DNA from: a virus
Length of the DNA: 64,000 nt
Reading direction: 5' to 3' (one strand)
IMG/VR virus record: IMGVR_UViG_3300037087_000046
Coordinates: 1 to 64,000 of that record
Positions 1 to 64,000 of this stretch are shown here, piece by piece. Within the stretch, counting starts at the first letter, position 1, and every line of letters begins with the position of its first letter. The notes below the pieces were generated by a model. The model saw only the letters and a program-made list of their open reading frames with translations, had not been told where the DNA came from and searched no databases. The position numbers and the translations under genes are program-made.

Positions 1-39
1 CACAATCAAATAGATACCTGTTCTCCCGTACTGAATGGT

Positions 40-624
40 ATGTATTTGATTGTGTCCTTGTTGCCAGATGATTTACCTGCTGGACTAACGTGGGATAGAC
101 CCACAGTATTCTATCATAACCAACAGGCTGTTAGTATGAACGTTCTTGGACACATTTACCAGTTTAGTCCCCAAGAGACAATTGTAAATGAAACAGGTGG
201 TACAGACACAAATGGTGATGGAGTGTTTGATACATGGGAAACGGATTGGGACGTTCAAGGTGCAGGTAAGAAGACAGTAAACGCATCGTCTTTATATATG
301 CGCTATGACCTACCAACCCCTAAAGAGTTCTCAGAGGATTTTAATTTTGATGCTTGGGCAAGATATGACGAACGGGGTTTTACACACTTCAGTACAGACC
401 CCAACCGAGTAACCATTGTTAAGAAGACCTTCTCTATTGAGTTCTATGGGGGCAGACCAAATCTTGGGTTGATACAGTGCTTCCAGAAGTACAACAATAC
501 CCAAGTATTATTTTGTGATTGTTTTTCGGATACGGTTTATTCTGGGTTGCTTTCCGTAGACAATGTGTCTACAGACTCCCACACCACTACAGTGAAGTTC
601 ACCATAACCAAGACGGGGGTATAA
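40..624 (+). CDS. putative virion/tail structural protein (may extend 5' of the window)
   Basis: ORF at the head of a tightly packed rightward block that leads into tail-like genes; no diagnostic motif. Confidence 0.4.
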   Translation: MYLIVSLLPDDLPAGLTWDRPTVFYHNQQAVSMNVLGHIYQFSPQETIVNETGGTDTNGDGVFDTWETDWDVQGAGKKTVNASSLYMRYDLPTPKEFSEDFNFDAWARYDERGFTHFSTDPNRVTIVKKTFSIEFYGGRPNLGLIQCFQKYNNTQVLFCDCFSDTVYSGLLSVDNVSTDSHTTTVKFTITKTGV

Positions 625-625
625 A

Positions 626-997
626 ATGTTTAAACTACGAAGTCTGACTCCTACCCCCTTTAGTATATCGTGTCAGTCTCCTTCGTCGGTTAGTGAAGAA
701 GATGGACAAGAAGTAACCCTTCTCATTACTATGGCAGGTATTGCAAACCCGATTGTCAAACTGGGGATGAAGAAACTCCATCTTCAGTTTGACAATTTGA
801 CACTGTTTGAAGTAGACAAGTTCCGTGAAATATTTGCCATAGGGCCGGAGATGGTGGGTGTAATGGAAGACGATATGGCGCACGCCTATGGTAACTGTGC
901 AATTTCTCCAGATGGAATAGCATTATCAAAAGACTTACAGCACATGACGGGTAGTGTTTCATTTACTCTGTTGCTTTATGAGGGAGGATTGCTGTGA
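626..997 (+). CDS. putative tail-associated protein
   Basis: 1-bp gap after the previous stop; overlaps the next start; assignment from context only. Confidence 0.4.
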   Translation: MFKLRSLTPTPFSISCQSPSSVSEEDGQEVTLLITMAGIANPIVKLGMKKLHLQFDNLTLFEVDKFREIFAIGPEMVGVMEDDMAHAYGNCAISPDGIALSKDLQHMTGSVSFTLLLYEGGLL

Positions 998-1344
998 GCG
1001 TTAGTGCATCGAAACATTTGATAACAACTGCATCTATTGGAGGGATAGGAACATATTCTTCGTTGAATAGTCTGGAAAATGTAGACACTGTTTCTTCTTC
1101 CTATACCTTGGCAGAGAATAAAGTCATTGACACAATGGGGAGTGTTACAGTACGAACGGCTCTTCCATTGCTTAGTGGTGACCAACGCCTCGTTACTATC
1201 GAACTCGATAGTAATGTCATATTTGAAGACCAGTGCTACGCCCAGGTATCATGGGACAATGAATCATTGAATGCCAACGTACAATTTACCAGTGCGGGGC
1301 TTGACGATATAAGTATTGGGGTTGCCCCGGAGGACTACGTATGA
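994..1344 (+). CDS. small tail-region protein whose C-terminal 41 codons are duplicated at 2960-3085
   Basis: GTG start overlapping the upstream TGA; ends ...AGLDDISIGVAPEDYV. Confidence 0.6.
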   Translation: MSVSASKHLITTASIGGIGTYSSLNSLENVDTVSSSYTLAENKVIDTMGSVTVRTALPLLSGDQRLVTIELDSNVIFEDQCYAQVSWDNESLNANVQFTSAGLDDISIGVAPEDYV

Positions 1345-1346
1345 CA
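1219..1346 (+). repeat. direct repeat A, copy 1 (upstream border of tail cassette 1)
   Basis: 128 nt, 110/128 identical to 2960-3087 by manual alignment. Confidence 0.95.
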
Positions 1347-2918
1347 TTTACCGCAACACCTAACTTCACCTCAATTGGGCAACCAGTCAGCCCTGTCTAT
1401 GGTAAAATTGGAAGCACCTTTTATGTGGCAGGAGGGACAGTAGATCAGGTTCTGGAACCAACCTTGGTAAACCCGCAACTAACCGATATTTATACTTCCA
1501 GTGATGGGTTAACATGGTCAAAGGCTCAAGGTAGTATTTGTTCTGAACTACAATCCTGTGTTCTTGATAATGATTGGTATTCAAAAAGAACTAATATAAC
1601 TTTTGATAATGAATTTTTCAGTGGACTGTTTTGGAGGGGCACCAATAATCAGACTACAGAATTATTGTCTACTACCAATCTAACGTCTGCTACAACCATA
1701 ATGGAACAGTTCCCAGATGCTGTTGATATAACTGAGAGCATTGAAAATAGTGTCCCAACACATGACCCCTGGACATTAAAAAGACCTATCCATATAAACT
1801 TCCTAACATCTGGGAGTAAAAAATATGCTGTAGGATGGTTCCAAACTGGGGTATGGGTGGATGATTTTGTAGGAAACCCCCAAACATACAGTACCTCTGG
1901 AGTAGTAACAACTGCTATGTTAGACCAGTATTACCCCGGATTAAGTGGGGCAGGAGCACTATACGCGGTACATGTTTCTGCACAAGGTCAGGGGGAATAT
2001 ACCCTACATACCGATACAGGAGAATTTAGTTACTCCACAATAAATGATCTGGCTGGGCAAGGGTTTTTTCTTACCGAGAAATACACAACATGGGAGGCAG
2101 GTGGGAAATTACCTCTCCATAATGACTCCTCCCTAAATTATGCTTGTGGAATACAGACAATTATTTACTTTGATGATAATACGGGGCATTTTGCGTGGAT
2201 AGATGACACATCAGGTGCAACCTTAGTTGGTCAAGGGTCTAAGACACCCGCTATGGGGCATGGGTCAAGTGGTTGGCAATTAAGACCTACCTATGCTGGT
2301 AGATATGGAGGCCCACTACCATATACGTTTGAGATATGGAGTAGCACAGATGGGGTAACTTGGGCAGCAGAACATACTTATACCCCTATTGCCAATACCA
2401 GAACGGAATTAAATGTTAATTGGCCTTTTGTAGAGGACAGGTCAACCTACCAAACTTTCTTAGAAGCCACGAATGGTGTACGCCTTCAGAGAATGGTGGT
2501 TAAAGATGGTGAAATCTTTTTTATTAGTAGCAAACCAACTGTCTTAAACTATAGTAGCAATATGGTTGATTATGAAAAATACCCCAGTTGGGGCGCAATA
2601 GAACATTACCCAATAGGGGATGTATGGAAGTACAATATAGCAAGTAAAACTTTTACACAATTAGGGGCTACCCCATCTGCTACATCTGATGCAGCAGTTT
2701 GTTATGACTCTGCTACACAAAAATTTTATTGTGCCTTCGGTCGTACAACGCCAACAGACACAGCAGCAGAATACAGTTCCACCATTTACAGTTCAACCGA
2801 TGGAAATACTTGGTCAGTGGACTCAACCTTCCCAACGGAATATGGCGGTAGAGGCTATATGCCATTTGTGGGAAGTAAAGTAAACCTACTTGGTGGTTAT
2901 AGAGGTGAGGAAACATGA
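1341..2918 (+). CDS. kelch/BNR (Asp-box) repeat tail or receptor-binding protein, cassette 1
   Basis: Asp-box motifs YTSSDGLTW, WSSTDGVTW, YSSTDGNTW; kelch-like FYVAGG, YCAFGR, LLGGYRG; paralogous termini with 3558..6155. Confidence 0.65.
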   Translation: MTFTATPNFTSIGQPVSPVYGKIGSTFYVAGGTVDQVLEPTLVNPQLTDIYTSSDGLTWSKAQGSICSELQSCVLDNDWYSKRTNITFDNEFFSGLFWRGTNNQTTELLSTTNLTSATTIMEQFPDAVDITESIENSVPTHDPWTLKRPIHINFLTSGSKKYAVGWFQTGVWVDDFVGNPQTYSTSGVVTTAMLDQYYPGLSGAGALYAVHVSAQGQGEYTLHTDTGEFSYSTINDLAGQGFFLTEKYTTWEAGGKLPLHNDSSLNYACGIQTIIYFDDNTGHFAWIDDTSGATLVGQGSKTPAMGHGSSGWQLRPTYAGRYGGPLPYTFEIWSSTDGVTWAAEHTYTPIANTRTELNVNWPFVEDRSTYQTFLEATNGVRLQRMVVKDGEIFFISSKPTVLNYSSNMVDYEKYPSWGAIEHYPIGDVWKYNIASKTFTQLGATPSATSDAAVCYDSATQKFYCAFGRTTPTDTAAEYSSTIYSSTDGNTWSVDSTFPTEYGGRGYMPFVGSKVNLLGGYRGEET

Positions 2919-2953
2919 GTATAACCTTTAGCAACATCTTATTCACTTCTGGT
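2915..2953 (+). repeat. direct repeat B, copy 1
   Basis: ATGAGTATAACCTTTAGCAACATCTTATTCACTTCTGGT is identical (39 nt) to 6152-6190. Confidence 0.97.
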
Positions 2954-3085
2954 GACACTATTTTCGAGGACACCTGCTACGCGCATGTGTCATGGGACAA
3001 TGAGACGCTGAATGCCAACGTACAATTTACCAGCGCAGGTCTTGACGATATAAGTATTGGGGTTGCCCCGGAGGATTATGTATGA
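2915..3085 (+). CDS. 56-aa chimeric junction ORF (N-terminus of 6152..8290 fused in frame to C-terminus of 994..1344)
   Basis: Manual translation MSITFSNILFTSG-DT-IFEDTCYAHVSWDNETLNANVQFTSAGLDDISIGVAPEDYV*; ATGA overlaps at both ends; absent from the ORF track (too short). Confidence 0.75.
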   Translation: MSITFSNILFTSGDTIFEDTCYAHVSWDNETLNANVQFTSAGLDDISIGVAPEDYV

Positions 3086-3087
3086 CA
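2960..3087 (+). repeat. direct repeat A, copy 2 (upstream border of tail cassette 2)
   Basis: see 1219-1346. Confidence 0.95.
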
Positions 3088-3561
3088 ATCCCTAAAATAA
3101 TCCATCAGATATGGGTAGATGGTACGGAACGTCCCCCAATAACTGTTGAGTGGGCTGAAGAGATACAGAAGAGACACCCTGACTATAAGTATATGTTGCA
3201 CACTGTTCAGCCTGTAGAGAATGTCGCCCCAAGAATAGTAGCCAATGTACAAAGGCTAAAAATATTGTATGAGACGGGCGGGATATATTTAGATTGTGAT
3301 ATGAAACCAGTTCACACACTATCCAGTTTATTCTTACCTGCTGATAAAATAAATTGTGATATTTTACATGGTAGACCCCACCATGCCTTTATAGCAGTTG
3401 CCCCGAAAAATGAAACAATAGCAGAAATTCTCTATGAGTTCTGGGATTTAGGAAGCACAGATTATTGGGGGGTTTGGAACAAGTATTCGGACAAATTAAA
3501 CCCAATAAAGATAAGTACAGCGTTTTGCCACTACTTTTTGACCGCGAGAAACTACCGATGA
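3082..3561 (+). CDS. glycosyltransferase, GT32/Gly_transf_sug-like (DxD)
   Basis: IPKIIHQIW start and RLKILYETGGIYLDCD signature. Confidence 0.8.
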   Translation: MTIPKIIHQIWVDGTERPPITVEWAEEIQKRHPDYKYMLHTVQPVENVAPRIVANVQRLKILYETGGIYLDCDMKPVHTLSSLFLPADKINCDILHGRPHHAFIAVAPKNETIAEILYEFWDLGSTDYWGVWNKYSDKLNPIKISTAFCHYFLTARNYR

Positions 3562-6155
3562 GTATAACACAGACTATGACTAATTTTGCCCCTGGGCAGG
3601 GCTTATTTGATGTGCTGACAGCATCACTGAATGGGATAGTATACTTGTTTGGTGGACATACTAAAAGGAACATATTAGACCCGGACAACGTATATAATAA
3701 GACAGTATGGTATACAACCGGAGGGTCAAACTGGTCTATTTTATCCGCTGCTACGAATATGCCAGAAGGTGTGGCATGGTCATGTGCAAGTACGAATGAT
3801 ACAGTGTATATTTTAGGTAGAGGTAATCTTACTACAATAACAAGGGACGACCCCTTTCCATCCTACCTCTATAAGACTACCGATCTTATTAGTTGGGAAC
3901 TACTAACCAATAATTTTCCAGATTGTACAGGAGTGGATACAGCAGCTGATGGAACTATTTCATATAGACCAACAGACGTTAAATTATTCTCACTAAATGG
4001 TAAAATCAGGGCATTGGGGTGGTATAGTGGTTATGTAAATAGAACCGTATCAAAATATGTTGGTTTTGGGGGTATACCACGCTGTTTGGTAACAATCTCT
4101 ATTCAAAATGGAAACCCATACTCATACACCGACTCACTATACAGTTATTTAAAATATGGCTTTGAAAATCAAAATTTTCTTACTATATTAAAAAATGAAT
4201 GTATCACTCATACCAACCTTAATTTGCATTATTATATGCAAGGCTTAAGTGCTACACTTAGTAACTGGTTTGAAACAGGTATGACAGCAGGGATAGATTA
4301 TACGGATGAAGAAGTTACAGAGGAACTTATTAAACAGTGGACGTTTGATAGAAAGACTCCATCTGTATTATACCCCTATGTGCCCCCGTCAGGAAGTTAT
4401 GGCGGACAGACCGAACAGCAATGGCAAGAGTCATTCTTAAATAATGCAATCCCATCCTCTGTCCCACCTATTGGTAGTATATCTGTATCTACTACTAACG
4501 GGGAAGACCGCCCTTGTAATCCAATTAGTCTCAAGCAGTATTCAACCCCAGCATGTTTGGGTGGTAGTAATAGTTTACCTTCCCCCGAAATAACAGATAA
4601 AACAACCTTTGTGGCCTCTCTCCGTGATACTGACCCAGTAGGGTTTATTAGAAACTTAACATATTGTGGAGGGCTGTCTGCTTTTTTAGGAAATAGGCAC
4701 CTTGTTGATGCTCTTTTATCCCTGGTAACATACAAACTTCTTCCTGATGGGGATGTGTTCGCTCCTGGATATGAGCCACAGTTAGACTATGGGGTAAACT
4801 TCGGTGATTTTGGGTATGCCCGAACAATTAGATATTGGGACAATGGTGAAATTATAACGGCTAATAGTGGGGTTGGATTCTCCTCCTCCCCGCTGATAAC
4901 GGCTACTGAAAAATCCTCTTGTAGCAGCAGCGAATATGGAAGTAAAATTGGGTATTTTAATTCTGATGTGGGGTTAATTGCAAGTGGCGGAACGTTTGTC
5001 GGGGAAATTGAACAACTTGATTTTTGGACAGAAGTTCAACAAAATGACCCCAGTTTTTACACATATTGTATAGAAGAAGGAAAGACATCAGTAGGTATAG
5101 CTATATCAATAACGGGTGGGACTATATCTGGTGAAACTACTATAGACGCTGGATTCGATGAGGGTGGATATGGTGCCGGGACACTTGAAGTACACACCGG
5201 ACGAACTGGGGCAGATGTAACTCATCCAGTTAATTTATCTGGAGGGACCTTTTCTGGTACTATTATAAATAACTATTTTGGTGTTACTAATAGTGGGACA
5301 CCAGGGCACTGGCACACTGTAGCGACAAATGCTACACTATCCCCCTACTTAGATGGGTCAGAAACAAAATATAATGTATCATTTTCCCAGTATATGCAAG
5401 GGGAGGGTGGGGGGGGAATAGAACCCACTGAACCAATTATAATAGTACCACAAGCAGAAATACCGGGGGGTTACGCATCAAAAATACCCGTGCTGAATAA
5501 CACTGTAACAGGCAGAAGTAGGTATCTTGACCCCACATATAGGGGTATTAAGATGTACGACACCTATTTAGAAGAAAATTCAACCTCTTATGGGGTACCC
5601 TCAGATTTTGTTGATGTTGCTGATGCTGTTACTAATATGTATGTTTCTTATATGGGAGAAAACTACCCCGCTACCCTCCCCGATTTAACCATAACTGATT
5701 CAACAGATGTTACGGGGTATACGTTAAATTATAGTGGCGCACGGGATTCGGGCACATTCCAAAATTTCCCATTTGGGATTCCATTAGAGTACAATGATAA
5801 CATTCTACTTATTGGAAGCCAATCCACCCCAAGCCCCGTCTACACGTTGATTGATTATGTTTACAGCAGTGCGGTGTATAAGATAGATTTAACCAGCCAA
5901 ACAGTTGTTCAAATAGGGACTCTTCCAACGGCAGTCTGTAACCCGGCAGTTGTAAAGTTTGGAGATACCATTTATTGTTGTTTTGGTAAAACAGAATTTG
6001 GGTATAACGATGCCATCTTTCAATCAACAGATGGTGGAGAAACTTGGGCTACTATTGCAGCATTTAGTGGTAAAGGAATGGAATCCCCTTCAGCAGTAGT
6101 TAGAAACACAGACGGCAGGTTATTTATATTTGGTGGGTTCCGAGGTGAAGAATGA
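3558..6155 (+). CDS. kelch/BNR repeat tail or receptor-binding protein, cassette 2
   Basis: Start moved to the ATG overlapping the upstream TGA; NGIVYLFGG, YKTTDLISW, YCCFGK, FQSTDGGETW, FIFGGFRGEE mirror the termini of 1341..2918. Confidence 0.65.
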   Translation: MSITQTMTNFAPGQGLFDVLTASLNGIVYLFGGHTKRNILDPDNVYNKTVWYTTGGSNWSILSAATNMPEGVAWSCASTNDTVYILGRGNLTTITRDDPFPSYLYKTTDLISWELLTNNFPDCTGVDTAADGTISYRPTDVKLFSLNGKIRALGWYSGYVNRTVSKYVGFGGIPRCLVTISIQNGNPYSYTDSLYSYLKYGFENQNFLTILKNECITHTNLNLHYYMQGLSATLSNWFETGMTAGIDYTDEEVTEELIKQWTFDRKTPSVLYPYVPPSGSYGGQTEQQWQESFLNNAIPSSVPPIGSISVSTTNGEDRPCNPISLKQYSTPACLGGSNSLPSPEITDKTTFVASLRDTDPVGFIRNLTYCGGLSAFLGNRHLVDALLSLVTYKLLPDGDVFAPGYEPQLDYGVNFGDFGYARTIRYWDNGEIITANSGVGFSSSPLITATEKSSCSSSEYGSKIGYFNSDVGLIASGGTFVGEIEQLDFWTEVQQNDPSFYTYCIEEGKTSVGIAISITGGTISGETTIDAGFDEGGYGAGTLEVHTGRTGADVTHPVNLSGGTFSGTIINNYFGVTNSGTPGHWHTVATNATLSPYLDGSETKYNVSFSQYMQGEGGGGIEPTEPIIIVPQAEIPGGYASKIPVLNNTVTGRSRYLDPTYRGIKMYDTYLEENSTSYGVPSDFVDVADAVTNMYVSYMGENYPATLPDLTITDSTDVTGYTLNYSGARDSGTFQNFPFGIPLEYNDNILLIGSQSTPSPVYTLIDYVYSSAVYKIDLTSQTVVQIGTLPTAVCNPAVVKFGDTIYCCFGKTEFGYNDAIFQSTDGGETWATIAAFSGKGMESPSAVVRNTDGRLFIFGGFRGEE

Positions 6156-6190
6156 GTATAACCTTTAGCAACATCTTATTCACTTCTGGT
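6152..6190 (+). repeat. direct repeat B, copy 2
   Basis: identical to 2915-2953. Confidence 0.97.
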
Positions 6191-8290
6191 CAATCTGTAA
6201 TCACTGAAGACCCATTAACCATAACCACTGCTACAACTCCGGTTAGGGATTTATCCAAGGCGTTACCCATGTGTTTTGGTCGCCCTGAAAAAGTACCTGC
6301 TGCATCCTTGTACGCATGGTCATGTACCACTGGGTCAGACCCATTTGAAATAAATACTGTGAAGACATTCAACGTGAAGAGTGATGACTTCTTACCAGTG
6401 AACCAGTTGGTTCGTATTGAGATGACTGGTGGAGATTGGGATGGACATTCCTTCAGTCGTAAGATTCAATACGTAGGGAAATTTACCCTTTCTACCGGTG
6501 ACTTGGATAATCTGGAGTACACCTTTACCCTTGATGGGGGTTATGGAAATAACCCAACTCATAAATTGTTTGGCACGGAAATGGGTTCTATCTCCATGTC
6601 CTGTGCTGAAGGAAATGGAACTACAGCATGGTTGAGCACTACCTCTTTAGCCACCTATAAGACATGGGGAAAAGAAGTAAGCAACAGAATATTTGAATGT
6701 AATTCAGGGACAAACATTTCAGCACGGGTGGAGTATAGTTGTCCTTGTCCTGGGTCTGGTGGTGCATGGGGCTTCAACGGGTATGATAATGCATGTCTAA
6801 ATTCAATCAGTGGTTGCACTGTATCTGAACCTGACAAGAAGGCATTATCTGTTTCTGTTTCTTATGTGGGTGGTAACTATTGGGTTAATCCAGACTATTA
6901 TGTTGCCAATCCAGATAAATGGACTGGTAAAACAAAGCCGTCCGGGATGCCCTCCGATATTGGCTCCTACTCCCAAGATGGATTGACAATGTTCCAACTG
7001 GGGTATGGACATCCTGCTAAACATTCCTTGGTTAGTAATGAAACAGCGCGTATGGCGGAATGCTTTGGTGGCATAGGAAAGGCAAGAAACTACGTTGAGC
7101 CGGGGAGTGGTTCATGGGGATATGTTGAGGCAACATGTAATTCAGACCCAGCATGTGGGTTGAAAAATCTGACATGGCACTATCCTGGGATACCTCTTCC
7201 TTTAACTTGCTCAACAATGGGCTGGGTTGCGCCAAACACATCTATACAGATTCTGGGGATTGAGGGTGCAGGTAATGTACAGGGTATAGAGTACATAGCC
7301 AACATCTTTGACAGTTACCTTGACACTACGGGAAATAATCGACTAATTGTGTATGCAGAGAAAAATGGGGACTTGACAGAAGTGCCTACTTCGTGGTATA
7401 CTACATCAGTAGGTACATTTGTCCTTCCGTATACAGGGACAGTTGCACTCGATACAGACCCTAATCATACACCTTTAACCGCAACCAAAATAATACTCAA
7501 TACACCAATTAGTTACCATTCCAATGATACAGATACATGGGGAAATCAGTTGTATGTAACCCTTACATCCAAGTTTGGTGGAAACACTGATTATCTTGGG
7601 ATGGAAACAGACGACCTGATAGAAGCAATCTCAACTCGTTATTATGAATTAGACATAGCAGGTTCAACAAACCTTGCAACTTCATACCGGGCCAACTATG
7701 CCAAGTTTGGTACTTACTCGTTACGCACTATGCTGAACGAGATTGCATACCAGACGGGCAGCGTTATTTATCCGACTTACCAAAGTGGTTCAAGGGTAAT
7801 GAAGATAAGGTCTGTTTGGCATGAGTCTGAGTCTGAACGTGGGACACGTTTAGAAAGAGACCAAATCACTATCAGTAACATTCTTGTTAAGTCATTTAAG
7901 GAAGGAGTAAAAGATGTCACAGAGTTAGCAAAAAAATTAACTGTATCGTGGCAACCTAACTACTATCCTAAAGACAAACAGGAAGTAACCGTAAAGGTAG
8001 TGGGCAACAGTCATGGTCAGGATGAGACGGCTGATATTTACATGTACAAGAGTTCTGTTCCTGTAAAGGCTGTAGCAGCCTTCTGGTTGCAACGACGCAG
8101 TACAAACTATGTGGAAGTAGAATTTTCAACAACTTATGAGTCCACCGCAATTGAGATATTGGAAATGTACCAGTTGGTGCTTCCCTATTTTTCAAACTGG
8201 GTACTCATTACAGAAAAGAAAATATCCAGCATGGACGGAAAAATTTCATTCAGGGGGTTGATTGTACCGGAGGCTTTCTATATTGAATAA
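6152..8290 (+). CDS. putative tail tip/hub (host-specificity-type) protein
   Basis: N-terminal LPMCFG..VPA motif; C-terminal architecture (AAFWL...VEF...AIEILE) reminiscent of phage tail-tip proteins; context. Confidence 0.5.
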   Translation: MSITFSNILFTSGQSVITEDPLTITTATTPVRDLSKALPMCFGRPEKVPAASLYAWSCTTGSDPFEINTVKTFNVKSDDFLPVNQLVRIEMTGGDWDGHSFSRKIQYVGKFTLSTGDLDNLEYTFTLDGGYGNNPTHKLFGTEMGSISMSCAEGNGTTAWLSTTSLATYKTWGKEVSNRIFECNSGTNISARVEYSCPCPGSGGAWGFNGYDNACLNSISGCTVSEPDKKALSVSVSYVGGNYWVNPDYYVANPDKWTGKTKPSGMPSDIGSYSQDGLTMFQLGYGHPAKHSLVSNETARMAECFGGIGKARNYVEPGSGSWGYVEATCNSDPACGLKNLTWHYPGIPLPLTCSTMGWVAPNTSIQILGIEGAGNVQGIEYIANIFDSYLDTTGNNRLIVYAEKNGDLTEVPTSWYTTSVGTFVLPYTGTVALDTDPNHTPLTATKIILNTPISYHSNDTDTWGNQLYVTLTSKFGGNTDYLGMETDDLIEAISTRYYELDIAGSTNLATSYRANYAKFGTYSLRTMLNEIAYQTGSVIYPTYQSGSRVMKIRSVWHESESERGTRLERDQITISNILVKSFKEGVKDVTELAKKLTVSWQPNYYPKDKQEVTVKVVGNSHGQDETADIYMYKSSVPVKAVAAFWLQRRSTNYVEVEFSTTYESTAIEILEMYQLVLPYFSNWVLITEKKISSMDGKISFRGLIVPEAFYIE

Positions 8291-8573
8291 ACGTCCCCAT
8301 ATAACCCCTGAGATGGCTGCAAGTGCATTGCAAGCCATCATATTTGGTAAGAAAGTATCTGACGAAACTTATCAGGCACGACAGGCTATCTGTCGTGCCT
8401 GTGATAAGAAGAAGACGGATAAGAACAATGTGGACTTCTGTGGGATGTGTGGTTGCTCTGTAGCAGGTACACATTTTAAGTTGTTAAATCTTTGTGCTTA
8501 CGAGGAGACAAATAGACATGGATGTAAACATCCCCAAAGAAAATATGGCAAGGGTTGGCCGCGTTCTGAATGA
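8283..8573 (+). CDS. small Cys-rich (CxxC x2) protein
   Basis: RQAICRAC...CGMCGC...CKHP..KGW; start approximate. Confidence 0.5.
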   Translation: MNKRPHITPEMAASALQAIIFGKKVSDETYQARQAICRACDKKKTDKNNVDFCGMCGCSVAGTHFKLLNLCAYEETNRHGCKHPQRKYGKGWPRSE

Positions 8574-8961
8574 CCCTGAACAAAGGAAGAAGGATTATGC
8601 CTTGGCAATGAAGATTGCTGATGGTGCTTCTGCCTGTGCTATCACTGCTTCAGTAAGACTTATATCCGCTGGTATTTTTCCCGCGGATGAGATTATCCCT
8701 TGGGCAGAGGACTTAGCAACAGAACTGAAGAGGTTGGGTTGGGTGCCCGTCTGGGAAGTATCAGACGTACAAGCAAACGACCTGATAGTCTGTCAAGACT
8801 TGAACGGTAATGGTGCAACTGACCATGTTTGGTTTGCTGTAACAGATGCAGTAGATGGTTACTGCATTTGTCTGGATAACCATAATTATGGTGAGCCGTA
8901 TAAACGGAATCTTGGTGAAGGTGCGCGTACACCGATGGACTACGCATTGAGGCTTGTATGA
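8494..8961 (+). CDS. papain-fold (NlpC/P60- or Tae4-like) amidase/peptidase candidate
   Basis: SACAITAS (catalytic Cys), then DLIV and DHVWF (catalytic His); true start probably 8518 or 8545. Confidence 0.5.
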   Translation: MLTRRQIDMDVNIPKENMARVGRVLNDPEQRKKDYALAMKIADGASACAITASVRLISAGIFPADEIIPWAEDLATELKRLGWVPVWEVSDVQANDLIVCQDLNGNGATDHVWFAVTDAVDGYCICLDNHNYGEPYKRNLGEGARTPMDYALRLV

Positions 8962-9677
8962 AACTCGGAGCAATAATTGAAGAGAAAGACCCACGGAACT
9001 TGAAGTTCCATTGGTTCGGTGGTGGACTTCCTGACCCACCGGATGAGATCGACTGGGCAACTGAGATGAAGTCTCGTCTTCAGATGTGGAAGAATGATGA
9101 ATATGGTGACTGTGTGTTTGCTGCCTTCTATAATTACTTGGCAGTTGCTACGGGTTACACCAATGATACCTTCCCCTATGTGAATGAAGATGTGTTGGCC
9201 GATTACACAGCCGTAACAGGGTTTGACCCTAATGACCCAAGTACAGACAATGGTACTAACCCTGAAGCAGCCCTGAAGTATTACATGAAGAACAATCGCA
9301 TTCTTGCTTGGGGTGAAATTAACCATCACAGTTTGAAAGAATGCAAACAGGCTCTCGATATTTTTGGTGGTATTTACACAACCTTCTCGTTGCCAATATC
9401 AGCACAGGGACAAGAGGTGTGGGACGTTACGTATACCAGTGATAGTGGTGCAGGTACATGGGGTGGTCACATGACCATGACCCAGGCAATGGATAAAAAG
9501 GGTAATGGCACCACAGATACTTGGGGCACGACCAAGAAGTTCACCAAGGCGTTCTGGGACAAGTATTGTTCAGGTGCATACTTCTTTGTAACAGAGAAAT
9601 GGGTGGCGGACAATACGGGTAAAACACCGAATGGTTTTGACCTACCCACATTGCTCAAGGACGCTAAACTACTGTGA
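8958..9677 (+). CDS. papain-like cysteine peptidase
   Basis: NDEYGDCVFAA (Cys), DNGT, WGGHM (His), TWG. Confidence 0.65.
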   Translation: MKLGAIIEEKDPRNLKFHWFGGGLPDPPDEIDWATEMKSRLQMWKNDEYGDCVFAAFYNYLAVATGYTNDTFPYVNEDVLADYTAVTGFDPNDPSTDNGTNPEAALKYYMKNNRILAWGEINHHSLKECKQALDIFGGIYTTFSLPISAQGQEVWDVTYTSDSGAGTWGGHMTMTQAMDKKGNGTTDTWGTTKKFTKAFWDKYCSGAYFFVTEKWVADNTGKTPNGFDLPTLLKDAKLL

Positions 9678-9800
9678 AACACATACTCCTTGTTTCAGAT
9701 GGTAAGTTGTACCAAGTATTTTTCTGGGACAAAGAGGATATAGTAGCGATTGAGTATTTAAATCGGTTTAATGAATGGATACCTATAGAAAGGCATTTAC

Positions 9801-10340
9801 ATGCAAATTACAGACGAGATTTGGCTGGCTGGTAAGGGGCCAAGTCTGGATACTTTCGACTGGTCTAAGGCAGGGAAGTACCGAGTAGGAATCAATGAAG
9901 CAGCATATTTTGTACCGGACTGTTGGGGAGCAATTGCCCTTGATGAACGTGTCTTGGATAAGTATATGGGGAAGTGTGTCCCATCAAGACACCTGACCTA
10001 TGACCATGAACCATTGCCACCCCACATCATTGTGTTTAAGAAGCCCTCAGCGGCACGTTACAACTTCCCGAATGATTACACATGGCAGAAGCATGTTCAG
10101 GTTCAGACCTGCTACAGTACGGCCACAGTAGCCATTGAATTGTTTCATTCCTTTGGGGTAAAGAAAATAAACTTCATTGGCTTTGACTCATGGGATGGTG
10201 TTGGTAACTACTCAGACAAAATAATTGAGTTCAAAGGGCGTGGTAGTAACAGTGATTGTTTCAAGGGGATAAACCAACAGATTGCAAAGGTTCTAAAAGA
10301 AACGGGGGTTGAAGCCACTTGGCATCACCAATTGAAGTAG
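9801..10340 (+). CDS. MptE/DUF115(Maf)-like or sialyltransferase-fold protein
   Basis: LAGKGPSL, VGINEA, STATVAI, FIGFD motifs. Confidence 0.55.
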   Translation: MQITDEIWLAGKGPSLDTFDWSKAGKYRVGINEAAYFVPDCWGAIALDERVLDKYMGKCVPSRHLTYDHEPLPPHIIVFKKPSAARYNFPNDYTWQKHVQVQTCYSTATVAIELFHSFGVKKINFIGFDSWDGVGNYSDKIIEFKGRGSNSDCFKGINQQIAKVLKETGVEATWHHQLK

Positions 10341-10430
10341 CAGACACATATTGTCGTATAGATATGCGGCACTTATGCAAGATACTTGGCATGAAGATGC
10401 CAAATCCACTGGAAGGATTACCCGAAGTTT

Positions 10431-11945
10431 ATGCCGAAGACGACATTAGTGATAACGTGTTGCAACAAACTGGAACTACTCAAGTTGTGTCTACCAACAA
10501 TACTGAAGCAGAACGTTCCTGATTTAGAGATATTGGTTATCTCTGATACCCCTTATCAGGATGACTTGATTGAATACTGTACAGAGATGGGTGTGAAGTT
10601 CCATTTCACCCAGAATGAAGAACCCCGTACATGGTGTGTAACTGCTAACAAAGGTGTAGAGTTGGCAACAGGTGAGAACATCATTCTTTGTCATGCTGAA
10701 ATCTATCATATCGACAAGGTACTTGTCGATATGATAGCCACCATTAAGCCTAAAACAGTTGTGCATCCTATTGGGTATGACGACCAGAGTGGTAAGTATC
10801 TGAAGGTTGTTCAGTCTGGTAAAGATGGGGACTTAGAGACGTGCACGAGTTTAAACACCCGTGTGTCCTTCATACAAGGTTTCCGTAAAGAAGACTACGT
10901 TGGTTTTGATGAAGACTTTGCAGAAGGGCATGCGTTTGAGGATGTAGATTTTTCTGAACGTATGGAGCATTCTGGGTGTACCTTCGTAGAAGTACCTGCT
11001 AAAGTTGTGCATCTATTCCATAAGCGGGGTGTAACAAAAAACCGTAATGCTAAATGGGAAAAGAACCGTTTGCTTCTTGAAGAGAAACGCAAGGAGCGTC
11101 TTATTAAAAACACAGAAATAATTGATAAGATTGCTGAAGGTTCGGTAGTAGTTAATGTGGATAGTAAAAAGCCAATCCCCAAAAATATTTCACAAGCCAT
11201 GGTAAGGACACCTACGGTGTCCTTAATAATCTTCTGCCACAACAAACTAAGGTATCTTGCGAAATGCTGGCCAACCCTACGGAAACAACTTAAACCTAAC
11301 ATTGAAGTCCTTGTTATTTCCGATACCCCTGAACAGGCTGACTTAAAACAATTCTGTTCCAAGAATAATATCAGGGTACATTTCACAGGTAATACAAAAC
11401 CAAGAACGTGGTGTGTATCGGCTAACACCGGGGTAAATCTTACAACTGGGGATATTATTATCTTCAACCATGCAGAGATATTTCACTTGGGTAATACCAT
11501 TGAACAGATGGTGAAGAACATAGGTGTAAAGACCTTGGTACACCCTGATGGGATGGATGATATTAACGGAGTTTATCTGGGGGCGTTGAATCATGGAAAA
11601 CAGGGGGTCTACTCAAACAGGTATAAGTTGGGTACACAGTATTCATGCTGTCAGGCGTTCCGTCGTGAAGACTATCTTGGCTATGATGAAGAGTTTGCTG
11701 ATGGTCATGCCTGTGAAGATATTGACTTCTACGAAAGAATGGTAGAAGCAGACTTTAAGTTTATTGAGATACCTGCACGAGTGGTTCATCTATACCATAA
11801 ACGGGGGACGTATGGACAAGACCCCGAATTTATAGCAAAGCGTTACAAGCGCAATTGTGAGATACTGGAGAAGAAGCGTAATGATCGTAATATCATTTTA
11901 CACGGTAAACACCCCCTATCAAACGGAGATATTAAACCTTCGTAG
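10431..11945 (+). CDS. glycosyltransferase family 2 with two tandem GT-A domains
   Basis: Both halves contain EILVISDTP, PRTWCVxANxGV, HAEI, GxDExFAxGHAxEDxDF, VVHLxHKRG. Confidence 0.85.
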   Translation: MPKTTLVITCCNKLELLKLCLPTILKQNVPDLEILVISDTPYQDDLIEYCTEMGVKFHFTQNEEPRTWCVTANKGVELATGENIILCHAEIYHIDKVLVDMIATIKPKTVVHPIGYDDQSGKYLKVVQSGKDGDLETCTSLNTRVSFIQGFRKEDYVGFDEDFAEGHAFEDVDFSERMEHSGCTFVEVPAKVVHLFHKRGVTKNRNAKWEKNRLLLEEKRKERLIKNTEIIDKIAEGSVVVNVDSKKPIPKNISQAMVRTPTVSLIIFCHNKLRYLAKCWPTLRKQLKPNIEVLVISDTPEQADLKQFCSKNNIRVHFTGNTKPRTWCVSANTGVNLTTGDIIIFNHAEIFHLGNTIEQMVKNIGVKTLVHPDGMDDINGVYLGALNHGKQGVYSNRYKLGTQYSCCQAFRREDYLGYDEEFADGHACEDIDFYERMVEADFKFIEIPARVVHLYHKRGTYGQDPEFIAKRYKRNCEILEKKRNDRNIILHGKHPLSNGDIKPS

Positions 11946-12435
11946 GTCTCTTTCTAAACTTCACATGATTTCTCACATGAAGCCAGTTGAGAGTAAAGGT
12001 AGTTGGGCTTCTAACTGTTCTCTGAAACCCGGTATTATTCTTGAAGCGTTGGACAATTATCCAGACGATATTCTCTACCTTGATGCAGATGCTGAGGTTC
12101 TGGCTTACCCAAAATACTTTGAAACCATGCCGGGTGATATTGGTATGCACTATAAGGATGGTCGGGAGTTACTGAATGGGACTATGTTCATTAGAAATAA
12201 TCCTGCGTCCCGCAGTCTTATCTCTAAATGGGCAGAAGTACAAGCAGCCAATTCAGACCAGATGGATAACCACATTCTACAGAAAGTCATAAAGGAACAT
12301 GCTAAAGAACTTGGGTGTACTGTAACAGATATTCCCCCACAGTATTGCCAGATATTTGACCTGATGGCTAACTGTGGAGAACCTATCATACGCCATAACC
12401 AAGCAAGTAGGCGGTTCAAGAGGTTGGTGCGATGA
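11881..12435 (+). CDS. nucleotide-diphospho-sugar transferase (GT-A, DxD)
   Basis: ISFYT...W..N..LKP...ILYLDADA...LNGTMF...IRHNQASR. Confidence 0.75.
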   Translation: MIVISFYTVNTPYQTEILNLRRSLSKLHMISHMKPVESKGSWASNCSLKPGIILEALDNYPDDILYLDADAEVLAYPKYFETMPGDIGMHYKDGRELLNGTMFIRNNPASRSLISKWAEVQAANSDQMDNHILQKVIKEHAKELGCTVTDIPPQYCQIFDLMANCGEPIIRHNQASRRFKRLVR

Positions 12436-12511
12436 ACAGTGTAATAATCGGCTATATTTTAGCAGGTATTATTTTGTTCTGGATGTTAAAGATGGGTACG
12501 TATAAGGCATG

Positions 12512-12551
12512 AAAAAACCCACGAGACACTAAGTGTCTCGTGGGACTTTTT
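12512..12551. terminator. bidirectional intrinsic terminator between convergent blocks
   Basis: CCCACGAGACAC-TAA-GTGTCTCGTGGG, 12-bp stem flanked by A6 and a T run. Confidence 0.9.
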
Positions 12552-12552
12552 G

Positions 12553-13182
12553 TTATACCCGGATACTCATTTCTGTAAGGCGTTTGTACAACTTAGCGGT
12601 AGCCAAACAATCCCAAAGGGAGTTGTGGCTATTGGGGGTTTCAATACCTTCCTTGTTACACATGGACTCCAAACCTACTTTAGACCAAGGATATTCTTTT
12701 CCATTCATGACAGAATGGTCATTCATAAAATTAGCAACAGCCATTGTGTCTCGCGGATGATGACTGAAGTAGTGGGAGTACAACTCCCGCCCCATGATTG
12801 ATTCAAGGAAGGGCTTATCAAATGCAATGTAATTGTGCCCCAGTGGAATCATACGTTTGCGAACAACACCATTTTTTTCATAGGGTAGTTTCAGTCCAAT
12901 AACCCATTCCTCAAAATATCGAAGTGCTGCCTCCCTTGTCAATCCGTGCAGCAAGGCTTTCTTGTAACCACTGCCATTCACGCGTAAGGCCGCTGGGTCT
13001 GCATCCTCAGGGTGTTCCGGTTTGATGTAGCAGTCAAACACGGGGTCAATCGGTTCCATATCAGCGTTCAAGGGTACAATAGACCATTGCCATATTTCAT
13101 GCTTCTCCGGGTCTGTACCAGTTGTCTCGGTGTCAACTGCCACCAACTGTTCTCCGAAGAAGTGCTCAAGTGAGTTGGACAT
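12553..13182 (-). CDS. DEDDh 3'-5' exonuclease (DnaQ/RNase T-like)
   Basis: VDTETTG, GHNYIAFD, HNSLWD. Confidence 0.85.
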   Translation of the reverse strand: MSNSLEHFFGEQLVAVDTETTGTDPEKHEIWQWSIVPLNADMEPIDPVFDCYIKPEHPEDADPAALRVNGSGYKKALLHGLTREAALRYFEEWVIGLKLPYEKNGVVRKRMIPLGHNYIAFDKPFLESIMGRELYSHYFSHHPRDTMAVANFMNDHSVMNGKEYPWSKVGLESMCNKEGIETPNSHNSLWDCLATAKLYKRLTEMSIRV

Positions 13183-13535
13183 CTATTCCTCCACTTCAAG
13201 AATGAGTTTGTTTTCTTCTAATACTCCAGCCCTAAAATTGTGATAGGCTGTCCCCATTTGTTTTGACCCCTGTAAAAATTTACATTCGTCTGGGTGGTTG
13301 TCCAGCCATTCTTGGAACAACATTGCTATTTTACTTGCCATTAGTTAAATCCCCTTGACCGTTTTATGATAATCTGATAGTATTTCGTGTCCGTCTGCAC
13401 ACCTTAAAAGAGCGGAGGAATTGAGATACCCAATAGCAGACAATCTTTTCCCACAATGGCAAATGCCCCAGGGAAGATTGTCTAAGATGGTTTGTTGGCG
13501 TAGTGTTTCATCCTCAAGAACCCTCACGCGGTCTT

Positions 13536-13919
13536 TCAGTTTTCGATCTGTGATAGATATGCCAGTTGGCAGTCATCACTACATTGATGTTGTTCTTGAT
13601 GTTCTTCTAACTCCCCTAATTCGGACTCCAATTCCTCCTTCTCATCAAGTGCCTTGTTGGTAAGTTCTCTTACTCTTTCTGGGGTTAAGCCCTCCGGGTC
13701 TCCTTGGGACGTTACCCACGGGTGAGAATAACTTCTCCACTGCTCAAGTTCTTTCTCAAGTTCCAGAACATGTTGTTCCAATGCTTCTTTCATCTGACAA
13801 TCTTCACAGGGAGCCAAGTAGCCTGTCTTACCACAGTCATCACAGGAGACATATCCCCATCCTACATGATAATGACCATACCCACTGCATGTAGGGCATC
13901 TCTTAACTGGAAGATTCAT
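13536..13919 (-). CDS. hypothetical protein, DnaJ-type Zn finger plus coiled coil
   Basis: CPTCSGYG...CDDCGKTG. Confidence 0.5.
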   Translation of the reverse strand: MNLPVKRCPTCSGYGHYHVGWGYVSCDDCGKTGYLAPCEDCQMKEALEQHVLELEKELEQWRSYSHPWVTSQGDPEGLTPERVRELTNKALDEKEELESELGELEEHQEQHQCSDDCQLAYLSQIEN

Positions 13920-14424
13920 AGTCCAAGTGCCTCTCTTATCTGTGATTTGACTGTGGCGGTCGTTCTATTAACAATTTCCTTGTGCATTTTTTCTGACCCA
14001 CACCAATGGGTGGACAAATAATATGCCAATGATTTAGGTACTAATATCTTTGTTTCTTTTGAGGTTGTGCGTAGGTTATCACATATTTTTATATAAGGCT
14101 CATCAGCATCAAAATCAGCACCACATACCCAAAACCCATCTGGGGTTTCTAATATCCCGCCTATTGTTGCATCCTGTCTATCTCTCATTAAAATATCTCC
14201 TTGCTTTTTCCAGATATGAATTAGCCTCACTGAGTTCTTCTACTACGTCATATTCCCCTAGAGCAGTTTCTAACTTACATAGAACGTCATTTAGCATTTG
14301 TGATAAATCCATATAATCCAACTCAAGTTCTTCTACGTCTTCTACTCGGCAATATTGTCCCTTCGGTGTTGGTTCAGATTCCCAAGGAGGGTCTGACATC
14401 CCTTCATTCACTAAATTTATTCTA

Positions 14425-14949
14425 TCAATCATTTGACACCTCCTTAGCCAGTTCTGCGAATGTTCCTGAATTGTTAATGCCGTTGCTAATGTACTCTGGG
14501 TTGATGCCTTGTTCGCTTGAATGCTCACCAAGTTCCTTGGCGAGTCCTCCTCTACCATAAATCTTAATCACCTTCCCACCAAGACGAATAATCTCTTCCG
14601 CCTCATTGTTGTAGCGTACATCATCCACAATAATCAGGTAGTCTTTTGGGGCATCAAATCCCTTGTAATATCTTACTTCCTGAAGCATAGAATCTGCTTC
14701 AGTCTTCCATTCTCTTACCCAATACTTATCATCATAACGGCGGAATAGTTCCCCAAAATCCTGGAGGAACTTGCGACCCTTCTCATCCTTCTGCCCATCC
14801 CACCCGGCAAGTTTAGCCATTTCTTTGAGACGTTTTGCGAAGGGAATGATTAGTGCCACGGTACTTCTGTGGCACTGTGCCTTAATAAAATCAGCCGCTG
14901 TACTCTTGCCACTTCCTGCTTTTCCGGTAATGCCGACGTAGTTAATCAT
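14425..14949 (-). CDS. deoxynucleoside monophosphate kinase
   Basis: GITGKAGSGKST, FAKRLKE, RKFLQDFG, IVDDVRYNNE, HSSE. Confidence 0.85.
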   Translation of the reverse strand: MINYVGITGKAGSGKSTAADFIKAQCHRSTVALIIPFAKRLKEMAKLAGWDGQKDEKGRKFLQDFGELFRRYDDKYWVREWKTEADSMLQEVRYYKGFDAPKDYLIIVDDVRYNNEAEEIIRLGGKVIKIYGRGGLAKELGEHSSEQGINPEYISNGINNSGTFAELAKEVSND

Positions 14950-15337
14950 ATAGCGCAAACCACTCCTCGCTAAGAATATCTTCTGCTCTGAAATGAACAA
15001 ACACTGGGGGTATCTCTGCTTCTTTTGCATAGGGATAATAATACATTAGGTGGTATTGTGGGTCTGGGTCATCTTTAGGGTACCCTTCATAAACACAATA
15101 CCCTCCATGCCAGTTAGGGTGGCTTATTTTACATCCTGAGTGCACCGCTGAACTAACTGCATCAATCAGATTCATTTAGGCACCTCCGGCAGTGGCATCC
15201 AATGTGTAACTTGATGAATAATATCATCATTACATACCCACATTGTATATTCTCCCTCATAGCATGTAGCAACACATACTACCCCGTTTGCTGTAACGAG
15301 TAGAGGTATATCATACGGGGGGCTTCCTTGTAGCACG

Positions 15338-15817
15338 CTAATCCACTTCATGGAAGTATCCTTTCAACCCACATGCCCGAAGAATCTGGGCATTCTCTTT
15401 ACCAAATGCAACAAGCACCGAAGGTGCTCCTGCATTGTTAGGATAAATTGTACCATCACCCTTGCAAAATTGCAAGCGTTTTTCAAGAAAAAGAATACCG
15501 CTCATATTTGGGAACACTATCTCTTGGAACATCTTGGTGTCGGTACGTGCAAAGATAAGGGCTATACCATTACCGTGTGCAGCCAACTTCTTAACCCACT
15601 TAATAGTTTCTTTACCATAAGGGGGATTAAGCCATACACGCCCGTCCCAATCCATAAGAAGACCGTCATCGTCCTTTGTGAAGTGCCGCGTTGCTGTCTT
15701 CCAAGGCCGATTGATTGGACTGCAAGGGTCTAAATCGAAGCATCCCAACGCTTCGATAATATACTTTGGCGTAAGCCACTCTTCACTTCCATGCTGGTTC
15801 TGGTCAAAATTAGACAT
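15338..15817 (-). CDS. phage DNA N6-adenine methyltransferase (Dam-family)
   Basis: EWLTP, FDLDPC, DDGL, VWLNPPYG, ARTDT. Confidence 0.9.
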   Translation of the reverse strand: MSNFDQNQHGSEEWLTPKYIIEALGCFDLDPCSPINRPWKTATRHFTKDDDGLLMDWDGRVWLNPPYGKETIKWVKKLAAHGNGIALIFARTDTKMFQEIVFPNMSGILFLEKRLQFCKGDGTIYPNNAGAPSVLVAFGKENAQILRACGLKGYFHEVD

Positions 15818-15820
15818 ACT

Positions 15821-17242
15821 TTATCCATTCATCTTAATAGAGTAATTTTTATTTCCATCCGTATAGTACACCTTGCCACTTATGTTTGACAGCGGCATGG
15901 AAGAATCCAGCGGACAATTTGGTATTTCCTTTACCTTGGCGTTATCCATGAATACTTCCATTGTATCTCCATCCATCAACACACACGGACCATTAGGAAC
16001 CTTGGTGAAGTTTACTATCTTGTCATCTGTCTCTACAACGCGGCAGGTATATGTAGTATATTTTTTATCAAACACACAAACGAACCTGTAGTATTTTCCT
16101 GCTTTCTCAGCAATGACTACTAAGATTGTATCCTCACCCTTAACATCAATAACCCTGTGCCCGAATACTTCTGGTATCTCCTTCAACCAGATAGAACCCT
16201 GTTCGTATGGAATCGCAAAATACGGTCTACCTAATAGGTCTTGATAAACTACCCCATCAAAAATCTTTGGGTTAAGCAAAGAGCAGAGTTTTTTACCAGG
16301 TTGTTCAAGAAGGATGTTACTCACAGTGTAATACCTGCCATCTCTAACCATTGTGTTTTTAGGTAGTTTAACCTTCTTCACCATAGGACATTCAACAATA
16401 GTGAAGGCTGAATTAGAGGGAGTAAACAATACTGTCTGGGCTGTAATAGCCCCCATTCCTACAGGCGGTTCTAACCTATCACCATGTCTAAACACTCTTT
16501 TAAACCATTCCAGTTGGTTACTCGGTATGACTGTCAGTGGGCGGCAGGATGGTGGAAGTTTAACCCCCGAGTCAAAAACAGACGCATTATTCTGCATCCG
16601 CTTCAACCATTCTTTTGGTGCATATTTAGGGTGTGCGCCCTTGTAGGGATGTATGCCAATGTAAAGTTGAAAAGCAATAACCGCCAAAGAGAACCAATCA
16701 CTTTTCTCAGTAAACGTGGTCGCGCTAAAGTCTTTAACTGAATCCATCAAAGCAGTTGCCTTAAATGATTTTGTTTGGTAACTATCCACATCAATGAAGT
16801 ATGGGATATTGTTTGAAATAATCAAATTCATTTCATTCAAATCAACAACCAGTACACCTGCTGAATGGATACTTTTAACTGTTTCAATGAGTTCTGTTAC
16901 CATCTTTACAGCGTCTTTATCTGTGAATCCAATAGTGTCTCTATACCCCTTAGTGAAGTATTTACACATGGGCTGGGCATCTTGCACAAACTTAGTAACA
17001 TACCCAATAGGTACACCCTGTTGGTCTTTAACTATTTTGATTGGGGCTATCACATTTTGTTTTTTAATTAGGGAGAGTTCAGTAATCTTTTTGGTAGGTA
17101 GCATCTTTCGTGGATCATGGTAAACTTTTACCGCCATATCGTTGTTTAACTTGTATACAGTCCCCTCCCCGCCCGATGCCACATAGTTAGAGTCAGTTAA
17201 TGAACATTCACCATACCCATCAATTTGAACTTTCATTATCAC
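15821..17242 (-). CDS. Ser/Thr protein kinase-like protein with C-terminal accessory domain
   Basis: GGEGTVY, AVKVY, DLNEMN, FIDVDS, SDWFSLA, GIHPY. Confidence 0.85.
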   Translation of the reverse strand: MIMKVQIDGYGECSLTDSNYVASGGEGTVYKLNNDMAVKVYHDPRKMLPTKKITELSLIKKQNVIAPIKIVKDQQGVPIGYVTKFVQDAQPMCKYFTKGYRDTIGFTDKDAVKMVTELIETVKSIHSAGVLVVDLNEMNLIISNNIPYFIDVDSYQTKSFKATALMDSVKDFSATTFTEKSDWFSLAVIAFQLYIGIHPYKGAHPKYAPKEWLKRMQNNASVFDSGVKLPPSCRPLTVIPSNQLEWFKRVFRHGDRLEPPVGMGAITAQTVLFTPSNSAFTIVECPMVKKVKLPKNTMVRDGRYYTVSNILLEQPGKKLCSLLNPKIFDGVVYQDLLGRPYFAIPYEQGSIWLKEIPEVFGHRVIDVKGEDTILVVIAEKAGKYYRFVCVFDKKYTTYTCRVVETDDKIVNFTKVPNGPCVLMDGDTMEVFMDNAKVKEIPNCPLDSSMPLSNISGKVYYTDGNKNYSIKMNG

Positions 17243-17963
17243 TCCTAACTATCGCTGCCATTGAAAAATCATCTTTATGGTGTATACCATTTGTGGTCAA
17301 ATATCGCTTCAACAGGTTAAGTTTCTTTTGTAAGAACACCCCCTTAATAGAGGGGAAACTAATAACCTCATCCCCCATGTCTACTACTTCATCACCCTTG
17401 AAAAATTGTTGTATTCCATCCGACATAATAACAATCTTCTGTGGGTACTCAGCATACAGTGCAATCGGGGTTCTTATTTCACCGATGCTCTTTGAAAACC
17501 CTTGGCACAGTTGCTTTTCATAAGCAGCATCTCTATTTGGGTCTAACTTGTAACTCAAATAGTAGGGGGCGTTTGATGAATACTGGATGTCATGGTGTAC
17601 CCCGTCAATAGAGATTACCCCATCTCCCCAAGCATAAACAACACCCATGCTGTCTGTAGCCATAGCCACTATCAAAGTAGCATCAAATACTGTGCTTGGT
17701 AAATTAAGGGGTAGCATACTACTCCTTAATTTACCAAGTAGTAATTCCTCGAAGTCCCAAATATTAAAACAGATTCCATTTTCACTGATTACTTGGATGG
17801 CACATAGGGTAAGGAGTCTTGCACCAATGTCAGTGTTCTTGGATGAACTACAACCATCACTAACAATAGCATAATGTACCCCGTTTATAACCCCGTTAGA
17901 TGAATAATCTTCACATACTTTGTGTGTTGACCCAATTGTGAAAAAGGAATCTGTGTTGTACAT
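17220..17963 (-). CDS. PP2C-family protein phosphatase
   Basis: GSTH..CEDY, VSDGCSS, WGDG, MSDG, HKDDFS; start 1 bp after the vWA stop. Confidence 0.85.
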   Translation of the reverse strand: MYNTDSFFTIGSTHKVCEDYSSNGVINGVHYAIVSDGCSSSKNTDIGARLLTLCAIQVISENGICFNIWDFEELLLGKLRSSMLPLNLPSTVFDATLIVAMATDSMGVVYAWGDGVISIDGVHHDIQYSSNAPYYLSYKLDPNRDAAYEKQLCQGFSKSIGEIRTPIALYAEYPQKIVIMSDGIQQFFKGDEVVDMGDEVISFPSIKGVFLQKKLNLLKRYLTTNGIHHKDDFSMAAIVRSDNESSN

Positions 17964-17964
17964 G

Positions 17965-18696
17965 TTAGAATGTAAGGGGCTGGCTTGCCCCACTCCCCAA
18001 GGATTGACTTACACTGCTGATAGAGCGGCTTACAAAGGAAGCGAGTTTAGCAAGTTTGTTTTTGGATGCCTCACCAATATCAACAAACTGGTCAAGCCCG
18101 GCACTGTTTTTGAAGGCTTCAAGACCACGACTCAATATAGCCTCCCCGCCAGTAACCCCGATCAGTACGACAGTTACTGATTCAACTCCCTCACTCTTTT
18201 TAGCATCGTCAAGAAGGGCTTTGATTTTGTAGGGAGCAAAATTGGATGAGTTATCTTCCCCATCCGTGATAACAAAGATAACCGCGTTGCAATTTATACC
18301 ACTCTTTGGAAATGTGGAACCATACGTCAGTGTAGCATCAATAGAGGTATGTGTAGCATCATACAACGCCGTCATTCCACCAATACCCTTGAACACATCA
18401 TCATAATCATTCTGGTCGATACTGTTCAACATCTTAAACCCGTGGAACTCTGTCAGTTTGTTATTAAACAACACCGTTCGGAGAAGCAGATTTTCAGCAC
18501 GGGGGGATTTTTTACAAGCATCAATAATTTCTTTCAAACACGAAATCATCTCAGTCTTAAAAGAATCTACTGACCCTGATTGGTCTTGAATGATAGAAAC
18601 CAAGGTATACTCACTGGCTTCAAGGTCAGTTGCAGGGGTGGTGTTAAAGTGATACCCGTGGGGGGTATTCATAACTTCATCAGTAATGCGGGGCAT
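17965..18696 (-). CDS. vWA (MIDAS) domain protein, TerY-like
   Basis: DQSGS MIDAS, GGMTALYDA, ITDGEDN. Confidence 0.85.
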   Translation of the reverse strand: MPRITDEVMNTPHGYHFNTTPATDLEASEYTLVSIIQDQSGSVDSFKTEMISCLKEIIDACKKSPRAENLLLRTVLFNNKLTEFHGFKMLNSIDQNDYDDVFKGIGGMTALYDATHTSIDATLTYGSTFPKSGINCNAVIFVITDGEDNSSNFAPYKIKALLDDAKKSEGVESVTVVLIGVTGGEAILSRGLEAFKNSAGLDQFVDIGEASKNKLAKLASFVSRSISSVSQSLGSGASQPLTF

Positions 18697-18697
18697 A

Positions 18698-19504
18698 TTA
18701 TTTAACTCCTTTGAAGAAATCAACTGTGGTGCTAATTTGCATTCCACGCGCTGTCATGTCTTTCACAAACTTCTCACCCAATGCTTCAAACCCAGTAACA
18801 TTCGATGTGGCATCTTGCAACAACACAATCTTCTTAATGTTATCTTCCCCGAAGTTATTAGCAAGGTCAGTAACGCTATTACAGACACAGTGGCTCAGAG
18901 CCTCACCAGCCACAAGAACAACGTCGGCCTTTTTCAAGGTATCAATCAGTTCGGTGTTAAGTTGAGTGTTGCAATCTTTTGGGTCAGGTACGTCAGCCAG
19001 AAGAAGTGAGTAGTGTTCCGTGAATGGGTTAGACCCTTTCGTGATGTAATTGACCCACGCAGTCTCTTTTTCTTCCCAACGAAGGAGAGACTCATACAAC
19101 TCTGCATACACCTTGTGCCCGGTGCTACCAATCAAACAATGCGGGGGCCAGATACAAAGAACATAGCGGCTGTTCTGTTCCAACGTTTTAACGTAATCAA
19201 GGAAACGATTGCGGAGTTGGGGAAGGGTAGGATTCCACACGCCGTTCTTCACATCCGTAACGGAAATAACCGTAAACGGGTTAGGGTGTTTACCATTTGC
19301 ATCCACCCACATGTTGGGGTGTGCAATGTGGTTAAACGAGTGGGAATCCAACGACACACGGATGTCATTCAATTTGTCCCCATACTTATCAACCATCTTA
19401 ACAAGCCGACTCATATCTGAGTCAGCACCTTGCACAAACAATGCTCCTGTGGGGTCACAAAAGTCATGCTGTGGGTCTACTACAAACAAGTCAATTTTTT
19501 TCAT
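18698..19504 (-). CDS. nicotinamidase/isochorismatase-family cysteine hydrolase (PncA-like)
   Basis: VVDPQHDF, DSH..H, WPPHC, KG, GEALSHCV. Confidence 0.85.
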   Translation of the reverse strand: MKKIDLFVVDPQHDFCDPTGALFVQGADSDMSRLVKMVDKYGDKLNDIRVSLDSHSFNHIAHPNMWVDANGKHPNPFTVISVTDVKNGVWNPTLPQLRNRFLDYVKTLEQNSRYVLCIWPPHCLIGSTGHKVYAELYESLLRWEEKETAWVNYITKGSNPFTEHYSLLLADVPDPKDCNTQLNTELIDTLKKADVVLVAGEALSHCVCNSVTDLANNFGEDNIKKIVLLQDATSNVTGFEALGEKFVKDMTARGMQISTTVDFFKGVK

Positions 19505-19541
19505 CTTTCTTTTCTCCTTGGTTTATTTAACTACAAGAAAC

Positions 19542-19570
19542 ACTCTACACCTCTACTCCTGACGTGTCAA
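19542..19570 (-). promoter_or_regulatory. sigma70-type promoter for the nicotinamidase-vWA-PP2C-kinase operon
   Basis: TTGACA-N17-TAGAGT on the minus strand, ending 38 nt upstream of the ATG, followed by an AAGGAG RBS. Confidence 0.7.
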
Positions 19571-22237
19571 CATTTTCCCCTTGAGTATCCAAGGTTGCTC
19601 TCCTTCCGGGTGTGGTGAATCTTTCCAAACTAAGTTTGCCATATAGCGTTGTCCATTATCTTTTGGGTAACGCCCACTAATGATGTTGTATAGTGGGAAC
19701 TCTTTTGACAACCTGTTCTTTGTCCATGTCTCTGCATCTTCTGACAAGTCATTGAACTTTCGGTAGAACTCAGAGAACTTAATAACACCACCATCTACAA
19801 AATCGCAGAAGTCCTCAAGGAATCTTGACAGCGATGTTTCATTGGTATTCTGCAAATTACTCTTCTCCATTGATTCAATCACAGGCACCTTCAGGCGGTC
19901 ATTAGATTCAGGGATTTCCAGATTCAATACTGCTGCCAGAAAGTCAGGTGCTTCTTTTTCAAGCAAGTTACTGAATATGTGTTCTGGTACTCTGTTCTCC
20001 TCTGGAATGTCTGGAACATGAAATACGGTTATGCGAGTATCACCGGGGAACGTGGGGCAGTAAGATGCAAAGTTTGCACATTGAATCCAGTGCGTTGTAT
20101 TGTCTGAGTGGTAAGGTGTATCTCCTTTCCGGTGAATCAACAGATCAGGGCTTGTTACCCAATCCTTGATACGGTGCAACGCTTCAGGTTCTTTAGACAA
20201 ATCAATCTCTTCCACAACACAAAGAACCTTACCTTCAATTTCATAGTTGAAGGCATCCTTACTCTTCAGGGCTTGTTTGGCAAACATGTATCCTTCAGTG
20301 AAAAGTTTTTTAAGTGCCACATGAAACGAAGATTTACCTGTGTTCTCATTCCCATAAAAGAACAGGTAGGGAAGATGCTCATAAGGATTTTGGAACAGAG
20401 ACGCAATCCAAATTTTAAGATAATCCGCCCCGGTACAAACACCGTTCTCTCTTGCCCAATCATTATCAGAAAGACAACTATCTAAACTACTGCCACAATG
20501 GTTTAACATTTGTGTCCATGTGGGGTAAGACAGATTATCCTTATCTTCGCTTGGGGTATATTTGAACTTAGCCCCAAACCTATTCCATACACGGTCGCCT
20601 GGATATTCCACATCGAACGGACGATTGATAATCTTCCAGGGGTTTAGGATACATCCTCCAGTGTACTGAGTTGCTTCTTTGCTGGTATATCCAAGAGACT
20701 GAAGGGCTGCCCGAACATTTGCAACAGGCTCCTCACCCCAAGCACCACCACGAAGAAGAACCCAATCTGCATCATTTCCTTTAGAGTCAACCAAGTGACG
20801 AACCTTCTCATCATCTGTGCTTACCTCTGACTCACGAACGGTCTCGGTAGTGGTATTAAACATCTTGACCCATTTCCCCTTCTTACCTAACCATCCGGGC
20901 ATGGAGTCACCTTCTTCTTGTTTGATGGAAACAATAAGACGACCATCCTTGTGTTCTTTCAAGGTTGTCCCACGGTACTCCATCTCTTTAGGAACGTCGA
21001 TAGCCGCACCGAGGATAGATGCCGCTGTAACCGCTGCTGAAGACGTTTTAAAGACAATCTCCCCCGTTGTGTCCTCTAAGCCACCTTCGGCTCTGGAAGC
21101 CGTCAGAAGGTCTGGAACAGCGTTATAGAAGCACTTTGTCCAGCCACTGTTATCCTGTGTCCAAGTAGTATCTTCTTGACACCCATTTCCGAACCTACGA
21201 ACCACCCATGCCCCCTTTGGAAGCGGGAAGCAGAAACAATTCTGGGAGGTTAAGTCTGAACCAGTTGAGTTGGTTTTAAAGACACCTTTAAAGCCCAAGT
21301 CCTTGTGTGCCTTTTGAAGCATATAAGTGTGGGCGACAAGAGCATAATGGTCTTGGTCCCACCACCATGCACTATTACTGTCCTCAAGATAAGTTAGTAA
21401 CTGACGATGTTCATCCGTTAAGGAAACACGAGGGTACTGTCCACTGAGTTGTTCTAAAAAGTCGGCATCTTTTGCTTCTTGCCTACGATTAGAAACACGA
21501 ATAACCTTTACGTGGTCTCTCCAGTTAGGAGGGGGTTCATCAAGAGGGATACCTTGCTTGATAAGGCTTAGCCCATCCGTACCCTCCATCTTACGCCCCC
21601 ACACCCACATGTTACCACCACAGGTATCTACCTTGGACTCAAGGACAATACCGGACAAGGCAGAAATCTGACCAAGGATGCTGCGTGCGAGTGCGGCATG
21701 TTCTGTGTGGTTAGCGGTAGGTACATTTAGAAACACATAAATGTGAAACCCTGACCCAGAGGTAGACTTACGGAGAGTTACCCAAGGTATATCGGTTACT
21801 GCATGAATGATTCCGTCCAACTCATCTTGAGTCAGACCGACAGCATGATTCATAACTGAGTCAAAATCGAACGCAACCCAACGGGACACAAGGTTCTTCC
21901 AATCCCATCCGGTCATACCAATTGCATCAACGTGCTTAGCCAAATTCCATGTGAGTGGTTTATCTTCGTACTCTGGCTTTGTGTCTGCATGATAGGGAAT
22001 ACGGAATACCTTCCAAGTCTCATCACCATCTGTATAAGCCTTGTAGTTGTTTCCCTTATACTCCCCAATAACAAGTTCTCCATCGTCCTGCGCTACATTT
22101 ACTTGGCATTCCATATCAGCACTGTAAAGTTCAGATAAGTCTTGGTGTGTAGCATTAGTTAAAAAATTCTTGATAGCCTCAGTTTTTAGCAAATCGTATA
22201 CTTCCTTCCTTAGCGGTCCCCCACATGCCCGAACCAT
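19553..22237 (-). CDS. primase-helicase (AEP-type primase plus SF3/D5-like NTPase)
   Basis: FDFD and SGSGFHIY (primase); GNENTGKS Walker A and VVEE Walker B. Confidence 0.8.
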   Translation of the reverse strand: MVRACGGPLRKEVYDLLKTEAIKNFLTNATHQDLSELYSADMECQVNVAQDDGELVIGEYKGNNYKAYTDGDETWKVFRIPYHADTKPEYEDKPLTWNLAKHVDAIGMTGWDWKNLVSRWVAFDFDSVMNHAVGLTQDELDGIIHAVTDIPWVTLRKSTSGSGFHIYVFLNVPTANHTEHAALARSILGQISALSGIVLESKVDTCGGNMWVWGRKMEGTDGLSLIKQGIPLDEPPPNWRDHVKVIRVSNRRQEAKDADFLEQLSGQYPRVSLTDEHRQLLTYLEDSNSAWWWDQDHYALVAHTYMLQKAHKDLGFKGVFKTNSTGSDLTSQNCFCFPLPKGAWVVRRFGNGCQEDTTWTQDNSGWTKCFYNAVPDLLTASRAEGGLEDTTGEIVFKTSSAAVTAASILGAAIDVPKEMEYRGTTLKEHKDGRLIVSIKQEEGDSMPGWLGKKGKWVKMFNTTTETVRESEVSTDDEKVRHLVDSKGNDADWVLLRGGAWGEEPVANVRAALQSLGYTSKEATQYTGGCILNPWKIINRPFDVEYPGDRVWNRFGAKFKYTPSEDKDNLSYPTWTQMLNHCGSSLDSCLSDNDWARENGVCTGADYLKIWIASLFQNPYEHLPYLFFYGNENTGKSSFHVALKKLFTEGYMFAKQALKSKDAFNYEIEGKVLCVVEEIDLSKEPEALHRIKDWVTSPDLLIHRKGDTPYHSDNTTHWIQCANFASYCPTFPGDTRITVFHVPDIPEENRVPEHIFSNLLEKEAPDFLAAVLNLEIPESNDRLKVPVIESMEKSNLQNTNETSLSRFLEDFCDFVDGGVIKFSEFYRKFNDLSEDAETWTKNRLSKEFPLYNIISGRYPKDNGQRYMANLVWKDSPHPEGEQPWILKGKMLTRQE

Positions 22238-22582
22238 CCTTAGTCTTAATCCAAATCGAATAATGGGTTATGAAGAAGTTATCCACAATATCACCTACTA
22301 CCAAATCGTTGTGTCTTACTTGTGCCCATCCTGAAATCTTTACATCGGGGTAATTCACAAGTGAAAGGGACAGAACACCGCCAGAATATGTAATACCACA
22401 AATTTCTTGGTGGATTATGTTAGGTGACTCTGGGTCTATAAGGAATTTTCTGATAGGGACACCATAATGCTTCCCGATTTTCTTTGTACCGACTATTTTA
22501 TAGTTATAGCCAGTAACAGGGCAGAATCCCTTATAGCAATTACCATTGTGTGGTTTATTAAGCCAATAATTATCAGTCTCTA

Positions 22583-23029
22583 TCATTTGGGTGGAAGATA
22601 CTCCCAGCATACACCATCTTTAGGGTATGAGCAGGTGGCATATCTTCTGCAACTAACCGGACAGACATTGGAATATTTATCAATGTTTGTAAGTCTCACA
22701 AACTGATTAAAAGTCAAATCATAATGGGTCTTATGATACTCATACCGAGAGGCTTCACACTGTTCCCATTTAGCAAAGGGGTATCCAAGTATTTTATCCT
22801 TTTCACACGAATGCTTTACTTCCACACCGAATTTCTTTTCCAATATGTGTCCGGTGGATAATTTCCACCTACCAGCCCTTTCATACTGGGTTTCTTCACG
22901 CTTGGTAAGAACATCCCCATTCCTAAACCCTGTTACTTCATACTCTAACCCATTTACAACACATGGGTTACAACTACACTCATTTGACGGGTAAACTTTA
23001 TTACCCTTCTCATCCACTAAGTAGACCAT
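22583..23029 (-). CDS. hypothetical protein
   Basis: ORF with GGAG RBS, coupled to neighbours. Confidence 0.5.
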   Translation of the reverse strand: MVYLVDEKGNKVYPSNECSCNPCVVNGLEYEVTGFRNGDVLTKREETQYERAGRWKLSTGHILEKKFGVEVKHSCEKDKILGYPFAKWEQCEASRYEYHKTHYDLTFNQFVRLTNIDKYSNVCPVSCRRYATCSYPKDGVCWEYLPPK

Positions 23030-23388
23030 TATTCCATCTCCTTCAGAGTATTAAGCAAGTGTGACATACACTCATCAAAGGTATCAAATTCATGTACATT
23101 TATAACTCTATGACCATCGGGGAACCTATATTCCCATGTATAGGGGTCACAGTGACATGCCCAATAGGCGACGATACTACCATCTTCCCGTGTTGAATAG
23201 AATGTACATATATCGCCTTCTACATCATGTTTATGGTTGGTTATCATTAGTAACCTCCTCAATAGCCTTCATGCAATCTTCAAGCGTGGTATAGTCTTGG
23301 CAATTCCTGATAATCTGCCCAGTTTCAAGGGTTATCTTAAACCCAAACATCATGTCTACTGTGCCGATAGGTTTACCTTCTTTGTCAA

Positions 23389-23763
23389 TTAGTTGCATAG
23401 GTTCTCCCAAATAGTACGACGCAGTTTATCAATAAGATAGTCTGGGTTAGTGGTATATTGTATAAAGTCTCCCATACGCAATGAGTTACCAGCATAGGTT
23501 CCTTTTATATCAACCCGCAATAGACCGTCCTTTATTGACACTGGTTTGATGGTTATAGTCCATGTTGCATCAGTAATGCAGTCTTCTTTTAAGTCATGCA
23601 CCGTGGTATGGTTTTTAAACCATCTCCATTTATCATAATCACTGCCTGTAATCCTTGCTCGTATGTACTTCTCAACTACCTCATTCTTGAATGCTATTAA
23701 ACAGTTCCATAGAATGTTGTCATCACCAACTGTGTCAAACACCTTTTCATAATGCGTTTTCAT
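23389..23763 (-). CDS. hypothetical protein, first gene of the leftward block
   Basis: AAGGAGG RBS before the ATG at 23763; promoter at 23790-23819. Confidence 0.6.
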   Translation of the reverse strand: MKTHYEKVFDTVGDDNILWNCLIAFKNEVVEKYIRARITGSDYDKWRWFKNHTTVHDLKEDCITDATWTITIKPVSIKDGLLRVDIKGTYAGNSLRMGDFIQYTTNPDYLIDKLRRTIWENLCN

Positions 23764-23789
23764 GGTTGACCTCCTTTCAAACCAGAAAT

Positions 23790-23819
23790 AGTCTACCACG
23801 TCGGAACGCCATAAGTCAA
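23790..23819 (-). promoter_or_regulatory. sigma70-type promoter (leftward)
   Basis: TTGACT-N18-TAGACT with a TG extension. Confidence 0.75.
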
Positions 23820-23834
23820 GAAAAATCGTAAACT

Positions 23835-24091
23835 GACGCAATTCACTGATTTTGCCCAAAAATCCCTACTCTACATTTTCATATATATAACACATATTTT
23901 TCTAGTGGAGTAGAATAGGTAAAAATGATCTTAAATCAGTAATTTGATCAGGAATGGACTTTTTCTTAGCAAATTTACTGATCGTTTTACTGATCTTTTT
24001 GCTTTTTGGACTGACTCTCCCAAAAAACGATCAGGAATTGGGTTACTTTTCAGGTAAAATCCTGTTACCCAAAATCAGTGAGAAATTAGGG
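23835..24091 (+). repeat. 257-bp long inverted repeat, copy 1 (non-coding)
   Basis: Reverse complement of 62217-62473; first 74 nt identical, about 12 differences overall. Confidence 0.97.
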
Positions 24092-24092
24092 G

Positions 24093-24122
24093 TTGACAGC
24101 AAACAGTCTAACGTGTTAGACT
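24093..24122 (+). promoter_or_regulatory. sigma70-type promoter with overlapping palindrome
   Basis: TTGACA-N18-TAGACT; AGTCTAAC-GT-GTTAGACT dyad covers the -10. Confidence 0.85.
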
Positions 24123-24213
24123 ATTTCTGCCTAATGCTTCTTATGATGGGAGCAATAAAGGTTCTTGACCACATCAATGGTGAAGATTCTGGTGGAATGA
24201 TGTAAAATAATCC

Positions 24214-24243
24214 TTGACAACAGGGAAGATTTTGTGGTAGACT
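24214..24243 (+). promoter_or_regulatory. sigma70-type promoter
   Basis: TTGACA-N18-TAGACT. Confidence 0.75.
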
Positions 24244-24464
24244 TTATATCTAATGCCGGGACAGTGTCGCCTGGTGACCCCTGTGGGTCGCTCCCGCAGT
24301 AGTTTCTTTTAAAGGATACTAACATGGAAATCGAATACTTTTACCAACCTACACCCATTACGACACTGAAGGCATAAAGAATTATGCCCGTGAAATTTTT
24401 GGTAAGATTTTGGTTATTGATGGTAAAACAAACATCGATGTACCAACCCTGAAAGGATACTAAC

Positions 24465-24806
24465 ATGATTGAAGCAGAATGGGTAACAACAGCAGGGTTA
24501 CATGCCGCAGTATTGTTTGTCCATGACTCACACCGTTGTGGGTATGTGGAAGTGCCCCCCACAAGCCAATGGTATGGAGTAAATTATAATTGCGTGGATG
24601 TGGAAGTGCATGGTGGGTTGACTTATTCTGAGATGAGTGAGGGGACATACCCTACCAACAACCCCTGGAAATGGTGGTGGTTTGGATTTGACTGTGCCCA
24701 TTTGGGGGATGCAACTAAATACAATAATGAACCCTGGGACATTATGCGTTCTTTGGAATATGTAAAACAAGAATGTGAATACTTGGCGAGGCAACTAATT
24801 GCTTAA
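24465..24806 (+). CDS. conserved phage hypothetical protein (HGGLTY / GFDCAH family)
   Basis: CGYV...VHGGLTY...WWFGFDCAH. Confidence 0.75.
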   Translation: MIEAEWVTTAGLHAAVLFVHDSHRCGYVEVPPTSQWYGVNYNCVDVEVHGGLTYSEMSEGTYPTNNPWKWWWFGFDCAHLGDATKYNNEPWDIMRSLEYVKQECEYLARQLIA

Positions 24807-25650
24807 AGAAATCCCCATCCAAGATATTGTCCCCACGAAGCATCTTCTACGCCCCGTCAATAAAAAAAGCAAAGACTACATAGGAATTTTAGAGGCCATC
24901 CGAACCTCTGGATTTATGGGGGCAATTGATGTACGCCCAAATAAAACTAAATTCGAGGTGGTGGATGGTATGCACCGTTTTGAAGCAGCCAAGCAACTAC
25001 GGTTATCCTCTATACCCTGTAACATTTCTGAGCGTAGTGATGAAGATGTTATGCGATTGCAGATTGTCAAGAATCTGCATAAAGTAGAAACAACCCCCAT
25101 GCAGTATGCTAAACGGCTGTTGCAAATAAGTGAAAATAAACACTTGACAAACGCGCAACTTGGTGATATGATATGTAAGGACAAATCGTGGGTATCATAT
25201 ACCCTTCAACTTGCCCGTAACATCACTGACCCAGCACTGATTAAAATGATTGATTCCGGGCAGATTGAAGTTAATACGGCATGGATACTGGCACGAATTA
25301 ACCCGGTTACGCAAGAGTGGATTGACTATGCGCTTACGTTACCCAGGCATGAGTTCCTTGTGCGGTATAAGTCTTATCTTCGTAATGAAAGGGGGAAATT
25401 TGGCGCAAAAGAAAAAAAGGTATTTGAACCTGTAGCAACAATGCGTTGGATGAAGGACATCCTTAAAGAGATTAAGGAGCCGGATGAGATACTATCGTAC
25501 AGTATGTACGATAGTATGACACCGTTAGACGCAGCAGTAATGGCTCTAAAGTGGGTAGTCCACTTAGACCCTAAAAACCTAATAGAGCAAGAAAACAAAT
25601 TCCTTGCAAGAAAGACAGCAAATGACAAACGAAGTAGTCAATTACAATGA
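24799..25650 (+). CDS. ParB/Srx-like protein with HTH
   Basis: FEVVDGMHRFEA, NLHK, helix-turn-helix segment. Confidence 0.8.
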   Translation: MLKEIPIQDIVPTKHLLRPVNKKSKDYIGILEAIRTSGFMGAIDVRPNKTKFEVVDGMHRFEAAKQLRLSSIPCNISERSDEDVMRLQIVKNLHKVETTPMQYAKRLLQISENKHLTNAQLGDMICKDKSWVSYTLQLARNITDPALIKMIDSGQIEVNTAWILARINPVTQEWIDYALTLPRHEFLVRYKSYLRNERGKFGAKEKKVFEPVATMRWMKDILKEIKEPDEILSYSMYDSMTPLDAAVMALKWVVHLDPKNLIEQENKFLARKTANDKRSSQLQ

Positions 25651-26317
25651 TTTGGGAGTAACAAGCAGTTTCAGTGCAAACGATTTTTCAGCAGTTCCCA
25701 CCAACAGTTTCACCCCCCGTATTCAACTCAAAACAGCGGCATCCAATGAAGTGAAAAAGAAGGAGTTTCCGGCTGACAACTATGCGCTGATTTATTCCAA
25801 TCAGCCGCTTATTGACCTTGGGGAACGAGTTGATGTGCTGGTTCTTGCAAAGCGTCCAGTGGCTATGGATATGACAGACAAGACCCACCCCATCTTTGTT
25901 CATTACCCCAGGTGTGATGCAGAGGGGCAACCTACTGGTGAGTTTAAACGAATCATGGACAAGTCTGTTATGGAGATGACCATGAAGGCTGCAAACAAAA
26001 CCTGTTCGTTTGGCAATGAGTTCCTTCTTTACATCCCTGTGAAGAAAGTGTTTGCTACACTTGCTTGTACAAGTGTTTCCGCAAAGTGGGTTGCACCGTT
26101 TATTGAATCAAACATCCACAAGCCTGTTACGTTGTCCAGCGTGTTCCATGACAAGGGTGCAAATCCCTTCCAGAAGATGCACGTTACGGAATGCTCCACC
26201 CCGTTTGATGCACCGGATATGGGTTCTGCAAAGATTGAATTGCAAAAGTTCCTTAACCCGGTTGATGGCGTTGCTGAAGAAAAAGTTGAGGACGACGGTA
26301 ATACACGCGAGCGTTAA
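25622..26317 (+). CDS. putative single-stranded DNA-binding protein
   Basis: FTPRIQL motif, acidic C-terminal tail, replication-block context. Confidence 0.5.
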   Translation: MTNEVVNYNDLGVTSSFSANDFSAVPTNSFTPRIQLKTAASNEVKKKEFPADNYALIYSNQPLIDLGERVDVLVLAKRPVAMDMTDKTHPIFVHYPRCDAEGQPTGEFKRIMDKSVMEMTMKAANKTCSFGNEFLLYIPVKKVFATLACTSVSAKWVAPFIESNIHKPVTLSSVFHDKGANPFQKMHVTECSTPFDAPDMGSAKIELQKFLNPVDGVAEEKVEDDGNTRER

Positions 26318-26546
26318 TCTTGCATAGGTTGGCCCCTATGTATCAAGGCGGGTTTGACTATAGAGTGGATACCACTCGCTCCGGCTTATGTGCAACAAGG
26401 AATCAGAGAGCCTACTGCTTAGCCACCAGAGGGCGTTTTTCCGGGCATGTAGCATACTTGGAAAGCAACCCGAACACCACTGTAAAAGTGGTCTTGTAGT
26501 GCCCTGTAGTCGGGGTAACGGAGGCGGACTACTGCCGCCAGCAAAG

Positions 26547-26581
26547 CCACCCACCGGAATATCCGGTGGGTGGTATATTTT
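26547..26581 (+). terminator. intrinsic terminator-like hairpin
   Basis: CCACCCACCGGA-ATA-TCCGGTGGGTGG followed by TATATTTT. Confidence 0.75.
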
Positions 26582-27520
26582 AAGGCGAAAACATAATGGG
26601 TGAAGAAATGATTACTATTAACAAAGAGACTTATGACCAGTTAGTAGAGGACTCTAACATACTTAAGTGTTTGAGGGCATGTGGAGTAGATGATTGGGAT
26701 GGATGGGATGACGCAATCGATATGTCAGGGGTGAATGACTAATGCAAGATAAAGTAACCACCGATGTTGTAGCAATTAGTAAAGAAGAATATGAAGCACT
26801 GAAGGAACGCAGTAAATTCCTCACGACTCTTGAAAAGTTGGGTGTTGATAGTTGGGTAGGATATTCTGTGGCGTGTGAGGTAAAAAAGTAATGCGTCTCA
26901 TCAAGATTAAGAATACCCATAAGAAGACAGTGTTGATTGTTGATGCTGATTCTATTATGGCAGTGGAAGAACGTGATGGGTTTGAAGACAGCCCTCCTGG
27001 TGTGGATATTATGATGCGGGATGGGACATTGTTTCCCCTGGAATATGTTACCTTTAAGAGTGTAGCACGATGCTTGTAAACATTCTTACTGGCCCCGTGG
27101 TGAATTGGACAATGTTTGTTACGGAGTGCCAACGGGTATTGGGGCACAGTCCAACGCGTATCTTGGATTGCCTTGGTATCAAAACTGAAAGCCCGTTGGC
27201 ACTGTTACTTACCATCCCGGTAAGTAACAAAGAACAGAAGGCTTCCCTTAGTATCCTAAAAGAATCTAAACTTGACCACTACTACCTAACTATGTTGATG
27301 ACTTGTGAGAAGCATGAGTATCCTGCAAACTTAGCCGAGGTGACTCAGCTAAGAGTACACCATGTTGAAGGTGATGATGAATGTGTGGCATTCATTACAG
27401 GGTCGATGAAGGATTGGATAGAGACTATTATCATCATGGAACGTGATGATAAACAGGTAAAGAATTTTAAAACTCTGGCTCTACAACAACTAAAGATGCT
27501 TGATTACTACGAGGTTCTCA

Positions 27521-29368
27521 ATGGCTGAAATAAAAGTTCGAGTAGGTAATAGCCGTATTCCAATTCAAGTAGAAGAACGTGGCTCTCGCCTATTCCTTCA
27601 TTTTGGGTACAACCCACAACTTATTAAGGAAGTAAAAGGACTTGCTGGGGCAAAATGGCACCCGGAAGAAAAAGAGTGGTCAATCACTAAAAACCAGCGG
27701 AATGATTTTCAACTACGATGGATGCAGTGGGCAGCATTGGATGCTTCCAATAGGGAACCTATTGGAAATCCCTTCCATCGTTATGACGAGGATGTTACTG
27801 GGTCATGGGAAACAACCCGGTCTTTGTATCAGCATCAAAAGGATGCTGCCCTACACGTAGCACAGCGTAAGTATGGTATTCTGGCATCTGAGATGGGTTG
27901 TGGGAAGTCCTTGGTAGCGATTGACGTTGCGGAGAAGGTTAAACCAGCCAACGCGTGGTACGTAGGCCCACGGGCAGGCGTAAAGGCTTTCTCAAGAGAG
28001 TTGGTGAAGTGGGGCTGCACCGTACAGTTCAAGATGATGACTTACGAGGGTCTAATCAAGGTTCTTAAAGATTGGGATGGTACCAATGTTCCTCAGTATG
28101 TTGTGTTTGATGAGAGCAGCCGAATTAAAATTGCCTCAGCACAGCGTAGTCAAGCAGCAAAGTATTTGGCAGATGCAGTCCGTGAGGCATGGGGTGATGA
28201 AGGTTATATTGTCCTTATGTCCGGTACACCTGCACCTAAATCACCTGACGATTGGTGGCACCAATGTGAGGTTGCTTGTCCTGGGTTTATTAAGGAAAAG
28301 AACTCCAATGACCTTAGGGCACGCCTTAGTCTGACGGAAGAACGAACAAGTATTTCTGGACAAACCTACAGGCACCTGATTACATGGCTGGATGATGAGA
28401 CTAAGTGCGCCCTATGTGGGGCACACAAGGATGTACATCCAGACGACCACCCGTTCAAACCATCCGTTAATGAGGTTAGTAAGTTGTATCGACGGTTGAA
28501 TGGATTGGTGCTGGTACAGTTCAAGAGAGATTGTCTTGACCTTCCTGAGAAGACTTACGAGATTGTCCGTCTAACCCCTACACCAGAAATACTTCGTGCT
28601 GCAAAATTGGTTGAAGCAAAAGCCACAAGAGCAATAGAGGCACTTACATGCCTTCGTGAATTGTCAGACGGATTTCAATATGCGTTTGAAGAAGTAGGAA
28701 ACGAGCCGTGCCCAAGTTGTAAGGGAGAGGGTTCAAAACTATCTGAGTGTCCAGGGGAAGGAGTTATTACTTGTGATTATTGTTCAGGGGAAGGCACCGT
28801 GCCAAGATACACCCGCATCGTTGAAGAATTGGAGACTCCGAAAGATCAAATCTTCCTTGACGAGTTGGACGCGCACCTTGATGGTGGCCGTCTGGTTGTA
28901 TGGGGAGGATTTACTGGGACGCTTGACCGATTGGTTAAGATGGCTCACCAAAACGGATGGGCGACCCTCCGGGTGGATGGTAGAGGTTACGCGGGTGAAT
29001 CTGAAAAAGGTGAAGTAATTGACTCAGATGTGTTGCTTGATGCAATGGATTTAAGCAACCCTAAGTATCAAGAACTTCTTGACATTTATCCCAGAGTATG
29101 TTTTATTGGTAATCCTCAAGCGGGTGGTATGGCTCTCACGCTAACCGCATCTCCTACCGCGTTGTTCTACTCAAACTCTTTCTCAGGAGAAGCACGTATC
29201 CAGGCTGAAGATCGTATCCACCGTGTTGGGATGGATAAGAACCGAGGTTGTATTATCAAAGACATTGTTATGCTTCCAACTGACCAATTAGTGTTGGATA
29301 ACCTGCTTAAAAAGAAGCGACTTCAGTCGCTTACACTGGGGAAGATTTTTAATGGAAACAGAGAATAA
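27521..29368 (+). CDS. SNF2-like SF2 helicase with Zn-finger insertions
   Basis: EMGCGKS, FDES, MSGTP, QAEDRIHRVG; CPSCKGEG/CDYCSGEG. Confidence 0.9.
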   Translation: MAEIKVRVGNSRIPIQVEERGSRLFLHFGYNPQLIKEVKGLAGAKWHPEEKEWSITKNQRNDFQLRWMQWAALDASNREPIGNPFHRYDEDVTGSWETTRSLYQHQKDAALHVAQRKYGILASEMGCGKSLVAIDVAEKVKPANAWYVGPRAGVKAFSRELVKWGCTVQFKMMTYEGLIKVLKDWDGTNVPQYVVFDESSRIKIASAQRSQAAKYLADAVREAWGDEGYIVLMSGTPAPKSPDDWWHQCEVACPGFIKEKNSNDLRARLSLTEERTSISGQTYRHLITWLDDETKCALCGAHKDVHPDDHPFKPSVNEVSKLYRRLNGLVLVQFKRDCLDLPEKTYEIVRLTPTPEILRAAKLVEAKATRAIEALTCLRELSDGFQYAFEEVGNEPCPSCKGEGSKLSECPGEGVITCDYCSGEGTVPRYTRIVEELETPKDQIFLDELDAHLDGGRLVVWGGFTGTLDRLVKMAHQNGWATLRVDGRGYAGESEKGEVIDSDVLLDAMDLSNPKYQELLDIYPRVCFIGNPQAGGMALTLTASPTALFYSNSFSGEARIQAEDRIHRVGMDKNRGCIIKDIVMLPTDQLVLDNLLKKKRLQSLTLGKIFNGNRE

Positions 29369-30397
29369 ATGCGGAGCATTTATGTGTCCCGTAGTGCAGA
29401 CTGAAATAGCGCGTTCAGTTGGTAAGATTATTGACGAAGAGATTATTAAGAAACTCATTGAACTACTGGGGAATGCAAATGCCAACAGAGAGTGAAATAA
29501 TAGAATATGCCACTATCCACAATCAAGTTGAATTGGCTGAAGAAGTGTTTTCTCTAAAAGCAGAAAACAAGGAACTCCGTGAAGAACTTGAGAAGTATGA
29601 GGGGGACAACAAATGATTTATCTGATTATGGCATTTGTTATTTGTTATGAGTGGTGGGTAATTTTGAAATACCAGACGGAAGCAACCCACTACAAAACAC
29701 TGTATAACCAAGCAAGATTGGCACGGTACAAGAATGAATGAACCAATTTATCACAATGCAGATGGGGATGTAATATCTGAACAGGATGACGAAGATATTG
29801 CTACCCAAAGGGAACTTCTGGGGGTGAAAGATGTTTGACCACTTAGTTAGACAGCCTGAAGTTGGGGGGTATTCGAGTGCTGATGGGAATGTATACAAGA
29901 CCAATATATTTGACTACCCCAGAACAAGTGATGAAGCAAACCAAGTATCCCTACAGAATATCATTGACCGATTGGAACGGTTGGAACGAACATTGTTTGG
30001 GAGACAACATGACTGACGAAAAAGTAGAAATATTAGCCAAAATGGTGGTGTTATGTTGTCTGTTTATATGTTTTACATATTGCGCCACACACGGAGGTCA
30101 TTAGATGAAGTTTTTCATTGGAGTATGTATCCTATTCGCGTTGCTCATAGGATGCACAGCCACACGGCAGATGACACTTTCCACACCTGATGGTGTCTCT
30201 GCAACTATGGTAGAAACAGCATCACTACCAATTATTTACCCAGATGCTACCTTGTCCTGCACAGACGTTAAGTATGCAGACGGCACAACAAGTAGAACCA
30301 TCACAGTTAAAACAAGCACTGAGTCCACTACGGCGCGTTGGTCTGCTACAACTGCAATCGCTATTGGGTTGGCTACAGTTCTTGTGGGTACAGGTCT

Positions 30398-30829
30398 ATG
30401 AAATTTTGCAAGGCGGGCGTATTATTTTACCCGGACTTGAAGGAAATTAGTCCGGGATGGTGGGAGTTACAGAAGGATTATACATTAGTGGTTGGTAAGG
30501 ACCAAATAGATGTTCCAAAGGGATTCCAGTGTGATTTAGCAAGCGTACCAAGCGGCCTTCAGTTCTGGTATGGAACACCAGGGTCTACACAGAATGCAGC
30601 AGCAGGTCTTTGCCATGATAAGTTGTATACTAACCACATGTGTGTGGATATACCCATCACCCGAAAAGAAGCAGATGATATTTTGTACAACATCCTCGTC
30701 ATGTTTGGGCATAGCCGATACACTGCCCTTAAAATGTGGTTGGGTGTACGAATGTTTGGAGGAAGCCATTGGAAATCCCTATCTGCGAAATATACCGCCC
30801 GGATGAAATCAATGGGAGAGACCCAATAA
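30398..30829 (+). CDS. DUF1353-like protein
   Basis: VPKGFQCDLASVP, HDKLY, ADDI, VRMFGG. Confidence 0.8.
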   Translation: MKFCKAGVLFYPDLKEISPGWWELQKDYTLVVGKDQIDVPKGFQCDLASVPSGLQFWYGTPGSTQNAAAGLCHDKLYTNHMCVDIPITRKEADDILYNILVMFGHSRYTALKMWLGVRMFGGSHWKSLSAKYTARMKSMGETQ

Positions 30830-31512
30830 CTCGTTTTGATGTTCAAGACATCATGGAGTCGATTGAACAGAATGGTGTTATTGAACCTGTAGTAGTCATG
30901 CCTATAACACCCGAATTTCGGGCGTTAAACGACATAGCCGCCACCTACAAGTGGCGGCTTGTCTGTGGCTTCCGTAGAACCTTTGCATGTAACTTGTTTC
31001 ACACAACTGTCAACGCGGTAATAAGCGAAACAGTTACAGATGAGACAGCGCGCGTTTTCAATGTAGTTGAAAATATTGAACGTAAGAATCTGAACATCCG
31101 GGAAGAATCAAAAGCAGTACAAACGCTCTTAGACAATGGCTTCACCAAGGAAGAAATTGCTAAGAAGTTGACCCGCCATACATCATGGGTGGAATCCCGA
31201 AGTAGATTCACTGAGTTACCTGAAGAAGTCCAGGACGATATACTCATTGGGATTATACCTCTTAATAGGATAGTTTCCCTTGCCAACACATATCAGAACA
31301 AGGGTGAAAAAGAACTACTGGCTAAGATTGAAAAGGTGATTGAAGCCCAGAACGCAAGGGAACAATGCACTCGCACTAAAAAAGAGATGTCGGACATGAT
31401 GCTCAAGTTGCATTGTAAGTTTGGCCCGTCTATAACGGATAAGGTTCTCAGTTGGGCGATGGGTGATTTGGGCACCGAGGCATTCAATATGTGGCTCAAG
31501 GAGCAGCAGTGA
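30736..31512 (+). CDS. second ParB-like protein
   Basis: SIEQNGVIEPVVV, LVCGFRR, ENIERKNL, HTH; start approximate. Confidence 0.85.
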   Translation: MVGCTNVWRKPLEIPICEIYRPDEINGRDPITRFDVQDIMESIEQNGVIEPVVVMPITPEFRALNDIAATYKWRLVCGFRRTFACNLFHTTVNAVISETVTDETARVFNVVENIERKNLNIREESKAVQTLLDNGFTKEEIAKKLTRHTSWVESRSRFTELPEEVQDDILIGIIPLNRIVSLANTYQNKGEKELLAKIEKVIEAQNAREQCTRTKKEMSDMMLKLHCKFGPSITDKVLSWAMGDLGTEAFNMWLKEQQ

Positions 31513-33866
31513 AAACTTATTTTCTCGACACAGAAACAGTTGGTCTAACAGGCCCGGCAATCCTCATTCAGTATGCCATTGATGATGGCCCGATTACCCT
31601 TCACGAAGTCTGGAAAGAACCAATCGGTAAGACTCTTGACCTGATTGAAGATGTGGCTAATAATGCCATTATTGGGTTTAATCTTTCATTTGACTGGTTT
31701 CAACTATATAAGTTGTATACCATGTTTTCGGATGAACCAAGAGATAATCCTCCTACGGAGGATTATTCCTATTGGGCAAAAAAAGAGATGGCTGGTAGAG
31801 ACCATCCTAATTGCCTGAAACCTGCACATGTACTTGACCTTCTTCTACATGCCCGTAAAGGCCCGTATCAGTCCACAATGGATAGGTCTGACATCCGTAT
31901 CAAGAAAGTACCGAAGGCTCTTGCTCAGTCCCTCTGTGATGAACTGTCAGAACGTATCCCCTTGAAGGATGTGTACTTTGCCCGTCGTAAAGACAAAACT
32001 GTTCGTTGGCAAGTATTTGAAACAAAAGAGATTGACCCGGTTTCTGGTAAAGAAAAAGTTTGTGAAGATTTCCGGGACATCGTTCTGAAGTTCTCTCCTT
32101 CCAGCGCATTGAAGGCTCTTGCCGTAGATGCTCTTGGTCTGGACGTTACCAAGTTTGATGATATTAGCATCGGGCATCCTCTTGAACGCGGCTATGCCCC
32201 TTATGCGTTAGCGCCGTTTATTGCCAGTAAGAAAGAAGGTACTGTTGCGCCAATTGAGGAAGATTTAGATTGTATAGTATCGTCCGTGGACGATACTATC
32301 TCTTTGGATGACAATGACCCTAACGAGTCATTGATTCCCGGTACAACCTATTACCCCTCACCAACTAACTGGTACGGCAAATGGCCCGAAGTAATCTCTA
32401 AGCACATTGAACATTGGGGCACACACAAGGAGGCAAGAGAGTATGCGGAGAATGACGTTGTATACACTCGTGGACTGTACCATTTTTTTAACAATCCTGT
32501 TCTTGATGACATTGATAGTGTTCTTGCTTGTATGGTGGCAACCGTCCGCTGGCGTGGTTTTAAAGTAAATATTGAAGCACTGAAGAAACTGAAAGAGTCC
32601 GCACAAGAACGTATCAGTGGGAAGTCTTTTAACTTTCAAGCAGCGGCTGAGGTTCGCAAGTATCTGCATGAAGTAATGTCCCCTATGGAACAAAAAATTA
32701 TTGGGGGCAGCACTAAGTCAGAGGTACTTGAATCCATTGTGAAGTGGGGTGATACTGAAGCCTCTAAACGTGCTGCTGAAGTATTGGATGCCCGACATGC
32801 CAAAAAGGAAATTGAGATTTATGACAAACTTCTTCTTAGTGATAGGTTTCACGCTTCTCTCAATGTTATTGGGACACTTAGTGGGCGTATGTCTGGATCA
32901 GATGGACTCAACCCCCAAGGAATAAATCATGGTAAACACGTCAGAAGTTGTTTCCCATTAGCATGGGATGGTTTCCAATTGATTGGAGGGGACTTTGCAT
33001 CCTTCGAGGTCTGTATCGCGGATGCTGTTTATAATGACCCTGTTTTGCATGATGAGTTGCTTGCTGGTGGTAGCGTACATGCCCACTTTGGAACGTACAT
33101 GTTTGATAAGTCCTATGAGGAGGTCTGTGCTACCAAATCGCTTCCGGGGGAACAGAATCTTTACTCCCGTGCTAAACAAGGAATCTTTGCCCTTCTGTAT
33201 GGAGGAGAAGCCTTCACTATTTCCAAGAGATTAGGCGTTTCAGAGGCTAAAGCGGAAGACGGCTTCCAACAGTTCATTAAGAAGTACAAAGTCCTTGGAA
33301 ACGCCCGTAAGGGCTATGCTGACCTGTTCTGTTCCATGAAGCAAACCGGGGAGATTGGTTCCCCCATCACTTGGGCTGAACCCGCTGATTATGTTGAGAG
33401 TAAGTTGGGACACAAACGATACTTCACACTGGAAAACAGCATCTGTAAGGTACTCTACAAACTGGCAGAGAAACCTCCTGCCGAATGGCTCAAGATGAAG
33501 ATGAAGGTTACACGCCGCGATAGAGTACAAACAACCAGTGGTGCAGCGCGTAGTGCTTTATTCGCTGCCGCGTTTGCTGTTCAAGCTTCTAACATGCGTG
33601 CTGGGGGCAACCACGTTATTCAGTCTACTGGTGCAGGGCTTACCAAACTCCTTCAGGGTAAAATCTGGGAGTTGCAACCAAGTGGTGCAGCACCCTGGGT
33701 CGTACAACCTCTTCAGATTCACGACGAAATCCTTTGCCCCACTTTACCTGAACGAGTTGAAGAAGCCAACAAAATCGTAGCAGACTTTATCCAAGAGTAC
33801 CGGGCTATTGTGCCGCTTCTTGAAATCGAATGGAAGGACGACCTAAAGACATGGGCAGACAAATAG
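31509..33866 (+). CDS. DNA polymerase family A with 3'-5' exonuclease
   Basis: DTET, GFNLSFD, TLSGRMS, DFASFE (motif A), KQGIFALLYG (B), QIHDE (C). Confidence 0.92.
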   Translation: MKTYFLDTETVGLTGPAILIQYAIDDGPITLHEVWKEPIGKTLDLIEDVANNAIIGFNLSFDWFQLYKLYTMFSDEPRDNPPTEDYSYWAKKEMAGRDHPNCLKPAHVLDLLLHARKGPYQSTMDRSDIRIKKVPKALAQSLCDELSERIPLKDVYFARRKDKTVRWQVFETKEIDPVSGKEKVCEDFRDIVLKFSPSSALKALAVDALGLDVTKFDDISIGHPLERGYAPYALAPFIASKKEGTVAPIEEDLDCIVSSVDDTISLDDNDPNESLIPGTTYYPSPTNWYGKWPEVISKHIEHWGTHKEAREYAENDVVYTRGLYHFFNNPVLDDIDSVLACMVATVRWRGFKVNIEALKKLKESAQERISGKSFNFQAAAEVRKYLHEVMSPMEQKIIGGSTKSEVLESIVKWGDTEASKRAAEVLDARHAKKEIEIYDKLLLSDRFHASLNVIGTLSGRMSGSDGLNPQGINHGKHVRSCFPLAWDGFQLIGGDFASFEVCIADAVYNDPVLHDELLAGGSVHAHFGTYMFDKSYEEVCATKSLPGEQNLYSRAKQGIFALLYGGEAFTISKRLGVSEAKAEDGFQQFIKKYKVLGNARKGYADLFCSMKQTGEIGSPITWAEPADYVESKLGHKRYFTLENSICKVLYKLAEKPPAEWLKMKMKVTRRDRVQTTSGAARSALFAAAFAVQASNMRAGGNHVIQSTGAGLTKLLQGKIWELQPSGAAPWVVQPLQIHDEILCPTLPERVEEANKIVADFIQEYRAIVPLLEIEWKDDLKTWADK

Positions 33867-34678
33867 GTAAAGTGTGTTTAGGGTACACATACTACGTGGT
33901 TAAGGTGGAATCTACGGGGCAGGGTGGGGAATCCTACATGGGTGTAAATCCAACCATTTTAGTCAGATTAGAGGATGACTGGAATGGGGTAGTTTCTACC
34001 TGTTGGCATGAGATGATTGAACAACTATTTGTACAGTATCATGTGCGATACCAAAAAATAGATGAGACCATTTCGTCCCCTTGTCAAGTTATGTTCCAAT
34101 TTGACCATAACGTATTCACATCAATAGTGGATGAGGCGGCACGCGCCTTCAATGATATTGAGACACCACTTAGGAAGGCTTGGCAGAATGCTAAAAAATA
34201 GAGAGGCGAATCAATGGACTTAGTGAAAACTCTAAACGCGCAGATTAAAGAGTATCGGCGCATTCTTTATCGTATTGAACATGGTAAACCTTTAAGTGAA
34301 GAACAGCAAAACCAACTATATGGTTATCTACACCGACACGCTTACCGTTGGGTTGACCAACTGCTTGATGAAGTGAATAAAGTACAGCCTGACGAGATGT
34401 CGCTCAGCGCATTACGCTTAGCAAACAAACATCGCCCAGGCTACTCTACCATGACGCGGAAGGAATTACTGAATGCTTAAGGTGATGTACACTTATTTTT
34501 TGAGGGCAGGAATCAATATTAAGATTCCCAAATCATTGACAAATGAGGAACAACAATGGGTAATGGGTATTTATAATGGTGCATATAAACAATACCACTT
34601 CATGTGGAACATGTTACCAGATAAACGTAAACGAGCCAGCGCGTTGTTCCGTGAAGTTGTTCTCAAGACGCTGCCGGA

Positions 34679-35044
34679 GTGTTTCAAGTGAAGCCTTTCA
34701 AACCAAGAACGAACCCGGAGGCTAAAATCCTTCAAGAAATAACAAAACGGTTAGTGCTTGAGGGATGGCTCGTGATGAGGACTAATGGGAACCAGTTCCA
34801 GCGGGGGTTTCCTGATCTATACGCCAGTCATAAACGATATGGTCCGCGCTGGATCGAGGTTAAATTGCCAGGGATGATCGGGTCGAAGTTCACGCCAGCA
34901 CAATTAGAATTTTTTCCAAAGATGCTGGAGAACGGAACGGATGTATGGATACTCACATCACCCGACGATTATAAATTATTGTTTCAGCCCCAAAACATGT
35001 CGTTTTATCTTGACAAGAAGCATTCTAACGTGTTAGACTATTAG
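34679..35044 (+). CDS. VRR-NUC / Holliday-junction resolvase-like nuclease
   Basis: EAKI...GFPDL...WIEVK. Confidence 0.8.
   Translation: MFQVKPFKPRTNPEAKILQEITKRLVLEGWLVMRTNGNQFQRGFPDLYASHKRYGPRWIEVKLPGMIGSKFTPAQLEFFPKMLENGTDVWILTSPDDYKLLFQPQNMSFYLDKKHSNVLDY
35010..35039 (+). promoter_or_regulatory. sigma70-type promoter with palindromic operator-like core
   Basis: TTGACA-N18-TAGACT containing TCTAACGTGTTAGA. Confidence 0.85.
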
Positions 35045-35096
35045 CAGCAGTTTAATATGAACGGGGAACAATCAGAACTTATTTGTTTAGAGGGGG

Positions 35097-35680
35097 TTGT
35101 GCGTGAGTATTTCCAGCAGGTGTAAGCGGGGTAATATTTCGGAGAGGGACAAATGGGGAAGATGCCAGTGTGAAGAGTGTAAGGAAGTTAGGGCTACCAA
35201 AAGTTTAAATTGGTACTATAAGAATAGAGAGAAATATAGAGAGAAATCTATAGAGAGGGTACGGAAGTGGCAAAAGGAACATCCCGATAAAGTGATAGAA
35301 TACAGTAGAAAACGGTATATTGAAAATCATGAGGTAATTAACGAATATACAAAAAATGGAACAAGGAACATCCTGATAGAGTAAAAGAAATTAGGATGAA
35401 ACATAGAAAGAATAACCCCGGAGCCTCCAATGCAATTACTGCTAAAAGACGGGCTACCCAATTACAACAAACACCCAAGTGGGCCGACTTGAGAAAAATA
35501 GAACAGTTTTATATTGAAGCAGCAAGATTAACAAAAGAAACAGGAATTCAACATCATGTAGACCACATAATGCCCCTACGCGGTAAATTTGTAAGCGGTT
35601 TACACGTTCACCAAAATCTACAAATTCTAACAGCATCCGAAAATTGTTCAAAATCTAACCGAGTGGAGGGTTTAGGATGA
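35097..35680 (+). CDS. HNH endonuclease split by a -1 frameshift at the A6 run 35351-35356
   Basis: HVDHIMPL...GLHVHQNLQ...N..KSN; the -1 frame restores the repeat KWNKEHPDRV that parallels KWQKEHPDKV. Confidence 0.75.
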
Positions 35681-35986
35681 TACGCTTAATCTTGTTTGAT
35701 GTGGACTGGTTATATCACAGTAGTGGGAAGTTTGACTACACTAAGGTTGACTACAAAGATAGCGTCCCTATTGCCATCCTAACGCATCGTAACCCGGATT
35801 TTGAACGGTATTTAAGCAAACTGGGTATTGCGGTGTCCGTGTGCGAGAGGAATGAAATACCCTTCCACCTCCCCGCCACATTGTTTTATTATCTTGGCGT
35901 TGATTCCACCATAGACAGTGTTACCGTTTATTCTGGTGCAGAGTATGTCAAGCCACTTCTAACCGAGGTGAGAAAGTTCGTAGGAG

Positions 35987-36442
35987 TTGCCGATGCCAGA
36001 AAAAAATAGTACAGCAGAATCAGTATTTGCAAAATACGAAGGACTGGTGTATGCGCAGAAATTGGCTCGGCGGAGCGAAGACCTCCGAAGTGAAGCAACT
36101 CTTGCCCTTTGGTTAGCAGCGTTAAATATTGCCAAGGGCAATATTTCCAAAGAGCACGAACTGCCATACATATTGTCGTGTGTCAACAAGGGGATGTTGA
36201 AATACGCTATAGCGAACTCCTCCCTACGGCTTGAGAGGGAAGGCAGGGATGAACGAACATCATTGTCCGTGTATACGGACAATCAGTTTGTTAATGAAAC
36301 CTTTGACAATTATCGCCATAGGGAAGTGGCACACTTGCTTCTGGATGGGTATTCAACAACCCAAATAAGTAAAATATTGCATATCTCACCACAAGCAACT
36401 CGCTTGCGTATCCGTGGAATAAAGGAGGTGCTCCGTGGATGA
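35987..36442 (+). CDS. sigma-factor-like / HTH DNA-binding protein
   Basis: EDLRSEA..AL (region 2-like) and GYSTTQISKILHIS (region 4 HTH). Confidence 0.6.
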   Translation: MPMPEKNSTAESVFAKYEGLVYAQKLARRSEDLRSEATLALWLAALNIAKGNISKEHELPYILSCVNKGMLKYAIANSSLRLEREGRDERTSLSVYTDNQFVNETFDNYRHREVAHLLLDGYSTTQISKILHISPQATRLRIRGIKEVLRG

Positions 36443-36634
36443 CTTCTTTACCCCGGAACTTGTTAATTATTTACTCTCTATCAAGGCGTTAAATAGCATA
36501 CTTCTCAGTGACGACATCTGCTTCTGTAATGACAAACAGTGCCCAAAGCATGAGACATGCCGTAGGTGGATTGGTAACTACAAGGGAACTAATCAGTATC
36601 TGTCTATGACTGAGACTCTAAGAGAGGGAACCAC

Positions 36635-36935
36635 ATGCGATGCTTGGTTGGCTGTGAATTTTCAGGAGTAGTGCGAGATGCGTTTGCAGCAAAAGGATGG
36701 GATGCCTGGTCTTGTGATTTACTTCCTTCTGATAGACCGGGTAATCATTTTGAAAAGATTGCCTTAGAGAACCCCGTAGGTATCCTAAGCAGTATCATTC
36801 GCAAGCCTGACCAGGTTATCCAGCCGTGGTAGAGAAGAGCGTATACATAAACTACCACCCAGTGCAGACAGATGGAAACTACGTAGCATAACTTACCACG
36901 GAATCGCAGAAGGGATGGCTGAACAATGGACATAA
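36635..36935 (+). pseudogene. internally deleted, frameshifted phage DNA cytosine methyltransferase
   Basis: MRCLVGCEFSGVVRDAF..SCDLLP..GNH joined directly to IALENPV..PDQVIQPW, then in another frame GREERIHKLPPSADRWKLRSITYHGIAEGMAEQW*; no PPC catalytic motif. Confidence 0.8.
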
Positions 36936-37552
36936 AAGACTGGCTACAGAGTGATGATGTAGAATATAAGGGCATGAGAAAACTTAAGTCAAAGCATATT
37001 ATTTTATTTCCGTATTTAGGTGGATTGGACTTGCTGCGTGAGTTGAAACGGCATGTATATCCTGATTGGAGTATAATCCGCTGTTATGACACAACCCCAA
37101 ATCACACCAAGAACCTAATTGAATACAGAGATCGTATTTTCTCCTTGAACGCTCGAAAAGATTTGGTAAAGTTGCTTGGGGTGTGCCGCGAGATGGTATC
37201 TTACAGTAAGGTTTTCGCCTTGGGGTGGGATAGATAAATTGCGATATGAAGCCAACAAAATATATGATAGTATGGGGAATGTGTTTGACTCAAATATGTA
37301 TCAACAGGCACGGGAGTATTTTAATAGCGTGCTATTAAAAGAGCACTGTGAGGAACTTGGTGTAGACCCTGAAGAACTTTTGTTGGAATACCGAGAAGCC
37401 GTAGCGGCACGTAAGGAACCAGGAGCCAAACGTAGAGCATTAGCGTCGGCATTGCTATTGAAGATTGCTCGCAAACGAGAGCACCTCGTGCGTTACGAAA
37501 GGGCTGACTAATGCTGACTATTAAAATCAGGACTGACTCAGATGGTAAATGA

Positions 37553-38473
37553 ATGCCGGGGACACTTGTTGTTATTATAGAGAAAGAGGAAATAGTGCGC
37601 ATACCCAAACAGTTGAGTCCAACCAGTATTAGCCTTTTCTACGAAGATAGGCGTAGGTTCTATTTAAAATACTTGGCCGATTCGCGTTGCCCGCGCGACC
37701 CGCAGACCCCGCCGATGGCCTTGGGCAGCAGCTTCGATGCCCATGTCAAAAGTTTTTTGGCTGGATATGACCTAGAAACCATTTTCAAACAGCAAGTTGA
37801 CGAACCTATGCGCGAGTGGGCGTGGACGAACGGTGCCCGTGCGTTCAGGCTATACCAAGATTCAGGTGCCCTTGAAGCATTGGAGAAGGAAATGGATCAA
37901 TTTTCAATTGCTCCAAGGTTTGAATTTGATGTGGTAGGGCATGTTAATGGTGTTCCTCTTGGCGGCAAGCCCGATTTATGGTATGGCCACCGGGGTGGAG
38001 CACATGTGCTACTTGATTGGAAATGTAACGGTTATTGCTCCTCTCGCCCCATGTCCCCCAAGAAGGGTTATATCCATCGGTTCGACACTAAAATGGCACA
38101 TAAAAATTGTATACCTGTTGAATACAAAGGGTACTTAATAAATTCCGCCGCACCTATGAACACCGTTGACACGTCGTGGGCGAACCAGTTGTCGATTTAT
38201 GCCTGGCTACTGGGGGAATCTATCGGGTCAAACTTTGTCGTAGGAATAGAGCAACTCTGTGGGCCAGACTGTCTGTGTGTTAGCCATCGTAGTCTGATTG
38301 AACCTGAATATCAGGAGGCGTTGGTACGTAAGATGACTTATATGTGGCACCTGATACAACAAGGGCCACGGCACATCTTTGATACCGTGTCAGAAGAGGA
38401 ATCAGAGGAAGAGTGTGCAGTGCTGGATAAATATTATTTGTCCTTTCAAGGTGAGTATGCTTTTTTGTCTTGA
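37553..38473 (+). CDS. PD-(D/E)XK exonuclease (RecB/Cas4-like)
   Basis: LSPTSI, GSSFD, GKPD, LDWK, QLSIY. Confidence 0.75.
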   Translation: MPGTLVVIIEKEEIVRIPKQLSPTSISLFYEDRRRFYLKYLADSRCPRDPQTPPMALGSSFDAHVKSFLAGYDLETIFKQQVDEPMREWAWTNGARAFRLYQDSGALEALEKEMDQFSIAPRFEFDVVGHVNGVPLGGKPDLWYGHRGGAHVLLDWKCNGYCSSRPMSPKKGYIHRFDTKMAHKNCIPVEYKGYLINSAAPMNTVDTSWANQLSIYAWLLGESIGSNFVVGIEQLCGPDCLCVSHRSLIEPEYQEALVRKMTYMWHLIQQGPRHIFDTVSEEESEEECAVLDKYYLSFQGEYAFLS

Positions 38474-38499
38474 CAGTTAAGAGCCTAACGTGTTAGACT
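38470..38499 (+). promoter_or_regulatory. sigma70-type promoter with palindromic core
   Basis: TTGACA-N18-TAGACT containing CTAACGTGTTAG. Confidence 0.85.
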
Positions 38500-38506
38500 C
38501 TTTCTC

Positions 38507-38623
38507 GTAGTCAGTAAGTGCAAGGCAAACGCGGGGTCGGGTTGAGGATTAACTTCAGACGTTTTTAAACGGATTGGCGATGCCACTATAACAAATAGCC
38601 GCCGACGAACCCCTACTGACTAC
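38507..38623 (+). ncRNA. putative structured leader or small RNA
   Basis: GTAGTCAGTA (38507-16) pairs with TACTGACTAC (38614-23) and encloses several hairpins; starts at the expected TSS. Confidence 0.45.
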
Positions 38624-38644
38624 TATTTAAAGGAGAAATAGAAC

Positions 38645-39184
38645 ATGACTTGTGACATCTGTGGGAAACAAAAAGAAGTATACAAAGTGGCAGGAGTGAT
38701 TATTCCAGGAGTTAGGTATGTCTGCATGGAATGTGCTGTTAAACAGGGGTGGACTAATAGAGAGATGTGGGGGCGTAAACTTACCTGTACCCACTGTGGG
38801 GTGGAAGAAATTATTATCACAACTCTTCTACAAACATCATTTGAATGTGATAAATGTAAAGATGTTGAGGTGGTATGTCCTCATTGCCAAAAACATCTAA
38901 AGACAGTGAAAAAAGTAAATTACAAATCCATGTATGACTATATCTGTGATGAGTGCCAAGCAGGATTTGACAAACGTGAGTCCGAAGAGGAAGCATATAA
39001 GAAGGAACGCGAAGAAGAATATGGTGGTCTTATTGGAACTTACATGGTAACTATTTGTGAAAGGTGTGGTAAAGAAACAGATTGCCTTTTTGAAGCAGAC
39101 CCCTTTAATGAAGATGTGAACGAAGATGATACCCCTGTTTGGGAATGTGACGATTGCAGGGAAGCCAGCGCGTTGGAGATATAA
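38645..39184 (+). CDS. multi-Zn-ribbon hypothetical protein
   Basis: eight CxxC motifs; AAGGAG RBS. Confidence 0.65.
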   Translation: MTCDICGKQKEVYKVAGVIIPGVRYVCMECAVKQGWTNREMWGRKLTCTHCGVEEIIITTLLQTSFECDKCKDVEVVCPHCQKHLKTVKKVNYKSMYDYICDECQAGFDKRESEEEAYKKEREEEYGGLIGTYMVTICERCGKETDCLFEADPFNEDVNEDDTPVWECDDCREASALEI

Positions 39185-40322
39185 AATGATTAACCTAACC
39201 ACAGTAGAAGAAATTACATTCTGGATTAACCCCAAGCATATTGTTGCCTTCGAGAGACAGGATGACTGGACAGTAATTTCCATGACAAACGGGCAGTCGT
39301 TCCGGGTTAAAGAAACACCAATGGATATAATTTGTAAACTGGGGGAGGACAACTAATGAAACTCATTGCATTTGTTAATGGTATGCAACTTAACGGGGAG
39401 TTTGACTCCTTCAAAGAAATATCTGATAAGTTGCTGGATGATTTTAGGGGTACTCTCGTAGTACGACCTGCTGAAACCCCTTCCACAAAATACCACGCCA
39501 TCCTTCCAGGAGGAATCACAACTCCACACTTCTCCAGCCAGACTGGAGCAATCAACTGTGCTCTTGCCGAGATTAACGCCTACCCCGCAAAGTATATCGA
39601 GGTAAAAGCATGCTGATTTCAATTTGGGAAGGGGACGAACTCACCATCATGGAACATGAAAGTCTCACCAACGACGAAATTATCTTCCTTGAGACTGTGG
39701 ATGAGGTAGGTGTTCCCCTACCAAAAGCCCATGTATATGATGACCTATTTGAAGCAGCCAACTTCCTATATTATGAAAAAATCCCACATGTAACAGACAA
39801 ACGCGGACTTGCTGAAGGGCTGATGGATTTGTTTGGTAAAACCAAATACAAGGTGGTGTTGTTTTATGATTAAGGGGTGGTTTGCTAAGGATCAAAATGG
39901 TAGGATACAGATATTTGGTCATGAACCTTATCTTGAAGCAGGGACGTGGATAAAGAAAGAGGGTGGAACACCCGAAATCAATACTTTTATTTCTATTGCA
40001 GAAGATGATAGTTTGGGCATACTGGAAAAACGTGAAGTCACCCTTAAGAAGTCTGAATTGCGTAGAATATGCCAAATTACCTATAACGAGGAGTTACTAT
40101 GAGTAAAATTAAACTGAAGACAGACCCCGGTTTCAAGTGTGCTTGTTCCTGTGATTTACATGACGGGCTTTATTGTAAAGTGGGTTGGGCTAAAAAGTAC
40201 AGCCGTGATGTACCGTGGCTGCTACACCCAACAAAAAAATGCCCCTTGCACAAGACGGTAGGTACATTTGTCATTGATATTGAGAAACTGAAATAGTCGT
40301 CCTGCTTGCAATACTCCTACTG

Positions 40323-40829
40323 ATGCACCATGAGGATAATTTTGCTACCGCAAAATTATGTAGTGCCGGGGTATTGACGATTGGGTATGGGCACACAACT
40401 ACTTTCGGATTCCCGAAAGTAGTTCCTGGCATGAAAATTTCCCAGCCAGAAGCCATTATTCTTCTTTACAAGGATACCAAGAAGGTGTATGATGGTATAT
40501 ATCCAACGGTGAAACAGTTGGATATACTTCAACAAGCAGCATTAGTATCCTTTGCATACAACATTGGGATTGAGGCATTCGACAAGTCCGCTGTAGCAAT
40601 TAGGCTACGCGATTGGAAAGACCCACCTGATAACCTGTGGCAATATGAGTGTTTGGAAATGCACCTGTTGAGGTGGGATAAAATCGGCAAGACGGTTGCA
40701 CCTGGGTTGGCCCACCGGAGAGAGAGCGAAGCGTGGATATTACTGTGGCAACAACATCTGATGGAAAGTGTAGTATACAGTGTTCCTTATATTGCAAAAC
40801 TGGGTATTATAAAGATTATTGCCAATTAA
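40323..40829 (+). CDS. GH24 lysozyme (endolysin-type)
   Basis: HE...C.AGVLTIGYGHT, ALVSFAYNIG, GLAHRRESE. Confidence 0.85.
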   Translation: MHHEDNFATAKLCSAGVLTIGYGHTTTFGFPKVVPGMKISQPEAIILLYKDTKKVYDGIYPTVKQLDILQQAALVSFAYNIGIEAFDKSAVAIRLRDWKDPPDNLWQYECLEMHLLRWDKIGKTVAPGLAHRRESEAWILLWQQHLMESVVYSVPYIAKLGIIKIIAN

Positions 40830-41376
40830 ATAAACACTACTATGGTGGCCAGTGGGTAATGAAACCTAAACCAACATGCCCGGCTATTACGGAGCCTGAG
40901 ACAATCCGATTTGTTGCACGAATGGACTTGCCATGCTGAACTCCGAACGGTGGATGAAGATTGCACAGAATGCTGAGATACAGTGGGGTAATCGAGAAGA
41001 AGAGTTGGATGAAGAGGGTATCTTTAATTACTGGGAAGATGATTTGTATAGAGCATATCAAAAAGAAGCAGATGCTGCGAACTCATTAGCCATACAATGG
41101 AAAGGAATTGAAAATGCTAATCAAGGCTAAAGACTTACAAGTTGGAGATGTTATTGCTGGGCACGAGGTTTATAGTGTACAGTCGGCAATACTTTTTACC
41201 CTTGTCTGCATGGAAAAAGAAGGTAAACATTATGCACCGGAGTTTCTCAACGAAATGGAAATCAACGTTGAACGACCTGAGTATGTTAAGGTGAATAAAG
41301 AGTTGGTAAGACGTGCCATTGATTGTCTTGGTGGGTCAAGGTGTTCTAGTGACGCAGAGGAACTGGAGAAACTCCT

Positions 41377-41979
41377 TTGAAAATAGTCCCACAAAGTATT
41401 GAGTTAATTGACATCACACCAAATGCAGTACAGAAGATTGCCAAGATTGCAAGAGTGTGTTATCAAAGTATGGGCAATGAGGAAGAGAATATTAACTTAC
41501 TCCGTAAGTTAATTGCTCGTGGTCATCTATCCCTCTTGGAACACGCCTCAGCAACATTCCGTATTATCACTGACCGGGCAATCGCAAATGAATTAACCCG
41601 CCATCGTCATGCCTCGTTTGCCCAGGAGAGCACACGGTTCTGTTCGTATGATGAATTGACAGTTATTCGGACACCAGAAGAATTACGTATTGTAGATGGT
41701 AGATATCCTGCTCCTGAATGGGTAGTTTCTATGCAGTCATGTATGAAAAGTTATAGAGACCTTCTTGCTAAGAAGGTCTCACCCCAGATAGCCCGTAGTG
41801 TACTTCCTTTGTGTCTTAAAACAGAATTGGTTATGACTGCCAACTTCCGGGAATGGAAGTATATTTTAGACTTACGCAGTAAGTCTAATTGCCATCCTCA
41901 GATGGTTGAACTTATGAAGATGATAGGTGAGGCACTCACCTATCAAGTACCGGAGGTATTCAATGATAGTCAAGGCTAA
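41377..41979 (+). CDS. thyX: FAD-dependent thymidylate synthase
   Basis: GHLSLLEH, RHRHASFAQESTR, ARSVLP, NFREW. Confidence 0.93.
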   Translation: MKIVPQSIELIDITPNAVQKIAKIARVCYQSMGNEEENINLLRKLIARGHLSLLEHASATFRIITDRAIANELTRHRHASFAQESTRFCSYDELTVIRTPEELRIVDGRYPAPEWVVSMQSCMKSYRDLLAKKVSPQIARSVLPLCLKTELVMTANFREWKYILDLRSKSNCHPQMVELMKMIGEALTYQVPEVFNDSQG

Positions 41980-42352
41980 AGACTTAAAGGTAGGAGATAG
42001 GATTGGATCACAAACTATTTTCCGTACTGACAGATTTTCTAATGATGGGTGCGTGTATGTCATATTTGAGGGTCATCAAAGAGCCACACACCATAAAGAC
42101 ACAGAGATAGCAATCCACCGTGAACCAATGATTAAGAAACGTGATGGGCCGTTTGAACCCTTCTCAAAAGAGAAGTTGAAACGTTCCATCTACAAGGCTG
42201 TTCTTGACCTACCGGAAGAAGAGTGGGATTTCAGTGGTGTGCAGAGTATTGTAGATGATGTCTGTGAATTATGCCCGAAAACAACCACGAGTCTTCGGCT
42301 ACATGTAAATGACAGGCTGCTGAGGGAGCACTATGAGAGTTATAACAAATAA
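41963..42352 (+). CDS. ATP-cone-containing small protein
   Basis: IKKRDGPFEPFSKEKLKRSIYKA. Confidence 0.6.
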   Translation: MIVKAKDLKVGDRIGSQTIFRTDRFSNDGCVYVIFEGHQRATHHKDTEIAIHREPMIKKRDGPFEPFSKEKLKRSIYKAVLDLPEEEWDFSGVQSIVDDVCELCPKTTTSLRLHVNDRLLREHYESYNK

Positions 42353-42950
42353 AGACGGGACGTGCAGCCCCCAGTGTGTTAAGAACTGCCCAAACACAGT
42401 TAAGGGAAAGCCAAATAAAAAATGTTTGGCGTATGGCACACATGGTGCCAACCTGCTGATTGTGAAAAATTTGAAAGACTTCAAGGACATGACTCTTGAA
42501 GAGAAAATGGAGAGAAACGGTGCAACTAAAAACAAAAAACGGGAAATGTGATGTAAATTGTGGTTACTTAAGTGCCCAAACTGGTTGTTATGCTGGATGG
42601 GAAGTAGGGAAAGACTGCCCTGGTGATATGACGGTTAATGACCCAACTGAACAAGTACCTGTTATTCTGACAGATGATGGGCCGATTATTTTTGAGGATA
42701 AAAACTCCGACTCAAATGAGATGAACCACCAAGAAATACCTAAAGATATAGAATCTTCTAATCCCGAACCATTTAGGTTGGTTACCCCCTATTCTGTCGG
42801 GCAATATACCGCTTTTGTCGGGCAATATACCGAGCCACCTAAAAAACGTGGTCGTAAACCAAATAAGAATTGACAAACCAACTTATAGTTTGGTCGACGT
42901 TAGTAGGTATCAAGCCCTGCCCGACCAACAATTTTGAAAGGACACACTAA

Positions 42951-43787
42951 ATGGGTTATATGCACATCAACAATTTGTACAAGGACCAAACAATCCTCCT
43001 GTTCCGTGAGTGCTACGCAATGGAGAAGGTTCATGGTACGTCGGCACATATTTACTACCATGATCGTAAAGTAACCTTCTTCTCCGGGGGTGCACCCCAC
43101 CCGGAATTTATGGCACTGTTCAACATCAATCAGTTAGAACAAGATATGTTTCTACGCTTCGGGGATATGACAGTTACCATCTATGGAGAAGCCTATGGTG
43201 GTAAGATGCAAAGTATGAAAGAGACATACGGAGACAAACTCAAGTTTGTTGCCTTTGAGGTGGAAATCAATGATAAGTTTGTTCATGTTCCTGTAGCAGA
43301 ACAAATCTGTATCGGACTTGGCTTGGACTTTGTTGACTACGCCAGAGTAGGAACAACCCTGGATGAACTGGATGCAGAACGCGATAAGCCCTCCACCATT
43401 GCCCTGAGGTTGGGACTGGGTGAGAAGCAACGTGAAGGTGTTGTTCTTCGCCCACTGGAAGAAATGACGCTGAACAATGGTGCGCGAGTTATCTGTAAAC
43501 ACAAGCGACCTGACTTCTGTGAAACAAGAACTCAACGAGAAGTGCGCGTTGAGGACATGGAAGTCCTTCGTGAAGCAACCGCTATCGCTGAGGAATGGGT
43601 AACAGCGAATCGTCTTGACCATGTTCTTGATAAACTGGGAGTATGCACTATTGAGCAAACTGGTACAGTTATCAAGGCAATGCTGGAAGATGTCATTCGT
43701 GAAGGCGCGGGTGAAATAGTTATGAGTAAGGAAGCATCAACGGCAATCAGTCATAAGACAAAACAACTTTTTCATGGGAGATTGTAA
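42951..43787 (+). CDS. RNA ligase, Rnl2-like nucleotidyltransferase
   Basis: motif I EKVHGT, YGE, FVAFE, EGVVLRP, KHKRPDF. Confidence 0.85.
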   Translation: MGYMHINNLYKDQTILLFRECYAMEKVHGTSAHIYYHDRKVTFFSGGAPHPEFMALFNINQLEQDMFLRFGDMTVTIYGEAYGGKMQSMKETYGDKLKFVAFEVEINDKFVHVPVAEQICIGLGLDFVDYARVGTTLDELDAERDKPSTIALRLGLGEKQREGVVLRPLEEMTLNNGARVICKHKRPDFCETRTQREVRVEDMEVLREATAIAEEWVTANRLDHVLDKLGVCTIEQTGTVIKAMLEDVIREGAGEIVMSKEASTAISHKTKQLFHGRL

Positions 43788-43972
43788 TGGAACAAACGTC
43801 TGGGGGTATTGGGTTGTTGGGTATGGTGTTTATCGTGTTTTTGGTACTGAAACTTTGCAACGTCATTACATGGTCATGGTGGTGGGTATGTTTGCCACTG
43901 TATGGCCCCTTGGCAATTACAATACCTATTCTGTTATTGATTGCTTTAGTGATGGTTTTTGCAAAAAAGTAG

Positions 43973-44002
43973 TTGACAAATTAGACTATAGTATGCTATT
44001 AG
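43973..44002 (+). promoter_or_regulatory. sigma70-type promoter upstream of a putative ncRNA
   Basis: TTGACAAATTAGACTATAGTATGCTAT, 23/27 identical to the promoter at 62176-62205 (-). Confidence 0.65.
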
Positions 44003-44047
44003 CCAACCAGAAGGGCTGCGAATATACTCTAACTGGTTTTAACCAAC

Positions 44048-44212
44048 GGACAGTTAGGCACCCCCTTAATGAGGTCAGCCGATAAGTAATGGATAGAATA
44101 GACTTGGGTACGGAACCTATCCATACGGGAGATGCCCCTACCAGCGGACTGTAAATCCGCCGACGAAAAACTGGAAGGAAGTTGTCAGGTGGTGCGTTAC
44201 CACTGTTCAATT
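44048..44212 (+). ncRNA. tRNA-Tyr-like structured RNA (non-canonical)
   Basis: Anticodon arm GCGGA-CTGTAAA-TCCGC (44144-60), variable-arm-like stem and T-arm-like GTGGT-GCGTT-ACCAC; no canonical D-arm or CCA. Confidence 0.45.
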
Positions 44213-44617
44213 CACATAAGGGTTACTACGAAAGTGAGAAAGTATGTCAACATTTATGGTTTATATCTGGACACGTTTGGACTACCTACAGTGGGCATCC
44301 ATTACGGTGGCTACTTTATGGGGTATTGCTGCCTTATTCATCATAATGAATTGGGGATTGGGTGATATTGATGAGGACGTTATAAAAACTTTCTATCGTA
44401 AGAACAAAAAGAAAGTTATAGGGACGTTAGTTGTACCCCTCTTTATCATATTTCTTGTCCCTGATAAAACAGATTTTGCAACCATTTATGTTGTCCCTAA
44501 AATTACCAGCCAAGAGTTTGTAACTAAAACCCTTCCTGAAATGTATGAGGTAATCAAAAAAGAAATTAAAGAGTTACAAAAATAGGGGACGGGCAACATC
44601 GGTGGGCATTTTTAATA

Positions 44618-44648
44618 ATCCGGTCAGCGTTATGCTGACCGGATATTT
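44618..44648 (+). terminator. intrinsic terminator-like hairpin
   Basis: ATCCGGTCAGC-GTTAT-GCTGACCGGAT. Confidence 0.65.
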
Positions 44649-44968
44649 GTGTCTTAGGAGGTTGGCATGTTTCTAAAAGTATGGTGGACTTTGTTTAAAC
44701 TTGAGTATTGCAACAATGTAGATTTTGAACTTGATGGAGTCGTTTATAAGGGTAATGAAATTTCTTATAAAGACTTCACGGTTAGACATATCTGGAATGA
44801 CACTATTCTGACCTACAAGGGGGTACAAATCAGAAGCCCCTACAAGATTACTGGCTGGGTGCCTTTGGCAGAACACATGCTTAAAACAATTAAGAAGAAT
44901 GGGCGGCTGCGTAAAGCAGCGTTGATTGATAAACTGAAACAAGATGAGAAATTCTTGAAGGAGACACA

Positions 44969-45307
44969 ATGGATAGACCAATAGTTTATATTGCAGGGCC
45001 TTATAGAGGTGATATAGCAGGTAACATTGCACGGGCACGTAATGCTGCCTTTATTTTGGCGGGGCATAACATCTGGTTTCATTGCCCCCATTCCCATACG
45101 GCCTTGATGGACGGCGCAGCACCCGATGAATTCTTTTTGGAACTGGATAAGCACTACTTAAAAATATGTTCCTGCATCTACCTGCTTGAGGGGTGGGGGA
45201 AATCTACTGGCACATTATCTGAGATTGCTTTAGCAAAACAAATGGGTCTACCAATATTTGAATCTATTGAGGAGGTTATAAAGTATGGAACAAGGGACAA
45301 AGTTTGA
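44969..45307 (+). CDS. nucleoside 2-deoxyribosyltransferase-like (DUF1937/DUF4406) protein
   Basis: VYIAGPY, CPH, GWGKSTG..EI..A. Confidence 0.7.
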   Translation: MDRPIVYIAGPYRGDIAGNIARARNAAFILAGHNIWFHCPHSHTALMDGAAPDEFFLELDKHYLKICSCIYLLEGWGKSTGTLSEIALAKQMGLPIFESIEEVIKYGTRDKV

Positions 45308-45575
45308 TGTTGGAAAGCCACAGTGGAATCTTCTACCGTGGAATGCAGTAAAAGAAGTTGTTGAGGTACTTACGCTGGGGGCGACTAAATATGCTCCCAA
45401 TAATTGGCAACATGTCAGACCCATTTCCCGATATAAGGATGCTGCGTTCAGACATTTTACCTCCTATTGTATGGGAGAGAAACTTGATAACGAAACAGGT
45501 AAATCCCACGTAGCCCACGCTATTGCATGTCTACTGTTTTTACTGTGGTTTGAATTGGGGGAAATAAATGATTAA
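45285..45575 (+). CDS. dATP/dGTP diphosphohydrolase domain (DUF5664-like)
   Basis: GTKFDVGKP.W.LLP, GATKY..NNW, RH, ETG.SH.AHA. Confidence 0.85.
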   Translation: MEQGTKFDVGKPQWNLLPWNAVKEVVEVLTLGATKYAPNNWQHVRPISRYKDAAFRHFTSYCMGEKLDNETGKSHVAHAIACLLFLLWFELGEIND

Positions 45576-46116
45576 GATTGGGTTTGTAGGCGGACCAAGT
45601 GCTGGGAAGACGTCCTTGAGTAGGTTATTGTCTACACAATTCATTGGGAAATATAAAACCGAACTGGTGTCGGAGTATGCGCGTGAATGGATAAACCTAC
45701 ACGGACAAACAACCAAAATGGAACACCAGTTACATTTTTTCAACCAGCAATGTCTGCGGGAGAAGTCCCTAATTACTGATAAAGTACAATACCTTATCAC
45801 CGACTCCCCCGTTCATTTGGGAATTGTATATGCCATGTTGTATAATGACAACCCCACTTTGTTAGATGGGCTACTGCAACAGGGATTTGATTATACCTAT
45901 GATTATATCTTTCATTTGCCACCAAATAAGACACCAGAGAATGATGGTACACGCCAAAATTTACAACTCACCAAAACATGGCAGGAAGAGTTTGATACCT
46001 TGGTTAGCACAGTTTTCAGTTATTTGTATAAACCAACGAAGTATGTTAAAATTACCGCTGTTGACAAAACTACACAATTGACAGAGGTTCTAAGGGAGAT
46101 CGGTTTTGGAAATTAA
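45568..46116 (+). CDS. NadR/Ttd14-type AAA (AAA_28) P-loop kinase
   Basis: GGPSAGKTS, SEYARE, ITDSP, DGTR. Confidence 0.75.
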   Translation: MIKIGFVGGPSAGKTSLSRLLSTQFIGKYKTELVSEYAREWINLHGQTTKMEHQLHFFNQQCLREKSLITDKVQYLITDSPVHLGIVYAMLYNDNPTLLDGLLQQGFDYTYDYIFHLPPNKTPENDGTRQNLQLTKTWQEEFDTLVSTVFSYLYKPTKYVKITAVDKTTQLTEVLREIGFGN

Positions 46117-49100
46117 GAAACGAGATGGGTCAGTAGTTCCGTTTAAGCAAGAGAAAATTACGTTGGCTATTTTTAAGGCAGCACAAGCATGTGGGGGGAA
46201 TGACTTCAAACGCGCAGAGGAACTCTGTGCGGAGGTTGTTAAGAGAATCAACAACTACGTTGTTGAGGACGTTCAGAACCTAATTGAGAAAGTCCTGATG
46301 GAGCGGGGGCACACTCAGACCGCACGCGCCTTTATTTTGTATCGTGAGAAACATAAACAAGCCCGTGAGAAGAATGCCCTGATTGGGGCTACCATCGGGA
46401 TGTTTAATGACTATTTGGATGACCAGGATTGGCGCATTCAGGAGAATGCTAATAGCCAAAAAAGTGTGAATGGGTTAAACAACTACGTAAGGGAAGCGTT
46501 TACTAAGAATTACTGGCTTCACGAAATCTACCCAAATGAAATTCGACAAGCGCATGAGCAAGGGGACTTCCATATCCATGACTTGGGGTTACTGGCTGGG
46601 TATTGTAGTGGGTGGGACCTACAACAATTACTTCGGGATGGATTTGGAGTAGAGGGTAAAGAACGAAGCAACCCGGCAAAGCACCTACGGTCATTCCTTG
46701 GGCAGATTCTTAACTCAACCCTAATTACTCAGGGAGAATGTTCAGGGGCACAGGCATGGACATCCTTTGATACCTTCTGCGCCCCGTTCATTCGCTATGA
46801 TAACCTAACTTACAAGCAAGTAAAGCAGTCATTGCAGGAGTTTGTTTTCAGCCTCAACCTACCCTCACGAGTTGGTTTTCAGGCAGCCTTTAGTAATGTA
46901 ACGGTTGATATTACTTGCCCAAAAAGTTTGTGTAATACAGCAGTTATCATAGGTGGGGAAATGCAGCAAGAAACTTATGGAATGTTCCAAGAAGAAATGG
47001 ATATATTCAATAAGGCTTTCTGTGAGGTTATGCTGGAGGGAGATGCAAAGGGGGCTGCCCATTCCTATCCAATCCCTACATTGAACATTACTAAGACGTT
47101 CCCGTGGGAGTCAGAGGCAGTTGAAGCCTACATGAAACTTGCGTGTAAGTATGGATCGCCATACCTATCCAATTATATAAACTCTGATAATGACCCTGAC
47201 GACGCTGTGAGTATGTGTCCGCTTGCACCTAATACTAAGGTGTTAATAAAAAATTCAAAAGATAAAATTACATCTATTGAGATAGAAAGGGCCTATAACA
47301 GAATAGGTAAGTTATATAAAACATTCCATAAGGGGGGTTGGTATGATACCTCCTTTGTAAGAGTCCCAATATCTGAGTATGTAAGAATAACCCTGATAAA
47401 TGGGCAAATAATTGAAATGGATGTGAACCATTTACAACCATCATGGAATGGGAACCCAGACTTTATTACAAATACCGTTAAAGCAGAGGAATTAAAAGAG
47501 GGGATGTGGTTACCGTTTAATGTCGATAAAATGGGAGACGAGAAAGATTCCGATTATTTGGCGGGATACGCGGTTGGGTGTTACATGGGAGATGGGTTTA
47601 TTACAAATGGGGGTGTTGTATATTGTTTATCATACACTGACAAAAAAATAAAAGCACACGATTTGTTAAAAAAGTTTTGGGAGCAATTAGGATGTACATG
47701 TTATTATCATAAAAATGGGGATAATGCTAGAAACTTGTGCATTGAAATCTGTAACCAAGCCCCAAAACAATTTATAGAGAATTTTGTTGGTGGTAGCACT
47801 TCATTAACAAAGTATCTAAAAAATACTGTTTGGAGTAAATCAAATACTTTCCATAGTGGCATTTTAGACGGGTGGTTTGCTACCGATGGTGGCTCAAAAA
47901 ATAGGTTGGAAACCTCTTCTAAATTAGCAACTGAGAGTTTTAGCACACTTTGCACTCTACTGGGGAGTACCCATAGTATTAGTGAGGGGGCTATTCCTAA
48001 GAATTATGGTTCTGTCAATAAATGTTATACATGCCGTAAAACAGACAAAGAAAAATATCCGGGGTTATACCACAAGTGGGGGGACTATAAATGGATACCA
48101 ATCAAATCAATTGACTTAAAAAGGGGGAATAGAAACTTCTACTGTGCCGTGGTTGATAGTCCCGACCATTTATTCACACTATCCAGTGGACTTATCACAC
48201 ATAACTGTAGGTTGAGACTTTCAACCAAGGAACTAAAAAAGCGTGGCGGTGGGCTGTTTGGTAGTAACCCCTTGACTGGAAGTATTGGGGTAGTAACCTT
48301 GAATCTACCACGGGCAGCAAAGGGAAGAACTCCAGATGAGTTCCTTGAACAACTAAAGAAACTAAGTAATCTTGCAAAGGACTCTTTGGAAATTAAGCGT
48401 AAGATTATTGAAGAACAATCACGTAACGGGCTGTACCCCTACTCTGCAAAATATCTGAAGGGTGTATTTGATCGCACAGGGGAGTATTGGTCTAACCACT
48501 TCAATACCATTGGGTTAGTAGGGATGAATGAAGCGTGCATTCATTTGTTTGGGGATGGTATTGCGCACCACAAGGAGTTTGCAGAGCAAACCCTTGAATA
48601 TCTACGAGACTTGCTCCTTCAGTACCAAGAGGAAACCGGGCACCAATACAACCTGGAAGCAACACCCGCTGAAGGAACTTGCTACTCACTGGCAAAGAAA
48701 GATGGTGGACAATTTGTTTACTACACAAATTCCACCAACCTGCCTGTGGATTATACAGATAACATCTTCACTGCCCTTGACCACCAAGATAAGTTGCAAT
48801 CCCTTTATACTGGAGGAACTGTACAGCACCTCTATCTTGGGGAACGTATAGAAGACCCAAAGGCTTGCGCTGAATTGATTAAGGTGATTTTTACTAAATA
48901 CAAATTACCCTACATCTCCATCACGCCAACCTTTAGCGTTTGTGAGGAGCATGGCTACTTAGTAGGTAACGTGGAACAATGCCCTAAGTGTGGTGCTGAA
49001 ACAGAAGTCTGGTCAAGAGTTACAGGCTATCTACGGCCAGTGAAAAACTATAACACCGGAAAGAAACAAGAGTTTAAAGAAAGGTTGACTTATAATGTGA

Positions 49101-49123
49101 AAGGAGGTGATACCAATGGCTAA
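46106..49123 (+). CDS. nrdD: anaerobic (class III) ribonucleoside-triphosphate reductase with ATP cone and intein
   Basis: ATP cone, HIHDL, SMC|CRL, EATPAEG, CEEHG..CPKCG, RVTGYLRP glycyl-radical motif. Confidence 0.95.
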   Translation: MEIKKRDGSVVPFKQEKITLAIFKAAQACGGNDFKRAEELCAEVVKRINNYVVEDVQNLIEKVLMERGHTQTARAFILYREKHKQAREKNALIGATIGMFNDYLDDQDWRIQENANSQKSVNGLNNYVREAFTKNYWLHEIYPNEIRQAHEQGDFHIHDLGLLAGYCSGWDLQQLLRDGFGVEGKERSNPAKHLRSFLGQILNSTLITQGECSGAQAWTSFDTFCAPFIRYDNLTYKQVKQSLQEFVFSLNLPSRVGFQAAFSNVTVDITCPKSLCNTAVIIGGEMQQETYGMFQEEMDIFNKAFCEVMLEGDAKGAAHSYPIPTLNITKTFPWESEAVEAYMKLACKYGSPYLSNYINSDNDPDDAVSMCPLAPNTKVLIKNSKDKITSIEIERAYNRIGKLYKTFHKGGWYDTSFVRVPISEYVRITLINGQIIEMDVNHLQPSWNGNPDFITNTVKAEELKEGMWLPFNVDKMGDEKDSDYLAGYAVGCYMGDGFITNGGVVYCLSYTDKKIKAHDLLKKFWEQLGCTCYYHKNGDNARNLCIEICNQAPKQFIENFVGGSTSLTKYLKNTVWSKSNTFHSGILDGWFATDGGSKNRLETSSKLATESFSTLCTLLGSTHSISEGAIPKNYGSVNKCYTCRKTDKEKYPGLYHKWGDYKWIPIKSIDLKRGNRNFYCAVVDSPDHLFTLSSGLITHNCRLRLSTKELKKRGGGLFGSNPLTGSIGVVTLNLPRAAKGRTPDEFLEQLKKLSNLAKDSLEIKRKIIEEQSRNGLYPYSAKYLKGVFDRTGEYWSNHFNTIGLVGMNEACIHLFGDGIAHHKEFAEQTLEYLRDLLLQYQEETGHQYNLEATPAEGTCYSLAKKDGGQFVYYTNSTNLPVDYTDNIFTALDHQDKLQSLYTGGTVQHLYLGERIEDPKACAELIKVIFTKYKLPYISITPTFSVCEEHGYLVGNVEQCPKCGAETEVWSRVTGYLRPVKNYNTGKKQEFKERLTYNVKGGDTNG
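47219..48205 (+). mobile_element. intein with LAGLIDADG homing endonuclease, 329 aa, Pro-initiated
   Basis: PLAPNTKV block A, NH block B, AVGCYMGDG and LDGWFATDG, FYC block F, THN|C end. Confidence 0.9.
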
Positions 49124-49162
49124 GAAGAAGACTAAGGGCACTGGCGGAGGTTGTAAGTAAAG

Positions 49163-49198
49163 AAAAGCGCATAGGACACATGTCCTATGCGCTTTTTT
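49163..49198 (+). terminator. intrinsic terminator after nrdD
   Basis: AAAAGCGCATAGGAC-ACAT-GTCCTATGCGCTTTT plus T run. Confidence 0.9.
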
Positions 49199-49199
49199 A

Positions 49200-49235
49200 T
49201 TGACAGTAAAGAGTCTAACGTGTTAGACTCTTTAT
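49200..49235 (+). promoter_or_regulatory. sigma70-type promoter with 13-bp-arm palindrome
   Basis: TTGACA-N18-TAGACT; TAAAGAGTCTAAC-GT-GTTAGACTCTTTA. Confidence 0.88.
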
Positions 49236-49255
49236 GTCTGAAAGGAGACACACAT

Positions 49256-50008
49256 ATGATTGGTTATAAGGCATTCAACAAAGATTTGACTTGTAGAGGC
49301 TTTCAGTTTTATATTGATGGGCGTTGGCATAAATTGGAAAATGACAACCCACTTGTATTGTGTGAGAATGGGTTCCACTTTTGCGAACAGCCCTCTGGAG
49401 TTTGGGCGTATTACAGTGAATCTGACACTCGTGTTTTTAAGGTGGATACAGACATTGTGTTGGAAATGCCAAGTGAAGCGGGGGCAGATTTTAAACGTGT
49501 GTGTCGTAAAATAAAATTGCTTGAGGAACTAACTCCAGGTGGCAACTGTAACACGGGCGACCGAAACACGGGCGACCAAAACACGGGCGACCAAAACACG
49601 GGCGACCAAAACACGGGCGACCAAAACACTGGCGACCGAAACACGGGAAACTCTAACACGGGAAACTATAACACGGGAAACTATAACACGGGCCACGGAA
49701 ACACTGGCGACCAAAACACTGGCCACCGAAACACTGGCGACCAAAACACGGGACACGGAAACACTGGATACGGAAATGCAACTGACAAACACACTGGTAA
49801 TTTCTGTGTAAAGCCCCCCAAGCCCATTTGGTTTGATAGGGTATTCTTTGGGGAGGAACCCCCAGCATACAAATACACTGAATTACTTAGTCTTCTGGGT
49901 CAAAATACCCCGTTTGATTATGCCGAATGGGCTTGGCTACCTAATGCCACAACAAAAAAAGTAAAGGCACTGCATGAAGCACATATCGCACGGAGGGGTG
50001 CTAAATGA
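49256..50008 (+). CDS. phage protein with GYKAF...GFHFC N-domain and (GxxNT)n pentapeptide repeats
   Basis: MIGYKAFNKDLTCRGFQF, CENGFHFC, about 16 NTG[DNH]x units. Confidence 0.8.
   Translation: MIGYKAFNKDLTCRGFQFYIDGRWHKLENDNPLVLCENGFHFCEQPSGVWAYYSESDTRVFKVDTDIVLEMPSEAGADFKRVCRKIKLLEELTPGGNCNTGDRNTGDQNTGDQNTGDQNTGDQNTGDRNTGNSNTGNYNTGNYNTGHGNTGDQNTGHRNTGDQNTGHGNTGYGNATDKHTGNFCVKPPKPIWFDRVFFGEEPPAYKYTELLSLLGQNTPFDYAEWAWLPNATTKKVKALHEAHIARRGAK
49549..49776 (+). repeat. 15-nt coding tandem repeat (AACACGGGCGACCAA-like)
   Basis: visible period-15 array. Confidence 0.9.
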
Positions 50009-50526
50009 ACACTTGGCTAAAAGTAATTAGACACTGTTGTGGAGATGAAACAGAATTTATGGTGGACTGGATTAGGGGGCTAATCCTTAACCCGGAAGAA
50101 AATCGTCCCTACCTGTATTTCTGGGGGCCTGAAGAATGTGGTAAGTCTACTATCCACTATGCAATTGGATTATTGCTGGGTATAGGACAGTATAGGAGTG
50201 TAAGTAGTATGCTAAAGAGTCCTCACCAGATAAACACATTTAGGTATTTGTTCAATACAACACTGTGTGTCGTGGAAGAGGGACATGGTGATATTGCACA
50301 ACTTACTCATTATGTCCAAGACAGCCACATCAGGCTGCACTTGGCGGGTTCAAAACCAATCAACGTGCTAAACCGCACAAACTGGATTGAGTGTAGTGAG
50401 ATTCATAACCCCCCACCGTTTGCAAAAGTGTTTACGGTAGAACCACTGGTTGAAATTATCCCACATAAAGAAATGATGCAGATGTTGGAAGAAGAGAAAG
50501 ATGCTTTTCTGGAATTTATTATTTGA
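50005..50526 (+). CDS. stand-alone SF3/D5-like NTPase module, paralog of the primase-helicase C-domain
   Basis: NPEENRPYLYFWGPEECGKS..LCVVEE..TNWIEC versus NPYEHLPYLFFYGNENTGKS..LCVVEE..THWIQC. Confidence 0.75.
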   Translation: MNTWLKVIRHCCGDETEFMVDWIRGLILNPEENRPYLYFWGPEECGKSTIHYAIGLLLGIGQYRSVSSMLKSPHQINTFRYLFNTTLCVVEEGHGDIAQLTHYVQDSHIRLHLAGSKPINVLNRTNWIECSEIHNPPPFAKVFTVEPLVEIIPHKEMMQMLEEEKDAFLEFII

Positions 50527-50553
50527 CAGTAGTCAGTGTAGCATGCTACACTG
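50523..50553 (+). promoter_or_regulatory. sigma70-type promoter with 20-bp perfect palindrome
   Basis: TTGACA-N18-TACACT; CAGTGTAGCATGCTACACTG. Confidence 0.8.
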
Positions 50554-51007
50554 TTTCTCGTAGGTCAACTCAAAGGAGACAAAACAATGTACACAGTATA
50601 CGTAAACGGAGTTGAAGTTGGCAAAGTAGAAAATATCAATATCGAAGGGGACATTGTTATTGCGGGTAATTACATGCAGTATCATTTCGCAGGAGACCCT
50701 AAATGGTATGGCAGCCTTGAAGAAGCCTGCCAACACCCTGTAGTTGGCTCAGTATTGGAATCCCGCGATATGTCAGACTATTGTGAATGCTGCCATGAGG
50801 TTACTGATTGGGTATGGTGTAAAGGTCCAAAAGGAATGCAGCGCATGTGTGACTCTTGTAGGTCTGATTGGGATGATTAGACCAACCAACATGCGCTACT
50901 CAGTGTTAGCCATGTTGGCTCTGCCACCAATACTCATAGATTCCTACGTCATGGTGGTAGCCTTCATGCAGAAATGAACCTACTTCGTAAGTATAAGTGC
51001 ATTCGTC

Positions 51008-51475
51008 GTGTGGAGGTGTACAGGGTTAAGAAGGATGGTACTTTGGTTCCCATGCTGTAGGAAAGTGTTTGACAAGAAAGGAATACGAGCCGTGCTAACA
51101 ATCTATTTTTGTGGACAAAATGTAAAGGTTCCACGCGAGTTTGATTATCCTATCCCATGTGCCCACCCGAAAGACCAAGTGGCTTTTGCCCGTTCTATTG
51201 CTAAACGGGTTAATGCAGGTGAAGACATCCACCTTGCTACCAATAGCGACCATATGGTAAAGGAGTTCAATATCCTTATTGGTCTATGGGGAAAACCAGA
51301 ATTAGCAGATGAATGGGGTTATAGCCCTGATGAAGTATTACACCACTCTGATGTAATATGCTATGATGGGGAACCCTGTGATATTAACCAGCCGGAAGGT
51401 ATTGAACTTAAAAGCGTTGATGAGGTTATTGATAGACAAAACAATATCTGTGATGCAATTTTCTGGAGAGACTAA
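51008..51475 (+). CDS. ABC/AAA-ATPase C-terminal-like fragment (DUF3696-like)
   Basis: AHPKDQV...IHLATNSDHM resembles the LHP..Q...THS end of ABC ATPases; no Walker A; start uncertain. Confidence 0.45.
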   Translation: MWRCTGLRRMVLWFPCCRKVFDKKGIRAVLTIYFCGQNVKVPREFDYPIPCAHPKDQVAFARSIAKRVNAGEDIHLATNSDHMVKEFNILIGLWGKPELADEWGYSPDEVLHHSDVICYDGEPCDINQPEGIELKSVDEVIDRQNNICDAIFWRD

Positions 51476-51537
51476 AGAAGCATTGCAGTATTATTTGCAA
51501 GCCAAAACTAACATACGGATGGGAACTGAATGAAACT

Positions 51538-52320
51538 ATGAAATTTAATTACTTAAAACTTGATGGGAAGATTTATTTTAAGCCAGAGGGGCAGTATTCT
51601 GAAGTACCCTCATTCCTGTTGTTTGATGGGGTAGTACCGGGAAACACATACTTGTCTTATTGGAAAGTGGTGAATGCTATCCCCCAGCGCGTATGTAAGA
51701 AACCCTACACCAAAAGCAAATATATGCTTAAAGAAGGTATGCCCGAAGGTATGGATAAGGAATTGCGTGGTCTGCCAGATGATTCCCTACAACCTTGTTA
51801 TGATAAGGTGTCATGGGAAGTACCTGAAGAAGATATTGAGGTTGAATGGGTTTGCCTGGGTGAATACAATCTCACGCCCTGTCAGCCCTTAAAGAACTTG
51901 CAAACGCCCACCCCCGTTAAACTTACCGTTCCAGAAATTGCCCACCAAGCATTCCCCTGTAGTCTGGACAGTCAGGATAGTTTCAACGTCATCCGTGAAT
52001 ATGTCAAACAGAACATTGACCTTAAATGGGCTTCAATCACCTCAGACTATGATTTCTGCCTGACAGTGAAAAAAGTTATACCCTATTATGAGCCTACCAA
52101 GAAACTGGTTAATAACCGTGCCACTACCATTTTTGAGTGTGCTCCCAAAACACATAAGGGGGTACATGAGGGTTATACCCAGTGCCCATCATTTAGTGGA
52201 AATACCCACCAAGAGTTGCTGGATAACATTGATAACTACCTACAAGGGTTAATCAAAATAATTAACGAGCCACTGGTTGATTGCCCACACTGCAAAGGAA
52301 CTGGCGTATGCAACGTATAA
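51538..52320 (+). CDS. conserved phage hypothetical protein with C-terminal CxxCxGxG
   Basis: ITSDYDFCLTVKK...CPHCKGTG. Confidence 0.65.
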   Translation: MKFNYLKLDGKIYFKPEGQYSEVPSFLLFDGVVPGNTYLSYWKVVNAIPQRVCKKPYTKSKYMLKEGMPEGMDKELRGLPDDSLQPCYDKVSWEVPEEDIEVEWVCLGEYNLTPCQPLKNLQTPTPVKLTVPEIAHQAFPCSLDSQDSFNVIREYVKQNIDLKWASITSDYDFCLTVKKVIPYYEPTKKLVNNRATTIFECAPKTHKGVHEGYTQCPSFSGNTHQELLDNIDNYLQGLIKIINEPLVDCPHCKGTGVCNV

Positions 52321-53102
52321 CTGTCCCTACGGGGGACATTTTAATCAAAGATGGTATGGAATTTTTATCGTTGGGTGACTATGGGGCAGTTCTGCATGGG
52401 GACTTACTCCCACTTGAAACTAAGTGGGTTATTACAATATCAACACAATATGGCTGCTCCATGATGTGTAAATTTTGTGATGTCCCCAAGGTAGGTCCAG
52501 GAAAAAATATACCCATTCAACACCTTATGGAACAGGTTATTATTGCAAGGAGCCTCCACCCTGAAGTAACATCCTGTGACAGATTAAATGTCCATTTTGC
52601 CCGTATGGGTGAACCCAGTTGGAACCCAGATGTAATTAAATGTGCCAAGACATTGAAGTTTTTATACCCCGGTTTTATCGTACACCCTGTGGTAAGCACC
52701 ATGCTCCCTAAAGACAATAAGAACCTTCATGGGTTCTTATCTGATTGGATACACATTAAAAACGATGTCTATGATGGTAATGCCGGACTCCAATTCTCTA
52801 TCAATTCCACAGATGAAGTAGAGCGTGCAGAAATGTTTAGTGGGAACTGTATGTCATTGGAACAAATTAGTTGTATGATGGATACCCTCCCCCACCCAAA
52901 GGGTAGGAAAATTACACTGAACTTTGCCTTGGCAAACTATACAATTGACCCCATAACTCTGCTTAATTTCTTTGACCCGGATGACTATATAATTAAGTTG
53001 ACACCCATGCATGGGTTGGAAACACCACAGGGGTATGAGAAAATTGCAGATGATTGTAGGAATGCCGGGTATGATGTCGAGGACTTAGGTAGGATTACTT
53101 GA
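52308..53102 (+). CDS. RlmN/Cfr-like radical SAM protein (possibly degenerate)
   Basis: ISTQYGCSMMCKFC, RMGEP, LQFSINS. Confidence 0.8.
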   Translation: MQRITVPTGDILIKDGMEFLSLGDYGAVLHGDLLPLETKWVITISTQYGCSMMCKFCDVPKVGPGKNIPIQHLMEQVIIARSLHPEVTSCDRLNVHFARMGEPSWNPDVIKCAKTLKFLYPGFIVHPVVSTMLPKDNKNLHGFLSDWIHIKNDVYDGNAGLQFSINSTDEVERAEMFSGNCMSLEQISCMMDTLPHPKGRKITLNFALANYTIDPITLLNFFDPDDYIIKLTPMHGLETPQGYEKIADDCRNAGYDVEDLGRIT

Positions 53103-53115
53103 CGGAGTATACTGT

Positions 53116-53637
53116 ATGCAATTCATAGGAATACAACCATGCTCCCTTGTTGATTGGCCTGGGCACCCTTGTGTAACCGTTTTTACACAAGGGTGTAACA
53201 TGCGCTGCTACTATTGTCATAACAATTTTGGCAACAGTGGTACACTGTTGGACTACATGCAAGATATTATTTCTTCTCCATTGCACTATGTAATTATTTC
53301 TGGTGGAGAACCTACCATACATAATGACTTGCCCGAATTGGTACATGATTTACGGTACTACCGTAAGAAGGTAGGTGTACACACCAATGGAACAAATTTA
53401 CAGTCCTTAAAGGACTGTCAGTTTGACTATATCGCTATGGATATTAAGGCACCGTTGGACAAGTACGAACTGGTTACCAGTTCGTTATTTGCCCCCTCGT
53501 CAAAGGTAATCAAATATGTTCGGGAGCATCCCGAACATACCTTCCGCTGCACCCTAAATAAACACTTGACAAAGGACGATGAACAACGTATCATTGATCT
53601 TGTTGGTGAGGATGTTAAATTCCAAAAGGAGAATTGA
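53116..53637 (+). CDS. nrdG: anaerobic RNR activating enzyme (radical SAM)
   Basis: SLVDWPG..VFTQGCNMRCYYCHN, SGGEPT, TNG, MDIKAP; nrdD is present. Confidence 0.8.
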   Translation: MQFIGIQPCSLVDWPGHPCVTVFTQGCNMRCYYCHNNFGNSGTLLDYMQDIISSPLHYVIISGGEPTIHNDLPELVHDLRYYRKKVGVHTNGTNLQSLKDCQFDYIAMDIKAPLDKYELVTSSLFAPSSKVIKYVREHPEHTFRCTLNKHLTKDDEQRIIDLVGEDVKFQKEN

Positions 53638-53877
53638 GATGGGGGCAATTAAATTTGGCTGCGTGTCCAGTGAGACACATTTAGGTGGTAGTTGGTGTTC
53701 CGATAAATGTGATTTATATAATGATATTTGGGGTGTGTGTACTGAAGATTGGGACTTACAACGTGGATATAATTGCCCTATTTTTGGGTACCCAGCAGGG
53801 GTGTATACGTTTGATTTAGCCATTAAACGATGTTGCGTGTGTGGATTTATCGAATGCAGCGCCGAGGAAGCCCTGAA

Positions 53878-54177
53878 ATGAAACCTTGCCCATTTTGTAG
53901 TGGAGAAGGACATATTTGGCGGGACGCTTTTATTGTCTGTTATGATTGTGGTGCTCTCACTAAGAGGGGGCATTCCTCCCTAAAATCCGCCGTTAATGGT
54001 TGGGATAGTGGTAGGGTGATGCACATCCAGGATGCCCTACTGCCCAAGTATACCAAATGGGGTGAAGAAAAGCGTCCCAGGGGCTGGGAGATGATTGAAA
54101 ATCTCAAGAAAAGAATTGTTGGTGGGGCTAATTTGTCCCCTTATGAGTCACTTGTTAAGTGGTTAGTTTATGTATGA
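53878..54177 (+). CDS. Lar-like (restriction alleviation) Zn-ribbon protein
   Basis: MKPCPFCSG...CYDCGA....AV..W. Confidence 0.55.
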   Translation: MKPCPFCSGEGHIWRDAFIVCYDCGALTKRGHSSLKSAVNGWDSGRVMHIQDALLPKYTKWGEEKRPRGWEMIENLKKRIVGGANLSPYESLVKWLVYV

Positions 54178-54490
54178 GCAATCTGGAATGAATTTTTGGG
54201 TAGCAACAAAGTTAGTTAGGGTGGGATAGTGAACCTTTATGACTTTCTCAAAAAACGGCGTCAGGATTTTGATCAGTTTTAGTAGGTGAGTCAGTGATTC
54301 CACCAAAAGTAAAAAAGAATTTAACCAAATAAGTGGGCTTGTTAGTATTACTTACCCAAATGGTTTTGTCTTGTTACCGGAAAACTAACAACCTACCCGT
54401 TAAAATAACTTGCATTTTGGTCCCCAGAACGTATCCTTATATATGGGCACAAAAATACCCTAATTTTGGTCAAAATGAGGGTATGCCAAA

Positions 54491-54515
54491 ATAAAGCCTC
54501 TCAGGAGGCTTTTTA
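54491..54515. terminator. terminator-like hairpin in the convergent intergenic region
   Basis: AAAGCCTC-TCAG-GAGGCTTT plus T run. Confidence 0.6.
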
Positions 54516-56436
54516 TGTCTTGTCCGCCCAACCGGAGGGATGCCCCTCCTAAAGTGCCACCACGGGGCTGGAATAGGGCTTCCTGCCCTATTAGAATTGT
54601 TTAGTCTGTCTGTAGAATGACACTTGCCCAAAATAGGGCAAAAATGCCCTTCCTGACTCGTTTCTGATTTTTTCACTGAATTACCCCGAAAATCCATTCA
54701 TACAAACACGTTTACCAACATTAAATTTATCCATTGCGAATTTTCAAAAAAACGTTCTTAAAGTCCTTTTCACACATTTTTCACTCTTTAATGTTTTATT
54801 TTATCAGTAACCTTTAGGTAAGATTTAACTTAACTGGTTACCCACTTCTTGTACATACGGTGTGCCTCCTCTTTCATGTTACTCTCCCCAAATGCGTTGG
54901 CATAGGTATCTGGCACGTTGTACAGCAATGTGCTGGTTGTAAGCATCTCCCAGTTCGACACAGGTAGAAATTAGCCAACCTGCATAATATTCCCTGGTTA
55001 CAGCCATAGATACTGTAGGAGGATAAAAACAAAACCCTAATCTATTAAGGGTATGAATACAATCTTCAATTTCTGAGTAACGCACCTCTCTCATTGGGAG
55101 TTTATCCGGGCGTGATACCTTTTGGCTGTATAGATTCATCTCACCACCTCTTTCTGATATTGTTTGACAAGTTCCTCAAGCATCTTGATTGCAATGACTA
55201 ACTCATCTGGGCAGGTTTCCACTTGCGCCATATCCCATTTACCATTACGGCGATTGTATTGCACATCATCCTGGCTCAGGTAGATGCACCAGTCAGGTGT
55301 TTCAAGGATAAAGATGTTTCCGCCTTTGGTTAGGGATAAACCTTCCCAGTGGCCTTGCTCAAGCAGTTCAGCGATTCGGCGTAGTATCATTTGATTGTAT
55401 TCCCCCAGTCATCTTCTGTCCGATTTCCATTATATGCTTCTACCCGTATCTCTCTGATGGGGATTACTCTAACGCATTTGCCACAACAAGGTACAGTTGT
55501 TAGCTTCCTATTACCGTAGGCTTCCACGTTATACACTACGTTGTCAGGTAGTTCAACTTCTTTCCCACAATGGGGGCATGTGATAATCATCGTCTCTTGT
55601 CTCCGATACAAAGGGCTGGGATTATGAGGCAAAGGGCAAAAACAGTTTGCCAGATAAAACACGATACATTAGTGGTTGCTAACATGATTATCTCCCTGGC
55701 GTTTGTGACGTTTTATACATGCTTCTACATGTATCCGTAGGTTTTCTGGGTCGGTGGCGTATGCTTTAGCCGCCTTGCTGCGAAGGCTTCCCCAGATAAC
55801 TCTTGCCCTAATCATAGGGTGATATATGTGATTGAACGCAGAATTTCTTACATTAACATTGGGTGTTAGCATGATTATCTCCCTGGGTGATTCAATACCT
55901 TGAAAATGCCCTTCGGAGTCAATCTTCCCCTCAGACTGGAATTTTCTGAATAGCCTTGCCATTGCAGCGGCATTATCTAACCGCTTGCTCAGGTCTACTT
56001 CTTCGGGTGTTAGCATGATTTAGTTCTCCTTTAGGATTGCCCCCAGATAGTGCATTATAGACCACTGGCGGACGTTGTTAGTTGTATAGATTGCTGATAA
56101 TTCAAACAAAAGGTTCCCAGCGTCTTCTTTTAGGGCAAATTCAAGCATTGATTGAACAATAGCGTCTTGCCGGAACGCTTCTGGGAATCTATCATAAAAG
56201 CCTTTCCAAAGCAAGGAAAAAAACATTAGTCAAAATCCCCCATTTCTCTGCACAGTGATTCAAACTCCTGTTGCTCGGCCTCATATTCCTGGTCTTCTGT
56301 TTCCATTGTGTCAAAGTCTTTGTCCATTTTTTATTTCCTTTCGATTTTATTTGTCAGGGGGAGACAAACATTGACTCCCCCTGTTGCCCCACGCCTGAGA
56401 ACGTGGCGGCAAACTAAAACTTTTGTAACTGTCTGG

Positions 56437-57150
<714 letters not shown>

Positions 57151-57424
57151 TTCCTACCTCTCTCCCGCTTGTGCGGCCTCCGATGTGGTTCCTCTTGTGG
57201 TGTAGGTGTACGTTTTGGTACACTCTATAAAGTGTGTCATAATGATACACTTTTAATGACGACTTGCTGTGTCGTTATTCCTAAGTCCAGCAAATTCAAT
57301 TTTTTTAAAGATTCTGTGCATGATCATTCAAAGATTGCATTTTGCAAGGTCGTCAAATATTTGACACATGATTAGTCAAAATATTGACACAGATGTTCCA
57401 AAACGAACACCGAAAGAACCATAA

Positions 57425-57440
57425 GACAAGAATCGTGCCA
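57425..57440 (-). promoter_or_regulatory. sigma54-like site (imperfect -12)
   Basis: TGGCAC-GATTC-TTGTC. Confidence 0.35.
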
Positions 57441-57679
57441 AGATTATACGGTTAAAACCATCCTTCCCAGAAGAAGATGCACACCCCGGCGATAAAGAAA
57501 AGGAGACCATAGAACAGATAATCAAATCGTTTAACGCCATTGATAAGAAAAAGGATAATCGCGATGATAAAAAACGGTGTAGAAATCATTTTACCACCTC
57601 CCAAGGGCAATCATAAATGCCACAAAAACATCAGGATGAAAAGCAAATTCGGGTCGTTCGAGAAGCAATTGTTCGGGTT

Positions 57680-58159
57680 TCATAGTAATTCGCTCGCATA
57701 TCCGTTGAAGTATTCCCCACGAATCACAGAACGCAGTTCTGAGAAAGAACCAAAATTAAATTCTGACTGGTGTTCCCGGATATACTCAATGCGTTCGGGT
57801 GGAGTAAAGCAATCCCTCCAAACATCGTTGGCCGCTTCACATTCCATCTCGCTGAATTTGTCTGCATCCAGAATTGGATAATCGGAAAGGGACTTTTCGA
57901 TTTTGCACGCGATAATAAACTCTTCTGTGTCCAGGCGCACATATATTTCTTCAATCCATCCGCACGCCCAATGATCGTACCGTTCTACCCGGACGTTTTC
58001 GGATTCTCCTCCAAGCATTTCGAGTGCAACCTGGAAGTTGCATTCTTCCCAAATTTCAGAGTCACGGGAGCGTCCGGCAACCCCATACCAGTCTTGGTAT
58101 TCGCTATCGTCTCCGGCAAAATTTGTGCAACCTGCCATTTGTTCTTTTCGTGTTTTCAT
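57680..58159 (-). CDS. conserved phage early hypothetical protein
   Basis: RSRDS...NF...HWACGWIE...DYPILD; AAGGA RBS. Confidence 0.65.
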   Translation of the reverse strand: MKTRKEQMAGCTNFAGDDSEYQDWYGVAGRSRDSEIWEECNFQVALEMLGGESENVRVERYDHWACGWIEEIYVRLDTEEFIIACKIEKSLSDYPILDADKFSEMECEAANDVWRDCFTPPERIEYIREHQSEFNFGSFSELRSVIRGEYFNGYASELL

Positions 58160-58984
58160 GGTATCAGTCCTTTTTTCATCCAGAAAGTTTTTCCACAACT
58201 TGCACAACAAACTACATCGGAGTCAAGATGTAATTCTGCCCCACACTCGCCTCTTGCTTCCGCCTCCTTGCGGATTTCATCGAGTATGATTCTACAAAGT
58301 GAATCTCTTTTTTTATCATTCAAACCGGACAATTTATGTCCTTTGCTCTTGATAAGTTTGTCACGCTCTTCGGTTGAGTAAGAGGGAACAAATTCCGGCT
58401 TTTCATTTCCCATATAGCGATAATGACCAAGTCCACCAAGGGCGTGATATTTTTCGTTCCATAGAAAACAGAGAACTCTGTTAGTTGTATCACCTGAATC
58501 TTCGCGCTTCCGCCTCTTCAATGGGATAATCATAATCCGGCTTGCGGATAGGCGGTTTTCGGTAGGGTTTAGAAAGTTTCTTTAGCAGTGCTTCAGAAGG
58601 CACGCCAAAGACTTTATAAACCCCGTTAGGGGTTGTGATATTCATTTCACAACCTCCAAGTCAGTATAGCCAATTTTTACAAGTTCATCCAGCAGGTCCT
58701 GATACTCCGGGGGTGTAGCGCGTCTAAGCCGAAGATTTTTTGAGCATGCGCCATGCTGAACGTCGCCCTCTGGAAATTTGCGGAATTTAACACGCTGCAA
58801 TCGTTTCCAGTTATCCATCCAATTAGGTGGATTGATATGTTTTTCGATTCGTCGATACATGCGGAGTGCCTCTTTAAGCGGAGATTGCCCATTGAATATC
58901 AAGAGGGCTGATTGTGGTTTTCCAAGTTCCGTATTTAAAACTCCTGTATGATGATTCCGCGTTCGTCGGTTGTGAATGTTACTT

Positions 58985-59518
58985 TCATACCATCTTCCCC
59001 TCTAGGGTAAATTCATACCCATTCGCTTCGATTGTTTCAATGATACATTCCCGGCTTGTCAGATATTCATATTCCCGGCGCAAGATTGAAAGATACTGTT
59101 TCCCAAGATCATGGATAAGCCCATAGTTAAGGTCTTCGATTTTCTCTTCGATTTCCTCTTGACAAACTCTTAAACATTTCCGATAACCGCGATGATAATC
59201 AATATTTTCAACCCGCGCCAGTTTATCAAGATGGGGTTGTATTTTGTCAAGAAATACTTTGGCCAGTTTGTAGGTATCACACTCCATTCCATGTTCTTCA
59301 AGTATTTTTTTAGCCGTTCCGTAGGGATAATCACAATTCAGACTAATGGTTCCACGAAATGTGTTAAACTCCGTGATTTTAACGCCGACACGTTCCGCGT
59401 CCTCGTAAACGTATTGCCACCAGTCATAATCGGCGTTATCCCATTTTTCAATGATTTTATCCTGAACTTTTTCCGATAATTCGTTGAACTGGTAAACCCT
59501 CGTTGTTATTTCTCTCAT
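58985..59518 (-). CDS. conserved phage early hypothetical protein
   Basis: VYQFNELS...EYEYLTS...IEANGYEFTLEG. Confidence 0.7.
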   Translation of the reverse strand: MREITTRVYQFNELSEKVQDKIIEKWDNADYDWWQYVYEDAERVGVKITEFNTFRGTISLNCDYPYGTAKKILEEHGMECDTYKLAKVFLDKIQPHLDKLARVENIDYHRGYRKCLRVCQEEIEEKIEDLNYGLIHDLGKQYLSILRREYEYLTSRECIIETIEANGYEFTLEGKMV

Positions 59519-59519
59519 G

Positions 59520-59741
59520 TTAGAGTACCTCATCAAAAAACGATTGTGGTTTTGTGCCGCATTCCCGCCCATCAAGCCACTTGTTAATATGGCGGGTGGT
59601 TGTTACGCTCCATTTGTGTTCCGTGCGGTAGCAAGTGTCATCATTCATACAGATTGCAACAGGTGTTTGATAAGATACGAACACGGTCCCAAGTTTTGTA
59701 ACAACTTCTGTTTGATTTGCTGCAAGTAGTTTAATTTTCAT
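59520..59741 (-). CDS. small phage early protein
   Basis: VSYQTPVA...WSVTTTRHINKWL. Confidence 0.7.
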   Translation of the reverse strand: MKIKLLAANQTEVVTKLGTVFVSYQTPVAICMNDDTCYRTEHKWSVTTTRHINKWLDGRECGTKPQSFFDEVL

Positions 59742-59927
59742 GGTTTAAAACCCTTTCATAAGTTTTTGTGCATCCAAGATGTTTTGCCTCATACCATAAA
59801 ACCTTTGTTTCATAATGTTCTCCTTTATACTATTCGGTATTGTCCAGCATCATTCATTTCTGCGATGCCATAATGCACCATGCGCAATACATTGTCAAGC
59901 ATTATTTTATCAAATGTTATCCACATA

Positions 59928-60104
59928 TTAGTTACTCCCTAAGAGTTTTACCGCTATCCTCATGGCGCGGTTTTCATACGCCTTAATATCCGCTATACGC
60001 CGTATTGCTAATGGCATCTCTGCCATTGCTTCAGGCATGCCTTGGAGCATGCGCAACACCATACATCTGTTCTTAATATCATGCGCAATTTTGAGTCTGG
60101 ACAT
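59928..60104 (-). CDS. small hypothetical protein, first gene downstream of the sigma54-type promoter
   Basis: AAGGA RBS, then ATG at 60104. Confidence 0.5.
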   Translation of the reverse strand: MSRLKIAHDIKNRCMVLRMLQGMPEAMAEMPLAIRRIADIKAYENRAMRIAVKLLGSN

Positions 60105-60153
60105 TTTGTGGGTTCCTTTCGTGTCCTTCCCCCGCACCCCGCACCCACTACTA

Positions 60154-60169
60154 AGCAAGTGGCGTGCCA
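60154..60169 (-). promoter_or_regulatory. sigma54 (RpoN) -24/-12 promoter
   Basis: TGGCAC-GCCAC-TTGCT, exact consensus and spacing. Confidence 0.7.
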
Positions 60170-60196
60170 AGTTCTAAACAAAGTTAAGTGCAACAA

Positions 60197-60209
60197 AATC
60201 AATGCTTTA
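60197..60209 (+). promoter_or_regulatory. IHF-type binding site
   Basis: AATCAA-TGCT-TTA matches WATCAANNNNTTR. Confidence 0.55.
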
Positions 60210-60231
60210 CGTAAAATAGAAAAACCGCATT

Positions 60232-60318
60232 GTGTCCAAAGAAAAAGACACTGTGCGGCAAGGAAAACGTAGAACGTTGAAGTTGTTGTACTTAGGTGTG
60301 TCTAAAAATAAAGACACA
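60232..60318. promoter_or_regulatory. two dyad sites GTGTC-N10-GACAC (putative enhancer/UAS)
   Basis: 60232-60251 and 60298-60317, both with A-rich spacers. Confidence 0.55.
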
Positions 60319-60367
60319 AAATGCGTTATTCCAAAAGTTTGGACACATTACAGGGCTTGCGCTACAA

Positions 60368-60447
60368 TGGCACGCTGGCACGCTGGCACGCTGGCACGCT
60401 GGCACGCTGGCACGCTGGCACGCTGGCACGCTGGCACGCTGGCACGC
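60368..60447 (+). repeat. tandem array (TGGCACGC)10
   Basis: ten perfect 8-bp units plus a partial unit. Confidence 0.97.
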
Positions 60448-60630
60448 TGGCGCAATAAAACATTCATTGTTAGCATACTAATACGTCTTTTGTCATTATA
60501 CTTACTGTTTTTGTTTTCACAAGGGGGTGGGAGGGTTATTTTTGCTTACCAATTGGGTTTTGGCACGGGAAATGCTCCTACACCCTATTTGCGGATAGCC
60601 GGAATTTTTTAAATGGCAATAACTAAATGG

Positions 60631-60813
60631 TTAGCGTGGAATCTCCATCCAGTGTGTTACACCTTTAATCACTAAGGACTCTTCAAAGTCGGGGTGGATT
60701 AAATAAAAATAGTCCTCTTCTGAATATGCCCCAACATAATACCATGCCCCACACTTCAGTAGGACATCATCCCCTATGAAGGGTAAAACATCATTTACGC
60801 TAATCCAGTTCAT
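60631..60813 (-). CDS. DUF551-like protein
   Basis: MNWISVNDVLP...VTHWMEIP. Confidence 0.75.
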   Translation of the reverse strand: MNWISVNDVLPFIGDDVLLKCGAWYYVGAYSEEDYFYLIHPDFEESLVIKGVTHWMEIPR

Positions 60814-61741
60814 AGTTTTTCTTTCAGTGTCTTGTTAATGGCACAGAGTGTATTATTTATTAGCCAAAGGGAAACAACAATACAGCATAGTTGGAACTCA
60901 ATCATCATTTAGGCTCCTTCGGCATGGGAAACCAGTATTCTACTTCAACGTCTGAACCATATTCAGTTTCTTCCCAGTATTCACCATTCCATTTACCATA
61001 ACACGCTTCCCCTGATTCAGTACTGATGATAACCTGTTTACCAATAGCGGGTTGTTTTTCTTGTGCATCAATCCAAGTGTTCATCTCGAATAACTAACCC
61101 AACAAACACACAGGTTTTCAGTTTTATACCAAGGCAGGTCAACGTTATTATTTTTGCACCATTCTCTCATCCCCCCGTTCTGCCAATCCAGTTCTTCATC
61201 AAACCAAGAGCACTCAAGAAACCACGGGCGACGAACCCTGAGCCATTCTTTCACATCCCGTATTGTACCCTTAAAAGATTCCCCGATGTATGATTTTTGA
61301 AGCACGGGGTAGTCAACGTCACTTATTTGTACACAAACCACGGTACATTCACCATTACTATTGCCCCAAAACAGCATTCTGTTCATCTCGAAGCCTTTCA
61401 TATTCCTGTCCAAGTGGGGTCAGAACTTTACGTGGTGTAGCCTTACCATAATCATAAATCAGAACGTGGTCATCACAATCATGTACGGCCTTGTAATATG
61501 TTACGTTATGCTTATAAGGTGTACAACCAAAATAGAATAGAAAAAGTATGCATGTAAAATAACTAATAACAACAAAAACCTTAAATATCAAGCGGTGTAA
61601 TCTCCATCCAGTTGTTTTAGTACCGATTCATGTTTCTATGACTAAATGTCCAAGTTGTTCCCTCTGTAACAACAATCTGTCGGATTGCCCCACATATACC
61701 CGGCTTTTTCATAATACACTGTCGGGAACGCGTCTCGGTGT

Positions 61742-62146
61742 TTACAGGTCATTTAAAGCTTCTTTCTTATTAGTCCCCTGCACAGTGCCAAGAACCAACT
61801 CAATAGCAATTTTCTCTGCTACAATGGTGATGCACCGTTCAATTATATCAGACATAATTTTACCTGACATGTGCAGACCCACCAAATCATGGTCAGTGAT
61901 TTCAACCACATGGTCTTTCCCATTGAAAGTAAACTTATACACCAAAGACATGTAAAAATCTTTATGGTATTCATAAAGATTACCCAAAATCAGGTCTGGA
62001 GTATAAGCAGTCAACACAAGATTCCGCATTATTTTGTCTTTTAGGGAATCTAACTCATTCAAACTGGACGAAGTGTTAGGGGTATGGATGTCTACCTTTT
62101 GTGGATAATTTGGTGCAGTGTGTACGTTATAGAAGTTATTAAACAT
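61742..62146 (-). CDS. hypothetical protein, first gene after the promoter at 62176-62205
   Basis: AAAGGA RBS, promoter upstream. Confidence 0.6.
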   Translation of the reverse strand: MFNNFYNVHTAPNYPQKVDIHTPNTSSSLNELDSLKDKIMRNLVLTAYTPDLILGNLYEYHKDFYMSLVYKFTFNGKDHVVEITDHDLVGLHMSGKIMSDIIERCITIVAEKIAIELVLGTVQGTNKKEALNDL

Positions 62147-62175
62147 GTCTTGTCCTTTCGCAAACTACGAGATAG

Positions 62176-62205
62176 ACTATAGCACGCTACAATCTAATTT
62201 GTCAA
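62176..62205 (-). promoter_or_regulatory. sigma70-type promoter with imperfect palindrome
   Basis: TTGACA-N18-TATAGT; AGATTGTAGC-GT-GCTATAGTCT. Confidence 0.8.
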
Positions 62206-62216
62206 GTCCAATTTTG

Positions 62217-62473
62217 CCCTAATTTCTCACTGATTTTGGGTAACAGGATTTTACCTGAAAAGTAACCCAAATCCTGATCGTTTTTTGGATGAGTCAGTGC
62301 CAAAAAGTAAAACGATCAGTAAAACGATCAGTGATTTTGCTAAGAAAAAGTCCATTCCTGATCAAATTACTGATTTAAGATCATTTTTAGCATTCTAGCC
62401 CACTAGAAAAATATGTGTTATATATATGAAAATGTAGAGTAGGGATTTTTGGGCAAAATCAGTGAATTGCGTC
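62217..62473 (-). repeat. 257-bp long inverted repeat, copy 2
   Basis: reverse complement of 23835-24091. Confidence 0.97.
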
Positions 62474-62481
62474 TTAAATTT

Positions 62482-62513
62482 TATAGTCTATCCAACGAGT
62501 TGGATAGACTATA
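62482..62513. repeat. perfect 15-bp-arm palindrome
   Basis: TATAGTCTATCCAAC-GA-GTTGGATAGACTATA. Confidence 0.9.
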
Positions 62514-62754
62514 TCCTTATGCCATCAGCAATGCCCTTTCCAGACGTTTGTAGCCACTTTAAGTCAATATGCGTGTGTATGGGCGTACAGAGCCAATAAG
62601 ACCCTGAAAAGGGTCTTATCACAACCTTTTACTTTTTCGTCGAAAAATATAAATTCATGCCTACTTTCGTTTTAGCGTGTTTTTTGTATTACTATATATG
62701 AAACTCTTCAACCAGAAGAGTTGCCCCAGAGGGGGACTACGCCGGATGGCATAT

Positions 62755-62791
62755 GGCACACCCGCCTATTAATAGGCGGGTGTGCCTTTTT
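62755..62791 (+). terminator. 32-bp perfect palindrome followed by a T run, just upstream of the packaging/structural genes
   Basis: GGCACACCCGCCTATT-AATAGGCGGGTGTGCC-TTTTT. Confidence 0.75.
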
Positions 62792-62804
62792 ATGAAAGAC
62801 ACCC

Positions 62805-63368
62805 ATGAAACGGATTTTCAACCCCAAGACAAACCAATATGAGTGGGTTCAGGACACTGAACTAAGGCGGGTAACAGACCCTGAAGACCCTCGGCGCTGT
62901 CAAGGCTCTTTCAAGAATGGGCAGTGCCCTCATGTGGCAGTAGAGGGTAGCAAGTATTGTCGGATGCACGGCGGGTGGCGAGCAGCGGTTGCCAAGGAGA
63001 AGTCGGATATGGCGGAATACCTGAAGGGCAGATGGGCGGAAGAAATAAAAACGCTATCAGAGAATGATGGTGTATACAGTTTAAAGCAGAACATTGGGGT
63101 ATTGACCCTATTGATTGAGAAGATTATGGGGGATTGCAATAGCAATGCGGACTTGATTGCTCGCAATGCCTCTATCAGCGATTTGGTTGTGAAGTGTGAC
63201 AAATTGGTAACGAGTTGTAGTAAATTGCAGAAGGACTTGGGAGAGCATCTTGACCGTGGCACAGTTATGAGAATGGCTGATGCTTGTATTGCGGTTATTG
63301 GGAAGTACATTACAGACCCTGAAGAAATTGAATCTGCATCCAATGAGATTTTGGAGTCAATAAAATAA
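62805..63368 (+). CDS. putative terminase small subunit-like protein (C..C..CxxHGG Zn motif)
   Basis: RCQG...QCP...YCRMHGG followed by a helical domain; heads the structural block. Confidence 0.5.
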   Translation: MKRIFNPKTNQYEWVQDTELRRVTDPEDPRRCQGSFKNGQCPHVAVEGSKYCRMHGGWRAAVAKEKSDMAEYLKGRWAEEIKTLSENDGVYSLKQNIGVLTLLIEKIMGDCNSNADLIARNASISDLVVKCDKLVTSCSKLQKDLGEHLDRGTVMRMADACIAVIGKYITDPEEIESASNEILESIK

Positions 63369-63730
63369 TGACAGCAGCCGCATGGGAATTGGTTATAGAG
63401 CAGGGGGTAACTTTTACAGACACCCTTACATTTTGGCAGGACGAAGCCCATACAGTCCCATTTGACATATCAGACTATGATTTTACTGGTTCGGCTCGTT
63501 CTGCCGCAACTGCTTATGAGAAATGGGTAGACTTTGACTATACAAAGACAAATTCAAACACACTTGTAATGTCAGTCATTATCCCGTTTGATGCAGAATA
63601 TGTAACTGGTAAACGGTTTGACACCTATACGGTAGGTGTTTGGGACACTATTATGTCCAAATCCGGTGAAATAGTACGAGTTTTTAATGGGACATTGAAG
63701 ATTAGTCCGGGAGTAACCCGCAGTGTTTAA
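63368..63730 (+). CDS. Ig-fold virion structural protein
   Basis: ELVIEQGVTF...DISDY...VWD....FNG...ISPGVT. Confidence 0.6.
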   Translation: MTAAAWELVIEQGVTFTDTLTFWQDEAHTVPFDISDYDFTGSARSAATAYEKWVDFDYTKTNSNTLVMSVIIPFDAEYVTGKRFDTYTVGVWDTIMSKSGEIVRVFNGTLKISPGVTRSV

Positions 63731-64000
63731 TATTACTGAAACTCCTGGTACAACCATTTATGTAAACAGTGACTCCGCTGGAGACCTTAAACTTGTTCAG
63801 GTAGCCTTGGGAAGTTCTGGTACGGATTTGCCCTCTCAATCTGGTAACAGTGGTAAGGTGCTTGGGACGGATGGTGCAGACCTTTCTTGGGTAGACCCAA
63901 GTGGACTACCGGAACAATCTGGTAATGCTGGTAAGGTACTTGGAACGGATGGGTCAGATTTATCATGGGTAGCCCAAACGGGGGGTGGTAGCAGTTTACC
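63723..64000 (+). CDS. tail-fibre-like repeat protein (partial, runs off the window)
   Basis: GTG start; repeated LPxQSGNxGKVLGTDGxDLSW. Confidence 0.7.
   Translation, partial: MFNITETPGTTIYVNSDSAGDLKLVQVALGSSGTDLPSQSGNSGKVLGTDGADLSWVDPSGLPEQSGNAGKVLGTDGSDLSWVAQTGGGSSL

Follow-up and report, generated by a model that had tools for sequence, protein, structure and literature searches.

Layout of the locus in the phage genome

A phage locus in which the gene for a nicotinamidase-like hydrolase is packed against genes for a vWA protein, a PP2C phosphatase and a Ser/Thr kinase raises the question of whether these genes belong together and, if so, what such a phosphorylation switch would control. 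The sequence comes from IMG/VR virus record IMGVR_UViG_3300037087_000046, of which positions 1-64,000 constitute the window, i.e. the whole stretch of 64,000 nucleotides under analysis. The record is 82.8 kb long and about 80% complete, and it encodes the phage hallmarks primase, helicase, DNA polymerase, exonuclease and NrdD, in agreement with the phage carriage that an earlier note on this DNA had claimed. The four genes lie on the minus strand between 19504 and 15821 and are followed by a methylase gene:

19504-18698, minus strand: hydrolase, putative long-form PncA-type nicotinamidase, 268 aa
18696-17965, minus strand: TerY-like vWA protein, 243 aa from the ATG
17963-17220, minus strand: PP2C-type Ser/Thr phosphatase, 247 aa
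17242 (GTG) or 17236 (ATG) to 15821, minus strand: Hanks-type Ser/Thr kinase, 473 or 471 aa
15817-15338, minus strand: Dam methylase, 159 aa (Dam domain E 2.1e-11 in a Pfam domain search)

The ATG starts of the vWA and PP2C genes are backed by their respective family alignments, and the kinase likely starts at ATG 17236, as backed by its family alignment and by the Atlas record. The coordinates agree with the tight spacing previously claimed, with a single nucleotide separating hydrolase from vWA and again vWA from PP2C, an overlap of PP2C and kinase of 17 nt (ATG start) or 23 nt (GTG start), and 3 nt between kinase and methylase.

Identity of the hydrolase

In profile searches the hydrolase was matched by Pfam Isochorismatase PF00857 (E 6.4e-4, 20.3 bits, under the cut-off of 27) and by the NCBIfam PncA equivalog (E 1.9e-9, 37.6 bits, under the cut-off of 174), while its best PDB sequence matches are nicotinamidases. 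The catalytic triad D10, K156 and C206 is invariant in an alignment of 47 hydrolase sequences, as are the metal ligands D53, H55 and H122, which form the Asp-His-His set typical of nicotinamidases. Both sets of residues align to the motifs of yeast Pnc1 and M. tuberculosis PncA, and the WPPHC motif aligns to solved nicotinamidases. A Foldseek search with the AF2 model (pLDDT 96.8) returned nicotinamidases and pyrazinamidases at all of ranks 1-17 (best E 2.9e-16; TM 0.72-0.82 by target and 0.54-0.66 by query), followed at ranks 18-50 by isochorismatase superfamily members of many specificities. The phage enzyme thus has its fold, Asp-Lys-Cys triad and Asp-His-His metal site in common with PncA/Pnc1 (PDB 2wta, 2h0r/3v8e, 1ilw, 3pl1, 3r2j), but it is longer (268 versus 179-216 aa), is 13-21% identical to these solved enzymes, scores under the curated family cut-offs and carries an insertion of ~50 aa at about residues 63-116 that they do not have.

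This insertion could change specificity and, together with the low family scores, the modest TM by query and the many specificities of the isochorismatase superfamily, it speaks for a cysteine amidohydrolase of some other amide, such as a modified nucleoside or nucleotide, NMN or nicotinamide riboside. Such a substrate is nevertheless very improbable, since the six residues for catalysis and metal binding are all kept, WPPHC motif included, nicotinamidases make up the 17 best structural matches, and PncB, a consumer of nicotinate, is the commonest extra neighbour of the genes in related loci. Residues and modelled fold argue for an enzyme that is specifically nicotinamidase-like.

The vWA, PP2C and kinase triad and its relatives

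The vWA protein matches PF00092 (E 5.3e-6) and phrog_7371 (E 1.5e-14), and its MIDAS residues D38, S42, T109 and D145 are invariant in 41 sequences, in which S223, S225, S227, S230 and S238 of its Ser-rich C-terminal tail, ending in LTF, are likewise invariant or nearly so; this tail is kept in 53 viral and 49 cellular copies. The phosphatase matches PF13672 (PP2C_2, E 2.8e-11) with D19, D36, G37, D114, G115, D182, G183, D231 and D232 invariant in 39 sequences, and the kinase has a Pkinase domain match (E 1.9e-9) with G24, G25, K39, E55, D134, N139 and D151 invariant in 31 sequences. In the kinase a Hanks-type domain (1-264) is connected by a disordered linker (265-276) to an all-beta, propeller-like C-terminal domain (280-471). 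With the AF2 model (pLDDT 89.4), VIA gave residues 1-267 Z values of 18.9 and 18.7 to Csk and PknB. In the Atlas record, residues 277-473 come structurally closest to viral kinase clusters and then to PQQ, BamB and Kelch propellers. The C-terminal domain is presumed to be a sensor, and it is ~90 aa shorter here than in 30 of 30 aligned relatives, seen as an internal gap in the alignment, so that sensing by this phage's kinase may differ or be impaired. Domains, residues and folds agree with the four products that the earlier note had named, and the catalytic motifs it had described as intact are present and invariant in their families.

By sequence comparison, the triad is distantly homologous to E. 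coli yegL-pphC-yegI. The kinase is 23% identical to YegI over 279 aa (BLASTP, E 7e-13), an alignment that covers the kinase domain and ~50 subsequent residues, and the other two families align at profile level in hhalign, vWA with YegL at a probability of 63% (E 6.8e-5, tail included) and PP2C with PphC at 72% (E 3.4e-5); a Ser-rich segment past the vWA domain is common to both vWA proteins. The gene order is also that of yegL-pphC-(yegJ)-yegI (bioRxiv 10.1101/819920; 10.1101/303594). The former paper, in its available text, describes YegI as an experimentally active, serine-autophosphorylating kinase, a protein of 648 aa that crosses the membrane twice and has no propeller. The E. coli locus differs in having no nicotinamidase gene, and identity to it is very low.

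The trio had also been identified with TerY-P, the triad of Anantharaman, Iyer and Aravind 2012. As far as the accessible part of PMC11090510 goes, TerY-P is defined by a zinc ribbon on the kinase, and the anti-phage TerY-P-like form (Gao et al. 2020) has a kinase with an OB fold. The likeness consists of a MIDAS vWA, a PP2C and a Ser/Thr kinase encoded together in the same order, a presumed phosphorylation switch, and mobility between genomes. The phage kinase, however, is fused to a propeller-like beta domain instead of the zinc ribbon or OB fold described there, and a nicotinamidase gene is the fourth member of the unit. Thus, the triad as such stands, and strict membership in TerY-P does not, because the kinase has no zinc ribbon.

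Recurrence and mobility of the four-gene unit

Using the hydrolase alone as a query, 61 related viral contigs or loci were found. The vWA gene is present in 58 of them, PP2C in 54 and the kinase in 49; 48 loci are complete, with the four genes invariably on a single strand. The order hydrolase-vWA-PP2C-kinase occurs in 45 of the 48 complete loci, and the remaining three (L008, L009, L048) have PP2C-kinase-hydrolase-vWA, which preserves both the hydrolase-vWA and the PP2C-kinase pairs. In cellular genomes at least 587 stretches encode the same long-form hydrolase, and among the best 80 of these loci vWA is found in 62, PP2C in 46, the kinase in 49 and all four in 41, on a single strand and with unchanged order; pairing with a vWA gene is a further difference between the long form and PncA/Pnc1. 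The arrangement is therefore far from chance (48/61 viral and 41/80 best cellular loci), and the position of the hydrolase beside the triad is conserved. The unit is carried by a phage, as the earlier note had stated, and the cellular copies show that it is not specific to phages. About one sixth of the best 80 cellular loci (e.g. L110, L111, L130, L133, L134) have the hydrolase and no triad gene despite ample flank, and the enzyme therefore does not strictly require the switch.

None of 11 neighbouring proteins of the window recurs near the cassette in the 141 related loci (61 viral and 80 cellular), and on a tree built from 119 hydrolases the label viral or cellular has to change 10 times, with well-supported branches forcing no fewer than 3 of these changes. 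By both tests the unit is horizontally mobile between unrelated genomes. The Dam methylase adjoins the operon at 3 nt, as had been noted; as a member of the unit it was rejected, with no homologue beside the cassette in any of the 141 loci, and is a local neighbour only. A literature search found no published description of the combination of nicotinamidase, vWA, PP2C and kinase, just as the earlier note had known of none, and the recurrence of such a unit may point to a form of control over NAD recycling that has yet to be studied.

Link to NAD metabolism

Nicotinamide is a product of NAD-cleaving and ADP-ribosylating reactions, and nicotinic acid, the substrate of PncB, is the compound with which the PncB (Preiss-Handler) route to NAD+ begins. 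Genes for PncB, NadE, NMNAT, Nudix proteins and NrtR adjoin or interrupt the cassette in relatives. Among the 61 viral loci, PncB is present in 19, and 27 have NAD-salvage or Nudix genes at a distance of up to 6 kb; in 8 loci such genes are found between cassette genes. The best 80 cellular loci include NrtR in 24, PncB in 21, the NAD-consuming Tpt1/KptA in 10, ADP-ribosylglycohydrolase in 7 and NADAR in 4, and complete four-gene loci are often accompanied by NrtR and PncB. In the phage record itself (82.8 kb, with ~20% of the genome missing) there is no PncB/Nampt, NadE, NMNAT, Nudix, Tpt1, LigA, Macro or NADAR gene, so the unit stands alone here, and the NAD link for this phage comes from its relatives only.

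Phage genes acting on NAD+ breakdown products have been described as the reconstitution pathways NARP1 (Adps and Namat), NARP2 (Nampt and Nmnat) and NARP3 (PnuC and NadR) (bioRxiv 10.1101/2024.02.11.579819; PMC13464706). According to the available text of PMC13464706, none of the three uses a nicotinamidase or has a kinase, phosphatase or vWA module. Where relatives combine the cassette with PncB, NadE and NMNAT, a deamidating route from nicotinamide to NAD+ results. The accessible text on "NAD-jumbo phages" (PMC11662467) mentions pncA twice and never a kinase, phosphatase or vWA; unlike these and the NARP phages, the present one has the first enzyme and the switch only. The part of Rodionov et al. 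2008 available (PMC2330246) lists pncA-pncB operons in NrtR regulons, which the 24 cellular loci with an NrtR-type Nudix/winged-helix regulator beside the cassette resemble, and lists no kinase, phosphatase or vWA genes; this phage record differs in having no NrtR/Nudix gene.

It could be argued that the unit is a TerY-P-type conflict system, in which the triad would act as an anti-phage or superinfection-exclusion switch and the nicotinamidase as a sensor or accessory, e.g. by responding to nicotinamide that an NADase releases in a burst. Architecture and gene order match TerY-P and E. coli yegL-pphC-yegI, TerY-P-like modules are stand-alone anti-phage systems (PMC11090510 in its available part, citing Gao et al. 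2020), and the unit moves among unrelated genomes as defence genes do. In PADLOC the kinase weakly matches the PD-T4-6 and MkoA kinases. On the other hand, both the zinc ribbon and the OB fold of the described TerY-P forms are absent from the kinase, there is no toxic effector, and what surrounds the cellular copies is NAD metabolism under NrtR, not defence genes or the Ter and restriction loci of the TerY-P literature as far as available. The vWA and PP2C proteins have no PADLOC match, but neither does the E. coli triad, so that this absence carries no weight. Inter-phage exclusion and the countering of NAD-depleting host defence, put forward in the earlier note, are candidate roles. A conflict system is accordingly improbable; the cellular distribution with NrtR and PncB points to control of NAD salvage and not primarily to defence or exclusion.

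Within an NAD context, the four genes may be co-transcribed and act separately, the hydrolase as a plain salvage nicotinamidase and the trio on other targets, for instance further NAD enzymes or, in the course of takeover, proteins of the host. This would fit the cellular loci that hold the hydrolase without the triad, the PncB, NadE and NMNAT genes between cassette genes in 8 viral loci, which are equally possible targets, and the statement in the available text of bioRxiv 10.1101/819920 that YegI substrates are not known. It is still unlikely, considering that hydrolase and vWA remain adjacent even in the permuted order, that only these four genes are common to otherwise unrelated backgrounds, and that in this phage the unit is present with no other NAD gene in the record.

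A regulated nicotinamidase as the favoured explanation

The explanation that we favour, at about even chances, is that the unit is a horizontally mobile, regulated nicotinamidase in which a phosphorylation switch gates nicotinamide deamidation. The computed evidence for it consists of the protein identities, intact active sites, folds, co-inheritance and NAD-gene linkage in relatives; from these we infer what the enzyme acts on, where the phosphate is placed, in which direction control runs, which signal is sensed and how the phage benefits. Long-form PncA would deamidate nicotinamide to nicotinic acid, and the kinase would add, and PP2C remove, phosphate on the Ser-rich C-terminal tail of vWA or on the hydrolase itself, the tail being probably the acceptor, a guess from its conservation. 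The phosphorylation state would alter the binding partner of the MIDAS metal site, and this would switch the nicotinamidase on or off, or assemble or release it. Being alone in the phage, the unit would determine how much nicotinamide an infected cell contains and supply the host PncB-NadD-NadE route, which might aid phage replication while NAD+ is consumed by host defences or by infection itself. Removal of nicotinamide would also relieve product inhibition of NADases, as established for sirtuins, and under an NAD-depleting defence this could harm rather than help the phage.

Promoter and RNA elements

The overall reading of the earlier note, a phage-borne TerY-P-like switch with a nicotinamidase, holds for its parts and their conserved linkage, and not for phage-specificity, strict TerY-P membership or a dedicated promoter. 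The last of these concerns the first of three elements on the minus strand:

19542..19570, minus strand: sigma-70-like promoter match TTGACA-N17-TAGAGT, 10/12 consensus positions
19514..19519, minus strand: ribosome-binding site AAGGAG, 9 nt ahead of the hydrolase ATG
17695..17738, minus strand: hairpin in the PP2C coding region, 20-bp stem with arms 17695-17714 and 17719-17738

The promoter is a consensus match only, the best of 6 promoter-like sites within 14900-20000, scored by likeness to a sigma-70-like consensus that may not be that of the host's sigma factor; such sites are not enriched in this interval (6 found versus 11.5 +/- 3.2 in shuffles). Its -35 hexamer lies within the final codons of the primase gene upstream, and nothing resembling a terminator was found between the primase and hydrolase genes, so that its being dedicated to the operon is unproven. 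The hairpin inside the PP2C gene has arms that are 95% complementary and folds at -27 kcal/mol (z -6.4), with 0 of 200 shuffles folding equally well, and may have a part in processing or stabilising the mRNA.

Organization of the gene cassette

The cassette is carried by an IMG/VR virus record of 82.8 kb (~80% complete by CheckV estimate), whose first 64 kb form the window. This record encodes a primase, a helicase, a DNA polymerase, an exonuclease and an anaerobic ribonucleotide reductase and is therefore a phage, in line with an earlier note on this DNA. No relative of the 4.2-kb cassette region was found by DNA search against 50,697 deposited phage genomes, a collection that therefore offers no cultured relative. 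The cassette and the methyltransferase gene that follows it are arranged as listed below.

Genes of the cassette region
19504-18698, minus strand: hydrolase, 268 aa
18696-17965, minus strand: vWA protein, 243 aa
17963-17220, minus strand: PP2C phosphatase, 247 aa
17236-15821, or 17242-15821 from a GTG start, minus strand: kinase, 471 or 473 aa
15817-15338, minus strand: Dam-type N6-adenine methyltransferase, 159 aa (Pfam Dam, phrog_111, PADLOC orphan MTase)

The close packing that had been read from the DNA is borne out, with a gap of 1 nt at each of the first two junctions, a 17-nt overlap (23 nt with the GTG start) at the third and 3 nt before the methyltransferase gene. Likewise, the proposed identities are supported by matches above cut-off to the Pfam families VWA, PP2C_2, Pkinase and Dam, while the hydrolase gives a weak Isochorismatase match below cut-off; the methyltransferase further matches phrog_111 (E = 3.7e-41) and the PADLOC orphan MTase model (9.4e-16). 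Directly upstream and on the same strand lies an 894-aa primase-like protein (19553-22237) with a DUF5906 domain (Pfam, 9.6e-14; phrog_1156 DNA primase, 1.9e-17), and the cassette as a whole is contained in the leftward replication-gene block of the window.

The claim of a dedicated promoter is not borne out to the same degree. The motif TTGACA-N17-TAGAGT is present at 19570-19542 and AAGGAG precedes the ATG of the hydrolase gene, but the motif overlaps the final codons of the primase gene, which runs in the same direction. The region shows no enrichment of promoter-like sites (6 versus 11.5 +/- 3.2 in shuffled sequences), and no terminator-like site separates the primase and hydrolase genes, so that a dedicated promoter is no more than a possibility. 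Within the PP2C coding sequence there is a hairpin (17695-17738) with a near-perfect 20-bp stem and a 4-nt loop, whose sense-strand RNA has a folding energy of -27 kcal/mol (z -6.4 versus shuffles) and which, placed between the two gene pairs, may serve to process or stabilize the mRNA. Another inverted repeat pairs 17766-17785 with 17938-17957.

Co-inheritance and mobility of the four genes

Searching IMG/VR with the hydrolase alone as query retrieved 61 viral loci with identities of 42-61%; their contigs span 16-548 kb, and 16 exceed 200 kb. These loci are not independent, as 48 of 55 clustered hydrolases are distinct after dropping ORFs cut at the locus end, and near-identical groups are formed by L003/L004/L006, L016/L017, L028/L041, L029/L051/L053 and L044/L045/L046/L061/L063. 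When core genes were counted by tblastn within 6 kb of the hydrolase, since ORF clustering misses some of them, the vWA gene was present in 58/61 viral loci, the PP2C gene in 54/61, the kinase gene in 49/61 and all four genes, always on one strand, in 48/61; several of the misses are genes lying beyond the end of the fetched stretch. The order hydrolase-vWA-PP2C-kinase is kept in 45 of the 48 complete viral loci, and the other three have PP2C-kinase-hydrolase-vWA, in which both pairs are preserved. A second vWA gene of the cassette family occurs near the cassette in the viral loci L028, L031 and L041.

The cellular counterpart of this search, with one genome per prokaryotic species, gave at least 587 confirmed hydrolase stretches among the 600 matches listed. 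The best 80 of these cellular loci contain the vWA gene in 62 cases, PP2C in 46, the kinase in 49 and all four genes in 41, and the complete loci share the order hydrolase-vWA-PP2C-kinase. Among them are Armatimonadota chromosomes of several megabases, Acidobacteriota, Desulfobacterales and two contigs from archaeal-labelled MAGs; the latter, one labelled Promethearchaeota (L109) and one Thermoplasmatales (L137), hold all four genes in the usual order and may represent genuine archaeal DNA, viral contigs or mis-binning. A cellular ORF cluster found in 15 loci on the opposite strand (cluster 6) overlaps the hydrolase/vWA coordinates and is taken for a spurious antisense frame.

The earlier note had proposed a neighbourhood search for the four-gene order, and the recurrence of the hydrolase beside the triad in phages and cells alike leads us to reject chance adjacency: the four genes are inherited together as a unit. 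By contrast with this shared unit, 11 window proteins around the cassette, including the Dam-type methyltransferase and the primase, lack homologues in the vicinity of the cassette across all 141 related loci, and neither of these two is accepted as a cassette member. In a FastTree phylogeny of 119 hydrolases the viral/cellular label requires 10 changes, at least 3 of which are forced by well-supported branches. Because the cassette is shared amid unshared neighbours and the label changes repeatedly in the tree, it is concluded that the unit is transferred en bloc among phages and cells; the hydrolase of the window itself sits on a long branch with no supported placement. It could still be argued that the four genes are co-transcribed yet functionally separate, a view to which about one sixth of the best 80 cellular loci, where the hydrolase gene has ample flanking sequence and no triad beside it, lend some weight; we regard it as unlikely, since the hydrolase and vWA genes stay adjacent even where the order is permuted.

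The hydrolase as a predicted nicotinamidase

By all sequence and structure criteria applied, the hydrolase is predicted to be a divergent, long nicotinamidase. As had been claimed, its catalytic residues are intact: in an alignment of 47 homologues the triad D10, K156 and C206 and the metal ligands D53, H55 and H122 are invariant. The triad residues align with the equivalent motifs in yeast Pnc1 and Mycobacterium tuberculosis PncA, from whose known residue functions we take their roles. By sequence, the solved enzymes closest to it are those of yeast (Pnc1), Leishmania (PnC1), M. tuberculosis (PncA) and Pyrococcus horikoshii, with alignments spanning the VVDxQxDF, DxH, WPPHC and xHCV motifs, and the DSH and WPPHC of the hydrolase align to DWH and WPVHC/WPPHC of the solved nicotinamidases. 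With an AlphaFold2 model (pLDDT 96.8) as query, a Foldseek search of the PDB has only nicotinamidases/pyrazinamidases at ranks 1-17 (E 2.9e-16 to 3.2e-10; TM by target 0.72-0.82).

Profile scores are low, at 20.3 bits against a curated cut-off of 27 for PF00857 and 37.6 bits against 174 for the PncA equivalog NF008623, which is nevertheless the sole NCBIfam match (E = 1.9e-9). The latter model is narrow, its cut-off being passed in just 1 of 14 control genomes, and in five Armatimonadota genomes nothing exceeded it; of the weak matches there, only that in G001 is to the cassette hydrolase. Compared to solved enzymes of 179-216 aa, there are ~50 extra residues at positions 63-116, several of which are invariant among the 47 homologues. 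These sub-threshold scores and the additional segment could be taken to mean that the hydrolase acts on a different amide substrate, which appears very improbable, as other isochorismatase-family amidases rank only below 17 in the structural comparison. The nicotinamidase assignment is further supported by the genomic neighbourhood described below, whose theme is NAD+ consumption and nicotinamide/ADP-ribose recycling.

The vWA protein, PP2C phosphatase and kinase

The active and metal sites of the remaining three proteins are likewise preserved. The MIDAS residues D38, S42, T109 and D145 of the vWA protein are invariant in 41 sequences, and nine invariant Asp/Gly positions of the PP2C alignment presumably correspond to the metal-binding aspartates of PP2C motifs. 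At its C-terminus the vWA protein has a Ser-rich tail of striking conservation, ...FVSxSIS(S/A)xSQxLGxGxxSQxLTF, which is almost identical across 53 viral and 49 cellular copies, is better conserved than any other non-catalytic part of the cassette and is a candidate phospho-acceptor. Escherichia coli YegL has a comparable Ser-rich segment after its vWA domain, and this segment aligns to the tail at the profile level.

The kinase retains a Gly-rich loop and, as aligned, K39 (the beta-3 Lys), E55 (the alpha-C Glu), the catalytic D134...N139 and D151 (DFG-equivalent). Its relatives were reached solely via loci found with the hydrolase, the search for related loci with the kinase alone having given 4 pattern matches and 0 confirmed. 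In the model (pLDDT 89.4) a disordered linker connects a Hanks-type domain (1-264) to an all-beta domain (280-471). The kinase domain resembles Csk (Z 18.9, rmsd 3.5 Å, 236 aligned residues) and PknB (Z 18.7, rmsd 3.6 Å, 235 aligned residues). Pfam detects no domain beyond Pkinase, and a wide VIA-align search with the whole model returned a list filled by kinase-domain matches, so the propeller-like fold attributed to the beta domain rests on model secondary structure and Atlas neighbours: its closest neighbours in the Atlas are three clusters, mostly viral, of 365-573 aa, followed by PQQ, BamB and Kelch propellers (TM 0.55-0.62 by query).

Compared to 30/30 aligned relatives, the kinase of this phage lacks ~90 aa of the C-terminal beta domain, the shortening being placed at residues ~285-300; with 473 aa versus 538-586 in relatives it is the shortest full-length member seen. 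The gene contains no frameshift or stop, so the presumed sensor has been shortened naturally and in frame, a distinctive feature of this phage.

Relationship to TerY-P and yegL-pphC-yegI

TerY-P-type triads are widespread in bacteria and present in E. coli K-12, and we know of no substrate or output for any of them. The E. coli yegL-pphC-yegI genes have the same order as the cassette triad and appear to be distantly homologous to it. The kinase matches YegI by BLASTP (E = 7e-13), whereas YegL and PphC are not significant at that level and align with the vWA protein (probability 63%, E = 6.8e-5) and the PP2C (probability 72%, E = 3.4e-5) as profiles. Dedicated defence models do not discriminate here: PADLOC gives weak PD-T4-6 and MkoA matches to the cassette kinase and none to the vWA protein, PP2C or hydrolase, and the E. 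coli triad used as control shows the same pattern, with YegL and PphC equally silent. In Pfam, YegI matches neither Pkinase nor a zinc-ribbon family.

By its published description, TerY-P combines a TerY-like vWA protein and a PP2C with a Ser/Thr kinase that ends in a zinc ribbon, and a TerY-P-like form with an OB fold instead of the zinc ribbon is a validated stand-alone anti-phage system (PMC11090510). The comparison of the cassette triad to TerY-P in the earlier note therefore holds for the three proteins and their order, and not for membership: the cassette kinase carries a propeller-like beta domain in place of either module, with no CxxC or CxxH pair in residues 265-473, and a fixed fourth gene encodes the hydrolase. 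Judged from sequence and models, the triad is thus best classed as TerY-P-like and not as a TerY-P member. A conflict system of this kind in which the enzyme is an accessory would draw on the shared triad and on the anti-phage activity of the OB-fold form; we consider it distinctly unlikely in view of the kinase, which has neither a zinc ribbon nor an OB fold, and of the NAD-related neighbours of the cassette in cells.

NAD-related neighbours of the cassette

The genes that recur around the cassette are summarized below.

Genes recurring near the cassette (for viruses, all other ORFs in the 61 loci were clustered and representatives scanned against Pfam; for cells, the best 80 loci)
PncB, nicotinate phosphoribosyltransferase: 19/61 viral loci; 21 of the best 80 cellular loci
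RNA ligases: 9 viral loci
Nudix proteins: 7 and 5 viral loci
NAD synthase: 6 viral loci, plus 4 glutamine-dependent
NMNAT-like nucleotidyltransferase: 5 viral loci
NAD-dependent DNA ligase: 5 viral loci
RtcB: 5 viral loci
PNKP, Thg1, RlaP: also among viral neighbours
NrtR-type Nudix/winged-helix regulator: 24 of the best 80 cellular loci
Tpt1/KptA, NAD-consuming RNA 2'-phosphotransferase: 10 of the best 80 cellular loci
ADP-ribosylglycohydrolase: 7 of the best 80 cellular loci
NADAR: 4 of the best 80 cellular loci

PncB is the commonest extra neighbour in viruses and the NrtR-type regulator the commonest in cells. In 27/61 viral loci there are NAD-salvage or Nudix genes no more than 6 kb away, and in 8 they lie between cassette genes. 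The theme is uniformly that of NAD+ consumption and nicotinamide/ADP-ribose recycling, which argues for control of NAD+ salvage as the primary role of the cassette. In this phage the cassette is a bare, self-contained unit, the 82.8-kb record (with ~20% of the genome missing) giving no match to the PncB/Nampt, NadE, NMNAT, Nudix, Tpt1, LigA, Macro or NADAR families; about half of the viral loci likewise have no NAD-gene neighbours.

Comparison with phage NAD+ pathways and proposed role

NAD+ depletion and reconstitution form a central battlefield of phages and bacterial immunity. The described reconstitution pathways are NARP1 (Adps/Namat), NARP2 (Nampt/Nmnat) and NARP3 (PnuC/NadR), according to the accessible NARP3 text (PMC13464706), which does not contain 'PncA', 'nicotinamidase' or 'vWA' and uses 'kinase' only within ribosyl-nicotinamide kinase. 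The cassette is none of these: NARP1-3 are constitutive enzyme pairs, none starting with a nicotinamidase, and, unlike NARP2, the record of this phage as far as it is complete has no match to PF04095 (Nampt/NAPRTase) or PF01467 (NMNAT). The main text on the 'NAD-jumbo phage' names pncA twice and a kinase, phosphatase or vWA protein never (PMC11662467), and that on the NrtR regulon presents pncA-pncB operons with none of the three (PMC2330246). Full-text literature searches, which cover main texts, found neither a nicotinamidase with vWA, PP2C and kinase in a phage nor vWA with PP2C in a jumbo phage; TerY was absent from the papers listed for it with nicotinamidase, isochorismatase or PncA, and titles and abstract openings on nicotinamidase and PP2C revealed no bacterial or phage operon. 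The earlier note, which knew of no functional description of the four-gene form, thus seems to have been right, and the cassette is real, widespread and apparently undescribed, its function being a matter of interpretation.

Beyond anatomy and co-inheritance, we infer, with about even confidence, a phospho-gated nicotinamidase that controls the nicotinamide pool and feeds the PncB route of the host. The tight pairing of the hydrolase with the vWA protein, and of the PP2C with the kinase, suggests an enzyme with its adaptor and a writer with its eraser, and the vWA tail is proposed as kinase target since it is the most conserved non-catalytic feature and has a counterpart in YegL. The kinase, with its propeller-like domain as presumed input, would phosphorylate this tail, or the hydrolase itself, and PP2C would take the phosphate off; the phosphorylation state would set what the MIDAS metal site binds, and this binding state would in turn gate the nicotinamidase, so that the phage could control nicotinamide and pass nicotinate to the host PncB route while NAD+ is being cleaved.

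A more ambitious reading, which we put forward tentatively and consider doubtful, treats all four proteins as one machine providing the phage with sensed NAD+ rescue against NAD+-depleting immunity: the propeller-sensor kinase would phosphorylate the vWA tail, PP2C would reset it, and the vWA-gated nicotinamidase would clear nicotinamide into the host Preiss-Handler route only upon detected NAD+ breakdown. If true, TerY-P-type triads would gain a concrete enzymatic output, and a fourth, regulated NAD+-rescue strategy would stand beside NARP1-3. Removal of nicotinamide should relieve product inhibition of NADases, as known from sirtuin biochemistry, which complicates any counter-defence role and may perhaps be the reason why the enzyme needs a switch.

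A variant always paired with one defined enzyme offers a direct hypothesis on what a TerY-P-type switch controls, and a phospho-gated nicotinamidase in dozens of phages and hundreds of bacterial species would add a layer of control to NAD+ recycling. This phage, with four small genes, no other NAD gene in the record and a genome of ~100 kb, represents a minimal case in which the cassette is experimentally tractable and for which the conserved Ser-rich tail, as candidate phospho-acceptor, is a further contribution of the present analysis.

Association with RNA repair and DNA ligase genes

RNA-repair genes are found near the cassette in 14/61 viral loci, and the NAD-consuming Tpt1/KptA is adjacent to it in 10 of the best 80 cellular loci; RNA repair may be connected with nicotinamide recycling. 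Such genes flank the cassette in L044, L045, L046, L061 and L063, and also in L018, L005, L013 and L043; several of these viral loci encode an Rnl1-type ligase, a second RNA ligase, PNKP and RlaP, and others RtcB or Thg1. In five further viral loci (L025, L026, L036, L056 and L060) LigA lies directly upstream of the hydrolase, preceded by a Nudix gene in four of them (L026, L036, L056 and L060).

Follow-up and report, generated by a model that had tools for sequence, protein, structure and literature searches.

An inverted pair of 257-bp non-coding modules as a candidate duplicated replication origin in an uncultured peat soil phage

A 257-bp non-coding module was present twice, in opposite orientations and 38 kb apart, in the 82,834-nt contig of an uncultured phage from peat soil. 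The left copy was located beside the primase-helicase and ParB genes and the right copy at the junction between a block of small early genes and the late block encoding packaging and structural functions. Each copy combined a set of repeated short words, an easily melted AT-rich stretch and a cluster of GATC sites, a word depleted genome-wide. We interpret the module as a duplicated protein-docking site, probably a replication origin, that doubles as an upstream promoter region, and give this reading a probability of roughly 0.5. Coordinates refer to the window, the whole stretch of 64,000 nt (Table 1).

Structure of the repeat pair

An earlier note had described the copies as reverse complements of each other, about 95% identical and with the first 74 nt unchanged, and both observations were reproduced. 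BLAST aligned the left copy with the reverse complement of the right at 95.3% identity over 258 columns (E about 1e-113), and the identical run at the start of the pair (23835-23908) was 74 nt long. A repeat search returned the pair as three collinear pieces of 82 nt (98%), 90 nt (96%) and 96 nt (92%), while alignment placed twelve differences between the copies, ten substitutions and two one-base indels, with uninterrupted identity in runs of 74, 54 and 55 nt. BLAST of the whole contig gave a copy number of two. Homology ended sharply at the module edges, approximately 250 nt being kept at 95% identity while the flanking promoters had diverged.

Misassembly, which the note had named as the possible undoing of the pair, was ruled out with contigs from two environmental sequencing runs. 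The shared parts of the repeat had about twice the depth of the flanks, and the variable part occurred as two variants with depths of 21.4 and 19.0 compared with 17-18 for the flanks, these values being taken from assembled contigs in which depth is flat per contig. Environmental contig records stop within the repeat, with an end at 23864 and a start at 24062. The ends of the phage contig share a 99-nt overlap, as expected of a circularly permuted or circular genome.

Coding status and transcription signals

Both copies were non-coding, as originally proposed, when the ORF starts were re-read and the ORFs compared between copies. The ORF at 23389-23859 has its real start at the ATG at 23763, which is preceded by GGAGG, and the ORF at 23954-24205 within the left copy is disrupted in the right copy by indels. 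The sole match of the first inward gene was a PHROG of unknown function, and no small initiator gene was found beside either copy.

A promoter scan recovered the inward TTGACA-N18 promoters beside both copies, including the palindrome over the -10 element, which was perfect (8+8) at the left promoter and imperfect at the right. The proposal that each copy occupies a point of divergent transcription held for the left copy, located exactly between two divergent promoters, but not for the right copy, where no outward sigma70-like promoter was found by the scan. Outside the right copy a palindrome and then a strong terminator precede the first late gene.

Table 1. Positions of the module copies, their internal elements, the adjoining transcription signals and the genes of interest in the window
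Feature	Position	Strand	Basis or remark
Left copy of the 257-bp module, non-coding, dyad-closed	23835-24091		Repeat search, BLAST; DNA fold z -2.85
Right copy, inverted, 95.3% identical to left	62217-62473		Repeat search, BLAST, alignment
AT-rich, easily melted stretch, left copy; candidate unwinding element	23866-23925		Least stable windows start at 23866 (40 nt) and 23876 (60 nt); top 0.02-0.04%
AT-rich stretch, right copy	62373-62441		Least stable windows start at 62402 (40 nt) and 62373 (60 nt); top 0.04-0.12%
Iteron and GATC cluster, left copy; five GATC inside (A/C)CTGATC-type words, tandem at 23977 and 23989	23927-24032		Word counts
Iteron and GATC cluster, right copy; five GATC	62276-62382		Word counts
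Outward promoter TTGACT-N18-TAGACT of leftward operon (first gene from 23763, primase-helicase further on)	23790-23819	-	Promoter scan
Inward promoter TTGACA-N18-TAGACT, perfect 8+8 palindrome over -10	24093-24122	+	Promoter scan
Second, tandem promoter of the type at 24093	24214-24243	+	Promoter scan
Inward promoter TTGACA-N18-TATAGT, 10 nt from right-copy edge	62176-62205	-	Promoter scan, alignment
Operator-like palindrome, 14-nt arms, contains TAGACT, 8 nt outside right copy	62482-62513		Sequence reading
Terminator-like hairpin, strong, 14 pairs and T run, just before first late gene	62755-62786	+	Scan
Dam-family N6-adenine methyltransferase	15338-15817	-	PF05869, 44.3 bits (cut-off 28.1)
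Primase-helicase, 894 aa, candidate module binder	19553-22237	-	DUF5906 NTPase domain; PHROG DNA primase
ParB-like protein 1, second gene inward of left copy	24799-25650	+	ParB_N and HTH_ParB
ParB-like protein 2	30769-31512	+	Weak KorB-domain match
PD-(D/E)XK nuclease	37595-38473		
First late gene, putative small terminase	62805-63368	+	Weak PHROG hit; homologue adjoins large terminase gene in relatives

Module anatomy

Eight to nine words of the ACTGAT(C/T) type occurred in each copy in both orientations, and the module is closed by the outermost pair, a perfect 12-nt inverted repeat with arms 8-10 nt inside the ends. Of the 57 genomic occurrences of ACTGAT/ATCAGT, ten fell within the two copies, which together span 514 nt (P 3e-12). 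The word cores (approximately 52 nt) had no differences between the copies compared with about 2.6 expected, which by this estimate is weakly unexpected. Dyad symmetry was apparent on both strands (z of -3.0 to -4.3 as RNA and -2.85 as DNA), and the least stable windows of 40-100 nt in the copies ranked within the top 0.02-0.12% of the genome. Palindromes of the parS type (14-16 bp) were absent from the module, which contained only asymmetric words and GATC/TGATCA.

Multiple short words with an adjoining AT-rich stretch are the arrangement of iteron-type origins. Local minima of the cumulative GC skew coincided with both copies, but the skew could not be separated from gene orientation, which it tracks here, and it is therefore not independent evidence for an origin. 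The earlier note had offered either twin origins or a flip-flop/amplification device, and its origin half is the best candidate given the iterons, the AT-rich stretch, the GATC cluster, the position near the primase-helicase and ParB genes and the skew minima, while the device half gained no support. Each copy would act in cis as a complete docking site for a DNA-binding protein encoded by the phage, and the origin module would be present once by the replication genes and once at the early/late junction. The direction of the flanking promoters counts against an origin, as they fire away from the module, unlike those of promoter-primed origins of the T7 or T4 type, and so does the lack of a small initiator gene next to the copies.

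Transcription control alone is a possible, if rather unlikely, explanation of the same anatomy. A phage regulator, such as a ParB/KorB-like protein that loads close to its own gene, would use the words as operators or activator sites, and the early promoters at the two junctions would be coordinated with no role in replication. The distance from the end of a copy to a -35 box is 1-13 nt for the left copy and 10 nt for the right, the outermost word precedes the three -35 boxes by 11, 21 and 23 nt, which is roughly whole helical turns, and the gene for ParB-like protein 1 adjoins the site in all nine genomes (this phage and its eight relatives). Short words are also shared between the two junction regions of the relatives, such as the tandem TTGATTTGATTTT words in one of them (G002), and an 18-nt palindrome that occurs 48 times in the genome of one relative points to a global DNA-binding regulator in the phage group. 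This explanation, however, accounts neither for the exceptional instability of the AT-rich stretch nor for approximately 250 nt kept at 95% identity beside diverged promoters, and the missing outward promoter at the right copy is a further point against it. The resemblance to ParB-parS and KorB-OB systems is that a parB-like gene adjoins the site, but the palindromic operator of 13-16 bp (14-16 bp for parS-type sites) is absent from the module. A docking site with a role in replication would itself affect transcription, since the module ends near the -35 boxes and the same bound protein would thus also control the adjoining early-type promoters.

GATC sites and the Dam-family methylase

GATC was about 5.5-fold depleted in the genome, with 45 sites observed compared with expectations of 245 (Markov model) and 310 (base composition). 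The two copies contained ten of the 45 (P 2e-13). The five sites of a copy were all common to both copies and were not randomly placed but fell within the repeated word, and CTAG, which is also avoided in the rest of the genome, was present in the module as well. None of the eight relatives encoded a homologue of the Dam-family enzyme and none showed GATC depletion. Since GATC belongs to the repeated word, in a genome that is otherwise purged of GATC and carries a Dam-family methylase gene, methylation could shield these sites or regulate how they are used.

A more elaborate, methylation-gated origin pair can be envisaged, although we consider it unlikely. Ten GATC sites would be kept in the two iteron copies alongside the phage's own Dam, and methylation of the words would time the binding of one phage protein. 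Bound modules would pair and loop the 38-kb early/replication segment, and the start of replication, the shut-off of early promoters and perhaps occasional flipping would be coupled in a single switch.

Clustered GATC sites are found at P1 oriR and Escherichia coli oriC, both Dam-dependent, and P1 encodes an adenine methylase, Dmt. A very unlikely alternative is a pac site of the P1 kind, where clustered TGATC(A/G) hexamers would be read by terminase and gated by Dam methylation. On one strand, three of the five GATC sites in the left copy and four of five in the right belong to TGATCA or TGATCG. A Dam-family enzyme is encoded by the phage, and the putative small terminase gene starts 332 nt downstream of the right copy, a position compatible both with packaging and with an origin. 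The overlap of the contig ends mentioned above would also agree with packaging of this kind. The left copy, however, belongs to the replication region and has the opposite orientation, with 38 kb separating it from the terminase genes, the homologous structure at the ParB-primase junction of the relatives lacks GATC, and we know of no arrangement of two opposed pac sites. An excerpted source describes seven TGATCA/G hexamers with Dam sites in P1 pac (PMC10028697). The likeness extends to GATC hexamers clustered in a cis site of approximately 160-250 bp in a phage that encodes an adenine methylase. The pac site of P1 is single and inside pacA, in contrast to the two inverted copies here, one of them in the replication region.

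Second strain, related phages and segment inversion

A strain that is approximately 90-95% identical, represented in other peat samples (runs X3 and X4), retained both copies even though its flanks carried a 409-nt deletion and a replaced stretch. The right outer flank next to the module was the same apart from one change in 30 nt, and the left flanks were the same as well. Concerted evolution between the copies, which had been put forward as a check, was not seen. The copies differ at twelve positions and the second strain had left-type letters at all five copy-distinguishing positions listed, which indicates no homogenisation since the strains split.

The 2-micron plasmid and plastid inverted repeats bracket large segments, the former with a dedicated recombinase, and flip-flop repeats are normally kept identical. 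A comparable device here would recombine the copies and invert the 24.1-62.2 kb segment to give two functional genome isomers. Such an inversion would break no gene, as had been claimed, and both junctions would stay points of diverging gene orientation. The identical runs are long enough for homologous recombination, the phage encodes a PD-(D/E)XK nuclease, and phages with segments that invert between inverted repeats have been reported, including the jumbo phage Matilda with invertible terminal segments (partial text of preprint 10.64898/2026.10.21.760668). We nevertheless give a flip-flop or amplification device very little credence. The lack of a site-specific recombinase, first remarked on for the window, applied to the whole 82.8-kb contig, as PF00239 and PF00589 had no match to a serine or tyrosine recombinase in six frames at E up to 1, in searches whose controls matched in 13/14 and 14/14 genomes. 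This absence and the unhomogenised copies speak against such a device, and the relative orientation of the replication and structural blocks was the same in all eight relatives. FLP/FRT of the 2-micron plasmid, plastid inverted repeats and Matilda resemble the pair in placing inverted repeats around a large segment that can flip with no gene cut, but their repeats are 0.6-25 kb long and essentially identical, compared with 257 nt at 95% and no recombinase here. With the module as a docking site, homologous recombination between the copies may occasionally flip the 38-kb segment as a by-product rather than a purpose.

Inverted pairs of at least 100 nt were found in none of the eight relatives, and no conservation of the module sequence was detected among 39 related loci. 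In five of the eight, part of the intergenic region between ParB and primase that corresponds to the module's locus recurred elsewhere in the genome as an inverted second copy of 26-76 nt, and in three of these five it was the sole long-range inverted match. Palindromes of the ATCAAAT type were also present in the relatives. The second copies are short and could be no more than promoter or operator words in common use. The pattern suggests that a ParB-primase control region with a second inverted site is a recurring feature of the phage group and not a one-off duplication.

Further copies were absent from plasmid and phage records, from IMG/VR and from the genomes of 185,579 species, the search of genomes and viral contigs having used an inverted-repeat-plus-gap pattern (0 matches), and metagenome contigs gave chance matches only. 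These results also bear on another reading, in which the pair has no function for the phage and is either a recent neutral duplication or a selfish miniature inverted-repeat element, and which we rank as the least probable explanation. The 257-bp length with sharp homology borders, the 12-nt inverted repeats 8-10 nt from the ends and the presence of GATC and CTAG, as newly acquired DNA might show, are consistent with it. Target-site duplications were not seen at the borders, however, and the bases flanking the two copies differ. The confinement to two copies, their survival in a strain with large flank indels and the placement of GATC within the repeated word likewise argue against it.

Comparison with known two-origin systems

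Herpes simplex virus (HSV) origins, namely oriL and the two oriS copies in the inverted repeats on either side of US, sit between divergently transcribed genes. In satellite phage P4, the alpha primase-helicase binds both ori and crr, the latter a helper element of direct repeats a few kb from ori. Excerpted sources describe two oriS copies in inverted repeats of HSV-1 (PMC12543377), oriL and oriR of Bacillus phage SPP1, both bound by G38P (PMC5737612), a second origin in ICP1 (PMC7145576) and ori and crr in P4 (PMC9942202).

The likeness to HSV oriS is that one origin module occurs twice and inverted, with boxes for the origin-binding helicase around an AT-rich spacer in a dyad, as far as the excerpt goes (PMC12543377). 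The oriS copies, however, are located within kilobase-long repeats that are kept identical, whereas the candidate module repeats 257 nt at 95% identity, in a bacteriophage with unrelated proteins. SPP1 has two short distant regions, one initiator and iterons (AB boxes) beside an AT-rich unwinding element, comparable to the words and AT-rich stretch that were read here from the DNA letters; its oriL is inside gene 38, G38P is not a primase-helicase and no GATC cluster is described in the excerpted text (PMC5737612). P4 is similar in having the same short iterons at two distant loci with a large primase-helicase encoded nearby, but the present phage has full inverted copies 38 kb apart and a primase assigned by DUF5906 and PHROG primase hits.

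To our knowledge, very few uncultured phages have a known replication origin. The module described here is a sharply bounded candidate: it occurs twice in the genome, its repeated word is defined at 7 nt, it includes a putative unwinding element, and the genes for three candidate binders are close by. The avoidance of GATC genome-wide compared with its retention in the module, together with a phage Dam that has no counterpart in the eight relatives, makes this genome a natural experiment. It poses the question of how a phage may reconcile escape from restriction with a cis site that would need the restricted word.

Structure and genomic setting of the inverted pair

Alignment of the two copies of the repeat, hereafter the module, gave 95.3% identity over 258 columns, including the identical first 74 nt that had been described from the sequence, and the copies differed at 12 sites (10 substitutions and 2 one-base indels). 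The module occurs only twice in the 82,834-nt contig. Homology falls off sharply at both edges, and what the flanks have in common is limited to promoter and operator words whose family is also found at other places in the genome. The left copy contains a single open reading frame, which a frameshift disrupts in the right copy, so neither copy can encode a protein and their earlier description as non-coding holds. The possibility of a misassembly was examined in two metagenome runs carrying the phage itself (X1 and X2). Long contigs from both runs end 30 nt inside the repeat, depth of the shared repeat parts was 30-47 versus 14-18 in the flanks, and the variable part was present as two variants at flank-like depth (21.4 and 19.0 in X1; 18.3 and 15.5 in X2). 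The pair is therefore not an assembly artefact, and the cis element that the module represents is real and sharply delimited.

The final 99 nt of the contig (82736-82834) exactly repeat nt 12-110, indicating that the genome is probably complete, circular or circularly permuted, at ~82.7 kb. IMG/VR lists the contig as linear with 80% completeness. Nt 1-11 match nt 44-54 in reverse complement, apparently an artefact of the contig end. Genes carried on the contig include those for a family-A DNA polymerase, an SNF2-type helicase, an 894-aa primase-helicase, two ParB-like proteins, a Dam-family methylase, NrdD, ThyX, an RNA ligase and a PD-(D/E)XK nuclease, as well as large terminase, portal, scaffold and major head genes. 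Five blocks were delimited from open reading frames and GC skew, and the two junctions of divergent orientation are each occupied by one repeat copy. One run search placed the sequence in peat metagenome runs (11 rows from 8 studies), all available as contigs; two of the rows are possible source samples.

Coordinates of the repeat copies, gene blocks, promoters and Dam-family gene
Feature	Position	Strand	Remark
Left copy	23835-24091		Reverse complement of right copy
Right copy	62217-62473		Inverted
Late genes	62.8 kb across contig end to 12.5 kb	+	
Block with primase-helicase	12.5-23.8 kb	-	
Replication and nucleotide-metabolism block	24.1-54.2 kb	+	
Small-gene block	54.8-62.1 kb	-	
Leftward promoter	23819-23790	-	TTGACT-N18-TAGACT; on left side of left copy
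Rightward promoter	24093-24122	+	TTGACA-N18-TAGACT; on right side of left copy
Second rightward promoter	from 24214	+	
Inward promoter of right copy	62205-62176	-	
PF05869 Dam-family methylase	15338-15817	-	Profile match

The earlier note had placed each copy at a point of divergent transcription. An inward promoter was found at each copy, but a divergent promoter pair was found at the left copy only, with none directed outward at the right. The left copy sits exactly between the leftward promoter and the first of the rightward ones. The outer side of the right copy has just a palindrome with 14-nt arms, followed by a strong terminator ahead of the first late gene. Sites within 2 mismatches of TCTAACGTGTTAGA numbered five, four in the window (24107, 35024, 38484 and 49214) and one at contig position 76268; the four window sites overlap the -10 of TTGACA-N18-TAGACT promoters and so form a promoter and operator family. 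A module acting as a pure control platform, with no role in replication, is a reading that we consider somewhat unlikely.

Several other features of the contig were recorded. The 330 nt that separate the right copy from the first late gene (window 62474-62804) hold two terminator-like hairpins, possibly representing one or two small RNAs, and a 71-nt part of this interval (contig 62633-62703) is directly repeated at 67126-67196 with 85% identity. Repeat arrays were grouped at window 60368-60447, 56446-56928 and 49511-49816, comprising a tandem (TGGCACGC)x10 array and two coding arrays with periodic repeats of 9-15 nt. A 173-aa protein encoded at window 50005-50526 (+) has a weak DUF5906 match, can be aligned within the primase-helicase genes found in relatives, and appears to be a paralogous piece of the helicase domain. 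Among the 13 loci holding major-capsid relatives (L079-L091), seven with 33-54% identity fall in Planctomycetota genome bins, some within megabase chromosomes. The top match (50%) comes from a 30-kb contig assigned to a methanogen bin; these bins are a weak hint of the host group and of prophage relatives.

Module anatomy and GATC content

Words of the ACTGAT(C/T) type are present in the module in either orientation, among them the tandem ACTGATCGTTTT ACTGATC(T/G)TTTT, and the two outermost, 215 nt apart, make up a perfect 12-nt inverted repeat. In duplex stability, the stretch 23866-23925 falls within the lowest 0.02-0.04% of genome windows. Single-strand folding was better than that of shuffled sequences for both strands of both copies (z of -3.0 to -4.3 as RNA and -2.85 as DNA), and since it was equally good on both strands it is the outcome expected from DNA dyad symmetry and not from a strand-specific RNA. 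An RNA gene was rejected, as an Rfam search of both 3.3-kb loci at E up to 1 returned one sub-threshold match only, to SprX (22.7 bits versus 80, E 0.13) at ~62605-62790, beyond the right copy. Pfam and PHROG scans of the genes adjacent to both copies identified no DNA-binding protein except the ParB-like protein ParB1.

The contig contains 45 GATC sites; a second-order model predicts 245 and base composition alone 310. Ranked by depletion, the first four of the 256 tetranucleotides (found/expected) were AGCT (10/213), CTAG (12/165), GATC (45/245) and GGCC (69/180), a strong signature of restriction avoidance. Of the 45 GATC sites, ten fall in the two copies, which together span 514 nt (binomial P 2e-13). 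Every one of the ten is part of the repeated word, and both copies retain all five of theirs. Three of the 12 CTAG sites are also in the copies. GATC depletion was absent in all eight relatives compared as whole genomes; AGCT, CTAG and GGCC were counted in this phage only. The phage also encodes a PF05869 protein, members of which we take to methylate GATC, and no homologue was found in any of these eight relatives at E up to 1e-4. The gene follows a row encoding a kinase, PP2C, vWA and an isochorismatase-like protein.

The module in a second strain

Runs X3 and X4, from other samples in two studies, contain 0.43 and 0.42 of the sampled words, their contigs are mostly 90-99% alike, and they thus carry a diverged strain (roughly 93% identical). 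Each run has a contig that crosses from the right outer flank, with 1 change in 30 nt, to the module, and one X3 contig links the left outer flank to the module start. The latter lacks 409 nt (window 23362-23772) and with them the gene that opens the leftward operon (23389-23763). A second X3 contig extends from ~23880 through the module and left inner promoter into a replaced stretch and rejoins at 24359; compared over window 24101-24359, X3 and X4 have different sequence in place of 24102-24358. The presence of the module in the diverged strain indicates that the pair predates the strain split, and the deletion and replacement beside it indicate that the flanks are variable while the module is kept.

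Concerted evolution between the copies had been proposed as a check. The second X3 contig was left-type at all five copy-distinguishing positions visible in it (23909, 23910, 23917, 23919 and 24007; 5 of the 12 differences), and there the copies are without homogenisation. An X3 loose end before 23835 that might join the right outer to the left inner flank was rejected; the block beside the joint in this record is only 222 nt (from ~23880), so the loose end most likely comes from another, unlisted contig.

These results bear on inversion of the intervening segment, one of the functions proposed earlier as a flip-flop or amplification device. The copies share identical runs of 74, 54 and 55 nt, over which homologous recombination is possible. 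In the four runs compared, contigs end inside the repeat, flanks are unphased and each contig has one depth figure. The reported absence of a site-specific recombinase extends to the whole contig, where resolvase and integrase families had no match in six frames with positive controls, the copies are 5% diverged, the copy-specific letters are common to the other strain and block orientation is constant in relatives. A dedicated flip-flop is therefore very unlikely, and the module lacks those defining features of such systems that could be tested. A selfish or neutral duplicate is also most improbable. A mobile-element search with an inverted-repeat-plus-gap pattern gave 0 matches in genome contigs and 0 in viral contigs, and those defining MITE features that could be tested are missing from the module.

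Comparison with related phages

The primase-helicase identified 39 loci in IMG/VR with 36-51% amino-acid identity. No conservation of the module sequence was detected in these loci (blastn at E up to 10 and nhmmer), blastn of 23700-24200 gave zero matches in plasmid and phage records, and a 24-nt exact scan of IMG/VR gave 0 matches. A 19-nt iteron scan of metagenome contigs returned 18 stretches sharing nothing with the phage beyond the pattern, and these were rejected as chance matches.

Whole records were compared for eight of the 39 loci (G001-G008; G009 and G010 were left out), with a sensitive intergenic search for G001, G002, G004 and G005 and whole-genome blastn at E up to 1e-4 for G003 and G006-G008. 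All eight have a common gene order and the same relative orientation of replication and structural blocks, and in all of them the ParB and primase genes diverge from an intergenic region. In G001, G002, G004, G005 and G008, the five in which it was read, this region is locally dyad-symmetric and AT-rich at its centre, and it has short words of its own, often ATCAAAT-type palindromes. No inverted pair of at least 100 nt was present in any of the eight, but a short inverted second copy of a part of this intergenic region was found in five: G004 (76 nt, 78%, at a gene-orientation switch point), G003 (46 nt, 85%), G001 (39 nt, 87%), G008 (30 nt, 93%, 263 nt upstream of a small-terminase homologue) and G002 (26 nt inverted and 27 nt direct, including tandem TTGATTTGATTTT words). 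In G003, G004 and G008 it was the sole long-range inverted match in a whole-genome self-comparison. G005, G006 and G007 gave no second copy, the last two by whole-genome blastn only. The two-site arrangement thus recurs in the group with genome-specific sequences, and the 257-nt, 95% pair is peculiar to this lineage. The 84-kb genome of G002 (L047-L051) has 48 occurrences of an 18-nt palindrome of type TTTGATTTAGTAAATCAA (up to 2 mismatches), a word absent from the four other genomes tested; a phage protein may use it as a binding site throughout the genome.

Proposed function

We propose that the pair is a duplicated protein-docking module, most likely an origin that doubles as the upstream region of early promoters, and give this reading a probability of about one half. 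The observations behind it are the words, the unwinding-prone stretch, the dyad closure and persistence in the second strain, together with a position between -35 boxes and adjoining the primase-helicase and ParB genes. A protein, with ParB1, ParB2 and the primase-helicase as candidates, would bind the module, replication would start there, and GATC methylation may matter to it. The module has the sequence-level features of an iteron origin, and the twin-origin reading advanced previously is plausible.

Phage P4 combines an ori/crr with a primase-helicase. By layout the closest known system is the HSV oriS pair, in which binding boxes surround an AT-rich spacer and the arrangement is present as two inverted copies (PMC12543377). 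The phage system nearest to it is SPP1, where a single initiator binds both oriL and oriR, and iterons and an unwinding element are found at each (PMC5737612). For ICP1, use of a second origin in the late stage of infection has been reported (PMC7145576). The P1 pac site has clustered TGATCA/G hexamers (PMC10028697), to which GATC-containing words of the module may correspond; a P1-like pac site is a highly doubtful reading of the pair. New in this phage are the full inverted duplicate, the retention of GATC against genome-wide avoidance and a lineage-specific Dam.
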